Shown here one piece after another: positions 1 through 64,000 of a DNA stretch of 64,000 nt. Within the stretch, counting starts at the first letter, position 1; each line of letters opens with the position of its first letter. The stretch is from Protoeuglena noctilucae. Its lineage: Eukaryota. The stretch lies in assembly GCA_958009085.1 (NCBI GenBank), contig OY253671.1:806001-870000 (forward strand), given 5' to 3'. Below the pieces are notes generated by a model, which saw only the letters and a list, made by a program, of their open reading frames with translations, had not been told where the DNA came from and ran no database searches. The position numbers and the translations under genes were made by a program.

Positions 1-740
1 GTGCGCGTCGCGACGCAAGCCAGGACGCCTGCAACAGGGCAGGGGGCCTCGCCCGCAGGAGGAGCTGGCGAAGCAGAGCGCCAAGGCCGGGCCGTCCCGC
101 CTGGGGGTGGCGTCGATGGGCCTGGGTCGCGTGCCGGGCCCAGAGGACAGCCCGACGGATGCGGACGCCGTGAGCTCGATGCTCCGGAAGCAGTTCTCGC
201 GGCAGGCCTCCCTCCGCACGGCCGCGGACTCCCTCGCCGGGATGGACCTCATGGGCAGCGGGAGCGACGATGGGGACGAGAGCACGTCGGGGCGTGGCAG
301 CCGCCGCACGAGCCTCCAGGGCACGGGCCCCGGAAGTGAGTCATCGCCGCCTGGCGAGGTCAAGGCACTGGGCGCTGGCTTGTGGAAGGGAGCGGTCTGT
401 GCGTGCGCCTCTCATCCCTCGCCCACCGCACCCGCCCCCAGGCCGCAGTGGCCCCGGCCGCCGTCCCATGGTCTCGTCAAGCGGGTCACGTCCTGCAGCG
501 ATATCCGAGGAGGCGGGGGACAGGCCCGGATCGAACGACCAGCCCGTGGACAGCGAGGCCCTCAGCGGCTGGGGTGCGGGCATGCAGGACTATCAAGACG
601 CGAAGCGCGCCCAGAACCGGGAGGAGCGGGCCCGGGGCACCGCCCTCGGCAAGCAGCCCAGCGGGAGGACCCAGGTGGGGCCCAACCAGGCTTTCCTCAA
701 GAAGTACGACCTGAACAACAAGGGCCTCTTCGCTTCGTGA
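1..740 (+). CDS. 3' part of an unknown spliced protein (5' end outside window)
   Basis: Coding-like exon (SSMLRKQFSRQASLRTAADSLAGMDLMGSGSDDGDE), a possible GTGAGT donor near 337, and a last exon ending GPNQAFLKKYDLNNKGLFAS-TGA(740). No family recognised. Confidence 0.5.
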
Positions 741-817
741 CGTGGCACGGTAGAGACAGAGCAGCCAAGGACCGTCCGCGCGTTGCACGTGCACGTATGG
801 ACTCATTTGAAGACCGT

Positions 818-1113
818 CTAGCCGCGCCGCGCGCACGGGCAGTCGGCGCGGGGGCACCCAGCTGGGTCGCCCTGGTACGTCCCCCCGCACGCCTCGCACA
901 GCCCGAGCTCCTTGCGCTGCTTCCTGGCCAAAAACTCGTCGACCCTGGAGGCAAGAATGAGAGGCGATGGGCACGGGTGGTCCCTGCTTGCAATCAGGGG
1001 CGGCCAGCCTGCCGGAGCGGCCCTCGCCTGGACGACTGCCACAGGAGGACGACGAGGAAGGCGAAAAACGCCAGCCCCTGCAGTTGGTCCGGCGTCCACT
1101 GATAGAACTCCAT
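818..1113 (-). CDS. Small single-pass membrane protein with C-terminal Cys cluster (putative zinc ribbon), unknown function
   Basis: ATG 1113: MEFYQWTPDQLQGLAFFAFLVVLLWQSSR, GC-AG intron 945-1027, then VDEFLARKQRKELGLCEACGGTYQGDPAGCPRADCPCARRG-TAG(818). Phase joins cleanly (AG+G=Arg). An upstream start is possible. Confidence 0.6.
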
Positions 1114-1721
1114 CTGGAACGCGTTGAGAGCGACACCTCGCCGGCGCGGTCCTTCGATTTCCGAGCAAACCCACCGGCGCCCCCTCCCGTGCTGCGCACG
1201 ACGTCCTGCGCGCATGCCGATGCATATCTTGCAAAAACGTCTTTGATGGATCAGGGGAGCGTGACGGCAAGCCGATATATCCACCCTGCGCGGCGTTCAA
1301 AGGCGCGCGGCTAGTCACCGAGTGGCAAAAGGCTCGCGGCCCTCCCGCTGAACCCAGACCCACTCGCAGAGCTAGACCGACACATCTCTTGCTGGCATGC
1401 CCGCGAGACCAGCCCCGCAGGGACTGCGACGGCCATGCTGCCTGGGCCTGGCCTATCCACACAGTCGCGACAAGACCCAAACGAACTCGCGACACCGGCC
1501 TTCGTGACTGACTGACGCTAGAAGACAGGCCGCCAGGAGAGGTCCTGTGGGGCTCCAAGTGACTCCCAGCTGACGCTGCAGCACAGCTTCGCCAGTGCCG
1601 TCCAGTGGAGCGTTTCAAGAGGCCAGGAGCAACTGCCAGCCTAATCTCCTCGCGAATTACAGGCTGGACACGGGCCCTTGCTAACATTTCCTGCAAACGA
1701 CTGCCTCCCATCGCCCACCCC

Positions 1722-2608
1722 TCACTCTACAGGGGGCTGGTAGCCCTCCCTCGCCCTGGCCACCGCCCTCAGCTCGCCCAGCAGCACATCCTGGAAGTCG
1801 GGTGGGCACTTGTGGACGCTCAGGATCTTCTCCAAGATGGTCTGCAGCACCTGGCGGATGCCGGAGCCTTGAAGATACTCCAATGCCTGCGGGTGCGCAT
1901 GGACCGACGGGGTTGGAATGCGCTGGTCGGCCTGGGGTGCCCACGGCGTGGGCTCTGTCGTAGGCCGGGGGGTTGCATGACGTCGGTGGGGCAGGGGTGG
2001 CCACAGCATGGGCCTTTTCGAAGGCCAGGCCTGGACCTCACCTCTGCCTCGTGGAGGAAGAGCTCCCGCTCGAGGTTCTCCCGGTCCGGAGCCGTCAATC
2101 CGCTCACGCGGGCCAGCACGTCGACGAGCTGTTCATGAGCGCTGGACGGCGCCACGATGGCCTGCGAGTGCGGCGTACGTGCCATGTGCGCGTTCTGACC
2201 GTTGTCATCGTCGCCGTGACGAACGGGAAACAAACACGGAATACATCAGAAGAACCAGGAGCTGACGCAGCGGTCGCCTTGTTGTACGCCTCGGCCAGGG
2301 TCGTCCATGGCGCCTGCGGCCGCTGCCATATCAACAAAGCGACGAGGGCCTGCACCGGCAGAGCAGCGGAAAGCGTCACGGATATCATATCGCATCGTCA
2401 GGTCAGCGAGCCGTGCGTTGAGAGACGTCCGGGGGGCAGCGAGCGGGCCCAACACAGGCCCGACAGGTCACACAGCCCCAGCGTCTCGCCGCGACATCTG
2501 AAGAAAGCGCCCCGACGTCCTGTCGTCGTATTTCACCTCAAAAGTCTGGAACACGCGATGCTGCTGAGCGTAGTCCTCCATTTTGATGATGCGCTCGTCA
2601 TCCGTCAT
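1722..2608 (-). CDS. Small protein with two RIIa/Dpy-30-like dimerisation-docking motifs (possibly flagellar)
   Basis: 4 exons: MTDDERIIKMEDYAQQHRVFQTFE | ALVALLIWQRPQAPWTTLAEAYNK | AIVAPSSAHEQ...LFLHEAE | ALEYLQGSGIRQVLQTILEKILSVHKCPPDFQDVLLGEL...PVE*. Both halves resemble the Y-x3-H/G-(I/V)...L-x2-LL-x2-(R/K)P D/D motif. Confidence 0.55.
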
Positions 2609-3008
2609 GAGGGCCCGGTGGAGGCTCAGATGAGGCTCCGAAGCCGACGGAACGGGCATGGTCGTCACGCGTCAATGACCCCTAACCCCTGCCCGTGTGG
2701 GCTCGCTCAGAAAAAGAGGGCCGCTCCAGCGAAAGGGCTATCGCTACCCCAATCAGCAGTGTGCGTCCTTAGGCACGACTTCAGCCGCGTGAACGAGCGA
2801 ATTGCTCCAACTTCCCACCAGTTTGGAGTTCAAACGTCTGGAAATGGCGCCAGGAAAGCGCGCTGGAAAATGGTTGCTGGCATGCTGCCCTAGAGCGCTT
2901 CGCATGGCCTGTCCTCAGAGCCATCGACGACCAGCATGGGCAGCCATAGGAGGGGTAGCGAGTTGTAAGCGAAATCCATGGTCCCTGCCACACACATCGC
3001 CTCCCGCG

Positions 3009-4265
3009 TCAACTGCGGAACGTACGGAGGGGACACATGTCAAGCTCCTGACCATCACGGTGTCTCCAAGCCAAGTCCCAAGGCAGACCAGTGCCCAACA
3101 CTCGACTCGCCTCGGGGATGCTGAGCGTCAGCGGAGGCGACCCCTCGTGTCGTCCCACGGCTGCGGCAGGCGCTTGGGCCTCAGAATCCCACGGCCCCGT
3201 CGGCGCACTTGCCAGATCCCTCGCGTCCCTGGGGGGCCCGTCTAGGAAGAACGGGCAGGGCGACCCCAGGGGCTGGGTCTTGGGCGCGAGGATGTTCTCG
3301 AACAGGGGTATGGAGAAGGCCATCGGCGGGTCTCGCAGGATGATGTTGTCGACGCTGTGCTCGTAGATGAGGCCATCTGCGGGGCGAGGGGATGGCGAGG
3401 GAATAGCGAGGGGGTGCGGACGCGCGCTGCCTCATGCACACGCGCGGGTGCCGCGCACGCACCCGAGTCGAGCTTGTACTGCGAGATGCCGTCGAAGCGC
3501 CCCTCGGCCTCCCATGGGACCCGCGGCACGCCGTGCACCGTCCAGCGCATGTTGATGACCCCGTCGGACGGCTGCCAGATGCGGCGGACCTCCAAATACA
3601 AGTGCCGGAAGAAGATGCGGCCGTGGAAGCGGAGGGACCAGAAGACCGTGCGGTACCGCTGCTTGCCCTCGATGCAGATGCGGGGGTCCCGGAACACAAT
3701 GTCGTCTCTGCGGCCACGGGCGCCCGGGCTCGGTCGCACCGCGTGGTCGGGTCAACCGACGTGGGCCGGGCGAACGGCGCACCGCAGCCCGTGGTCTCGC
3801 CTGTAGATGTTGAAGTTCGGCTCGCGCATAAACATCATGGGGAGGTCCTCCCTGAGCGTCCGGACAGCATCCCCGACGTTGGCGTAGTAGTCGGCGCTCT
3901 TCTCCCCCGGTCGTCGCTTGCGCCCCGGATCTTGCCCCGGACCCCCTCCGCCCGCCGCCCCGTGGCTGGCATCCTCGCGTGTACCCGAGGCCGACGGATC
4001 CGAGCTGGGCCGCCGGCTCTGCGCCGTCGCGGCGAGGACGGTGGAGCAGTGCGCCCAGCGACCTCGGGGCTCCTCCCCACGCCCGGACGAACTGCGCGCG
4101 AAGACGGCCAAGCGCGGTGAATGCACGAACGATGTTTCTGCTCGTGGCCCCCACGAGACCAGCCCGCCGCGGCCAGGGCGCAGCGCCAGCACTCTGCGCA
4201 CCTCGGCTGTCGGTCATCTCGCAACGACAGAGACGCTCCTGCGGGGGTGAGCGAGGCAACGCCAT
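3009..4265 (-). CDS. DUF2358 (SnoaL/NTF2-like) protein, probably plastid-targeted
   Basis: Spliced DYYANVGDAVRTLREDLP...NIYRDDIVFRDP...FWSLRFHGRIFF...RWTVHGVPRVPWEAEGRFDGISQYKLD...IYEHSVDN, typical of the plant/cyanobacterial DUF2358 family. Start and last exon uncertain. Confidence 0.8.
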
Positions 4266-5454
4266 GAGTCGGCCAAAGCAGCTTGCGTGGACCCCGGGAG
4301 AGCGGAGCGGGGCGGGCCGCGTGCAGCGATGCTCCTGGTGCTGCGCTGGACACGACAAGCTGCCACGGCCAGCGCCGTCAGGTGCCTTGGGCGACAGAGA
4401 AGCCAGCGTGTAATTCAACGCCTCTCGAATTGTGCCGAGGTACCGTCGGCGCGGCCCGGCGCTGGCGGGGATGGCGGTGCACACGGCCCACAAGCGCATT
4501 CCTCACCCGCTGCGTGCCCCGGCCCCGCCCGGGGGATGGGCCCATGCAGCCCAAACGAGAGCTGGGATATCGACGCAACCGTCGTCGGGCCCGGCGCCTG
4601 GTGCCCCCGCCCCAGAACGGCGTGCCCCTGGACGCTGGGGCGCGAGCTCAGCATTGCCGACAAAGCGGCCGCGGGAGCGGGCCGGTAGTCCCCCTGCCAC
4701 TCAGATGGCCTGAGGATGCGCGATGTGGGTCAACGCTGGGCGTTCCTCCGAAGATGGCGAGTTGATCCTGCTGCAAGCTCTTCCGCCGTCCAACAACAAG
4801 GCGCACCAGAATGTATTTACGCTTCGAAGTCTGTAGTCCAAAGCTGTCGCCCGCGATTGGCTGAGGCCCAGTCAGACAGTCGGACAGGAAACGACTGGCC
4901 GGGAAAACTTGGACCGCGCAGCGGTCCACGCTTCCGGCAGATGACGCTCCTACTTCTTAGCGAACTCGCCGGATCCAATTCGCACTCAACTAGCGTCCCA
5001 CGAGAAGCTACCGCCCCCGAGAAGCTACGGCGGGTCTACGCTCTCCCGCGCGGGGCTCCTGGTACGTCGAGATGATGAGCAGATCTTTGCGACCCACGCG
5101 CGCGCGGGCGCGCGGGGTGACGGGGAGCGCGGGACGGGGCCTCGACGGCCCCAAGCGCGGCCCTCCCTCACTCCTCACGTGTGTCGTTTTACCACCCGGT
5201 TTCCTCGTCGGCCCCCGATCACGCGTCGCCGGACCCTCTGTCCACCTGGCACGCCCTCGCGCCAATTGCTCGTGCGCCCTCCTTGCTGCTCGGACAGCCC
5301 GCCCCGAGCCCGGACCCGCCCAGGCCCGCGATTCTGTAATTGTTGTCTCCCAACCGCAGGGTCGCTGGACCGTCTCCGAGTTCGCCTCGTCGACCCCCCA
5401 TTTGCTGGACGCGCACGCCCAGGAGTTGGGAGAGTCGGCACCTGGGCCGTCGCC

Positions 5455-6243
5455 ATGGAGGCGCAGCTGCGTCAAACGACGGGCACGCTCGCTTGCGATG
5501 CGTCCTGCAGCCGCTCTGCCGTCGCGCCGCAGCGGCGGGCCCCGTGGAGTAAGGCGTTGGTGAGCATGCTTTGGGGCGCGCGCGCCGCGAGGGACGGCCC
5601 GGTCGCCCCCTGCCCGATCGCATGCAGTCATGGTATGCTTATCTTTCCCGCGCAGACCGTCCTGGACGCCCCTCGCTGCGCGTGCTCCTCAGCAGCTCCC
5701 GCCCATGCCGTGTGCGCCACGCACCAGCGGGTCCGCGCCCCGGGCACGTCGCGGCGGTCCGTCGCGGCGGCTAGCCTGCCTGCGTCGATCTCTGCGGTCC
5801 AGCAGCTCGTGACGTCGGGCAGCCTGGCGCTGGTGCTCTACTACCTCGCCTCTGAGTACCTGGGGTCCGCGAAGCAGGACCAGACGGGCAGGCGAGTGCA
5901 TTGCGAGGGCGGAACGCAGACACGGACGAGCGCGCGCGAGCGCTGTAAGCATGCGTACGCGTCCAGCCGTGTGCCCAGCTCTGCAGCTGAGCTTCTCCTT
6001 CTCCTCCGCAGGCCTTGCCCGGCGTGTAATGGGACGGGCATGGAGGCCTGCTTCTGCACCCGGTGGAGCGACGGGGACTTTGGCTGCAACACGTGCAACC
6101 ACACGGGCCGCATCCCGTGCCACGTGTGCCGCGGGGGCGGGAACGCCGTGCCGATCAAGTTGGAGGTGTTCATGGACGAGGAGAAGATCGTGCGCGAGCA
6201 GCGCAGGCGTCAGGGCCTGCCGGACGACTGGGGGCAGCAGTAG
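5455..6243 (+). CDS. DnaJ-type cysteine-rich zinc-finger protein lacking a J domain (DNAJE-like), likely plastid, one TM segment
   Basis: Hydrophobic segment LVTSGSLALVLYYLA, GC-AG intron 5892-6011, then CPACNGTG...CFCTRWSDGDFGCNTCNHTG...CHVCRGGG (CxxCxGxG repeats). Start approximate. Confidence 0.75.
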   Translation: MEAQLRQTTGTLACDASCSRSAVAPQRRAPWSKALVSMLWGARAARDGPVAPCPIACSHGMLIFPAQTVLDAPRCACSSAAPAHAVCATHQRVRAPGTSRRSVAAASLPASISAVQQLVTSGSLALVLYYLASEYLGSAKQDQTGRRVHCEGGTQTRTSARERCKHAYASSRVPSSAAELLLLLRRPCPACNGTGMEACFCTRWSDGDFGCNTCNHTGRIPCHVCRGGGNAVPIKLEVFMDEEKIVREQRRRQGLPDDWGQQ

Positions 6244-6626
6244 CAAGCTCGGTTGCGCTTCCTGTCGGGCCGGTCGGGCGCCGTGCCCCACCTCCCCTTC
6301 GCCATCATCCCTATCGCGTGTGCCGTGTGTGAGGTCCCCCGAGGACCGTTTTGCCGCATGTAGGCCGCGCCGCATCCAGTCCCATCCAGTTTTCTCCTTT
6401 TTTCACTGGGCTTCGTGTGCAACAGGACTGGCAGCGGGCTTTGCCCTGTCGCTATAGGTCTTGCCGCGGTCTGAAGAGCTCATGGCCGGGTGAACTTGGC
6501 GACGGCGTCGCTGTCGACGAGGCGCAAAGCCGCTGCCTGTGTGCGGCCCCGAGCCTCACGCGGAACCACGTCCCATTCGATGGGCTCCATGCACTCGTAG
6601 CGTTCGTCACAACACTATGCACTGAG

Positions 6627-9600
6627 ATGACGCACGAGTTATACGCTGGCTCGCTCCAGCTGCTCCTGGAGCCCGAGCCGGCCCTGGGAGCAGGCGACGA
6701 CGAGCTGAGGTAAGGCCTGGAGGTCGCACGCGGCTCAGGACTGATTGCTATCGTTATATGGTAAATATGTGATGTTGAAGACACGCTCCACTCGGTGGAT
6801 GCAGCAAGGACGAGCCGCTGGAACTTTGGTTCCTTAACAAAAGCACGCTCGTCGCCGCGCGGCCGAATTCCGACGCTCCTTTGGGCGCATGGGATCATCC
6901 AGGGAATGGCATCTCTGGGTTTTTTAACGGCGCTGGCCGGGGGGCCGCCACGATGGCGATCGGGGGCGCAGGGAGCGTGAACGTCTCCGCCCGCGGAGGG
7001 CGAACGCTGCCCGTGGTCCCCGTCGGGCGCGCGAAGGTGGGGTCGTCCTGAATGCGTCCCGATGCACGCACAGAAGCTGGAGCTTGTCCTCGCTGCCTCT
7101 CTGGGCCACCCTGGGGGCCATGCAGGCCACCTTGGTTGCTGCAAACGGGAAGCATATCCCCAATGCAGGTGCTCGGGACCAAGGAGTCGGTGGGGCGCTG
7201 CCTACATGTGCTGTGGTGGGAGCGGGACCTCGTCTCGGTGACGGCGCAGTTCGCGGGGTGGTCGGGGGGCCACATGGTGGTGGACGTGCACGTTTGGCTG
7301 AACAACGCGTACTTCACTCACGTCCCGGGTCTCAGCGCAAGCACCGAGGTCGCCCCGGCCACCTCCTCGGCGTCCGCGTCCGACACCGTGGCCAAGCACT
7401 CGGTGGCGCTGCTGAGGCTTCTGGCAGCACACGCCCCGCAGCCGCCGGCAAGTGGCGACGAGGAGCTCGGGCCTGGCGAGGGTGCCGACGACAGCGGCCG
7501 CGGGGCTCAAGCGGCAGAGCGTCCGGCCAACCTCCGGGACGAGGTGCTGGCCATCATTCGCCCCGACGGGTGGACGGAGGTCGCCCCGCAGCCCTCCGGC
7601 CTCAAGCGCCAACTGTACCGGTACCAGCGTCGGGCGCTGGCGTGGATGCTGTGGCGGGAGCAACACCATGGGTTAAGCGGCGGTGCGGAGCGCGGATCGC
7701 GGGGCGCCGCAGCGCACCTGAGGGCCGAGGACGCGCACCCGCTATGGCGGCGGACGCTGCTGCCGAGCGGGGCCACCGTGTTCGTCAACATCCGCACGGG
7801 CAGCGTGTCGAGGGTCCCCATCAAGGTCGCCCACAGTCTGCCTGGCGGGTGCCTGTGCGACGAGGTGACTGGCGGCACTGCGACACCTTGCCACACCTGC
7901 ATGCATGTCCCTTGCCACCCATCCTAGCCTGGACTTACTGCCGCCCCTCCCGCATTATCATCCTACAGATGGGGCTCGGGAAGACAGCCGAAGTCATTGC
8001 TCTGGTCTTGGCGCACCCGCCCCCGCCCGCCGGCAAAGACGAGCCGGAAGAGCCAGGGGAGGGTGGTCTTGCCCCCGAGGGTCACGTGAAACGAAGCCCA
8101 AAGGAAGACGGGGCAGCAACCTCGCCCAAACCCGAACCGGGGCCGTCGGGGCGCCAGTGGGGCCCGACGCTGGTGGTGGCGCCTGCCAACTTGCTCCAGC
8201 AGTGGAAGTCGGAGATCGCGCACTTCTCCGACCTGCGTGTCCTGCTCTACGAGGGCCTCGACGATGTGCCGTTGCCTTCGGAGGACGGAGCGGGACCAAG
8301 CGAGCCTGGCGGTTCGGGCGGGGCGGGCGGGGCGGGCGGGGGAGGCAAGAAGCGGTCGAAGAAGCGGGGCCGGGCGACGCAGGACGACATCGAGCACCAG
8401 GCGCGTTTACTGGCACGGGACCTGGGGGTGACGGCCCCGAGCCACGTGCAGCTGCTTTTGCGGAGCATGGAGGAGCTCGGGGTGCCGATGCCCGACTGGG
8501 ACCCGCGGCTGAGGGAGGCGAAGGCGGCGGAGGCCGAGCGGCAGTGCCGGGAGGCCGACGTGGTCCTTACTTCGTACGCCGTGCTGCAGGCAGAGGCGAG
8601 ATGGGGTGGCTGGGCACGCTCGCAAGATGCATCATCCCTTCACAAACTGCTCCTCAGGGTCCCAAGGTCCCTGCATTGCTTGCGCTGTCGATCGCCACCT
8701 CACGCGCTCACGTGCCCTCTCTCTGTCCACGCAGATCGACTTCAAACCCAGCGAGCGCAGTCTGCGGCAGCCCAAGCGGTACCCTGTCCCGATCACGCCG
8801 CTGCTGGCCGTGCCCTGGTGGCGGCTGGTGCTGGATGAGGCGCAGGAGGTGGCGTCGGGGATATCCAAGGTCGCGCAGATGGCCTTGCGGATCCAGGCGG
8901 CCCACCGGTGGTGCGTCACGGGGACGCCCATTGGCCGGGGTGGGCTCTCTGACATCCAGGGCCAACTGCAGGTCTTGCATCACGAGCCATTCGCCGGTGA
9001 GGTCGCAACAGCCTCGGCAGCAGCCCTCGTTCCCACCTGCACTCCAATCAAGAGGCCTCGGTTGCGGCCTCTCAGCTGTCGATGCCGCAGCTCTTGTATC
9101 AGTCCCTGCTTCCTAATGATGTCAACAAGCACTCGACACGGCGCCCCACGTCAAGTCGCTTGCCGCGTCGCCGCCGTCGCAGATGCCCAGCTGTGGAAGG
9201 AGCTGGTGCAGGCGCCGTACGAGCGCAGGGTGCCGGGGTCCGAGAGCCGCCTGGTGTCCGTGCTGAGGCCCATCATGTGGCGCAACACGAAACAATCCGC
9301 CGCAGAGGACGTCCCGCTGCCGGGGCGGTCGCTGCGGCTCGCTGAGCTGCACCTGACGCAGCAGGAGAAGATTTTCTACGACGTCATCCTCGACCGGGCC
9401 CGGCGCAAGGCCGAGGCGCGGCGGAAGGCGGGGCAGGAGGCGGCAGAGATGCAGACCGTGGCGGGGGCGCTGGAGAGCGGCGGGGGCACGGGGCAGGAGC
9501 GCAGGGCCGTCTCGGCGCAGGTGCGGGCGCCGCGCATGGGCATGATACTGCGCTAAGCGCATGCGCGAGCGCGGCGGGCGTCTCCTGTCCATGTCCATGT

Positions 9601-12600
9601 CTGCTGCGGGCGCCTCTGCCGGAGTGTAGGTGTCTGCCGGAGCAGCCGAGCAGGCGCCGTGGTTTGTGGGGATTGAAGCAGAATGTCTCTGGCACCGTTT
9701 CCCGCAGGTCATGCGCCTCCGCCGCGCCGCGGACGTCCTGGCTTCGGAGACGCGGGCCATGCTGACGCAGCTGCGGTGCGCGGCCATCCACCCGCAGCTG
9801 ACGCAGTTCTGGGCATCGATGGGCGCCGAGCTGCAGATCCAGGGCGGCGGGCTGTCCATGGTCGAGATCATGGCCACGCTGCAGGCGAGGACGGGGCTCA
9901 TTTCCGTTTCAATGTTGCTGTGTGATGACCCCTCTTGCTCCCACCGTCCGCACCCCAGCCAGCCCCGGCAGCCCACCTACAGGCCCTCCCACCGTCGCCT
10001 CGCCCGCAGGAGAACATCCAGAGCGAGCTGCAGGCGAAGGAGCGGGACCTGTGCGTGTCGTTAAACGCCATGGCGAGGAAACTGGTGCAGCGCGCGGCTG
10101 CCGCGGAGCGTGCCAGGGCCGCGGAGGCTCGGGCGGCGAAGAGTCCGGGGAAGGGATCTGCAGCTGGCAAGGCATCCGCGAAGAAGAACGCGAAAGGCGG
10201 GGCTCACGGCAGCGCGCACGGGGCGGGCCGTGAGGGTGGCGCAGGGGATGGGGACGGTGTGGGCGGGGAGGGTGGGGGTCATGGGGGTCACGCAGATGGG
10301 GAGGAGAGTGGTGGGGAGGACGGGGCGTGGGCGGAGGGGGATGAGGAGGGAGAGGGGGGGGAGGAGGGGGCCGGGTGAGAGGGTGGTTGTGCAAGGCATA
10401 GGGCGGTGCTGTTCGCATAATGCCTGCGGAATGGTGGTGATACCAGCATGGCTGGTCGTGTGGTACATAAAATGTGCCTCGGTACCAGCATGGTCACATG
10501 TCCGGTTGTACCGCATGCCAGGCAGGGCCGAGGGCAGGCAGTGAGTCGATTATTGCCTTGGCTCTGTCTTTTGCAGTCGGACGCCCCGCAAGCTCCGCAA
10601 GTGGGACCCTGAGCTGCTGACCGTGAACCCTGAAGAAGACAGGCGGCGTGCCCTGGACTGCCTCACCAAGTCGTGGCGTGTGGGGGAGAACGGCATCGAC
10701 GCGCTGTTGGGAGGTGAGGGGGCGGTGCTGAGGGTGGCTGCGCGGGTGGGTGGTTGTTGCACGTAGCGGCGGGGTGGCTGGGAGACGGCAGGTGGGTTCG
10801 GTGGGTGGCTGGGCGGAAGGCGAGCGCAGTTGGGTGGCTGGGCGGGGGAGCGGCTGAGTGGTGGGAGTGGGAGTGATCCTGGCCCGTCTGTGTGCGGTGC
10901 ACGGAGAGTGTCAGGAAATTTGCATTGTATTGCATCTGTTTTCAATCTTGTTCGCGCAGGGGAGGACGCGGGTGACGAGAACATCAAGCTAAAGGCCAGC
11001 AGCTGGGCGGCGTGGGTGCAGATCCAAGTCAACACGGAGACGGCGCGGGCGGACCTGCTGGAGATGATGGGGGAGGACCCCGAGGGGGTGCGGGAGCACA
11101 GGTGAGGGGAGATGTTAGGGAGGGTTGATGAAGCACGGGTGAGGGTGCGGGTCAGCTTGTGGTGACAGGTGCTGCTCTGGACCGCTGATGGTGCCAAGCA
11201 TTGCCGCTGTCGACTGTCCATGCTTATCACCACCACGCCAGTCACCACTCATGTCCTCACCTGTCCACGAACCCCAGTCACACCATTGTTGCTCTCACCT
11301 GTCCATGTCACCCATCACCACCCATATCTCTTCACTGCCCCCCTCAGGTCCAACGTGGAGCGGAAGGTTCGGGAGTTTCTGGAGACCGAAGAGGCGGCGC
11401 TGGGGGAGGCGCAGTCGAAGCACGCGCAGCTGATCGAGAAGATCCACGAGACGGGGGCAGCGGCGGCGAGGCACGCGGGGGCGGCGGAGGAGGCGGCGTT
11501 CGGTGGGGCGGCGTGGGCGCGGGCAGGGTGGCCCGGGGGGCGCGACGTGGGCGGGTGGCTGGCGGCCCTGGCGGGTGTTGTCGCGGATGCCAAGGCCGCG
11601 GAGGGGCGCGCGAGGGAGGAGCGGGAGGAGCGGGCGCGGGACCGCGCCATGCAGGGCCTGCTGGGTCGGGAGGTATTTGACGCTTTGGACGCCAAAGAGG
11701 CGGAGCTGAAGGACGCGCGGACGGGGCTGGAGGGCGCGTTCTTGATGGAGAGAGTCGAGGCTGCCGCGGGCGCCGTGGGGCGATGCCGCGAGTGAGGGGG
11801 GGGCGGTGTCGTGTGGATGGCTGTGACATGAGTGGCTGTGTAATGCGAATGCTGTTGCTATGTGGATACCTGACACGGTCTCTTGCCCGCGTTACCACCA
11901 ATACACCCTCGGATAGCATTAGCGTCACACAACACCAGCCACCGTCCAGACCCACACCGCCCAACCCCTCGCAGGGCGTTGGCGTCCAGCTCCGCCCCGA
12001 GCAACGTCTCTGCGTATCTCGACTTCGACAAGCCCCCGCACCTCGCCGCCGCGCACCGCGCGCTGTACCTGGGGGACTCGGGCGGGGCAGTGCGTGCGGC
12101 GGCTGCTGTTGCCTCCTGGGGTTACGGGGCGGAGGCGGCAGTGGCGGGGGAGTTCCTGCATCGCAAGGTGTACAATCCCCTGGTCAAGCTGTCGCGGAGT
12201 GTGTCCCGGGGAGCGCGGGAGGGGCTGGAGGGCGCCAGAGGGGAGGGGCTGCTGCGTGCCGTGTGTGCGGTGCGGAGGGTGGCGGACGCCGTGGGGCTGT
12301 GGCGCCAGGAGCACAAGGCAGACATGCAGGTGAGATGGAGCGAGGAGCGGTGCAGCGTGCAGGTGACAAGGGAGGAGTGGATTTAGCAAAAATACAGGCC
12401 GCCTCCTCACACCTTGCTCACCGGTCCTCGTTGCACTGCTACCCTCCCTGCCCCGTCACCTGCACCCGACCCCCGCCTGCTCAGCTCTCACCCTTGCTGC
12501 CCTTCCTTGGCTCCCAGGTGGCTCTCAAAAGGCACGACATGGACTCGGCCGCGCAGACCATGACGGCGGCAAAGGACAAGCACCCCGCGGTTCGCAAGCA

Positions 12601-14811
12601 GCTGCGGGCGTCACTGGAAGACATCGAGGAGGCGGCGGTGGAGAGCGAGAAGCTGTGCCGCACGCTGCGGGGGCGGTTCAAATTCGTGAGGAGCTCTGCC
12701 GGGGGTGCGCCTGAGGAGAGGCCCAGGGAGGCAAGGACGGGGGTTGCCGAGCGCGACGGGAAGGCAGGGGGCGGGGCTGAGTCCAGCGGTGCGGCTGGCG
12801 TGGGGTCTGAGGGGGGCGCGAGGGTGCAAGAAGAGGCGACGGGTGGGGTGGGCGGCGACAGGGGGGGGGACGGGGCGGGCGCTGGGAGTTTAAACGGTGT
12901 GGGTGGGAGTGGCGAGGCGACGGTGTCTGGTGGGGCCAAGCGGGGTCGCGAGGAGGGAGTGGAGGGCGGGGAAGGGGTGGGAGTGGGTGAGGGAGGCGGT
13001 CGCAAGCGCGTCAGGTTTGCCACAGAGACAAAGGGCGGGGAGGGGGCGGGGAGCGCTGAGGGTGGGACGGAGCCGGGTGCCGCGGGCGGTGGGGTCGAGG
13101 GCAGGGGCGGCGGGGTCGGTGGGGCAGGGGGGTTGGCGGGGACATCGATGCAGCCCTTGGGCGGAGGCGGCGAGAGCACGTGCGCCGTTTGCCTGGACTC
13201 TCTGGAAGTGGAGGGTGCGGCCATCCACGTGTATCCCTGCGGCCACCGCTTCCACGCCGCGTGTGGGGAGCGGCTGTGGGATGACCCCGTGCAGGTGAGG
13301 GCGGAGAGAGTGGTTGGTAAGAGTGGAGAGGGTGGGACGAAGGTGGTTAATGAGACATGCTATGTAGTGTGCGTCGATGTATGGGGATGGATGTCTGAAG
13401 TCGGAATGATGGAACCGAGCCCTTGGCATGACCTGGCATGACCCAACTTGGTCCCCGCCCCCGCAGCGCGGCAAGTGCCCCCACTGCCGGGTCAAATGCA
13501 AGCCCTCGGACATCTTCAGGTGACACCCAAGGCGTCGCAGAGTGCCCATTGTTGCCCTAGTGTAGTGTACCGTGATAGCGATGCTGCCGTGACTGTGTTG
13601 CCAAAGCATACCCAGCATGCCCAGCCGTCACCCCTGCCCCGCCCCCGCAGAGCCGTGCACAGCACGCGCGCCTCCGGCACGTCCTCCAACCACGGAGACC
13701 CCTGCTCGGACTTCCCAGACATGGCAGACACGCTGCCGGGCATCACGGGTGACTTTGGCACCAAGGTCTCCGCCCTGGTCCGGCGGCTCAAGTGGCTCGA
13801 AAGGAACTTCCCGGAACAGAAGAGCCTCGTCTTCTCGTCCTTCGCGGTGAGGGTTGGCTTCGAGGCAGGGGGATATGAGATGGGTTTACGAGATGACTTG
13901 CAGTTACAGCGTCCGTGCCATTGAGGGGATGCGCCATGGCGTGGTGTTGTTGAGGGCAAGCAGGGACGAAGGGGTTGCAGCTGCTTTCAGACAGCTTGCG
14001 GACCTGCTGTTGCCCCGTCAAGCGGCGCGTGGACAGTCCAGGGGGCCCACAATGCACCCCAATGCGCCACCCCCAACACCACCACCGCCACCCCATGCCC
14101 ATGCCTGCTGGCGTCCTCGCAGCCCGCTTTGGAGTTCGTATCGAAGGCCCTGCACACCAACGACATCGCGCACTCCAAGCTGCTGCGGTCGGGGGGCCGC
14201 AAGGGCAACGCGGGGGAGCTCCGCAAGTTCTACGAGCAGCCGGATGTCCGCGTGATGCTCCTGGCCCTCAAGGCCGGGGCGGCGGGGCTGACGCTGGTGC
14301 AGGCGAGCAACGTGTTCCTTCTCGAGCCGACCATCGACCCCGCGGTGGAGCAGCAGGCGGTGGCGCGGGTGCACCGGATCGGGCAGACGCGGCCGGTGGT
14401 GTGCACGCGGCTGCTGGTGCGGCAGACGGTGGAGGAGGCCGTGCTGAAGGCGAGAGGGGTGGGGTGGGGTGTGTGCGTGCGATGTGAGGGAGGGGACGCA
14501 CGCGCGGCTGTCAGCTTGTGGGTGGGGGAGCAGTGGTATTGTGCTGTTGTGCAGTCTTGCATTGTGCTGCTGCTGTCGTGCAGTCTCGCTCTCCCGCAGC
14601 TGCACTGCCGCACTGTGCTGCTGCCACCCCACCGTATAGTGCACTCGATCTCTCGCAGATCAACGAGAGCCGGCAGAGTCTCTTCGCGACGCACGGGGAC
14701 GCGGGCCACGGGGAAGCAGAGCCTGACGATGAGGCCACGACCCTGGCGGAGCTGGCGCCGGACCAGGACACCCTGGACGAGGCAGACGTGGACGCGCTGC
14801 TGGGGATGTGA
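6627..14811 (+). CDS. SHPRH: SHPRH-type SNF2 helicase / RING E3 ubiquitin ligase (~15 introns)
   Basis: Q motif LYRYQRRALAWML; motif I GGCLCDE|MGLGKT; Ia TLVVAPANLLQQWKSEI; ADVVLTSY; YPVPITPLLAVPWWRLVLDEAQ; RWCVTGTPI; RING at ~13181-13490; helicase-C GTKVSALV, KSLVFSSF, GAAGLTLVQASNVFLLEP, QAVARVHRIGQ; TGA 14811. Start is tentative. Confidence 0.85.
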
Positions 14812-14962
14812 GGCAGATCGGGCTGTGAAGCAGACGGGGATGTGGGGTGGAGTGGACGGCACTCTGCTGGGGATGGGGATGTGAGGCAGATCGGGCTGTG
14901 AAGCAGACGGGGATGTGGGGTGGAGTGGACGGCACTCTGCTGGGGATGGGGATGTGAGGCAG
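14796..14962 (+). repeat. Tandem repeat, 73-bp unit, ~2.3 copies, overlapping the SHPRH stop codon and 3' UTR
   Basis: GATGTGAGGCAG recurs at 14805, 14878 and 14951 (period 73). The unit GATGTGAGGCAGATCGGGCTGTGAAGCAGACGGGGATGTGGGGTGGAGTGGACGGCACTCTGCTGGGGATGGG is identical in both full copies. Confidence 0.95.
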
Positions 14963-15201
14963 GCGACATACGAAGCGTCAGGTAGTTGGGTGGGGCACCG
15001 GGGGATGGTGCCGGGGCAGGTAGCATAGAGCAGCGGATGCACAGGTCGCTCTTGTTGTCACGTCACCCTTGTCGCAGCATGTGCGGTTTCCGATAGCATA
15101 ATCAAAAGCGGCTATATGTATGTGTCGCAGCGCCTGTTCAAATCCATGCAACGGCTCACTGTCAACCATGCCACATCAATCGGTGTGCGTGTGACGTATC
15201 A

Positions 15202-16885
15202 TCATGCCCCCATTGGACTCTGCTTGGGCCCCTCCACGCCGTCCGCCGGCGCTCCCTTGCCCGCCCCGTAACCAGCACTTTCTGGCGATGCCCCGTCATC
15301 TCCGTCCCCTAGGCGCAGGAAGGGCCGGTCGTCCCCACGTCCGGCGCCCTGCTCCTCCTGCACATACGTGGCCACGAACCGCCACCCCCGGTAGATGTAG
15401 CTGGGCATCTGGGTCAGCTGCGGGCAACAGCGGAGCAGACGGCGTTCGTCCCACAAGCGCGGCATGTCACACGCGCCATGACTGCATGCGTCACTCTGTG
15501 CTGGGGCGTGTAGAAACAAGGCAGGCACTCTGGTCCCCATCACGCGTGTCCGCACCTTCTCCATGATGAAGTAATCGGTGACGAAGTCCTTGTCTGTGCT
15601 GGAAGCGACCTCGTTGCCCTCCCGGTCGTACGCTGCGGCAGGCGGGCACATGCAAGGCTTGAACTGAAGACAACGCATGGCAGCCGTACAAAGCATCAGA
15701 AGTGTACACGTCACTTGCAAAAATCGAAGCGAAGGCGCCGACTTTAGGTGCCTGACCCTCCCAACATCACAGTGAACCACCGCCTATCTCCCAAACTCTG
15801 CCCGCGTGTCTTGCATTGCCCCCAGCACCCACCTTGCATGGACTGGTAGCTCGACACCCGGACCACGAGCTGCAACACCTTGGCACGCTGGCTGGGCGTC
15901 ACGTCGTCCTGCCCGGGGAAGTCAGCTTTGGCCCCCTTCAACACCTCCACGTGCGTGCCCCGGTCGCCCCGCGGCTTGGCGTCCCACACCACCCGGCGGA
16001 TGCCCAGCGCGCGGCGGTTCTGCGGGGAAAGTCGAGGCCAGGTGCAGTGGCAACGCCGTCACCCTGCCCAATCCCGGGCGCCTGCAGGGGACGCCCCGCA
16101 CCCTACCCCACCCCGAGTGAACACCGGCACCCCGCCCGCATTCGCTCGCCTTGACACGACGTCTGCGGAACGACCAACCACAGACACCGCATGTCTGCCC
16201 CCGCGCACCTTGATGTCCGCGAACAGCCGCCGCGCCTCTGGCTCCACGCAGAGGAGATGGAGCCGGTCGTGGTCCTCCTCGGCCACCGCCCTCTGCACGG
16301 CGACGTACAGGTCCCAGGCCTCCCGCTCCACGTTTTCCATGGAAATGCCGCCACCGAGGTCCGATAGGTTGATCCCGAAGAGGCCCAGGCGGTCGCTGAA
16401 GGCCCCCAGTCCCCCGCGCTCTTTGGACGGGTCGTACGAAGGCGGGAAGAGGACGAGGCCGGAGAAGAGAGCGCGCGGAGTCACGTTGGCCGTGGCTTTG
16501 AAAGGGTCCGGGCGACGCAGGCCGGGGCTGCGGAGGGTCTGCAGCGCTTTCCGGGCGCGGAGCCACGCCGCCCTGCGCGCATCCAGAGCGTGAGTTCGCG
16601 AGGAGCGGCTGGGTGCGTCTGAAAGCCGGCTCGATGGCAGAGGACTCACTTCTGCTTCTGACCCTCAGAGAATCCCGAGGTGTCCGGCGTTTGCGGCCGG
16701 AAGAGGCTTCGGAACGCGGGCGTGGAGGGGCCCTCCCCCACAGATGAGGGGTGCGCCTCGCTCGACTCCTTCGCAACCCCGCCGGCTGGAGAGCTCTCCT
16801 TCTTCTTCGCCGGCACAGCTGGCTTGGCGAAGCCAGGAATCAAGCTCCTCGCCGAATCGCGGATGCGGTCCAGCAGGCTGGCCAT
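15202..16885 (-). CDS. Tim44-like domain protein (possibly mitoribosomal mL45-related)
   Basis: Spliced: ENVEREAWDLYVAVQRAVAEEDHDRLHLLC...VVWDA...LQLVVRVSSYQSMQ AYDREGNEVASSTDKDFVTDYFIMEK...WRFVA, matching the Tim44/mL45 C-terminal fold pattern. The start may lie further upstream (~16976). Confidence 0.7.
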
Positions 16886-18048
16886 CCCGCGCCCCTGCGG
16901 GCGACCCAGGCAAATCGGCGCGCTGTTACGCGCGTCACTAGCAGATGTTATCGTGAAGGACACGCTGGTATGCATGTAATCTCGCCTGAGACACCCCCGA
17001 CGTCGAGCACGCCATCGCCACGAGAGGGGCGAGAGATGCGCCGTGCCGCACGGGCGCTTCACGCACCGCCGCCGCGGCAGCTCTGTGCGCCATCGGCAGC
17101 TACTCGTATGCTGACGCGGCGGGATTGCTAGGAAAACCCGGGATCGGCCCAGCGGGCGTGGCCGCAGCAAGGCGTGTGAATTCTCTGCGAACCCCTCCAA
17201 GCGATGAGGGCGCAACGCACTTGAACGGCACGATGACGGCAGTATGCTCGCAGGGCGCACGCACTGGAGGCTATCCAGAATCCCCAGTGCCAGCGACCGA
17301 AGGTGACGGTGCACCTCGCGGCGTTGTGACTTCTAGGCTCAGTTCTCACACGGTGTGGCGGAACGCTCGTATGCGCTGTTCTTCTTCGCTCAGACACGTC
17401 CGCTTTCATGTTAAATCACGCTGCAGCCCGCGCCGGGGCTGCCGTCGAGGGGAGCGTCTGGGGAAGGGCAATGCACGCAGGAAAATCTGGATGCCCTATG
17501 GATGCCTGGGCGCCCGGGGGCGGCCTCTGCTCCCGATGCAGAGGCGTGCATCGCTGAAAAGGGCCAGGGTGGCTATGCCTAAAGGCGCCCGTGCCTGGGC
17601 GGGGCGGGACTCCTATCTAGAGATGAAAATGAACGGAAGGTCGGGTGGCAGCGCTCTCATCGACCACCGGCATGCGCGGGCGGCCCTCCAGCGCGCCACA
17701 CGGAGGCCGGGTGGGGGGTGGGGGGGGGGGGCGGGCGGGTGAGGGACACACATCCGGAAAGGCGGGGTCCTCTGCCCCGCGAGTGTGCGCGCCAAATGCG
17801 GGGGAGCGCCGCACGAAAGGGGCCCGTCGCCGGGCCCTGTCGACTCCGGCCTTTCTAAGCCGGACGAACCGGCTCGGCGCGGCTGTTGGCGAGCCATGCG
17901 GGATGCGGGCTGCCGCAAGCGCGCAGGGGCGCAGCAGGCCGCGCGGCCCGCGAAGGGCGACGGCGTGCGCGGCGAGAGCTCAGGCAAGCGACGCGGGCTC
18001 CGTGGAGCGCCGCTCGGCTATCGGGGCAGCTGCGCCATCCCTCAGCTC

Positions 18049-20636
18049 TCAGCTCGTCTGGGCGGAATTCTGGCGCTTGACGCACGTGTTGCCACCCCGG
18101 GACCTCTTGGCCATGTGCGGGGGTAAGGGCCACACGCGCGGCTGCCAGTGGAGCCGCGATCGGTCGATCTCGATCACCCTCTGCCCCTGCGAGCCGCGGA
18201 GGACGATCCAAGGTCACTCGGCCAGCACCAACACCCCGCCATGCTCTGCTTAGCAAAGCTGCTCCGCTCAATAAAGCTCTCCCCCTCCTTGACACGGCGC
18301 CGAGAGCGCCGGCCACGTCGAGCAGCGCCTGCTGCCGAGCCACCCGCACCACTCCACCCCACTCCCCGCTCCACCCCACCCCCGCGTCCTTGCCTGGATG
18401 CCTCGGAGGTGCTCCTCGACGATGCGCTGGTTGCAGTTGAGGATGTGGTGCCCGCGGTAGTACTTGAGCATGTTCATCGACTGGAGCGTCTGGATGACGT
18501 CCTCCTGCCGGATGCTCGTCAGACGCGACATCTCACGGATGGTCAGCGCCGACCGGTGCTGCCGGAGCGTCTCGAGCAGCACGCGCGTCCAGTACGACCG
18601 GTACGACACGGCGCCGAGGTCCGACAGCGGCCGCTCGGGCGTCCCCACCTTGCCCTCGATCTGCGCAACGTGAGAGCCGGGGAGCGCCATGAGATGCAGC
18701 GACATGGCCTGAGCGAGTGAGTGACCATCTCCAAGGGCAGCTGCGTGCCGTGACGCACCTGGGAGAGGGCGTACGAGAAGGCTATCAGGAACCGCCCGTA
18801 GCCCTTACGCTGGTAGGGCGGCAGCGTGAGGATGCACGCCAGGTTGTAGTCCTCCGTGCTGTGCTTCTCCTTGCTGAAGTACCCCACGAGGTGCGAGCCG
18901 TGCTCGTCCTCCTCGCACAGCACGTAGAAGAGGAAGTGCTCGACGTCGAAGTAAAGCGTCTTGTGGTCCAGGAAGAGCTGCGGGGGGCGGCCGAGGGCGC
19001 AGTGTGTGTTGACACCCGCACCAGAGGCCCAGCGGCGACCGTGTACGCTGCCGGGCCGCTCGCTTGCCTTGGAGAGCAGGCAGAGGTTCTGGCAGTAGAG
19101 CTTGTTCTCGGCCCCGTCCACCTCGTACATGGCGATGCGCGGGTCCGTCACGGCACCCCCGACCATGAAGCCCTCCGGCGACGAGTATATCCGCTGGCCC
19201 GGGGGCGAGCGGTGGGGGCAGCGCTCCGCGTGCCTCGCGATCGACTTGTCCTTGCGGAAGTACTTTAGGCAGAACTCGCAGAGGTAGAGCTTGTTGTAGC
19301 TGTTGTAGGGCTCGGGGAACGGGGCGTAGTACCACGTGTCCATCTCGAACCGCCCGAGCTCGATGACCTGCGCGGAGGGCGGGGGCGCAGCGCGCTCGCG
19401 GGGTGCGGCACCACCCCCATGGACCACTGCAGCACGCCCCCATCTCCGCGGCGGGGGCGGGATCTGGCCCCGCCGCGCCGCCAAAACGGCCACCGATCGA
19501 ACCGCACGCGGCTCGGCGGGCCGCGGGGGCGCCGCGCGGCCGGGCCCGGCTGACCGCGGGCCGGCGCGCCTCGCCCGGCCGGCGATCGCGCCCCTTCGCG
19601 GCGTTCGGGCACGATCGAGGGCCCGAGACGCCACAGCCGCGGCGGCGCGGCCGGGGAGCCCCTCCGCAGCGGCCGATGGCCGTCCTTGGCGCCCCCGCGG
19701 GCCCCCCCGGCGCCCGGCTCCCCCCCGCAGCGGCCGGCGCGGCTCACGTTGACGTTCTTGACCTTGGTCTTCTCGTGGTGCTCGCGCTCCAGCGTCTGGT
19801 CGAGCGGGGAGAGATCCTCCATCTGGTGGACATGGTGCACCTCCTCGATCCGCCGCTTGAGTCGCCGGGTCAGCTTCTGCTGGCTCGCGGACGGCGTGCG
19901 CGCGTCGGCGGGGCAGATGCTCTCGGGGCTGAGGAGCTCTGACCGCGCCACCGACGAGACTTTGGACGCCGGGACCCACTCGTCCAGCCGCCGGTCGAGG
20001 TCCAGGTAGTGCACGTACACCTCCGTCACGCCGTCGCACGTGCGGCGCTCGATGACCTCGGCCGGCCCTGCGCGCGGGAAAAGGCGCGGGGGGTGGGCCC
20101 GCGGCACGCAGACGGGGCCGGCCGAGCGCCGCGGCGAACACCACTTTCAAAATCCCCGCGCGCCCGCCCGGCTCCGGGCCCGGCGGGCGACGGGGGCCCC
20201 CGGCGTCATCCCCCCCGGGCCCAACGACCAGGCGCGGGCCGCCCGGTCCCCCCCCGCGGCCGCCGGGGCTCACGTGCATGGCTATCGAAGCTCGACGCGC
20301 AGACGACGACGCTCCCCACGCACAGCAGGTCGACCTGCGTCCGCGGGGGTCGGGCGTGACGTCTTGGCGCGAGCCCCGCCGCGGGACCGCCCCACGCGCG
20401 CTACCGGCGCGATAAGGAACCCTCCTCGCGCCCGATCACGGGCCGGCGGGCCGTCTCCGTGACGGGGCGCGCGGTGCGGGCCCCGCGACCAGGCCGTGGA
20501 CCCCAGCGCCCCGCACCTGCTGTGTCGAGAGGTCGGACTCGTTCGCCGACGGAGCTGTAGTCGAGGGCTCCTTGTTATGGTCGCACGCGCCGCCCCGCGA
20601 GGCCTCCGCCGGGAGGACGGGGGCCTTTTTACCCAT
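18049..20636 (-). CDS. HAM1: MYST-family histone acetyltransferase (HAM1/Esa1/MOF-like)
   Basis: Tudor-knot [38 protein letters not shown]2HC finger [61 protein letters not shown]; last exon [12 protein letters not shown]...*. Confidence 0.95.
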
Positions 20637-20862
20637 GCTTTCGCGCCAGTCGCATCGGAAGCAGCCCGCTGCAGCCCGCGACACCCGGGGCTTCCAGACA
20701 GAGTGCCGGGGCCGCGCCCGCCGGCCCCCGGTCGAAGCGCCGGCCACCAACCCCCTGTTCTGACACCAAGCCCACGAGCTCTCCACGCCGCCGCGCCCCG
20801 CGAAGGCCCGACACCGTTCTTTCCTTTCAGGCCTTAGGCAAATTGTTCGCGGGACGGAGAGC

Positions 20863-21688
20863 ATGCAGGCCGTCCTCGGCAGCCGCCTGGCCGCCGCGCG
20901 CCCCGCCGCCCCGCGCGGGGCCGCCCTGGCCGTCTGCGCCAAGGTGTGTTCGGCGACGCATGCGTTGGGGGCCCGCGTGGACGGGGGAGCGGCGGGGGGC
21001 CGGCGGGGGACGCTAGCTCGCGGGAGGGAGGGGCGCACTGATGCACGCCCCGCGCCTTCCCCGCAGCCGGCCAAGGCCGCCGACTTCCGGGGGCTCAGCG
21101 TCGAGGAAATCGACAAGGAGGTCGCGTCGTGCAAGAGGCAGCTCTTCGACCTGCGGATGAAGCAGGCCACGCGGCAGGTGCGCCTCATCCACCGGCCCGG
21201 CGCGGCCGCGCCGCTGTTTGCGGGCGCGGGGATCCGCGCGGACACCGTCTGCCCCAGTCCTGCCCATGGGCTTCCGCGGGGGCCGGGGGCCGCGCGAGTC
21301 GGTCGCACTCCGGGCCGCTCGCGTCGGCTGGGGGCCGTGCCGCGCTCCGCCCGGCTCCACCGCCGGCCCCGGCGGCGCCAACGGGACGACGGTGAGGGAG
21401 GCTCGGCTCGCGGAGAGAGCAACCGGTGTCTCGCGCCTCGCGCAGGAGTTCAAGCCTTCGGACTTCGGGGTGCTGACGCGCAAGGTGGCGGTGCTGCTCA
21501 CGGTGCGCCGGGAGATGGAGATTGCCAAGGGGATCACGCGGAGGGAGTCGCGCCGCATGGAGAAGCGGGCCAAGGTGCGGATGAGCATGGACGAGAGGAC
21601 AGTCGTGCGCTGCACGCCACTCGCCCTTCACCACCCATCCGCTCTGCCCTCCTCGCAGCTGGCGGACAAGAACACCGTTTTGGCATGA
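20863..21688 (+). CDS. RPL29: Plastid ribosomal protein L29 (uL29c), nucleus-encoded with transit peptide
   Basis: 4 exons: MQAVLGSRLAAARPAAPRGAALAVCAK | PAKAADFRGLSVEEIDKEVASCKRQLFDLRMKQATRQ | EFKPSDFGVLTRKVAVLLTVRREMEIAKGITRRESRRMEKRAK | LADKNTVLA*. Confidence 0.93.
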
Positions 21689-21953
21689 TGACAGTGCCGT
21701 ACCAACGTGTGTGGATGTGGCTGTGCTGCTGCCCAACCTGCCCAAACCTCAGCTGCTCTTGGGCGCGTGGGAACAAGGGCGGCACCCGGACTGTGCGATT
21801 GTTGTGTCAATTAGCACCGCCTGCCTGATTTGAATGCCGCAAGGATACTCGCGCTTTCGTCAGCAGGCGGCACCACACAACTTGGGCACGACGGGGCTAC
21901 CCCACTCGCCCACTCGCTCGCTCGCTCGCTGCGTGCGGCACGGGCTCGCTGCG

Positions 21954-23328
21954 TCACCGCGCCTGGTTGGCGGGGTTCTCCGGCGCCCTCTGCCATAACT
22001 TGAAGGCGATGTCCTTGTACTGTGGCAGCTTGAGGTTGGGCTTGTCCTCCTTCAGGCGCGGGAGCTCGCGGTCGAAAAACTCCTTGAACGTCAGCGGACC
22101 GGCCACGGCCGCCGGGGACAGGCCCAGCTCCGCCATGGCACTCACGGCCGCGTCGATGCCGCTGCGGGCGCCAAGGGAAGGGCGTTGACTTAACCCACGC
22201 CCTACGTCCTGAGGGTTTAGGGAGGACGCAAGCAACAGCGCGCGTCCTACCTCGCGACGATGACATCGTCCTCGCGGTTGAAGTTCCGGACGTCGACGAT
22301 TTCTGCATACTCGTCCGCCCCCATCTCTCGCCGCGCTGCCTGCTCGGCAGCCTGCATCATGCGCTGGCGCCTCTCCTCCTCCTCCTCCTGCGCGGCAACG
22401 ACGCGACCGCGGTCGGTCAAGCCGGGCTCACGACGGCGACACGGGAGCGACGGTGGCAGCAGCAAGAGAGCCACCCCCAGCGTCCCCACTGCACCGCACA
22501 ACACACCTTGTGCAGTTAAATGTCGTGCGCCATGACCTTGCCCGTGTCGTATTTCCACTTCTCGCGCGTCTTGGTCATCGACTTGATAATCCCCTCCTGC
22601 TCCTGCTCGTGCTGCGGGCAAGGCGCGCGATGGCCGGACCCGTCACTGGGGGCGCGCAGCCCAGGAGGAGCATGCCAGGCAGAGCCGAATGCCCGCATCT
22701 ACCCCTATCCCAAGCGCAGCATACACAGGCGCTCGCAAGCCCACTCGCCATCTCTTTCGCCTCCCGTCGCTTGGCAGCCGCCTCCTCACGTTGTTTCCCC
22801 TTCTCCGCGCGCTTCTGCTGTGCCTTGGTCATAGCACCCTCGCCCGCTTCCCTGCGGTGCAGATGCAGCAGCGATCGCGCCGGCAACACACTCCCGCCGG
22901 TCGCCGCGCGAGCGCCGGCGAAGGCATGCACGCAGAGGGCGGGGAGCACTCTCGCCTCCAAAATGCATCCTCCTTCGCCTGGTCCTCAGCCTGCTTCTTT
23001 GATATCTTCTGTTGCTCCTTCCTCACCCTGGCCTGCAAGAGCGGCACGTGGCGCGGAGGTGCCAATGGCTGGGGTGCCAAGGCCCGAGCACTGGGCTCCT
23101 GGGCACTCGAGTGCGCCCTCCGCGTCCCAGACGTGTTCATTACAGTAACTCAAGGTCAGTCGAGGAGTATGTAGGCGCGAGAGTGTGGGGCGCGCTCTCA
23201 GAGAACGGGTCCCACGCGCGAGGTGTCTACGCCTCGCCCCGCGCCGCAGGCGCCCTCGCCCCGGGACCCGCCGTGAGCCAACGCACCTCCAACGCTTTCT
23301 CGTTGATCCCCTTGTGCGTCTTGCCCAT
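21954..23328 (-). CDS. CCDC124: CCDC124/Oxs1/Lso2-family coiled-coil protein (DUF1014)
   Basis: MGKTHKGINEKALE|ARVRK...AKEDAFWR...EEAAAKRREAK...NFNRE...GIDAAVSAM...DRELPRLKEDKPNLKLPQYKDIAFKLWQRAPENPANQ. Confidence 0.88.
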
Positions 23329-23622
23329 ACGTGCCCGCTCGGGCACACACGGCGGGGGACTCCCGAAGTGAAGGCGCTTCCCTCGCTCGGAGGGACCGCG
23401 TTTGGAAGCAGATTCTCAATGATGCCTTCTAGACCTCGGAGTCGACGCGGTGCGCGCACAGGCGTGACGCGCTCCCGTGGATGTCGAGGACAGCGGCCCT
23501 AGAGTGCGAGATGAGGTGGCCGGCGAACACGATTGAAGTTGCATTCACAATGATGGCGGCGGGAGAGCGCGAAGCTCCGAGACGTGAACAGGCACGACAC
23601 CTCAATCCGACACTGCCAGTGG

Positions 23623-26600
23623 CTACCCCGTAAAGAACTTCTTCCATGCCTCCTTGGCGGACCCGGTCCCCGAGGATGGAGCCGGCGCGCCGGTCCTGGC
23701 CCCGGCAGGCACCCCCCGGCCCCAGGCCTTCGTGGACGCCTGGAAGCGCTGCATGAGGCTGCGGGCAAGACAGAGGGGGGACATGTGGCTCCATTGCCTT
23801 GCCCCCTTGTGCCCCGACAGCCGAAGGCCAGCACGCGAGCTCGCCTCTGCCCCATGTCCTGGATGGCGACCGGGCGCTTGGACGCGCCCCCCGCCGGCCC
23901 ATCCTCCACCGTCTGCCCACTGCGCTTCTCGAACTGCATGGGCACAGACAGGAGTGCGGGATACAGCCTGTGAGCCGGCAAGTCGCACGGCGCCACGCGA
24001 CGACGCGCCTCACCTCGCTGCGGATCTCTGCCTGCTCTTGCGCCTTCAGCCCCTTCAGCGCCAGCACGCGCAGGAGGTCGTGGCCCGTCCCGCCCGGCAC
24101 GAGCGCGAAGAAGTTCTCGAGCAGCATGCTGGGCTGGCTGAGCGAGACCTTGAGCAGCGACTCGACCCGACCCGCCTCGCGGCCCACGAGGCGGGCGTAG
24201 CTGCCCCCGACATCCCGGCTCGCAAGCGTCGGGAACTCCAGCAGCACCCCGCGGACGGCCTGCGGAGACGAGACGTGGTGTAGGCATGCGGTCGACCTGC
24301 CGCGGAACGGGGTGGGGACTGCCGAGGCCGCCCTCGGCGCCCGGCGTGGCGCAGGCACACAGCACGCGATGCCACTTCGTCTCTCGCCTGCACGTCCAGC
24401 AGCATCTGCTGGATGCCCGCCTCCGGGACACGCCGACACTTGCCGATGGCGTCCTCGATCCTCGGGATGAAGGACCCGGCCAGGCGGTCGCACACCCACG
24501 CAAAGTCGCCATCGGACAGACTCTCGCCCAGCGGGCCCGCCACCTCGGCCAGCTCCGTGTGTGCTCGCGACACCCACGCACTGTGGTCCCCCACCTCCGT
24601 CACGCCGCTCCAAGGGAATCTGCAGAGGCGCGATAGCAGCGAGTGTCGCACCGAGGGTGGCAGGAAGCGCAGCGCAAGCCATTAGGTGGCAGCAGCGGGA
24701 GCCCGAGCCCGAGCTTGAGTCCCAGCGGGATCCCGCCGCTCGCGAGGTCGGTCTAGGTGTGCCCAGCCAGACGCGCAGGCTCACTTGATGAGCTCCCCCA
24801 GCGCTGTCTCGAGCCGCGTGTCGAGCGCCAGCGCCACGGCGGACAGCGCGGCCGCCTTGAGGCTGAAAAAGGCATCCTGCACGTCCGAGACCTCCATGGT
24901 GGGCGCGGCCTGGGCAGGTGCAGCTGCCACCCCTGAAGCGGGCGCGGGCGGCGTGGACCCCGCCAGCAGCCGCTGGATGGCCTCGGCGAGGCCGCCAGTC
25001 GTGTCCTGACAGTACTCGGCTGCGGGCGGGAGCGGGCAAAGCACGTTGCGAGCCGCAACTGGCCACGAAACGGCCACACATGCCGGCTGCATGCAGCATG
25101 GGCGCTCACCGGTGTTGGCGACGGCGCAGCAGACGCGCAGCTGCGCCAGGTCGGCCTTGACCTGCCACGCAGCCGAGTCCAGGGTCGCCTTGGGCACCCC
25201 GTCTGTCAGGACCTGGTTCCCCGCCGTCCGAGGGACCTTCTCTGTCATACGCTCGCAGTATCTGGCCAGCGCCTGCGCAGGAGGTCCGGCCCAGGCATCG
25301 AAACCCTGTAAGCTCATGCTCGCCAAGCCCCCTCACTCGACCACCAGCTGCCTGCCCTCACCTCCTTGTACGCGCCGGCCATGTCGCGCAGGGTGCGTCC
25401 CATGGACAGCGCCTGCACTCGCTTGAGCGAGTCCTTGATCCGCGAGAACAGGGCGTCGGCCGAGGACAGCACGCCCTCCGCCCCTTCCTCGGGCTCCCAC
25501 TTCTCTGACGCCAGAAGCAAGTCCAGGTCACCCATCAGCTCCTTGCGCTCCAGGTCCACGTAGTTGCCCATGTGCTCCTCGAAGCACCCAGAGATCATGC
25601 CTGCGGGCCCGGGGGTCGAGCCGTGGGCATGCGCGGCCCTCCTCGACTGAGCGCGTCGCAACGCGGCACCGCTTGGTCACACCGAGCTGCCAGCCGCCCC
25701 GCCCTCGGCGCACCTCGGAAGTCGGTGATCTCCGTGACCTGCTGGGTTACCGCGTCCATGCTCTGGCGCTTGCCAGATCCCGTGTACTTCTCCTTGACCG
25801 CCTGTGCCACCTCGGACGCCACGCCCTTGACGGCGCGGGCGGTCTCGGGCGGGGACGCGGGCGGCGCCGCCAGGGTCTTGAAGTGCTTGTTGAGCTCGGA
25901 CTCGAACGCCACCGTCTGCTTGAGCGCTGCGAGCGACAGCGGGCGAGGCGAGGGATCGCATGGCGGATGGCAAGGGTGGGATGTGACTGCCTTTGCCGAT
26001 GACCGAGGGCACCGGCTGGGGAGGTGGAAAAGAGCCCTGCCGTGCCTCACCGGACACGACTGCCTCGATCTTGTAGGTGCTCCGCTGCGAGTCGAGCATC
26101 TCCGACAGGTGCGCGCGCGTGATCTTGCAGAGCATGTGCGCCATCAGGTGCAGCACACGCCAGCTGGGCGGGAAGATGGCCCACTGCGCACCCTTCCCCA
26201 TAATTTGCGTCCTGCAAGGAGGCGGTGGGCATGTGTCAACGCAAATGTCAATCCTATGTCCACTTGGCTCGCAGTTTACAGCGGGCCTTGCGCGAGACGC
26301 ACCTGATGAAGTCCAGTCGCTTCCCCACGTTCTCCAGCTTGCCGCCCACGCCCCCCGCCATGGCGTAGATTTGCGAGTATGCTGCCACTTCCCGGTCGCA
26401 TATCTGCGCCAGGAGCTCCTGCTTCACGGACGGCTCCATGGCCTCCACCGCCACGATGGCTTGCTTGAGCTGGAGGCACGGACACAGCATGGAAGCACCT
26501 TCCGGCTTGGCTCGGTTTGATGCTCAGCGACGGCCACCTCCGCATGTCTCTCAACATCTCACCTGCTCCCGCACCTGCCGCTCTTCCCACCGCTCACCTG

Positions 26601-27687
26601 CTCCAGCACCTGCTCCCCGGTGCCGTCCTTGCCCACCCCAAGGCGGCGGAAGTCGTCCAAAACCATCTGCCGCAGCAACGCCGAGATGGCCCCGAAGCGA
26701 CCCCGCAACTCCGCGATCTTAGGGATACCCGAGAACCTGCAGGTCAGGCGAGCGGCCTGAGTTGGCACCCCAGGCAGCCCCGACAGTCCTGGCCAGCGTG
26801 GGGCATCTGACTGACAAACAACCACGGAAGCCGGTCCCACACTCACTTCTCAAAGTGAGCGAGGAGCATCCCCGTGGCCTGCAGCAGGTTGGCTGCCTCT
26901 GGGTACTGCTTCCGCTCCGCCACCTCCTGGAGTCGGTCCGCCGTGGTCACCAGCATCGCCAGCTGGCGCAGGGTCGTGATGGTGTGCGTGATGTTGCGCT
27001 TGGCCGTGTCGAGGCGCCTGCGGAGCACGGGCGCGAGGTCGTCCTCGAACTCTGGGAGCCGAGCGCCACCGTGAGAGCCTCGTGGGGGGCTGTCTCTGTG
27101 TCCCCGGTAGCCGCACGCACCGGATGCCGCGGCAGATCTCCTCCACCATGCCTTCGCTCGCGACGGCTCGCTTCTGGATCTCCTCCACCTGACTCAGGAG
27201 GTCCTCTACGGCACTCTCTGCGTCTGCCACGCCCCGCTCCGCCTCGCCTACGCCACCGCCGCCGTGCTGCCGCACCGCGCGCAGAATCTCCACATCTACT
27301 TTGCTTATCTGCGTAGCGGAAGGGGCGAGAGGTCCCGCACGGGGTCATCTGCGCCAAAATGGGGACGCCCCAAGCCGGGTGCAACATACCTGCCGCTTGA
27401 CCGACGCGAGGAGCTCGTCCAGGCCGCTGAGAGACTCCTCCGTGGGAAAGAGGCGGTTCACGAACGCAATCGGATCGAAGTCGGCGCCATGGAAGGCGTC
27501 GCCGGAAGCGATGCCGGCCTGTGAGCCGCGACGACGGGGCCGAGTCGTGCAGGGGCCCCAGGCCGGGTTTGCGACTGGTCCAGCCACAGCAACCGCGCAA
27601 CGACATCGATTTCTGTCGGGCGGCCTTCGCGCGCACCTGAGTTCCGACGCTCTCCGCGGGGGAGAGGGCCCGTTCGGTCGATGCCAT
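23623..27687 (-). CDS. VPS53: GARP/EARP complex subunit VPS53 (~14 introns)
   Basis: DFDPIAFVNRLFPTEESLSGLDE; ASEGMVEEICRGIR|RLDTAKRNITHTITTLRQLAMLVT; IFPPSWRV; ISGCFEEHMGNYVDLERK; VLSSADALF; VANT|AEYC; VGDHSAWV; GIQQMLLDVQ; LKGLK. Confidence 0.93.
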
Positions 27688-28452
27688 CCGCTCCGCTCCC
27701 ACGCTCTGGCTCCCTCCCCGCTAGGGACGCTCCAGGCTCCCCTCGTTTGCCATAGATCGCGCGCACACCTTCGTCGCGCTCAACGAAGCTTAGAGCGCGA
27801 GGAGAGTGCGCAACTCTACGACCACCGTGTGCGCCGAGAGCGCTGCGACAAATCGCCTGCGCTGAGCCAAAGAAGGTAAGATGATGTGTCCACCGGTGAT
27901 GTCACGGGGACGAGGGCCGCACAGTTGCTCTCAGCAAGCCCTGCGTCAGTGGGGACGCCCTAGCTCTGACGAGGTGGCCCCTTCAGGCGTAATCTGTCCA
28001 GGCCAGCCCTGTTACGGACAACTCTGGAAGTGGAGGTGCACCCCGCTTGTGCAGCGAAGGACTGGGGAGTGAAGCGTTACCCGCGCAGGCTACAGTTTCC
28101 AGGCAAGGGGCCTTAGGTCGGCTGAAAAGTCCGAGCAGCTTTGATGAAAGCTTCCCGTGGCATCAGGCGTGGCGCCGCGGCTGACCGAGCATTCTGCGGG
28201 CGGCGCGCGGTGGTGGCAGTTCGAGGCCGTGCTGGGCCTGCTCCGCCCTCGAACAGGCGCCTTGGGCCGTGATTTTCCTGCCTGGAGGTGTACAACCATC
28301 CTGATTACTTGGGCGTTGGGTGCGCCGCGGACGCCATTTGCCTGGGCGTCCGAGCGGGGATGGCACGCTGTCGCGAAAACTCGACCGAGGCCCTGCCGCG
28401 CTCTCCGAAGCTAGCGTGCCCCATTGCCCCCTCCTTCGCCGCAGTATCCGGC

Positions 28453-29256
28453 ATGGGGGAGGAGAAGAAGCGGGCGAAGCCCAGCGAGGAGGAGGTGCGG
28501 CGCATGGGAGGGACAGACGCGGCGCACCCAGCCACCGGGGCCGAGATTCCGCAACCGCCCCTCGCGGCGGCCGCCCGCTGTCCATTTGCTGTTCAGAACT
28601 CTATCTTCCATCGATCGCGTCCCTTCGCAGGAGAAGGCGCTGAAGGAGGAGCCCAAGAAGGCCAAGCCCGCCAAGAAGAAGGAGGAGTCCGAGGAGGAGG
28701 ACGACGAGGACGAGGAGGACTTCGAGGTGACTGGCGATGCTCATATTTAGTGAAGCTTCCAGCGGCGGCCCACGGCGGCGCGCATGCCGGCGTGCTTTTG
28801 GTCGACCGGTGATGCCGTGGATGGGGGCACGAACGCGCACGTGCATGGTGTTGCAGGAGGACGACGATGATGAGGACGAGGATGACGAGGATGAGGACGA
28901 GGACGAGTCTGAGGAGGAGGAGAAGCCCAATAAGGGCAAGGCTGCAGAGCCAGCGAAGAAGAAGCAAAAGACCAAGGCCAAGGGCGGCGACGATGACGAC
29001 GACGACGAGGAGGAGGCGGAGGTGAGCCACGCGCCAAGGGCTTGAGCCGTCTGAAGTCGGGCCTTGCGCGATGGAAGTGCCATGCCTCCGCTCCTCGTGC
29101 GCACAGGAGGTGGAGGGCCTGTCGGGGGACGAGGTCGACCCGAAGAACATCATCGCGGGAGGGCGTGGCGCACGCAGGGGCCGAGGTGGGAACGCGCCCA
29201 AGCAGTTCACGTTTGCGGCGAAGAAGGACCAGGACTCGGATCAGGACAGCTGGTAG
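28453..29256 (+). CDS. Acidic Lys/Glu/Asp-rich protein with a CHZ-like histone chaperone motif
   Basis: 4 exons with GT-AG introns; long D/E tracts; last exon EVEGLSGDEVDPKNIIAGGRGARRG resembles the CHZ motif (E-I/V-D-x2-NII-x2-GR-x2-R). Confidence 0.65.
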
Positions 29257-29568
29257 ACTCGCGTGAACATGCGTGCGTGCCACATACATAGCCCTGGGCC
29301 CGTCATGCTTCGCCGTACCCAGCGCATGATAGTTTTGCTGGGTTGAAGTCCAGGAATTGCTGAACTTTGCGTCATATCGCCGCAATCCTGGAGGCCTACA
29401 CTGACATTTCGGTCAGGCGGCGGCTTGCTTGGTCGGATGGGACGCTTCCAGCTGTCGATGAAAGCAACAAACGCAGTAGATCACGTTTCCAGCGCGACCC
29501 GCGTCCCTCGCGTGGGTGCCGGGGCTCGCGCGAAAAATCCGGCTCCTGCGCGCCGGGCGCGGCGCAAG

Positions 29569-32500
29569 ATGTCTGCTGCGCCTGGCGAAGACGACATGAC
29601 GCCGTCCATCGCCGAAACCCTGGGACTGCTCATCCCGGGATGGGCAGGTTCGCCCGCGTGCCTAGCGCGAGCATGCTGGACGTGCTGCCGCTGATGCGGG
29701 CCATCTCGCCCGATTTGCGTCCTATTCTCTTGTCGTGCAACGCTGCGTGAATGCGCAGAATGCGAGCGGGCCCGCATGGACGGCTGCGCGCGACGCAGGA
29801 CCTGCTGACCTCTCGCAGCTCTCCGGAGGCCCCGGGAGCCGTCGCCGCCTCCCGCGGACGTACCAAACTTTGCTGCGGCAGAGAAGGACATGCTTGATGC
29901 AGTGGCCAGCCACAAGGAGCCGGCGTCGCCTCCACGCGGTCCTCGGCTTCTCGATGCTTTGCGAGATGGCCCTGCCCTAGAGGAGCTGCCTCTTATGGCG
30001 GAACCCAGCCTACCCGCCCGATGGGACGCGGCGAAGGAGCTGTTTGCGATCCTTTCCACCTCGGGGACGGCACGTAGCCCGCCCAAGACGCCGGAGTGCG
30101 AGGCGGGGGCGCATTTTGACGAGGTGCCTTCCTTGAGGCTTTCCGCGCCGAACCCAACGTCCTGCGTCTCATGGCAGGACTCTCCGACAAAAAACTTAGC
30201 GGCTGCCCCTCGCAGATTGTCCAAGAAGAGCTCGACTTGCCGGGCTCCATACTGGGCCCAGGAATGCTTGAACCTGAGCTCCTGTGGGAAAAGGAGTCCG
30301 AGCAACTGTGGCAGACATGCATGCCCAGGTGACGAAAACGTGGTGAGGTGCGCGCTGCCGTGGCTGCATTGTTCAGTGTCGCAACTCGTGCTTCCTACGC
30401 GCACGCAGCCTCCGGGCCCTGCCGTCCAACGCCGTGTCCCTGCGCCTGCAAGTCGACCTCCAGGGCATCGCCGCAGATGCCTTGTTTCTGGGCATTACTC
30501 CGGACCAGTCGTCACCGTCGGCCGAAGCTCCCAAGACGCGTTTGCTGGGGCACGTGTGGGGCAAGCACTGGCCCAGCGCCGGTCTGCCAGAGACCGACCC
30601 GCGAGCGGAGGCGCCCGTTTGCGCAGACTCAGAGCTCTTGCCTGTCGGGCCGGGGCTCGTCAGGAAGGGGCGCGCGGAGCCAGGGCCGGGGCAGGCCTTC
30701 GTGCCGGGCAAGCGGCCCCTCACGCTGGCCAGTCCCAGCTTCCAGCCCCAGCCCTGGAAGCGCCCCAGGCAAGCCGCGTCGGCGTCCCAGCGGTCTGCGG
30801 AGACCGCCCAGCGAGAGCCAGCTGCAGCGCCCGATGAGGGGCCCTTGGGGGCTCAGACGCGGGGAGAGGGCGGCGGTGGCCAACGCGCCGCTGCGACACA
30901 TGGGCCCCGACCGTCCGCTTCCAGCCGTCGCGAGATGTCCTCAGAGGAACAGAGGGCGCTCCTCAGGTGAGACCGGAGGCACGGTATTGGCAGAGGGGAC
31001 CCTCTGGCCAGCCACTAGTTCACATGCCAAGCAATGAGTCACGGTCAAGAGTGCTCGCAGCGAGGTCTTCGGAAGCAGCGACAAGGAGGCTGACGACACG
31101 ACACTCGTGGTGCACGGTTCGAACCCCGCTGGCTCCGTGCCGCGGAAGAGTGGCGCGGCCCGCCACGTGCATGGGGACCTGGGGCGTGGGGGTCGCCGTG
31201 GGGCGCAGTCAGGGGCGCCTGCGCGACAGGAGGGCTACGCTGCAACGCAGATCCATATGAGGGAAGCCCAGCCCTCCCCGGTCATGGCCTCGTGCCTCGC
31301 AGACCTGAAGCAATCCCACGACGCCCTGTGGTCTGCTGCTGCAAACGCGGGCTTGCACACGCCACAGCCAGGTGAGCCGGCTACCACGTCAACGGTCATG
31401 GGTGCATAGCTGGCTCCGTCACCATCCTGATGACATGGGCACTTGGTAGGGACCGGGCGGCATGGGCAAACACGCACAGTGCACTGAATGACAGCCTGGC
31501 ACTCGTGCCGTTCCTGAAGATTTCTGGCAGGTGGATGCCTCGCTCCCGGTGCTTCCGGAGACGCCGGCGCCAGGCACCCAGCTGTCGGCAAAGGCGCTGG
31601 CCACCTCCCTCCTTGTCCTGCGCCAGACTGCCTGGTGCATCCTCAACTGCGGGGTGCACGCGGGGCTGGCGCACCTGGCCAAGGCCTCGGAGGGGGACGA
31701 CAAAGTCAGGGCTTTGTGCCAGGAGCCTTTGGCGAGCCTGGAAGTGAGGCAGAGGTGGGCACGGTTACCACCGAGGGCTCTTGCGTTTTGTTACACACTC
31801 TGCGCCCTGCGCCCGCAGGACACGGCTGCCAGCGTCGCCCTGGGATCCGCAGACGACCATCCCTGGGTGCCCGCCTCTGCCGCCCTGGCCCTCGACATGC
31901 TGCTTGACAACAGCGGTCCCCGCGCCATGCCGTGCTGCGCCCTCGTGTGCCCCCGCCCGGGCATACCCGCCCTCATGGCTGCCCTGGGGTGCATCCGGGT
32001 GCCTCTCTCGGTCCGCAGCGTCCTTGATGCCCAGCCCCTCACCCCAGCGGACCTGGCCCCACCCCGCCCGGGCATGCCCTCCGTCGTGGTCGTCAGCAGC
32101 CCGGGGCAGGTGCAGGGGTGCGCTGGCCTCCTCCGCGGGACGGTGGTGCTCGGTGAGCTCAAGGCCGGCTGCAGTTGGCAGTGGGCGCAGGGCATCGAGA
32201 CCCACCACCTGCTCGCCCAGCGCCCCGACCTGTCCAGCTGCCCCGGTCCCGACCCGTCGCTCGTCGCCCACTTGACGTGGACCATCCGCGGACCCACCGC
32301 ACAGCCACCGACGCCGGGGCCTGCCGCACCTCGCATGCCTGCACCAGGGGCGACGGGGTGGGCTGGGGCACCTGGGCCACCTCGACAGGCGGGGCAGCCC
32401 GCGCCCTACCCGCCCGCCCGGAGCCCAGCAGAGCAGGCTCGGCACCACGCGCACGGGTCGTGGCACCCAGGCCCACCCATGACGGGCCAGTCCTCTGCTT

Positions 32501-35500
32501 CACCATCGGCAGCACCCGGCATGGGACCTTCTAGCATGCCCGGGGGTCTCAACAGCGCACCACGAGGACCTCACGAGCATGGCACGCACGTGCCACCCGA
32601 CGCACCGTGGCAAAGGATGGACCCGCATGCACACGTCCACTACGACGCGACCGCTGCAGCTTCGGGGGTTCTCAGGTGAGAGCCCTGGCTGCTTAACTGG
32701 TATTGAGGCAATCGAAGCAAATGTAAACCATAGATAGGGACAGGATGGGGAACTGGCTTGTTGCCTTGCTGACAAGTGAGCGCCGACCTTGCCATGTTCT
32801 CCCGTCGCAGTCCTGACGGCTCCACTGGGGTACCCGCCTGCACCATCGCCGTGGCCGTGAGCGCCGAGCTGAGCGCCATATGCCCCGCCCTCGACGACGC
32901 ACTCGCCGCCCTGGATGAGCCGGGCGTGACTGTGGTGGACCGGGCCATGCCATCCGGGGAGGCACTGGCCCTCGACGAGTGCACGTGCTTGTGTATGCTC
33001 ATGCAGCCGCCTTCCCCCAAAGCCCTGTGGCATGCGGCGTCTGCCCTGCTGCCGCGCACGGCCGACCGCTACTCGACCTGCATCCTCGTCGTCCAGGCCG
33101 CCAGCGCTGCTGCGCTCTCTGACCAGGACCCCGCCATCCCCGGCATCCAGGTAACGGGCGCTGCAAGTGCCATAGCCCGGGGGGCATCTGCCTCAACTTC
33201 CCATCCCACCACATGCGCACCTGCTGCCGCCGGCCACGCCTGGCTCGTCGGCCTGTGAATTTGGCCATTATGGAGACCTAGTTGAGGTCTACCATCATTT
33301 TTCATTGTCGTTACACCCTTGCAGGAGTGGGCCAGGTCCCACCTAGGTCTGTCGGTGCTCGTCCGCGTCACCTACTCTGCCCAGGCGACGGTCGACCTGG
33401 CGATGCACGTGCTGCGGGGGTCCCTGCAAGCCCAGCGATCCAGAGACGCGGGGCCCGACGTGGCCAATGCAGGCGAGCTGACCCAGCCTGGCACCTGGCT
33501 GGCGCTTACCATGCCCGTGACGCCCCTCGCATCGTGCGCGCTCATCGTCAGTGCCTTACAGCGTCTTAAGTGTCGATGCAGAACGCAAAGTACTGTCAGT
33601 TGCTAGTGTGGGCACTTTCCCCTGTGCATGCAGACGTCATGACTCCACTTGAGGGTCGGCTCGCCCAGCCGGGCTTCATGAACCCCGTCCTGGCCCTGAA
33701 GGCAGCGAGGCTAGGGGACCGCGCCCTGCACAGCGGACGCATTGGCGACCTGCTGCCCCTCGCACCGCGCCGGGTGAGTCAGACCCGCACACCCTCCATG
33801 CGCCCGCGCTATGTCAACCTCAGCCGTCCCGACGGAGCCCTTGGCAAGCAGTGGCTTATTTGACATCCATGCATTCTCTATGCTTGCCTCGCAGGCGACG
33901 CAGCTCCTCGAGGCGCACCTGCTTGGCAGGGACCAGCGGCACCGGCCGCCCCACCCTCTTCTCTCGTCGCGTCTGCCAGACCTGCATGGGCCGCCCCTGC
34001 AAGGGACGCCCTTTCATGGGCACACCATGGTCCCAGAGCCGCATCCCATGCAGCAGCGGGTGGGGGCTGCGGGAGGCGCACCTGGGTCGCCTTGGGAGGG
34101 CATGCGAGGGCCCAGAGGGGCGTGGCAGCCACAGACCATGATGCCGCCTGCCCACACGTCCGCTGCTGCGGGTGCAAGCTACCGCGACGTGGGCGCACTG
34201 CACGGTTTCGGCCAGATGCCATCGCCCCTGCATGCTCCTTACGACGCGCCCATGCACCCCAGTCGTGGTGCTGCAGGGGTTGCGGCACCCCACGCCGGCA
34301 TGGCCATGGCGAGCGATCCCGGGGCTGGGTTCAGGGCCGGGACGTGGGACGCGTTCAGCAAGCTGCAGAGCCAGCAGGGGGGGCCCGCAGTGGAGGACGG
34401 CCGCTGGGCGCAACGGAGAGGGGCTGGGTCTGACGCCAGATGGGCACCCCATACTGGCACGATGCGGCATGGTGGAGACTTGCCAAGTGCTTCAGGGCTC
34501 GCCTTAGGTCCGGACAGTCGCAGCCAGCCCGCGTATGCGGGGCGCTGGGGCCCCTTCACCTCTGAGCCGGAGCACCCGGGCGCCTACGACTCAGCAGAGG
34601 CACCAGTCTCGACGCATGCTACCCACGGTGGGAACCCACACAGCGTGGGACTGGACTCTACCGGTGGCGGCGGGGGACTGGTGGACTGGGCTCGTGTCAG
34701 CTCGGAGGCAGCCATGGGCATTGAAGGGCGTCACATGGCGTCCAACGATCGGGGCGTGCGGGAGGCCAGCTCCCGCCCCGTGGAAGGGAGAGCCTGCGAG
34801 GACCTGGTGTTCGGGATCCCGGACGATTCGTTCGAATTTCACCAGGGGCTGTCTTTGGGTGACATGGACGACGATGCCGGGGCGATGTGGTCGCCGTCCT
34901 TGGGCCCTGCCAGGAGGCCATGGCGGGCGGCAGGGGAGGGCGGGGGTGCAGGAATGGGGATGGCACTAGGAGCGGGACAAGACGACGCGTTCCTGTGCTT
35001 CGGGTCGCACCTGGACACCGACGACGTGCTGGGCGTGCTCACCACTCACCACGACGACCCGGTCGGCGGGGCTGCTCTGCGGAAGGGCCCACAGCGCGCG
35101 CATGTTGCGGGTCCTCGACTCGTCTCCCGCATGCGGCACGACAGGTGGGGAGCGCACGCACCCGGGTGCGTGGCAGGCATGCATGCTGCTGTCTGTTCCT
35201 ATCCAGCTCAGTTGTTTCCCTGGCCTTGACTCACGTGCAGGGAGCCTGATGTCCTTTCCGAGCTATCTCCGAGGCGCGCGACTGCTGGGCATGAGCAGCG
35301 GCTCCGCAGCGCCCTGGCCCCCGAGCCGAGTGACCCTGGGCCGTTGGGCCCAGGGCGAGCCCCCCGTGTCTTCACCCTCAGCGACAAGCGGGCGCTCTGC
35401 TGGACAAAGAGGTGAGACATGTGGCGTGAGGGATGCCAAGGATGGCAGGGATGCGGGTGTTGTATTCTGGCGGGGTCAAAGGACACTGAACCTTGTGATG

Positions 35501-35643
35501 CATGCAACGATGCATCACATCACACCAGCCGCAGGCACCCCGGCAGGGGCCGGAAGGTGGAGGACGTCCGTGGACCGCGGCACCGCGCATCCCGGTCGCT
35601 GGAGCTCGACAGCGGTGGCAGCCTCCAGGACGAGTTCCTGTGA
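29569..35643 (+). CDS. SHOC1: Probable SHOC1/ZIP2 meiotic XPF-like crossover protein (highly diverged)
   Basis: LRQTAWCILNCGVHAGLAHL (~31618-31677); ERCC4-like block LAALDEPGVTVVDR...LDECTCLC...RYSTCILVVQ...HLGLSVLVRVTYSAQATVD (~32806-33400); HhH-like MTPLEGRLAQPGFMNPVLA (~33639-33700). These match recalled plant SHOC1 blocks in order. Both ends are approximate. Confidence 0.65.
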
Positions 35644-35922
35644 CGCATCCACATGTGCGTGCTATCCCCTGAAGGTTGCTGTGCTCATGATCAGCGTCAC
35701 TGCCAACAAACGCCTTGGGAGGGCGGGATGAGAAGACATTAGACATGGTTGGCTAGTATCCGGGGGCCCGCTTTTGCCCACGAGCCTGACGAGGGTGCGC
35801 CAACTTGCGACTGTCGTGCCCAAAAACCCACACTGCTCTGCGCCCGGGCCTTTGCCAGCCTGCAAGATTTCAATGCGAGCTGCCGATGTCTAGGCACCCT
35901 CTGGTGCACCCGGAGGCAAGCC

Positions 35923-37159
35923 TCATGCACTTTGGCCGTCCGCTGCCCACCGGACCACCGACCCCGTCCCCTCACCCCAGCAACAGCCCCCCCAGCTCTC
36001 ATCCCGTCCGCTCGCTCCACCACCCACACTCTGCGCTCCCAGGGCCACCGCGGCCACCACCTCCCTGTCCGCCACTCGCACCCACCCCCGCACTACCCGC
36101 ACGCCTGCCACGCCATCGGTGGAGCCCGTCGAGCAACCACCCTCGTCCCGCCATTCCGCATCGCACCCATCACACGTGCCGTCCCTCTCGCTCCTGGCCA
36201 TGGACGCGCTCCCAGGGAGGGCAGCGAGGGTTGCAAACGAACGGCCACTCAAAGCGGGTGCGCCCTGCGCTGCAGAGACGGCCGGGCCCGCTGACGGGCG
36301 CAATGGGCCTCCCTGCGCCGCGACCTTCTGACTCTGCTGCGCTCTGGCGCGACCCGCTGCAGCGATGCGGGCTGCCATCTCCTTGACGCCTGGCATGTTG
36401 ATTCTCGCCGCGATCTCCTCGGCCCGCGCGGGGTCCTGCATCAGAATCTGCGAATGAGGAAAACATGGTCATAGGCCAGCTCCTGCTTGGCCGGCGCGCG
36501 CAGGGAGCCGCGGGCGGCGCCGGACACCCACCTGACGAACGGACAGGGGGCGCTGCGCAGCCTTCCCGGGCCTGGCCGGCACGATCTCGCCACGCCGGTC
36601 CACGAACTCGATGTACGCCATCTGAGCCGCGTCCCCGCGGCGCCTCCCCGACCGCAGCACGCGAGTGTAGCCCCCGTCCCGGTCCGCATACCGCGGCGCA
36701 ATGGTCCTGTACGGCGCGAGGGGCGGGAGGTGGCGCGAACTGCACCGCTGCTGCGGAGATGAAAAGAGGCTGAGGTCGCACTCACGTGAAGAGCTTCCGG
36801 AGCATGTCTCGTCGCACCCACAGCCTGCCCTGAGCCTGAACTTTGGCCGCGTACGTCCCCTCCTTCCCCAGCGTCACACACTTGTCCACCCACTTCTGCA
36901 GCTCCTTGGCCTTCGCCAGCGTCGTCTTGATCCGCTCGTGCTCGATCAGCTGGGTCGCCATCGTCCGCAGCATGGACAGCCTGCACTGGCCAGCGATGCT
37001 CCGTCCCTCCGCGGCCAAGGCGAGAGATGCGCCCCGCGATGGCTAGTGCCTCATATGGAGGCCGTGCCCGAGCGAGGGCGGCGTAGAAGGAGCGCAGCAA
37101 TGCACGCACCGGTGGGCCGTCGGCCGGCCAAGCCTTCGGTGGCGCCGGCGATGCTTCAT
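35923..37159 (-). CDS. MRPL17: Ribosomal protein bL17, probably mitochondrial, with a C-terminal extension
   Basis: [58 protein letters not shown]...[43 protein letters not shown]. 3' end uncertain. Confidence 0.9.
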
Positions 37160-37580
37160 CGCCTCCCCTTCCCTCCCCTGCCGCCAACGAGACGAGAGGT
37201 ATTCACACGCGCAACAGGAGCCGCTGTCTTTTCAACGGCACGCCCTCCCGACCCTGCCCGGTGGATCCGCAAACCTGAAAAGCTGACTGAGCCTCACGAA
37301 ACCTGGTGTGCCCCCGTTGGAATCTGCCGTCCGTGAGCAGCGCCACGAGCTGTGGCGAGCTTGCGTGCTGGTCTGGCACTTCGCCATCCTGCGCGTTCGC
37401 CGCCAGAGCTGACCTCAGCGACCATTAGATCTCTCGCCGACCAAATCTCTCGTCTGCTGTCCCCAGCACAGACTCCCAGACGCAGGTTGCGCTCTCCACT
37501 CCGTCTTGCGGCACTTTGTGGCCACGAGTCTACGAGAGTGCGGGGAACGGTGCCTGCGGTGTGAGACGTGGCCCTTCGGC

Positions 37581-40023
37581 ATGGAGGCGGTGTCCTCCCA
37601 AGTCTGTGTCTCGCGCAGACACATGCGCGCGGCAGGAGCTGCTTCCTCGAGCGGTCGCTCGGTGGCCCTGGCCCCATGCTCCGTGTCGTGTCCCTCCCGC
37701 GGCCGCGCAGCGTTCATCCGACACGCCGTGCCGCGGTTCGAGCCGCTCGTAGCGGCTACTCGCCTCCGGCCAAACCGCGCGCGTGGCTCGATCCGCGCCA
37801 GCGCTAGCAGCGAGGGCGCAGCATCACTCGATGCCTCCCTGCGCAGGTGAGGCTGGCGGAGGGCGCGCGGTGCAAGCTCGACAAACCTGGGGCTCTTATT
37901 CGGCTGATTTTGCTGCGCTGGGCTCGGATCGTCTAACCGCGCCCCTACTTCTCTCCGCAGGGCCGTGGAGAGCGCGGTGGAGGCTCGCGGTTTCAGCGTC
38001 ACCGTGGGCGACGCGGCTGCTTCGGCGGGTGTCAAAGTTCCCGAGGCGCAGGTGGCCCTGAACGCGCTGGCGCACGACACGGGCGCCCACCTCATCGTCA
38101 CGACCGATGGCGACATTCTCTACGAGTTTCCCCGCGACATGCGGTCGCGCGTGGCCTCCAAATCCCTTCGCATCCGCGCCGAGCCTGCTTTGCGCAAGGC
38201 CGGGCAGGCCGCCTTCTACCTCGGCCGCGTCTCGTTCGGCATGGCGCTCCTCGCCTCCACCCTGGTCTCCACCACCGCCGTCCTGGCCCTGTTACTCGCC
38301 AAGGGCGACTCGAACGACACCCGGGGGTGCGTGCACTGCAAGCTTAACGCGGCAGCGGCATCGTCGCACTGCCAGCCCATCGTTTGTCGATCCTCGCTCA
38401 CCTGCCCCGTCCTCCCAGGCGCCGGTCATCGGGCGTGCACCTGAGCGGCGGCGACCTGCACGCCGTCGTGCGGCTGATCGACATCTGGACGTGGTTCGAC
38501 CCTTACTACGCCTACCGGGGATACCTGCGCCCGCCCTCGGAGATGGGATTCTTTGAGTCGGTGGGGTCGTTCCTGTGGGGAGACGGCGACCCCAACAGGT
38601 GACGCGGCGACAGCAATTACACCTGTGGATGGCTGAAGGTGCAGCTGGGATGGGCTGGGCTGGCGGTCATTGCAGCTTGCCATCGCATGCAGGGAGTACG
38701 ACCAGCGGCGGTGGGCGGCGTGCGGGGAGTACATCCAGTCCCGAGGCGGCGTCGTGGCTCCGGAGGAGCTGGCGCAGTTCGCGAGCGTCACTGACTCGCA
38801 GCTGCAGGAGGCGCTGCGGTGAGCGTCTTGCAGACTGCGGTGGGGCACCGAGGTACCTCCCGCGTGCTTGGTGGTGGTCCCGTGCCCGTTGGGCGTCTTT
38901 CATCAGCTGAATGCGCTTCGGCAGCGTCACTGACGCCCTCGTCGCACTGTCCGCAGCACGGGCGACACGGGGTACGCCACGGAGGCCCTGGTCCGCTTCC
39001 GGGGTGAGCCGGTGGTGGACGCGGATGGCAACTTGCTCCTCACCTTCCCGGAGCTGCAAGTCACCGAGGGGTGGGACCGGAAGGGGCGCGTTCCGACGGC
39101 ACGGCTGGAGCTCGAGGCGACGCGCCAGCTGACACGCGCCACGACGGGGCAGGTGCGGACACGACGCGGGTCTCCGACATCATCAGCACCGAGCCGGGGG
39201 TCGCCACGCGCGCAACTCTGGCAGCTGTGACAGACTCCGTGCGCCGCTCGCTGCATGGTGCTTTCGTCGCCTCGCTTCCCGCAGAGGATTGGTGCCGTGG
39301 CGCTCGGTGTTTGGAACCTCGTGATGGTCGCCACGCTGTCCAAGCTGCTCGTCAACCCTGCCGCCGTGTACTCGGTCGGGCCGGAAACCGTGCGTTTCTT
39401 ATTCATGGCGACGCCGTTCCTTCAGGCGAGGCCCGCTGTTGTGGTTCTCGTCAGCCCCAGGGTCGGCAGTGCGGGTGTGGGTGCCAACCAGAAATGAGCC
39501 GTTTGGTGTCTCTCGTGCAGGTCTTCGCGGTTGGCTTCTTCATCGTGCCCGTCGTGCGCTGGGCGATGCTGCTGAGGGCCAACCGAGCGATCGAGGAACG
39601 CAACCGGGCGCGGAGGCTCGGAGCACAGCTGCTGCAGAGCGGTGAGGGACGCTGCGCCATGTGACTCGCAGCGTGCGCTAATGTCAGGCATCGCGGGCTG
39701 GCACTGGGATGCGTGACGCCGCGCGTGCAGGCAAGCTGGACGCCAAGATGGCGGCGGCGACCAGGGCGGCGCTCCAGGCGGTCAAGATCGTGCGGGAGCA
39801 GCGGACGGCGTTCCGCACAGACGCGGAGGTCAGCGGACAGCGGACCGAGTTCGAGGACTGGGATCGCCGCCTGAAGAGCAGCAGTGCCGGGGCTGGCCGT
39901 GGGCCAGAGCCGTCCGCTCCGCCCAAGCCGCGCAGCCGGGAGGACGCTGCCCGCTACCCCGATGTGTTCATGGGGAGCGATCCCGAGCCATCTGCGCCCC
40001 CCATGCCACGGAGGAGGCAATGA
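37581..40023 (+). CDS. At5g03900-like conserved plastid/cyanobacterial membrane protein
   Basis: Transit-peptide-like exon 1; AVEARGFSVTVGDAAASAG...ALNALAHDTGAHLIVTTDGDILYEFP; YLGRVSFGMALLAS; MGFFESVGSFLWGDGDPN; GGVVAPEELA; ALVRFRGEPVVDADGNLLLTFPELQ; NRAIEERNRAR. Confidence 0.85.
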
Positions 40024-40321
40024 CGCACGCACACACGCACAGATACAGTAGTACCGCGGGTTTCGTTGCCCGCATCACCGGTCTGACATTTGCGCATGCG
40101 ATTCTGCCAGTACTGCACGTGCGCGAGTTTGAAGAGCGAACATCTCCGATCTCTGATGCAATAGCTATGACAGAATACGTTCCGTTCCTGATGCAGTCAC
40201 ATGGGTCTGACGTCTACATCAAGTTTGGAACCTCAGGCCGCGCTTCTGTCCCGCGTTCGTGTCTTGAGTAGAGCCTCCATGGTCGTGACGACTCCTCGGT
40301 CGCTGCTCTAGGGCGAGGGGC

Positions 40322-43300
40322 ATGGCCAAGGCACCGGGAGCTGGGGGCGGGGAGGCCGTGTACGCCCCTGGGAAGCCCTTACATCTCGGTGACCGCATCG
40401 CTCATTTTCTCGTCGACGTAGCTATTGGCGCCTGACTTGTGGCGAGCTAAAGCTGCGCTGGATTGTTCGCGAGACGTGGGGCACGGTCCGAACAATGACC
40501 TGCCTTCGCCGCTCGCTCGGGACGCGAATGAAGCGATGGGCTCAGTCCGAGATCAAGTGATCCTATTTCCTCGCAGTGCACTTCATCCCGACGACGGCGA
40601 AGGTCCGGAGAGCGGAGCTTCACCCCGTGCTCCCGTGGGTCCTGTTCTGCACCGACACAGGCGAGCAGCGTTCGTCCTCGGCCGTCGTCTGCAGCACCCG
40701 TGTGTGGGTACGCAATGTGTCTATCCATGTCCGTGACTCGACCACTCGCATTTCGCCTCTCGCAGACGTGACGGTGTGGGACTCCTCCAGCAACAATGAG
40801 GTCTGCACCGTCTCGCCGGCCGGCCTCGAAGCTCAAAGAGAGAGGGTCAGCAGCGTATATCCACATGCTCCGTCCCCTGTGCTGCAGCGGCTCGGCGCGG
40901 TATGGGCGGAGTTTCTCTCACGCGCCTAGTCCGAGCTGTCACGGTTTAAGGGTCGCCCTGTCCGCAGGACGCGGCGCTGCTGACGCTGTCGGAGCGCAGG
41001 GGACGGTACTTCGGGTCGAAGGCGGGAGAGACCGGCGACGCGTTTGCCAGGGGTCCCTCTCCAGGGCGAGTGGAGCGCCCGGCCCGTCCGTGCCTGACCC
41101 TTTGCCTGCGCTCTTTGCCCGGCCGCCCATCGCTGGTGGCTACGCCCCGCCCGCAGCAACATCGTCCGCGCGCTCTTCGTCGATGCGGACGTCGCCTTTT
41201 GGCAAAGCGCTTTGCTCCGCAACCTCCAGTGCAAGAGCGCAACCGAGGTGCCGGTTGGGCCACCAGGCATCGGCCACGACGTCAGCGAGTGCTTCAAGGG
41301 CCGCAGGCGAGACCTGGCATGCGCCCAAACGCCGGCCGGTGCTACTGCTGCCATGCATCGGTGGCCACTGCTGCCACCCGTCACTCCCAGGTTCCCTGCC
41401 CCCGTGACCCTCAATGCTCCCCGTGCCTCCCGGCAGGTGGCTCCTGGTAGTCTGCGAGTTCCGCGTCCTGCTCTTCGACCTGCGAAGCCGCGAGCTGCGG
41501 GACCTGTCCCCTCGCAACCTCGACAAGCCACTCACGGACGCGTGCGTGCTCTTCTCCTCCGGTGGAGGCCTGCCCTTCCTGCAGGGGCCCCTGGGTGAGC
41601 CGCGTGGGTTAGGAGAGCCGCGCCCGCGTTCATGTAGCCCCAACTTGTGCTGCCCCGGTCAGTCCCACTGGGCTTTCCAGAGAGTGTTGGGTCGCAGAGT
41701 GGGCGCATCCAACCGGTCCGCTCTCACTCCCGCGCAGTGCTGGCGTCCTGCCTCGACGGCCGCGCGTACATTCTGTCCATGTCGCGGATGCGCGCAATCG
41801 GGTACTGCGCGGCCGAGAGCAAGGGTGCCGGCATCACGTGCGTGGCCCCTGCGCCCGCGGGAGAGCGCGTCGGGCCCGATCATGTCTTGGTCGGTTGCAA
41901 GGACGGGTCGCTGCACCTGGTGAGGGGGCGGGGCGCGGTGGCGTGCCAGGCAGGTATCAAATTATCATTGGCAGCAACAGCCCACTCCGCGTCTAGGCCA
42001 GGGGCCTGGACAGGGTTGTGACACTGCCGACAAAGCATCCCATTGCCAGGGCACACTGCTGTCATGCAATATCTGGCATCGCCTTGCTCTGCAGTTCAAT
42101 CCCTGGGTGCTGCCCTCGGCCGCGAGGAGTCAGGCCGAGGCCATCTCGCAGAACGGGGCAGGGGCGGCGGCCATGCGCAGCGTCCCACCCGCCGGCGCCG
42201 CCCTGCAGAATCCGATGGTCGTGCCCCTCGTCAGCGCGAAGCACAAACTTGGAGCCATCCTCCAGGTCAGTTCCTGTCATTCGCATGGGACAAGGCAGCG
42301 CCTGGGTCGATGCACTTGTTTGCTTTCCAACGTTGCGTGCTGCGCTTGCTCCCCATTCACTCCCCGTTTCTCGCCGTCCTCGCCAGGTCCTCCCCGCCAG
42401 CATGCCGCCTGCCCTGGCTAGCGGCGCCGCTGCTCCGTCCTTCTGCGCGTACGTCCTTTCTGACGACAAGGCCCTCTCCGTGGTCGCCCTCCCGTCGCTC
42501 GCCATCATCAAATCCGTCAAGCCCGCCATCCACGGCACGCACTGGTGCGCGCTGGCCGTGCTAGCATGGGACACAAAGGGTCGCCGTTTGCAACCCCAGC
42601 GCAACCCGAAAATATCGTTGCACTCGCTTCGACTGCCGTGCCTCCCCGCCCCCCGCAGCTCCGCGGCGTGCCTCCTGCCGGTGCTCCAGGGCTCGCCCCT
42701 GGTCCTGGCGTGCCCCAGGGACCCAGCCCTGCATGGCACGACTGCTTCCCTCGACGCGGTGATCAAGGCCGACCGGGCCAGGAGGGACCGCGGCATCACC
42801 GGCACCATCGCCAACCTCAGGCGAGCACCTTGTTGCCGCGATCCGTCGGCTGACGACGGCGTTTGGCTGAGAATGTCCACACTCTGGTCTGCGTGCCGAT
42901 ACTTGAGATGCTGCCATGATTGCCATCTGTGTTTGGTCCCTCACCCTCATCCTCATCCCTCTCATCCCCCGCATCTCTCTTCCCTTCCAGTATGCTCCCT
43001 GTCGGTCCCCGCAAGACCCTGAAGGTCTACGGCCTCACGTCGCACCCCACGCAGCCGGGCCTCATCGCAGCAAGCGCCAGCTCCGGCCTCGCGCTGCTCT
43101 GCCTCCCGCACCCGGTCGCGCAGCCAGCCGCGGCCGTGTTCGAAGTCCAGGTGACGTACAAGGCCCAGCGCAGTACGCGACGTCATCGCAATCTTGTCAC
43201 CATCCGCAAGCGCCGTGGTGTTGTTCACGTGGCACACACTCACTCAGTGCGACGTAGTTAAGCACGTTCTTGGCATACAAAGCGACCGTGTCCTCGTTCC

Positions 43301-46300
43301 TCGTCCCCCAGGCGACCCCGACGTCCATGGCGGTGCTTTCGTGCTCTGGAGGGTTTGTGACGGTCCAGCAGTACCGACTGGCCCTCCCCGCCGTCCACTC
43401 TCTGGGCCAGGCGGAGTCTGCGGCGCTCGAGAGGCCGCTCGTCATGCCGGGGCAGACGCGTATCGTGTTCCCACTCCCGCTCGACCTCCCAGAGACGCCA
43501 GGCGAGGGACGCGGTGCTGTGTGACCATGTTTGGCGCAGCTGTGCCTGCCGCAGCGCGCTGGCAAGGTGCACTGCTTCGGCTAGTGACTTAGGTCGATCT
43601 CGTCGCATGATGGCTCAACCTACTGCCCAGCGTGTGGGGCATTAGATCAGGCCTGGGGACTGAGAGGCTCAGTCCACGCCTGACGCTGCGCCTGACGCCG
43701 CCATACTCGCGGGTCGTCTCCGTCTCCGCAGACGCGGTGCCCAGCCCCAGCGGCCGGCAGGTGGTGCTGGTGTGGCGCGAGCTCAGGCACTGGGTCCTGG
43801 CAGCGTCGTCGTCGTCGGGAAACGCGGGCGGGTCCGGCGGCACCCCCTCCGCATCGAATGGTGCGCAGCGGGAGTCGTGGAGCGTGGTGGCGTCGGGGAC
43901 GGGGTGCTGTGCGGCCTGGGACCGGTGGGGCGGTCTGCTGGCCCTTTCGGCCATGCCGGCGGCCGGGGGCGTGCGCACGGACCCGGTCAAGCGGAAAGAG
44001 CAGAAGGAGCAGTTAGAAGCCGCGGAGAGGTGAGGCGGTTGGGAGAGTCGAGTGGCTGTGCCTGCTGGAGAGCGCGGCGAGTCGGCGTGAGTGTGGTGTA
44101 CTGCACAGAGCATGGGGGTCTTGACATGGGCTGGGTAATTGGGAAGGTTCAACGTTGAGTCGCCTCGCTGTCCAATCGTGCTTTCAGAGCCAAGGAGTTT
44201 GCGGCGTGGGCCATGGCTCGTCTGACGGTGCAGGCGCTGCGTCCAGAGGGCCTGGTGACACAAGTGGTGGAGGCGCCACTGCCGGCAGACTCGGTGGTGG
44301 TGCGGCTCTTCGGAGGGGCGCTGCTGGGGGTCGTGACGGCGCCCAAGGACGCACCGGGGAGGAGGCAGGTGACCTAAGAGTTGGGGTGGGATGTTGAGAG
44401 TAAGGATCGCTCGTACCTGACATGCACCCGCTATGCTCAGCTGCTCTGCTCTCCATGGACGCTCCACCCATTCCTCATACCCCCAGTCTCGCGTCCTGCG
44501 ATTCCATTCCTGGGGGCAGGGTTGCCGCGCCGTGACGCCCTCCCTGCCGGAGCCGCTGTGGGTGGAGTGGGCGGCGTGGGACGACGTGTGTGCGGTGGGG
44601 AGCGACGATGGGGTCCATGTGTTAAGGGCCACGCGGCGATCGAATGGCGACGCGGGCAGCGCAGAGGGATGGGTGGTGCAGCGGGTGCACAGCGTACACG
44701 TGCCCAGGTGTGTGTGCTTGGGGGCGTATGTCGGCCGCCGCCAATCCCACGCTCAGCGCTACCCGTCTTGCATTCACTGCTCCCTTTCTGCTTAATCGCT
44801 GCCTATCCGCTTGTTATACACAGGACCATTTCCGGGGCGTGGTTTGGCGCGGGGGGCCTGCTGCTGACCACGGTGGACGAAGCGTGGCTGGCTGTGGTGG
44901 CGGGGGTGGCCTCCAAGGCGGGACTGGCCGTGTCGCCGCACGCGCCGGCGAGGCGGCAGCTGTCGGACAATCTCACGCTGAGCAGCGGGGTCAGTGCGGG
45001 GCGGTCATCAGGGCGGGCGGAGGAGGCGGGGGTGGAAGGGCCGGCCGGCCCTGTGGTGCCTTGGGCTGTGCCCGGGGTCCCGAGGAGCCAGGCCGTGCCG
45101 CTCGCGTCGCTGGCCGCGCACCCCCTCAGCCGCGCCGCGCAGATGCCCTCCCTCGCGGCGACCTGTGGGGCACGGGCTGCGCTCGGCAGCACCCTGACCC
45201 AGGCGAGCCAGGCGCCAGAACACTGGAAGATCCATGACTGGCTTGCCTCCCTTTGGCGAGCAGGGGAGATCCCCTGTCCTGCTGTGTTCCGCTTACATGG
45301 CGTTTCATGGGCCAGGGTTCGGCCCACGCTTGCCCGCCCTCCCTTTCGCTCTGCAGACGCTGCCGACGGGGTCCTGCAAGGCCCTGGGCTTCATCCACGG
45401 GCACCCATGGGTGCTGGACAGCCGCGGGTGGCCCCACGTCCTGCCCCTGCTGCTCCCCTTGGCCCAAGTCACCGCGGCTGTCGCCTTGGGACGCCCCACG
45501 GATGCGGCCGACGATGTCATGGCATCCGGTGAGGCGCAGAAACGAATGAATGGTACACGCATGAGTCGATACAAAGGTATCGTATATTGCACATCGCTCG
45601 ATGCCCTTTTGTCCCTGCAGCCGTCATGCGCGCTGATGCCCCAGCCAACGCCGATCTGCGTGCGATGGTCGCCGCGCGGGTGGCCCTGGCGGACACGGAT
45701 GCCCTCGAGCTCGCAGCGAAGATCCCGGGAGTGCCGCCCGCGACCCGCCTGGCTCTGTGGTGACTTGCGCTGGCGGATGATGCGAGCGTGGACGCATGGG
45801 CAGGGCCCTGTCTTACGCATGAAATCCACCATGCTCTACCCAAAGCGCACTGCCTGCCTGCCTGCCTGCCTTTGCTTCGCTCACCCTTCCCTCACCTGCC
45901 CCACCACGCTCGCCCCCAGCTCAACCGGTCATGCCTTGCCACACCGCCCCCAGCTCACCCAGTCCCGCCGCTCTCTGCCCCCGCAGCCTCGCCCGCGGCG
46001 ACCTCCCCGCGGCCCTCGGGCACCTCCTGGCTTGCCTGGGTCTCACCCACGAGAGCGTCAGCCGGGGTCAAGGCGACGACGACAGCGGGGGCGACGGCAA
46101 TGGCGCGGACGGGGCGGCCCACGACGCCAATCTGATAAACCTGCTTGAGGCCGACCTGTCTCTCTCCGCTGGCCTCCCCAGCAAGACCGGCAGGGCCGCG
46201 GCCGTCAACCCCGACGGCAGCGTGTGCTTTGACGCCTTCCGTGGCACAGGTGAGGGTAGGGTACTTGCAAGGGCATATCCTGAGCCCTGCACTGTCGGCA

Positions 46301-47678
46301 CAGATCCCGAGCACAGCACATCTACCTGGCGCAACGGCCAGTTGCGCAGGGCTTCTAATTTTTGCAAGAATAGATGCGCTTCTATTCTTGGCAAGGAAAA
46401 GAAGCGTTGAGCGACTGACTTTTGACAAGGAAGATGCGTTGTGCTCGGCAGCCAATGCAGCTTTGGAGAAGCACCGCTTGCAGGTTGCCAGTGCTACCCG
46501 CAAGCATGCAAGAGCAGAGCCATGCGAGTGAAACCACCCTCGCGCTGTCCTCCCTCGCAGCGTGGGAGACGCCGCTTCCGCAGCAGCCCGCACGATCCTT
46601 CCTCACCTCTCGCGCCCCATCCACCCGGCAGCCCTCCCGCCACCACTCGCGTCGGCCTTCCCGGCTCCCGTCCTCCCTGGGACCGGGAGCCCTGGCGGCC
46701 CCTGGCGGAGGCCCCGCCCCGCAGCCTGCCCCGGGACCGGGAGATGCGCCGCCGGACGCGGGATCGCTCTGCGTGGCGGCCAGGGGACCGCCCGGGGCGG
46801 CGGCGGCGGTGGCGGACGCCGGGGTGGCGGTGGTGGAGGCGGCGGCGGACGTGTGCGTGCGTGGCGGGGGGCGGGAGCCGGGGCGGTCGGTCCTGGTGCG
46901 GGCGGCGCGGGCGGTGGTGGCGTGCGCGGAGGTGTTCGGGGAGGAGCAACTGATGCGCGTGGCGGCGGCAGTGGCGGGGGCGGCGGCGGCGGCGGAGGGC
47001 CGCGGGGAGCAGCCGTGGGCCGACGCGGGGGCGGTGCTGGTGGATATGGCGGACGCCGTGGCGGGTGAGACGCTGGTCGCTGCTTGCAATGGGGATAGCT
47101 CTTACGTTTGGCGGCCAGGAGGGGTGATGGTGATGGTGATGGTGATGCTTAGTAGGGGTGCTGGCATGGTCCATATGCGTGCTCATGCCATTGTGTGCCT
47201 CGTGACGCAGAGACGCATCCGGTGGCGGCGGCGCTGGCGTGCTTGCTGTCCGCCCAGCCACAGTTGGCGGACGCGGTGCTGCCACGGGGCGGCCTCAAAG
47301 CCCTGGGAGCTGCCGTGGAACAAGTCGTGCGGGGCACTGCTCGGGGCAGCGTTGGGTCCATGGTGAGCGTGACACGGGGCGTTGCTGCTATCACTACTCG
47401 CAGTCAGCAGCAGCGCCGAGACGACCAAGTTAGCAGTACAACTGTTACCTTTAAGCTGTCAAAGAGTTACTCATGTAACATGCGCACACGCGCAGGGTCG
47501 TTTCGACGGGCCAGAGCCGGCGCTGGTGACGGAGACGGGCAGAGTGCGAGGGCCCTGGGTGGCGGTGGACCGCGCGCTGCCCTCCTCAACGCTGGGCGGA
47601 GCCAAGGATGGCCAGGCACCGCCCGGGGCCGCTCGCGGGGTCGCTGCGGCGCCCGTCATGGTGGGCTCGGTAGCATAG
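40322..47678 (+). CDS. TSET/TPLATE complex WD40 subunit (TWD40-2/TTRAY-like)
   Basis: HFIPTTAKVRRAELHPVLPWV...DVTVWD; ALFVDADVAFWQ; RWLLVVCEFRVLLFDLRSRELRDL; KVYGLTSHPTQPGLIA; PSPSGRQVVLVW; AAWDRWGGLLAL; LFGGALLGV; LPEPLWVEW. These are colinear with recalled TWD40 blocks. ATG 40322 splices in phase (G+TG). Confidence 0.75.
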
Positions 47679-48018
47679 CAGAGCCCCTCTGCTTTTACAG
47701 AAACACGGTAGCACTGGGCCTCAGCTGCTGCCCGTCGCGCTCACGTGGCGATCCGTGTCCCGGTTTGTTACATTGGCACGATTACGGTGCAATTGGCAGA
47801 TGCGTGATGTCCAACAATGCTCCCAGAGTGTGCAGGAGTTGTCTATCTCATCGCCGCTGCCTTGGCGAAGAATTGAATCTGATCTGTCTGACTGACCTAG
47901 GCTACCCTACGTGCTCAAAGCGGTCCGAATCAGCGCCCATCACGCCGACCCCTGTCGTCTCACATCAGACGAACCCCCGAGGGTGTGAAGCACATCTCAA
48001 CGGCCTGGTGCGTGCCCG

Positions 48019-51000
48019 TCACGCCTCCTCATCCGCTCCGCTCGCGTTGCTCTCAGCGCCCGCGCCCACGGGCAGCACCCGTAGCCTCGCCTTGGGGCCC
48101 TCCCCGACACGTTCGTACGACAGCCCCAGTTCTCTCTTGACCAGCAGCGCCTGCATCTCCAGCACGTCCCCCGGCCTCGGCAGCAGCTCCATGGGCTGCC
48201 CCTGGGGCACCACCACCTCCTCCACCGCCAGCCTCGCCTCCTCCAAGGCATCGCGCACGGCGCGGGGAGGGCCGCCGAAGCCCTTCAGCTTCCCCGTCAC
48301 TTCCTGGAAGACACGCTGCGGGCGCAGACACGCCAGGCAGGTCGCTGCATGCCGGCAGCCACCAGGCAGATTGGCAAAGCTGCACAGCAAGCTAGGACAC
48401 CCTGTTTGCGAGACAAGGGTAGCCAAGCCCTCGCTACAAGCGGCCGGTTGGTGCTCGTCCTCCCCGCCACCTGTACCGCAGTGTCATTTTATACAGCATC
48501 TGCAGCGCTACTCACCAAGTACATTGCGTCGACGGCAGACAGCCCAGGGATGGAGCGGTCGGCCGCGGAAGCCACGGCCCCGCCCTCCACCACCTCCTCC
48601 TCGCCCAGCCCAGGCCCGGACGGCCCAGCCACAGCGCCGTTCCCGCTCCCCGCACCCACCGCCGCACCCTCCCTTGCCGCTCCCTCCCTCGCCACCTCAC
48701 GCAACGCCGCCCCTTCCACCCCCGCCGCCCCTTCGCCCTCCTCCTCCCCTTCCTCATCCCCATCGTCCTCGTCACCATGCACCGCCTCCACCTCACTGTC
48801 GCTGTCCTCGCCCCGCCCCGCCCCACCCACCGCGCGACCCTCACCCGCCGCCGTAGGTGACTCTGCCCCGTCCCTGCGGGTCTGGAAATACCCTCCCGCA
48901 CTCGGCTCCGCACCCACCAGCGTCCGCACCGCCTTGACCAACGCCGTGGCCGAGGCGCTCTTCACCGCATAGATGGGCACCCCGGCCGCCTGCATGAGTA
49001 TCACGGTGTCAGGAAACACATCGCAGTCTGCCGCTGGCCAGTTGCCATGTTTGCTGAGGCACGCGCATGCAGGCACACATGCTGGGCGCAGCATCGCTCA
49101 TCGCCGAGCCACGCTCACTCTGCCTAACGGCCCGGCTGGCTAACCTCACCTTCGCTGCCCTCTTGAGCCACCCGCCCGCCTTGAGCCTCGACCGCAGGGC
49201 GAGCACCGCGTCCGCGCCGTGCAAGTGCCCCGTCACCTCCACCTCGGACGCCATCCCCAGAGCATCCACCACCTGGGCCAGGTCATCGCGGGAAATGTCA
49301 AACAGATACACCTGCATGGCGTCGGCCGACTTGGTGACAGGGGGTATCGACCCCAGCGCTCCCTCGAAAGCTTCGTAAGCGCTCTCTGACGACATGCTGG
49401 CTGGGACGGCAACCCCCCGGTCCGCCCCAGGCGCACCGTCGCCCCCGCGACTCCACAACAGCGTCCCCGCGGGTCCCGACCGCGGCGCCCCCAGCCAGGG
49501 GCCGCGCTGCCCATTGCCCGTCGCCCGCGTGCCCTGCGGACGGCAAGTGTGTGGTTGGTCACATGAGACTGGTCTTGGCTCACTGGTGTGTAAGCAAGAG
49601 CAGGGGCAGCACAGCCACGCTTGCGTCAGCTCACTCGTCGCTGTCATGTCACCGACTCTGCCCCATCGCCCCTCACCTCAGCCCCGCCCCGTGCACCCCC
49701 CGCCCCATCCCGGCCGGGCCGTGCGCCCCTCCCATCCCGATCCCCATGCGAACCACCCAGCGCCATGTGGCCGTCGGGAGCCCACCCGGACTCGAGATCC
49801 GCCACCTCCCTCGTCACCTGCAAAGGTGCAATGGACACAAAGCATGGTATGCAACTAGATGGTCCACTATCTACGCATGAGGGGCTGCATGGCCAAAGCG
49901 ACCGACTGCCGACCGACTGCAAAAAGGCGCTGTGTGTTGAGCTCGAGCCCAATGAAACAGATAGCGCCGGAAGCAACAAGCATGGAGCCCCATGCGCTTT
50001 CATCTCAACAACCCAGGTCCTCCCGCAATTCACCTCGAACGACCCGTCCGGCCGAGCCCTGCGCACTTCCACCGCCGGGTTCCTCCCCAGCAACATGTCG
50101 TCCACGGCCGTCGCCACGTCCTGGTGCACCCGCCACACGCCACGCTGCGACGAGCTGGAAGCTTTACGTCACATCCCACCCACACTCCTATCGCGGAGTG
50201 TCGGTGCAAAGCACGGAAGCGTCACGTCACGTTTCACTCACACCCCAGCACCGAAGCGTCGCGTCACGACCCACCCACCCCTTCTCCTCCCCGGCCCCTC
50301 ACCTCGAGCATCTCCACTGCCACGTCGAACGTGGGCGGCCCCTCCCGCTCCAGGATGCTCTTCTGCACCCCGCGCCTCCGGGCCTCCTCGTCGGACAGAG
50401 TCACCGACGCCATGCCGCCCGTCAGGTCAGACAGCACGGGGTTCTTGACCACGTTCTCCAGGTAGTTGCCGTGCGCCGTGGCCACCAGCTGGATGCCCCT
50501 CTGCGGTAGGACAAAGGCACGGGGCGTTGTTTCAGTGGAAGTCACGTTCGATCGAGACACCAAGGGGCGGGTCTACTCCATGCACTCCATGGTGCTGGTA
50601 GCTAAGTGCAGGAATGAGCCGGGGACTCGCCTGGGCTATGGTACGTGCCGCCGCGGCCTCCAGCTCCGTCCCAATCTCATCGATGATGATGACCTCTGGC
50701 ATGTGGTTCTCCACTGCGGGGGCAGCCCAAGTGGTGCCACCACTGTCCCCATGCATCACCGGCCTCAGTACCAACGCACGGCAGCTGAGGTGACTGTGCT
50801 GATGCGCCACTACAACGCCCTCAATGCCCCTCACCGGCCTCGATCATGACCCGGTGCTGCTGGGATGGGTCCGCGACCTGCATGCGCCTCGCCCGGCCGA
50901 TGGCCGAGTGCGGGATGTCGCCGTCCCCGCCAATCTCGTTGCTGGTGTCCACGATGACGACTCGCTTCAGCGCCACGTCTGCCAGGACACGAGCCACCTC

Positions 51001-52292
51001 CCTGAGTGGTCAAGCAGGGGAGACCCGCGGCTCAGCAGATGGCAGGGTTGGTGGAGACGACCAAGAGTGAGAGCGACGGTCGACATGCGGGGCATGTGAA
51101 TGTCAATATGGTAGCAACGATCGGAACAGAGGCGCGGGAGACGGTCAAGGGGCGGGGGAGTGCTGGGACCAGTGTCGCCATGCGCGTGGCTCGCCTGAGG
51201 GCGGTGGTCTTCCCCGACCCTGGCTTCCCCAGCATGAGCAGGCTCCGGCCCTCCATGATGATGTCGCTGACCATTGCCGCGCTCCCGGGCACCGCGCGAC
51301 CCGCGCGGCACGTCAGGCCGACCACCTTCCCCGCCCTGTTGCGGATGCACGAGATGCGGTGCAGCGTGCGGTCGATGCCCGCGCGGTTGTCGCCCCCGAA
51401 CTCTCCCACGTTGCGCATCGCGGCTTCCAGGTCCTCCGCAGATACGGCCACGCCTGCGCATGCGGCGACCATGGCATAGGCGTCCACCCCGCTCAGCTTG
51501 CACGCGCGCACGCCCCCCTCTCCTCTGCTCGCGCGCCGGGACTCACCGCCCTCCCCAAGCTCCTTGTCGCGGCCAGGGAAACGCGCCAGGGCCGGCCTCC
51601 CGAGGTCCATGACCACCTCGACCAGAGTGTCGAGCTCCGGGTGTGCCTCTGCGGGGAGCGAGCGCGCGTGTGACTGCAGCACTGGCTAGCTCGGGCGCGC
51701 AGACTGCAGCACCACGGCGGCGTTTGTTCTCACCAAGCTGCGCCCTCAGCCTCTCCGGAAGCAGCCGGACCAGCGCCTGCGGGCGGGACGAAGCAAGCAT
51801 CGTGGCTTGAGGATGCCCGTCCCCGCAGCGATCTCGACGATCGCCGCTTGGCGATGTCGATGAGCGAGTGCACTCACGCGAAGTTCCTCCAGCGTTTGAT
51901 CGCGCCCCTGCACGCGGACGACGTCCTCCGGGGGCCGCACGATCATTGCATTCGTCGTGCCGTCCACAGGGACGCCCGTCGATCCCTGCGGCCGAGGATG
52001 TCATGCGCGCTTCTATCGCAATCTGTGCGGAGCATTCGGCATAACCCGAGCGGCGGGGAGCGAGCGTTTTTCGCGATCGCCAGCGGGGAAGGAAGCGCGG
52101 GCGCGGCCTCGCCTCGCTCAGCCTGGTCGGCAGCGCCGAGAGGCCGTGCAGCAAGCCAAGGTTTCGTAAACGTCGACATGATCTCCACCGTCCTTCGCGC
52201 GAGAAAGCCAGCCCGCGCCCAGCCCACGCAATGCTGGGCACCCCCCTCCCCCCCGCCCGCGCCTGAGCCGCACGTGACAGCAGCATCGGCAT
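48019..52292 (-). CDS. ycf45: Ycf45-like (SpoIIIAA-related) AAA+ ATPase with a C-terminal R3H-like region, nucleus-encoded
   Basis: [35 protein letters not shown]; Walker [77 protein letters not shown]-terminal [13 protein letters not shown]...RLRVLP. Confidence 0.92.
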
Positions 52293-52541
52293 GACGTGCA
52301 TCCGGGCATCCACCCCGGAACAATGCGCGGCGTGGCGAAGAGGGACGCCTTCATTTTATCGACGTTGTGCAAGTTTGTGCCAGTCCCCACGTTGTTCAAC
52401 CCCCCCATTTGTCTAGTCGCGGTCGCATGCGAGGTCTGTGTTCGGCAGGCCTCTGCAAGGCAGCGCAGCCGAGGCTTCTCATAGCCTGCCCCAAACACTG
52501 TCTGTGCTTTTGCATCCCACCGGTCAGTGCGAGGGCCCGCG

Positions 52542-54845
52542 ATGAGAGCGCTGGGCCGCGCTCGGAGGCTCTTGCTGTCTGGGGACTGGGGATGCGGCGG
52601 GGAGCTTTGGGGCATCGGGATCGCTGGGAGGGGCGTGGGCGCGGCTCAGAGGTCGAGGCTACCGTCGTGGCGCGAGCGGGAAGGACAAGAGGAGACGTGG
52701 GCATGCGAGGGGAGGTTGAAAGCGATCGAGAAATCCGAGTCGGCAGCGCGCCAGCGGCGGTTCTCTTCCAGCAGTGCCGGCATTCCAGAGGTGAGCGCCA
52801 GCGTTTGCCGAGTCCGCGCGATTTGTCCACATTTGTCTTGTATGTGCATGGGAGACTGCATCTCAGCCAGCGAGATTGCGTCCCGTGCGCGCAGGCGGCC
52901 CGACAACCCATCCGGGGCGACGAGGTGCCTGCTGCGGGCCAGCCCCTGCCCCATACGCACCCGGGCCTCCTCGCCCCTGACGAGATCGCCCCGGGACTCA
53001 CCGCGGTGGAGCTTGCGTCGCGACGGGAGGCGCTGGCGGCCAGCCTCGGGGAAGGGGATTGTTGCCTTCTCACGTCCGCAGCCCCAACCTACATGGCGGG
53101 CATCATTCCTTATCCCTACCGCCCTGATCCTGACTTCTTCTACCTAACTGGCATCACTCAGGTGACCCAGGGCACCTCGCACATCCTGCCCCACCCAAAC
53201 GCTGCCCGCCGCTCCCTCCGCACCCATGCCACCCTCGCCCTCTCCCTCCCAGGCGGGCTGCGCCGCGGTACTTCGGTCCCTGGGCCCCCGGGGTGACTCC
53301 TCGTACCACCTGACCCTCCTGGTACCCGACCGCAATGTGGAGGCGGAGCGGTGGGACGGGGAGGCGTTACGCCCAGCCGCAGCGACCATGTTCTTCGAGG
53401 CCCACTACGCCACGGAAGTGAGACGAGGTTGCGGCAATCTGTTGCGATGTTTGGTGGCAGTAACGACCGGGAGTCGGGGTAGGGGCGGCATGACCTGTGG
53501 CGTTCATGCACAAGCGGTGGCGCCCTTGCAGATGCGGGACGCCTGGAGTGTTCTCGAGTCGGTGGCGCACGGCAAGGGCCGGGTGCACTGCGACTGGGAC
53601 CGTCTGTCGGGGCGGTTCGGCCTGGCCATGGAGCCCCTGCGGCAGCAGCTCCATGCCCAGGGGCGGCTGGGGGCACTCGCGCCCATCATGGCTCGCCAGC
53701 GCTGGGTCAAGAGTGCGTCCGAGCAGCGCCTGATGAGGTGCGGCGAGCCACGCGGCGTAATTGGTTTTAGGCCGCGCGATGCCCTCGTCAGGCGTGACTG
53801 GCCCACTTCCTCCGTCCGCTCTGCAGGGAGAGCGCGCACGTGGCTGCCAACGCACTGCGCCACGCCATGCGCGTGTCGGAGCCGGGGGTGCCAGAGGCGG
53901 TGGTGGCGGCCACGTTCGAGTACCACTGCAAAGCGCTGGGCGCCCAGCGCATGGCCTACCCCCCCGTGGTGGCGAGCGGCAGGGATGCGACCACCGCACA
54001 CTACATCCGCAACGACAAGGTGAGCCGGGCATCTACCCCGTGCTGCGTGAGACGCCGTGCCGGTCACGGCTTCAGACTCCTGATCTCCAACTCCCCAGGT
54101 GTTGCAAGACGGCCAGCTTCTGTTGATGGACGCCGGCTGCGAGCGACACGGCTACGCCAGCGACATCACGCGCACCTGGCCGGTCAACGGTCGCTTCACG
54201 CCCCCTCAACGTGCCGTCTACAACATCGTCTTCGACGCTCACCGGGCCTGCCTGGCCGCCGTGCGGTGAGGCGCTGGTGGAGATGGAGTGGATTGCCGTC
54301 GCCACGACAGAATAGGCTTGGGTGGATCGGTGTTTGTTTCAAGCCGTTTTGTTCCCACCTGTTCCCTGCAACGCAAACCCTTCGCTTGTTCGGTTGACCC
54401 ATACATGCTTATCCGCCCCATCATCCGCAGACCGGGGTGCACGATGCGCGCGCTGCAGGCCGTGGCGGTGTCCACGCTGTCTCGTGGCCTGGCGCGGCTC
54501 GGGGTGCTGGGCGCGATCCCGGCAGAGACCATCGTGTCGTCCGCAATCTACCGCATCTACTTCCCCCACGCCGTTGGCCACTGGCTGGGGCTCGACACGC
54601 ACGACGTGCCGCTCGTCCCGGCCGAGCAGGAGTTCGTCCCCGGCACGGTCCTCACCGTCGAGCCGGGCCTGTACCTGCCCGCCGAGCCCCGCTTCGGCCC
54701 CTACGGCGGCATCGGCGTGCGCATCGAGGACGACGTGTTGGTCACTGACTCAGGCGCAGAGGTGCTCAGCGGTGGCCTGCCGGTCGCATCGGAGGAAGTC
54801 GAGGGCCTCGTGCAGGAGCTGAGAGGGCCGGGGCGTCTGTCCTGA
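52542..54845 (+). CDS. ICP55: Xaa-Pro aminopeptidase 3 / intermediate cleaving peptidase ICP55 (M24B)
   Basis: [105 protein letters not shown]. Confidence 0.92.
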
Positions 54846-55198
54846 CGGCTGTTACCGCTCGGCGACGACGCGCCCGCGACGGGCGTCTGCCTGTCCCGCT
54901 CTCCTACCCACTCGTGCTACTTGCTACTCGAGCTCGTGTCGTAACCGTCACGGAGCCTGTTTTCTACTCGCCAGAGAGCCTCACGTTTCTAAGCTAGGCA
55001 GAAGCGCAGCCGAGACGGCCATGCTAGCCCGTGCTAGCCCATGCGACGAGTTTCCGACCTTGGCCCGAGGCCGTGGGTGAGCCCTGTAGGTCCAGGGCGA
55101 CATGCTGAGATCAGTCCACGCAGTCCTCACTGCACGCTGTGAAGATCATGCTATGCAACGAGACTACTAACAGAGATGTGTCATGTTGTCAGCTAGCG

Positions 55199-56944
55199 TC
55201 AGAGGCCAGTGCCAGGGTGGTAGCGTAGCACGCGGAGAGCGTCCTCTGGTGTGGCTGGCAGAACACGCTTCAGGACCTGGCCGTCTGGAAGGGAGACCTC
55301 GAAGGTGAAGTGGAACACCGTCGTCGTCTCGGCAAAGCGACTCTCGGGCTTGGTGCGGCTGCGAGGGCGGCCGTGCGACGATCGGCAGTGCCACACGTGG
55401 GGCCGGCCAAAGCTGTGGGGGCGGCACGCGGATCACCTCGCGACCACCTCGACGTGCACCCGCCCCATGCGGCCCCCTCCGCTCCCAGAGGCGCCTCCCT
55501 GGCCGTCGCTGCAGCCTCCGCCCTTATCACGGAGCATGGCGGTGTGCAGCACCACCGCCCGGAGCCGCAGGAGGTCCGCCACCTCGACGGGACGCACAAA
55601 CGCGATCTCGTCCACTTCCAGAAACGTGGGCCGCGCGCCCGCGAACACGTAGCACGTGGCGAAGGCCACCTCATAGGCGCGGCGCATCAGGAAACCCCCA
55701 AAGACGGTCCCGTTCAAATTGCGCACCTGCGTGGGAGGCCCTGGGCCGTAGATTGCCCTGTGAGGCACGTAGGCGATACGTGCTGCGGGCCATGGCCGCT
55801 CCAGCACTGGCTCCCATCAGGTTCATGGGAGCAGCCCGTGCCTGCGGCTGGCAGATGAAGATGTTGGACTGGCCCGTCTCCTGCATGACAATGTCGTTCG
55901 GGAGTCCGAGCCCAGGCATGTCCATGCGTCGCCGTGCCTCGGCCACCATGGCCTCCGCCCACTCGCGGCTCTCCCGCTCGAAACTCACGTCGCCCTGGGC
56001 CCTACGCCGCCGCTGGTCCTTGCGCGTATCCGCGACCGCCTGGCGCTCTGCAAACAGCCTGCGGGCGCCACGTGACCTCTTCCGCCTGCGTTGCCGCCTG
56101 CGCAATCACAGCAACCGGGATCAGTCACTGCAACTGGTCGGCTCTCACCTGCGGTCTGCGTCGGTCTCGCACATGAGCGGGGGGACCCGGACGGCACCCC
56201 CCGTGACTGGGTCTCGAGCCACGAAGGTGAACACCGCGCGCAGGGACGGCCCCGGCTCGCCCTCCTGCTGCACTTCGATCTGGATGTCCATGCTTGACGT
56301 CCCCGTCCACACCACGCGCCCGGACGCCTCCATGTCAGACCCCAGGCGGAGCCGCCGCATCACGGAGATACTGCGTGTTGGGGACAGGTGCGGCTGTGCT
56401 TGAAGAAGGCAGGGGGAACACAGGGAGCGGGAGTGGGGTTAAGACCGGCTCTGGCATGCACGCACCGATCCACCGAGGCAGTGACCAGAGAGGGTGGGGG
56501 CGTGCCGGGACCAGAGGAGAAGTGGTCGAAGGCGATGTTGCCCGCGAGCGAGTCCAGGTCCTCCAGCAGCCTCCCGTGTCGCACCGCGCCCCAGGGGTTG
56601 CGGTACAGCTCCGCGAGCTCCCCATCGGTCGTGAAGGGGTAGGGCACGGAGGTGGTGTGCGGCAGCCGCGGAGAGGGCGTTACGCTGGCCGACGATGCGA
56701 CGGGGGCAGCAAGGGCCTCCCCCCGAGCCAGGCGATCCTCCCACAAGTGTCGTGTCACCGGCGTGTAGGCCCCGATGGTGTGGCGTGCCGCTAGGGGCGG
56801 CACGGCAGGCGCATCCGGAGCTCCAGTGGTCCAGCCGCGCGCCGTGAGCGGAAACGTGGTCGCGGTAGTCACGCACGCGGGCTGCCACGCTGCAGCTTGG
56901 GGAGCGAGGGCGGCCACGCGGATGGCGCGCCGAAACGCATGCAT
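55199..56944 (-). CDS. ACOT9: Acyl-CoA thioesterase 9-like (double hotdog), probably mitochondrial
   Basis: YRNPWGAVRHGRLLEDLDSLAGNIAFDH; LVTASVDR; GRVVWTGTSSM; FTFVARD; ICQPQ|VRNLNGTVFGGFLMRRAYEVAF; FVRPVEVADLL; FHFTF; VLPATPEDA. Confidence 0.93.
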
Positions 56945-57276
56945 CAGGCCGCCCCGGGCGGCTTGCACTCCCGCCAGCGAGAACAACGAGCGCAACTGTC
57001 GTCACAAGCGGGTCAGAGGGGGGGAGGACGTAGGATTCGTTGCGAAATTTTGGTAGCCATGACACACTGGCGTGACTGCCAGTTCCATGCTCGGGCGTGA
57101 CGCTCATCACGGTCTTGGGCCAGCTCCTGCGCGGTACTTTGTGGCATGTGTTGCACCCGGCACGGCATACACGTCGGATTCCTCCTGGAAACGCTTGGTT
57201 GCAGGCCTTACCGCCGCCCCCTCCCACCAAGCGCTTGGAACCCCGGGACCCCCGGCTGTCCACTCCAGCAGCAGCC

Positions 57277-58480
57277 ATGTCTCAGACGCTCAAGCTGACG
57301 TCCGTGGACAACCAGTCCTTCGAGGTGACAGGTCATTCACTGCGCTGCGCTTCGGAGAGCGCTATCTGACGCGATGCCTGCCCCCGCTCGGTGCATTTGA
57401 GCTGTGTTATTGTTATGGCGTCGACTGCGTTGCGCATCGTTGGTCCCCGGCCGATCCGTCGTCCCAAGCGACCGAAGGCGCTCAGCAGCGCGTAGCCGGG
57501 CCGCCCATTCCGATCCTGGAGATAATGAGACTCCGCGGCACTTGCGCACGTCGTGCGGGGCCCGGCGCCCTCCAAGCGGGGCCTCCCGCCAATGGTTGGG
57601 CCTTGTGAGGGCCGCAGGTCCAACGCGAGGTGATGAAGATGTCCGAGTACGTCACGAACATGCTTGAGGATATCGAGGACGGCGAGGCGTGCCCCACGGT
57701 GCCCGTGAACACGGTGAGGCATGTTTCCGAGGGGGAGGGAGCACGGTGCGCGAGCAGGGTCGGCAACCACCCGCCTCCCCGGCCGCGCAGGTGCGCGGTG
57801 AGATCCTCTCCAAAGTGTTGGAGTATTGCAAGTACCACACGGAGGCCGAGGGCGAGGGGGAGGGCAAGGTGAGCAAAGCGCGCAGTTGGCAGGGCGGGGT
57901 CGCCGGTTGTCCCGTTTCAGGCTTCGCCGCGCGGCGCGTCGGACTCTCGCGGCCCACGTCGCCCCGCGCAGCGCAGCCGTGTGCCGCAGGCCGGCCCCTG
58001 TCGCCCGGGGGGGTCACATCGCCATCGCGATGCCTGCCCTGAACCTTCTGCGGCGCACGCGCGCTTGAAGAGCTCTTCCCGCTCGCACCGCCGCCGCAGA
58101 AGTCCGACGTGGACATCAAGGCGTGGGACGTGGAGTTCGTGAAGGTGGACCAGTCGACCCTTTTCGAGCTCATCCTCGCGGCCAATTACATGAACATCAA
58201 GAGCCTGCTGGACCTCGCCTGCCTGTCGGTCGCGAACATGATTAAGGGCAAGTCGCCGGATGAGATCCGTAAGGCGAGGGCGGGGCGTCTGTCGGCGGGA
58301 GCACGCACTCTGTGCATGGGGCTCAGGCGCAGGGCCGGGAGCGCGTCCCGCTCCCGCATCGTGCGCGCGTTGTGTCAATCGTGAGCTGTTCTGCGCACGC
58401 AGACCTTTGGGATCAAGAACGACTTCAGCCCGGAGGAGGAGGCGGAGGTGCGCAAGGAGAACCAGTGGGCGTTCGAGTGA
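57277..58480 (+). CDS. SKP1: SKP1 (SCF ubiquitin ligase adaptor), 5 exons
   Basis: [17 protein letters not shown]...[12 protein letters not shown]...[77 protein letters not shown]. Confidence 0.98.
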
Positions 58481-58842
58481 CGGGGAGAGGCCAGGGGAGC
58501 AGCGGGGGCTGATTCAAAAAACTGGACAGATATCACGACGGCTGGTTCACCCGCGCTGGCCTGCTTGCTGCCCATGTGCCCGATACGACGTGAGAGCGAG
58601 CTCACCCCACCTTGCGCTTTTTCCCTGCCACGGTGCTTGAGTTGTCATCGCCAGTGTGTGCCACGCTGCATTGGTCACTTGTCTATGTGCTGGCGCACGA
58701 CCACGTCGAGCGCTATCATTTCAAAAGAAAACCTGAATGCATAGGAACATTTATTTGCTCCTAATCTCCGGGGTCGGGACGGCCTCCACGGAGCTTGGCA
58801 CCCCGTGGACAGCCGGGCAGCGCACAACCAGCACCGGCAGGG

Positions 58843-61581
58843 TCAGCCGCGACCCAACGTGACGTCAGGGACGGTGGCGATGCTGGCGGGCGCGTCTTCG
58901 GAAGTTAGGGCGGCGAGCACGCTCGAACCCCTCAGGAACTCCTCCGCAGACATCGTTAGCTCGCTCTCCTCCAGAGTGAAGGACGGGTCGAGGCACGACG
59001 CCTCCTCAAACACTCCCTCTGGCTCCACTCCAGACGGGGCGTGCCGTGGGCCGTCATCGGTCGCCGGCGTGGCGTCCTCGTCGTGACTCACGGGGTCCGC
59101 CCGAGGGGCCTTCTCACGATCGCCCATCCTCAACAAGCCCTTCAAAAGGCCCCGGTTTTGGCGGGCCGCTTCCCTGCGCGATCAACACCACACATTAAGC
59201 CATGCTGGTGCAGGCAGCACCTTCCCATAAGGCTGCGTCAGCCGAGAGAGACTTGCCTGGAGGTGTGGACCGTGGCGCCGATCGAGCCCCCGTTCGCTGC
59301 GGAAAGAGCCACGGCGGTCACGCCAGCGGAGGCCGCGACCAGCCCCGCCGTCACGACCAGTCGCAACGTCAGAACGGCCGCCCCACGCAGGAGCCCAAAC
59401 ATGCCGCCTGCAAGGGGACGCGAGGAGCTGTTTATTGTCATCCCTGCGCGCCACTCCTGCAAGGCCCGCTCCCTCCCCATGCCACATGCACGTCACCTGC
59501 CAGCTTCACCAGCACGTTCCTCCGCGGCTTGCCAGAGTGCGCCGTGTCTCCCTCCCAGCTCTGCGGCCGATCGGCGTGCAAAGGCGGCGTCGCAAGGGCC
59601 GGCTGCGTCCCGGGCCGCGCAGGCCAGAGACGGGCCAGGCGGCACCCACCTCCGTGTCGGTCGTCCAGTCGACGACCTCCTTCCCGCTGGCCCGCTCCCG
59701 GGGCTGCGGCCGGGCCATGTCCTCCGTGCCCGCGCCGTCCTCTTGCGTCCAGCCCCGGGAGACCCACGCCTCCGTCGCAGGGACGATGTCTGGGGTGGGC
59801 ACTAGCTGTGGCCGCGCGCGCGGGTGCGGAGGTCCGGGGCTTAGGGAGGGGGCCCTCGACTTGCCGCCGATGCTACGCAAGGACGGCACCCGCACGAGGC
59901 CCCCGAAACTCCGCCCGGCGCCGGCAGCGGGGTCCTGCATGCCGGGGCAGGCTTGATGGTGAGCATCTGAGTCCCCGCCTTTGCGCCAGCGCAAACGCGC
60001 GTGCTCTCGGCGCCAGCCTCGCGGAACCCACTTGCAGGGGAGAGCCCCTGTAGTACCCGACGTCATAGGGCCCGGGGTCCGCCGTGGGGGCAGGCAGAGC
60101 CGTCCCGGCGCCTTGCGTCGTGGGCTCGGCCGCCGGCGCTCGGCCCGTCCCTTGGGAGCGGCTGGGTCGCACGGAGGCCGTCCTTGCCGACCCCACGCTC
60201 GGCTGGCGCGCGGGCGCTGCGATCGGGGCCCATCCCGGCGCAGCGGCCTTTCTCGCAGGCCCGTCCATGTCCGCCCTCGGCCACCCAGCCTTGCCAGAGG
60301 CAGCGCCCCGGGACGCGATGCTCCCGCTCCGCGAGGGCAGAGCCCTCCCGGCCAGCGGCAGGTTCGTGGCCCGCTCTTCCAGCGGCGCTCGCCGCGTGTC
60401 TGCGGGCCGTTCCTTGGGAGCTCTCGAACCGCCAAGCGAGGCAAGGCTCGCGTGCCCCTCCAGCCCCCGCCTGTCCCGCGACATCACGGACGACCGGTCG
60501 GTGGGCGACAAGGCGTCCCGTCCCAGCCTGTGCCCCGCGCCAGACTGCGGGGGAGGCGCAGTGTGGCGCGGGTGGGACTCCGCTCCGACATGGCACGCAG
60601 TCGCATGGACTGCCTGCAAAGCACATCGGCCAGGCGTCACCTGTTGCGGACCGCTCGAGCCGGAGCTCTCCTGTCCCGGCGACCACTCTCGCTCCGTGGC
60701 AGGCACGCCCCAGGACCGCTGGGACAAAGCCTCTTCCCGCCCCATCCCATCCGAGGGCCGCGCCCCGTCGTCCTCGGGGGTGTTCCAGACGGTGTGGGCC
60801 GCGCCCTGGATGGCCAGCGAGGCGCCCGGTCGCTCGCCGGGCTGCAGGGCGGGGCCGTCGGCGGGAGGCCACTCGGGGGTGATGGGGCTGAGGGAGGATG
60901 GGTCGCCCCATGCGGGGGACTGGGTCGTCCCCTGAAGCCGGCGCCAGGGACTGCCTGCAGGCAGAGAGGGGGGATATGAGGTGCTCTTAGGATCCGCGCG
61001 GTGGCCTGGGCGGGAGGCGCCAAGTCGCAATGGGCGCGCCCGTACCTGTTAGGGGCGTGCGCGGCTGCCCGGGCGAGGAAGGGACCGGGGATCCCGATGC
61101 GGAAGCAGGGGGCTCGACAAAATCGACGAGGTCCTGGAGAAGCGACTGGAAGGCCGGATCGAGGCGTGTGTTGGTCGCGAGCGCTCCGCGAGCGAGATGC
61201 TCCAGCTGACCGCGGCAGGCGTCCACCTGCGGCCAGGGCGGACCCGCGCGGAGTAGAACTGCGGGCGATCACGAGACCTCACCCGACAGGACGCCGGCCA
61301 GACTCGGCGGCCTTCCCTTTTTCAAAGTGCGGTGCTCGACATCAGCGCGTCACCTTCATCAGGAGAGCCTCGCGCACCAGACCGCCACTGGAGGACGGGC
61401 CTTGATCTCTCAGCTTCCGAAAGGCGTCCTGCATGGCCTTGATCTGACCGCGCAGCGCGACGACGAGCTCCGTGTCGGTCGCCGAGCCCTCCGTGGCCTG
61501 CATGCCCTTCTGCAGGGTCCGCAGCCGGGAGTCCAACAGCACCGCCCGCCCCATGGCGGCGGCGATGTCTCCCTCAGCCAT
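58843..61581 (-). CDS. Unknown protein: N-terminal helical/coiled-coil region and long low-complexity tail
   Basis: ATG 61581 MAEGDIAAAMGRAVLLDSRLRTLQKG...EALLMK|VDACRGQLEHL...LVDFVEPP with GT-AG introns; probable last exon ...SEDAPASIATVPDVTLGRG*. Internal exon structure unresolved. Confidence 0.45.
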
Positions 61582-61905
61582 GGTTTTTCGACGGCCGGCC
61601 AGGACCGGAGCCTGCCCCGCTCTCGACGATCCGGACCCGGCGAGGCTGGGGCGAGAAAGCGGCTGGTCGACTTGTTCTGTTATGTGTCCAACTGTCGCTG
61701 GTCGCTCTCAGACACTGAGACAGGACGTCCTTGCCAGAGGCGGGATTCCGGCGCGTCTGTCCACAGTGTCCGGGCCCGCCATTTGAAATCGGCGAGTTTG
61801 ACAGGCGTACCCGCGCCGCAGATAGTTCTAATTCAATGAAAGCATTAGGTCAGGGGGCCGCTAAGGTGTCACTCAAGGGGGTTCTAGGGATCCCAGCTCG
61901 CCCGG

Positions 61906-63295
61906 TCACGAGGGCAGCTTGAAGTTGGTGTTCATCTTCCAACTCAAGTAATAGTAGTAGAAGAAGTCCCCGTACAGCGCCGTCTGCAGCGCACCCCCGA
62001 TCCACGAGTGCCAATCCACGTGACCCTCGTACCAGTACCTGCATCGTGCGAGACACCTGATGTCCTCAGCACTTGTGATGCGTGAAGAGCACGCGGCATC
62101 ATCCAAGGCGACAAGCGCGTCCAGCCACTCGTTGCCACGCATGCCATTTGTTGCCGACGAGCGGGGGGGGATTGAATAGCAGCACCCGCCCACCTGTAGA
62201 CCCAGTTGAGGATGTAAAAGGACCGGTACGTGCCCAGGAGGAAGACGTAGTTGGCAGTCAGGTTGTCGATGTTCCTCGTGTGCTGGAGCATGATCTGCGG
62301 GCGGAGGGTGGGGCAGGCATGGCCTGGCCGCCGCAAATGGGGCCCAGGCACTTGGAAGCGCGGGCCTATCCCGCGTGGGCCTGCACCGCTCACGCCCCGC
62401 CCTCACCAGCTGCGGGAGGATGGTCACCGCCTCCAGGTAAATGGAGAAGGTCCAGAGCACCTCGCGGGACATGGGCACCCACCCGTGCGCGAAGCGACGG
62501 TTGAACGTGAGGACGCCCAGCACGGCGGCGGGGACGATCAGGAAAAGGATGCGGAACGAGTCCTGTGCGCGGGGACAGCAGGCGCTTCGAGCTCAGCTCC
62601 CACTCGCCAGCGGCAGGGTCGCAGTCGTGCGCCACGGCGTGACCCCCCACCTGCTCTTTGTTGTACGTTCGCTTGATCTTCTCATCCCGGGTCATCAGCC
62701 AGATGGTGTAGCCCGTCGCCCCGATGAAGAGGAGCTTCATGATCGTGTTGTACGGAGACACCAATAGCATCTGGAGGAGCGGCAGGACGAACTGCGGGCG
62801 AACAGCGGATAACACTCGCTTCCGCCTGTGGGGGTAACGGGGCATCAGGGGCCGCAGGCGCGGCCGCCGCTGGCGTCGCGGCGTGGTGCTGCCCTCACCG
62901 CGAGGAGGGCCGTGACGGCGTCGATATACCGCGCCACGAACACCATGAGATACAGAAGCTGGGTCTTGAGCGAAACGCCCGCGCAGGAGTTGACCACGCG
63001 GATCTTGAGGAGCAGGACGATGAACGACATGACGTGCGCCATGTCGCCCACGAATCTGCACGCAGCCGGCGTTCCCAGCTCTCGATACGCAGAACGCGCG
63101 GCCAGGACGCGAACGGTGGGCGGCCGGGCAGAAGCGCCGCTCGGGGGCCCCTCGGGCACAAGCAGACTTTGCCGGCAACCCTTCCCCTCCGCGGGCGCAG
63201 CCCATCGCCGCAGCTCAAGCAAATGTGTTCTCATGACCCGTGCCATCGCAAGCGCAACAGCGTGCGGCAGCCCAGCGTCACCTGAACAAGTTCAT
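61906..63295 (-). CDS. ERD2: ER lumen protein-retaining (KDEL/HDEL) receptor, 6 exons
   Basis: MNLFR|FVGDMAHVMSFIVLLLKI...SCAGVSLKTQLLY...ARYID...YNTIMK...DSFRI...LWTFSIYLEAVTILPQL...YVFLLGTYRSFYILNWVYR|Y...LQTALYGDFFYYY...FKLPS*. Confidence 0.97.
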
Positions 63296-64000
63296 GTGTG
63301 CGAACGAGAGGGGGGCGGTGGCATGGCCCCCGACGTGATGATGCGGAGGGATGACCCCGCCCGAACCCGGTGGGACTGTGAAGGTCATCTTCGGGCCCTC
63401 AAGGATCCCCGGGCGTCCCTGACCGCGGCCGGAGGCCTAGATGATCGCCGCGGCAGCAATTCACGGGCCCAGCCCGCGATCCCCGGCCAGAGGCCAAGTG
63501 CAGGGACGATGCAAGCGAGTCCGACTGTCAGGAGTATCAAGCGAGCTCCCAAGGCGCCATCGACCGCTTGCTGGGCACGCTGAGCAACGAGTAGCGGGGG
63601 TGTCGCGCAAACTTTCCCAGACTTCGCGAGAACTCCAGTCACCCAATGCCTCTCGCACGCATGACGGCTCGGGGGCTCCAGGGAGGCCCACGAGCGCATC
63701 GCCAGTGCGCGCCTCGCCCGTGTCAGGTGTGGTTTGTCACGCCTGCCGTCAAAGCAGCTGCTCGCGGGGGTCGGCTCGGTGTTTTCATCGTTCTGCAGAG
63801 TGGAAGGTGCTCCACGTCCGCACGTCGTCAGTGCACACGCGGGCTGGTTCCCCCCCTTGCGTGGGTCCTCGCGTCTCGCGATCATGGAGCAGACGACCTT
63901 TGTGCATACCAGAGTCAGCGGTGCGTGCGGGCGTCGTGCGCAGCGCGCCCAGCGCGCCTGGGGACGCCGCACACGGGGGGACCCTCGATTGCAACAATTT

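Follow-up and report, generated by a model that had tools for sequence, protein, structure and literature searches.

The window, by which we mean the whole 64-kb stretch of DNA analysed here, has a G+C content of 66-70% throughout (about 67%) and carries 19 modelled genes with 109 coding-sequence (CDS) introns, or about 5-6 per gene. Among the genes are one with a DUF2358 domain, a SNF2/RING/Helicase_C gene, a MYST histone acetyltransferase gene, a CCDC124-like gene, VPS53, a Ycf45/SpoIIIAA-like ATPase gene and SKP1. A sequence-only reading of the window had proposed that 18 introns begin with GC, each preceded by an exonic AG, and that most have the donor GCGAG. All 18 intervals do start with GC, follow an exonic AG and end in CAG, and the donor is GCGAG in 14 of them, the others being GCAAG (two), GCGAC (one) and GCACG (one). 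Ten are directly confirmed, three by RNA contigs and seven by homolog-profile scoring, and the remaining eight are gene-finder calls for which there is no competing in-frame GT donor. The GC-AG introns of the window are therefore genuine, and the first observation is confirmed and was conservative.

The RNA evidence consists of assembled metatranscriptome contigs from three runs of one study (X1-X3), which, like the contig of a DNA run (X6), were compared with the window over 20 kb. Among the RNA joints listed (15 of 50), three are of the GC-AG type without a GT option; they are found in two or three of the RNA runs and are missing from the DNA run. The intron at 39426..39520 (+ strand) is skipped in one contig each of X1 and X3 and unskipped in X6, and GC..AG is the sole canonical-like cut within its 4-base slack. 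The intron at 55727..55841 (- strand; AG|GCACGG) is skipped in contigs of X1 and X3, with CT..GC on the + strand as the sole canonical-like cut within 6 bases of slack. The third, at 58274..58402 (+ strand), lies within the EIRK|TF motif of SKP1 and is skipped in contigs of X1, X2 and X3, and the Pfam Skp1 positions run on without a gap across the junction (25|26). Use of nearby GT donors by transcripts, which the earlier reading had set against its own claim, is not what these exact excisions show, as none of the three allows a GT..AG or CT..AC cut within the alignment ambiguity. Five other listed introns inside the 20-kb stretch are not among the RNA joints listed (15 of 50). Several introns, GT and GC alike, are still present in X2 contigs of low depth, which could represent intron retention, pre-mRNA or DNA carry-over; one of these contigs (42897-43348) is unspliced across part of a GC-AG intron (42821..42990) and the next GT intron.

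Seven further GC junctions are required by homology. Each was scored on a homolog profile against retention and all in-frame alternative donors within 90-120 nt, and each outscores every alternative by 7.7-12.6 bits. Three lie on the + strand in the SNF2/RING/Helicase_C gene: 8596..8734 (24-homolog profile), where the runner-up model falls 7.7 bits behind, the best model with a GT donor falls 16.6 bits behind and both bordering exons have SNF2 domain matches; 9885..10009, where the next best alternative is a GT at +21 (-12.5 bits); and 14450..14658, downstream of Helicase_C, where it is a GT at +9 (-8.3 bits). Two are in the MYST gene on the - strand and were scored with a 60-homolog profile. 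At 18187..18393 (AG|GCAAGG) the next best model loses 8.7 bits and retention, with three stops, 20.5 bits, and at 18978..19067 (AG|GCAAGC) the corresponding losses are 12.3 bits and, for an in-frame retention, 24.7 bits. The latter junction falls within LLSK|LFLDHK, a block invariant across 16 green-algal homologs, and Pfam MOZ_SAS positions are contiguous across it (34|35). The last two are in the Ycf45/SpoIIIAA-like ATPase gene on the - strand (77-homolog profile), at 50501..50630 within TIAQ|RGIQL (12.6 bits ahead of the runner-up and 21.6 bits ahead of the best GT donor) and at 51002..51194 right after the P-loop (11.0 and 23.8 bits ahead, respectively). Four junctions had been placed inside conserved motifs; this stands for SKP1 (RNA and Pfam), MYST and Ycf45 (homolog profiles), and the VPS53 junction (LLDVQ|AV) is a gene-finder call, for whose flanking exons PDB searches gave no usable match. 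The homolog profiles also overturned two called donors of other kinds, a GA donor (a GT donor 63 nt upstream is better by 21.8 bits) and a GG donor (a GT donor 30 nt downstream is better by 5.6 bits).

The remaining introns come from a purpose-written gene finder seeded solely with Pfam-matched stretches and 12 RNA-confirmed introns, all of the GT type. In a free run, in which T, C, A and G at +2 were all scored 0, it returned 72 GT, 31 GC, 3 GG and 3 GA introns and recovered every one of the 18 listed introns, together with 13 of the 15 listed RNA joints. A self-trained run gave 113 introns (79 GT, 34 GC and neither GG nor GA), and disallowing GC in it costs 327 nats. The gene finder missed two of the 15 listed RNA joints, merged neighbouring genes at 37.6-47.7 kb and left a stretch of about 7 kb (29.3-36.4 kb) without gene model.

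For the eight listed introns called in this way, the best alternative donors have flank scores from -5.8 to -0.5. On the - strand these are 945..1027 (83 nt, AG|GCGAGG, called in both the free and the trained runs; flank score 6.9 against -5.7 for the best GT donor in frame, frameshift on retention), 2162..2277 in the DUF2358-domain gene (116 nt and thus no multiple of 3, AG|GCGACC; 3.8, GT at best -5.8), 22852..22955 in the CCDC124-like gene (5.4 against -4.2, frameshift on retention) and 24260..24387 in VPS53 (6.4 against -2.1). On the + strand they are 5892..6011 (120 nt, AG|GCGAGT; 7.0 against -1.5), 41307..41436 (6.1 against -3.3), 42821..42990 (5.4 against -2.9) and 45203..45356 (5.9 against -0.5). 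Reading frame alone cannot rule out retention of 5892..6011, since its retained form is in frame and free of stops, and 41307..41436 is one of the five introns of the 20-kb stretch mentioned above.

Beyond the 18 there are 13 extra GC calls, all from the self-trained gene finder only; in five of them the flanks are weak, scoring below 2, and in two a GT donor would do equally well. Candidates on the - strand include 3708..3800 (AG|GCGAGA, flank score 6.1 against 1.1 for GT), whose downstream exon begins exactly at the start of the DUF2358 match, 22612..22748 (TG|GCGAGT, 4.6 against -8.2) and, in VPS53, 23759..23844 (AG|GCGAGC, 5.4 against -8.7). On the + strand, 41066..41156 (GG|GCGAGT, 3.7 against -2.8) and 43502..43731 (AG|GCGAGG, 6.8 against -1.1, five stops if retained) are likewise candidates. 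A candidate donor at 3110 (- strand, AG|GCGAGT, flank score 6.1) has an uncertain acceptor, and the unusual length of the resulting interval (2350..3110, 761 nt) suggests an unmodelled exon inside it.

Without the GC calls that are weak or ambiguous, GC-AG introns number about 24 in about 103, and we estimate the GC-AG share of coding-region introns in the window at 23-30%, roughly a quarter. The earlier figure of over 10% is an underestimate by any of our counts (31/109, 34/113 or ~24/~103), and the 120-140 introns then guessed compare with 109-113 modelled CDS introns outside the 7 kb without a model. The donor motifs themselves are enriched: AGGCGAG occurs 36 times (16.7 +/- 4.3 in 100 shuffles, none of which reached 36) and AGGTGAG 30 times (8.8 +/- 2.8). 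Sites with strong flanks (flank score >5, with +1 and +2 excluded) are used as donors in 18/35 cases for GC and 16/29 for GT, and in 0/17 for GG and 0/10 for GA.

Apart from the C in place of T at +2, these are ordinary major-spliceosome (U2-type) introns. Their flanks (-2A, -1G, +3G, +4A and +5G; G at +3 in 84% of GC and 94% of GT introns) are those of the GT class, and so are their acceptors, with a C-rich tract and GCAG. The U12 motif ATCC at +3..+6 is found in none of the 109 introns, among which there are also no repeat families (one 25-nt chance match only). What separates the classes is how GC donors are distributed, as they are concentrated at perfect flanks: in donors reading AG|G.GAG the +2 base is C in 18 and T in 17, and in imperfect flanks C in 13 and T in 55 (Fisher test, p=0.0013). 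Relative to the intron-interior background, the T:C odds at +2 are raised 3.6-fold overall, 1.4-fold at perfect flanks and 6.5-fold at imperfect ones.

This flank dependence fits compensation combined with GC pressure. GC-AG 5' sites elsewhere are described as matching the remaining consensus better, which offsets the mismatch to U1 (PMC1557818). In our model, with AG|GTGAG as the local 5' splice-site consensus, the +2 base would add little to recognition once the flank matches the consensus at all five positions, and a T-to-C change there would be nearly neutral. Strong GC-ward pressure (mutation bias and/or GC-biased gene conversion) could then let perfect-flank donors drift to GC, and donors with weaker flanks would remain under selection for GT. 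Of the two interpretations offered by the sequence-only reading, it is GC-biased erosion of the +2 T under compensating flanks that agrees with the 18:17 and 13:55 ratios and with the shared flanks and acceptors. We consider it probable that U2-type GC donors, flank compensation and neutral drift under GC pressure together account for the window; the drift, the GC pressure as its cause and the sufficiency of standard U1/U6 machinery are what we infer.

The other interpretation, that this lineage has an altered splicing machinery that reads +2 loosely (through a variant U1 5' end, U6 ACAGA box or U1C/LUC7/Prp8), would make GC donors a result of relaxed recognition beyond compensation alone, and we regard it as unlikely. 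At strong flanks +2 seems almost unread, because GC sites are used there as often as GT sites; the consensus G, not A, at +3 means that canonical U1 would pair weakly with GCGAG; and a part for base modification or U1 snRNP proteins has been raised as possible for Micromonas pusilla and Aureococcus (Iwata and Gotoh, PMC3033335). However, the 55:13 preference for T at imperfect flanks indicates that +2 is still read, and the same paper gives a canonical U1 5' end for both algae examined despite 22-40% GC-AG. The 64-kb window holds no snRNA gene and nothing that bears on the machinery.

Less probable still is that selection maintains GC donors as weak sites for regulated intron retention or alternative splicing; such donors have been linked to alternative splicing in animals and plants (PMC2490688). 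The unspliced X2 contigs and the high intron retention reported alongside GC donors in Emiliania huxleyi (PMC4028052) would agree with such a role, but those contigs span GT introns too, GC-donor flanks are stronger, not weaker, than GT-donor flanks, GC donors occur in housekeeping genes and inside invariant motifs (SKP1, MYST and the Ycf45-like ATPase), and 23-30% is too high a rate for a special regulatory class. An artefact, whether from reading frames forced past real GT donors nearby or from assembly errors at +2, is very improbable and largely refuted: eight listed introns do come from a gene finder permitted to use GC, and GC-rich DNA has long open frames by chance (720 six-frame ORFs of >=60 aa in the window), but RNA contigs show three junctions without a GT option, homology demands another seven, the decoy donors GG and GA are hardly ever picked, and no differing letters are listed between the DNA run contig and the window over 20 kb.

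The usual background was correctly given as about 1%, with 0.37-0.86% reported for five model species (Sheth et al. 2006, PMC1557818); GC-AG introns there are of the same U2 type with a compensated +2 mismatch, and make up about a quarter of introns here. That the finding is new, as was implied, is not borne out: papers from 2011 onwards describe plentiful GC-AG introns in algae of high G+C (PMC3033335; later PMC4028052 and bioRxiv 10.1101/2024.10.30.620910), and the window is a further case of what is published for Micromonas pusilla, Aureococcus, Chlorella NC64A and Emiliania huxleyi. M. pusilla CCMP1545, a marine green alga, resembles it in genomic G+C (65.9%) and GC-AG share (22.2% of introns), which the authors tie to high G+C, reporting a canonical U1 5' end (PMC3033335); the window differs in having about 5-6 CDS introns per gene, which form no repeat family. 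Chlorella sp. NC64A, also an intron-rich and very GC-rich green alga, has 7.7% (PMC3033335), about three to four times below the window's fraction, and is a freshwater symbiont of a different class. Aureococcus anophagefferens and Pelagomonas calceolata are, like the source of the window, GC-rich marine algae whose GC-AG share exceeds the usual by an order of magnitude (39.6% in the gene models of 2011, PMC3033335; about 14-17% in those of 2024, bioRxiv 10.1101/2024.10.30.620910), an excess both sources put down to genome G+C, but they are stramenopiles with <1 intron per gene. In the haptophyte E. huxleyi (65% G+C), GC donors were validated by RT-PCR and RNA-seq, GT-only ab initio gene models proved wrong and the acceptor remains canonical AG, as in the window (Feldmesser et al. 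2014, PMC4028052); most donors there are GC (about 60%), whereas here most are GT (about 70-77%).

Closer to the window, the sole related genomic contig found (70% GC) has GC donors in none of its six credible introns, a small sample for which P is about 0.14 at a 28% rate and which therefore does not speak against the window's share. It has no intron at the sites of the two MYST GC-AG introns, and so shows no GT-to-GC conversion at orthologous positions. The source of the window is a marine green alga with many short introns, and its best protein matches are to chlorophytes. As none of its proteins exceeds 66% identity to a sequence in the libraries searched, it represents another, unsampled green-algal lineage.

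Introns of the GC-AG type are abundant in the window, and the central claim of the sequence-only reading, that 18 such introns with an exonic AG at the donor lie between positions 945 and 58402, was borne out in full by the sequence check: all 18 intervals start with GC, are preceded by an exonic AG and end in CAG, and the donor reads GCGAG in 14 of them, GCAAG in two, and GCGAC and GCACG in one each. The observation is confirmed, and was understated in that reading. G+C content is 66-70% throughout (4-kb bins), and the two strands together contain 36 copies of the heptamer AGGCGAG, compared with 16.7 +/- 4.3 expected from 100 dinucleotide-preserving shuffles, none of which reached 36. This excess is comparable in size to that of AGGTGAG, with 30 occurrences observed and 8.8 +/- 2.8 expected.

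Removal of GC-AG introns is seen in RNA, the evidence consisting of assembled contigs from one study. In four RNA runs of that study, which are recorded as marine metatranscriptomes, 24-51% of the words sampled from 39000-48999 are present, and in runs of one labelled organism all of them are. Three of the RNA runs (X1, X2 and X3) and one of the runs with all words, a DNA run, were aligned to 39000-58999, giving 50 joints (introns skipped in a contig), of which 15 were inspected. Among these 15, 12 are GT..AG or CT..AC and three are GC-AG, namely 39426-39520 (+), 55727-55841 (-) and 58274-58402 (+); when every cut permitted by alignment slack was enumerated per joint, GC..AG was the sole canonical-like cut at the latter three, with no GT option. 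No joint is present in the DNA run, in which a single contig spans the 20 kb with no differences listed. Five other proposed introns (41307-41436, 42821-42990, 45203-45356, 50501-50630 and 51002-51194) lie inside the aligned stretch and are absent from the 15 of 50 joints listed. Low-depth X2 contigs run unspliced across introns at 41988-42474, 42897-43348, 45391-45768, 49195-49610 and 55203-55610, crossing introns of the GT and the GC kind, including part of 42821-42990; 55359-55436 is unspliced in an X2 contig, yet removed in X1 and X3. These contigs could reflect intron retention, pre-mRNA or DNA carry-over. Two odd joints in X3 contigs, 48225/51604 and 46848/46794, have a few extra letters between their sides, and one of them represents a 3.4 kb span in the region of a Ycf45-like gene. 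Short repeats at 45843-45879, 46958-47007 and 47116-47155, flagged and skipped in read alignment, fall in a low-complexity Ala/Gly/Pro-rich section of a long gene model, and the loose-end consensus strings from the alignment have no match anywhere in the window.

Further junctions were tested by protein homology in three genes, encoding a MYST histone acetyltransferase, a Ycf45/SpoIIIAA-like ATPase and an SNF2/RING helicase, using profiles built from collected homologs alone and rival models that either kept one intron in the transcript or moved its donor to any other frame-preserving GT or GC up to 90 nt (MYST) or 120 nt (ATPase and helicase) away. The proposed GC junction was top-scoring in all seven tests, and the next best model fell behind by 12.3 and 8.7 bits in the MYST gene (18978-19067 and 18187-18393, both -), by 11.0 and 12.6 bits in the ATPase gene (51002-51194 and 50501-50630, both -) and by 7.7, 12.5 and 8.3 bits in the helicase gene (8596-8734, 9885-10009 and 14450-14658, all +). 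That the test is able to reject calls follows from two decoy donors that it overturned: a GT donor 63 nt upstream was better by 21.8 bits than the GA donor of 19368-19684, and a GT donor was better by 5.6 bits than the GG donor of 51777-51907. For two weak additional GC calls, at 20068 and 11780, the profile gave no discrimination. In scans of single exons, Pfam positions are contiguous over 58274-58402 (Skp1 25|26) and 18978-19067 (MOZ_SAS 34|35), as they are over GT introns of the same genes, and the MYST junction at 18978-19067 lies inside a block invariant in 16 green-algal homologs. Exact removal is therefore individually confirmed for ten of the 18 introns, being seen in RNA contigs for three and required by the homolog profiles for seven more; the remaining eight are gene-finder predictions, with strong flanks and without a rival GT donor in frame. 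PDB sequence searches with each of the two VPS53 exons on either side of 24260-24387 (-) yielded 0 matches and 3 irrelevant designed proteins, and for the SNF2 exon, where the first protein search gave two weak matches only, a representative search was used instead.

The frequency of GC-AG introns was estimated with a small, self-trained generalised hidden Markov model, seeded with 12 RNA-confirmed GT introns and the Pfam-matched parts of long open reading frames (ORFs; 1006 codons), with no GC intron in the seed. T, C, A and G at donor position +2 all received a score of zero, so that GG and GA donors serve as decoys. At convergence this free-+2 run produced 19 gene models, with at least two genes fused at 37.6-47.7 kb and the 5' ends of two genes missed, and 109 CDS introns (GT 72, GC 31, GG 3, GA 3); it found all 18 proposed introns, as well as 13 of the 15 listed RNA joints. 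A run in which the +2 base was trained gave 113 introns (GT 79, GC 34, GG 0, GA 0), and when GC donors were disallowed the total score fell from 2584 to 2257 nats, a loss of 327. Thirteen GC calls are additional to the 18, six of them well flanked and free of a GT rival (3708, 2350, 22612, 23759, 41066 and 43502), two with an equally good GT alternative and five with weak flanks. The GC-AG share is about 24 of about 103 introns (23%) on a conservative count and 28% and 30% in the models, so that the earlier figure of over 10% proves an underestimate against 23-30% of modelled introns in this window. RNA contigs of the first gene in the fused model (37623-47678) stop near 40107-40146, and the bridging 'introns' (39973-40967, or 39977-40576 and 40661-40765) were excluded as fusion artefacts that are not credible.

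GC donors are enriched at sites with a complete flanking consensus. In donors with a perfect flank, AG|G.GAG at all five positions, the C:T ratio at +2 is 18:17, compared with 13:55 in donors with an imperfect flank, or, put differently, the perfect flank occurs in 18 of 31 GC donors versus 17 of 72 GT donors (Fisher p=0.0013). Relative to a T:C odds of 0.65 in intron interiors, T is favoured 1.4-fold at perfect and 6.5-fold at imperfect flanks. This pattern is the known GC-AG compensation rule, as set out in PMC1557818, pushed to an extreme, and it supports the suggestion, made from sequence alone, that GC-biased erosion of the +2 T has proceeded where the remainder of the donor compensates. 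The simplest cause, we infer, is neutral drift combined with GC pressure: at strong-flank donors a T-to-C change at +2 would be nearly neutral and C would accumulate under the GC-ward pressure of the genome, and at weaker donors it would be selected against.

The other explanation offered earlier was variant splicing machinery, and a change in U1, U6 or U1 proteins may lie behind the GC donors. Canonical U1 would pair rather weakly with GCGAG because the consensus base at +3 is G; an Rfam scan of the window found no RNA gene. A stronger version, which we regard as improbable, is that the +2 base is effectively unread at AG|G.GAG flanks, GC and GT sites then being used alike, perhaps by a machinery that has co-evolved with the GYGAG consensus, for which the U1 5' end or U6 pairing, U1C or a base modification may be candidates. 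If this were true, the organism would offer matched GT and GC donors by the thousand, a natural system in which to dissect 5' splice-site recognition. Opportunity fails to explain the GC donors, since the numbers of GC and GG dinucleotides are similar (15863 vs 13200), yet sites with strong flanks (score >5) are used as donors in 18 of 35 cases for GC and 16 of 29 for GT, and in 0 of 17 for GG and 0 of 10 for GA. A minor-class (U12-type) origin is rejected, with no U12-like ATCC at +3..+6 in any of the 109 modelled introns and no enriched branch-like motif, as is derivation from introner-like or other repeats, the 109 introns forming no sequence families and giving a single 25-nt match in an all-against-all blastn, so that they are not copies of such an element.

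By their sequence features, the GC-AG introns appear to be ordinary U2-type introns in which drift under GC pressure would have altered the donor. GC and GT introns alike have a (C/G)AG|G(T/C)GAG donor, and in both a C-rich 3' tract leads up to GCAG|G at the acceptor; at no single position is the difference between the two classes significant, and the median lengths are 130 and 126 nt. In 84-94% of introns the donor has G instead of A at +3 (GTGAG/GCGAG), and the acceptor is unusually rigid in modelled introns, with C at -3 in 100% and G at -4 in 81-87%. The branch-point consensus CTRAY was found in the last 45 nt of 4 of 72 GT and 2 of 31 GC introns (103 modelled introns), no more than in a control region; the 3' part of the introns is merely C-rich, with no recognisable branch point.

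Abundant GC-AG introns have been described in other GC-rich algae. Iwata and Gotoh (2011, PMC3033335) give GC-AG shares of 39.6% in Aureococcus, 22.2% in Micromonas pusilla CCMP1545 (65.9% G+C), 7.7% in Chlorella sp. and 2.7% in Micromonas RCC299, tie GC-AG to G+C content, describe U1 5' ends as canonical and call the origin 'an enigma'. Other reports put the validated GC donors of Emiliania huxleyi at about 60% (Feldmesser et al. 2014, PMC4028052), and GC-AG at about 14-17% in pelagophytes (2024 preprint, 10.1101/2024.10.30.620910) and at 0.37-0.86% in model organisms (PMC1557818). With 66-70% G+C and 23-30% GC-AG, the window resembles the GC-AG-rich, high-GC algae (M. pusilla, Aureococcus, Chlorella NC64A and E. 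huxleyi). GC-AG abundance, its link to G+C and the machinery question are all already in print, and no new question is opened, whether the machinery differs in such lineages having been posed in 2011. The new element is a further lineage: an intron-rich green alga joins a short list, with a clean small-scale view of the rule that C is tolerated at +2 when the other five donor positions match the consensus. The interest is modest and chiefly practical for annotating the genome: gene prediction for this organism must permit GC donors, as disallowing them forces different models at roughly 30 introns, and GT-only models would disrupt motifs that are conserved in SKP1, MYST, the SNF2 helicase and the Ycf45-like ATPase.

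For both the MYST and the Ycf45-like protein, the top matches come from green algae; metagenome proteins rank first (66% and 60%, respectively), and the best named match is in both cases Pedinophyceae sp. YPF-701 (57% and 53%). No near-identical spliced protein was present in the libraries searched, and from this and the distant best matches we place the lineage among poorly sampled green algae. The sole identical entry, a 146-residue ORF at 9116-9553 (+), reads from an intron of the SNF2 gene straight into an exon and is a prokaryote-style ORF call on genomic DNA of the organism. No relative emerged when metagenomes were scanned with exon 44825-45202, and the literature search returned no paper tied to this green-algal lineage; the Prasinoderma genome paper (PMC7455551) lacks the word 'splice'. 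The closest relative is represented by a 7.1-kb metagenome contig (L001, 70% G+C) whose MYST gene (L001:1802-4070) has three introns, all GT-AG, versus five in the window, and a 306-residue catalytic exon unbroken where the window has three introns, so that intron number differs markedly between the two lineages. With no intron in L001 at the positions of the two MYST GC-AG introns of the window, GT-to-GC switching at orthologous sites is unscorable there; the gene finder called three GT and two doubtful GG introns on this contig, a small sample.

The Ycf45/SpoIIIAA-like ATPase (48019-51946, -) has PF25516 as its C-terminal domain, along with long inserts that are acidic and rich in Gly/Ala, and its PF19568 + PF25516 architecture is common to green-algal homologs. 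About 7 kb at 29300-36400 has no gene model, and in each of the six frames its coding potential is close to zero or negative. This stretch contains long ORFs without a Pfam match (e.g. 33778-35226, 31492-32676 and 29809-30834, all +), and AGGTGAG occurs four times on its + strand; it may represent a mobile element, or else a gene that is atypical or evolves fast.
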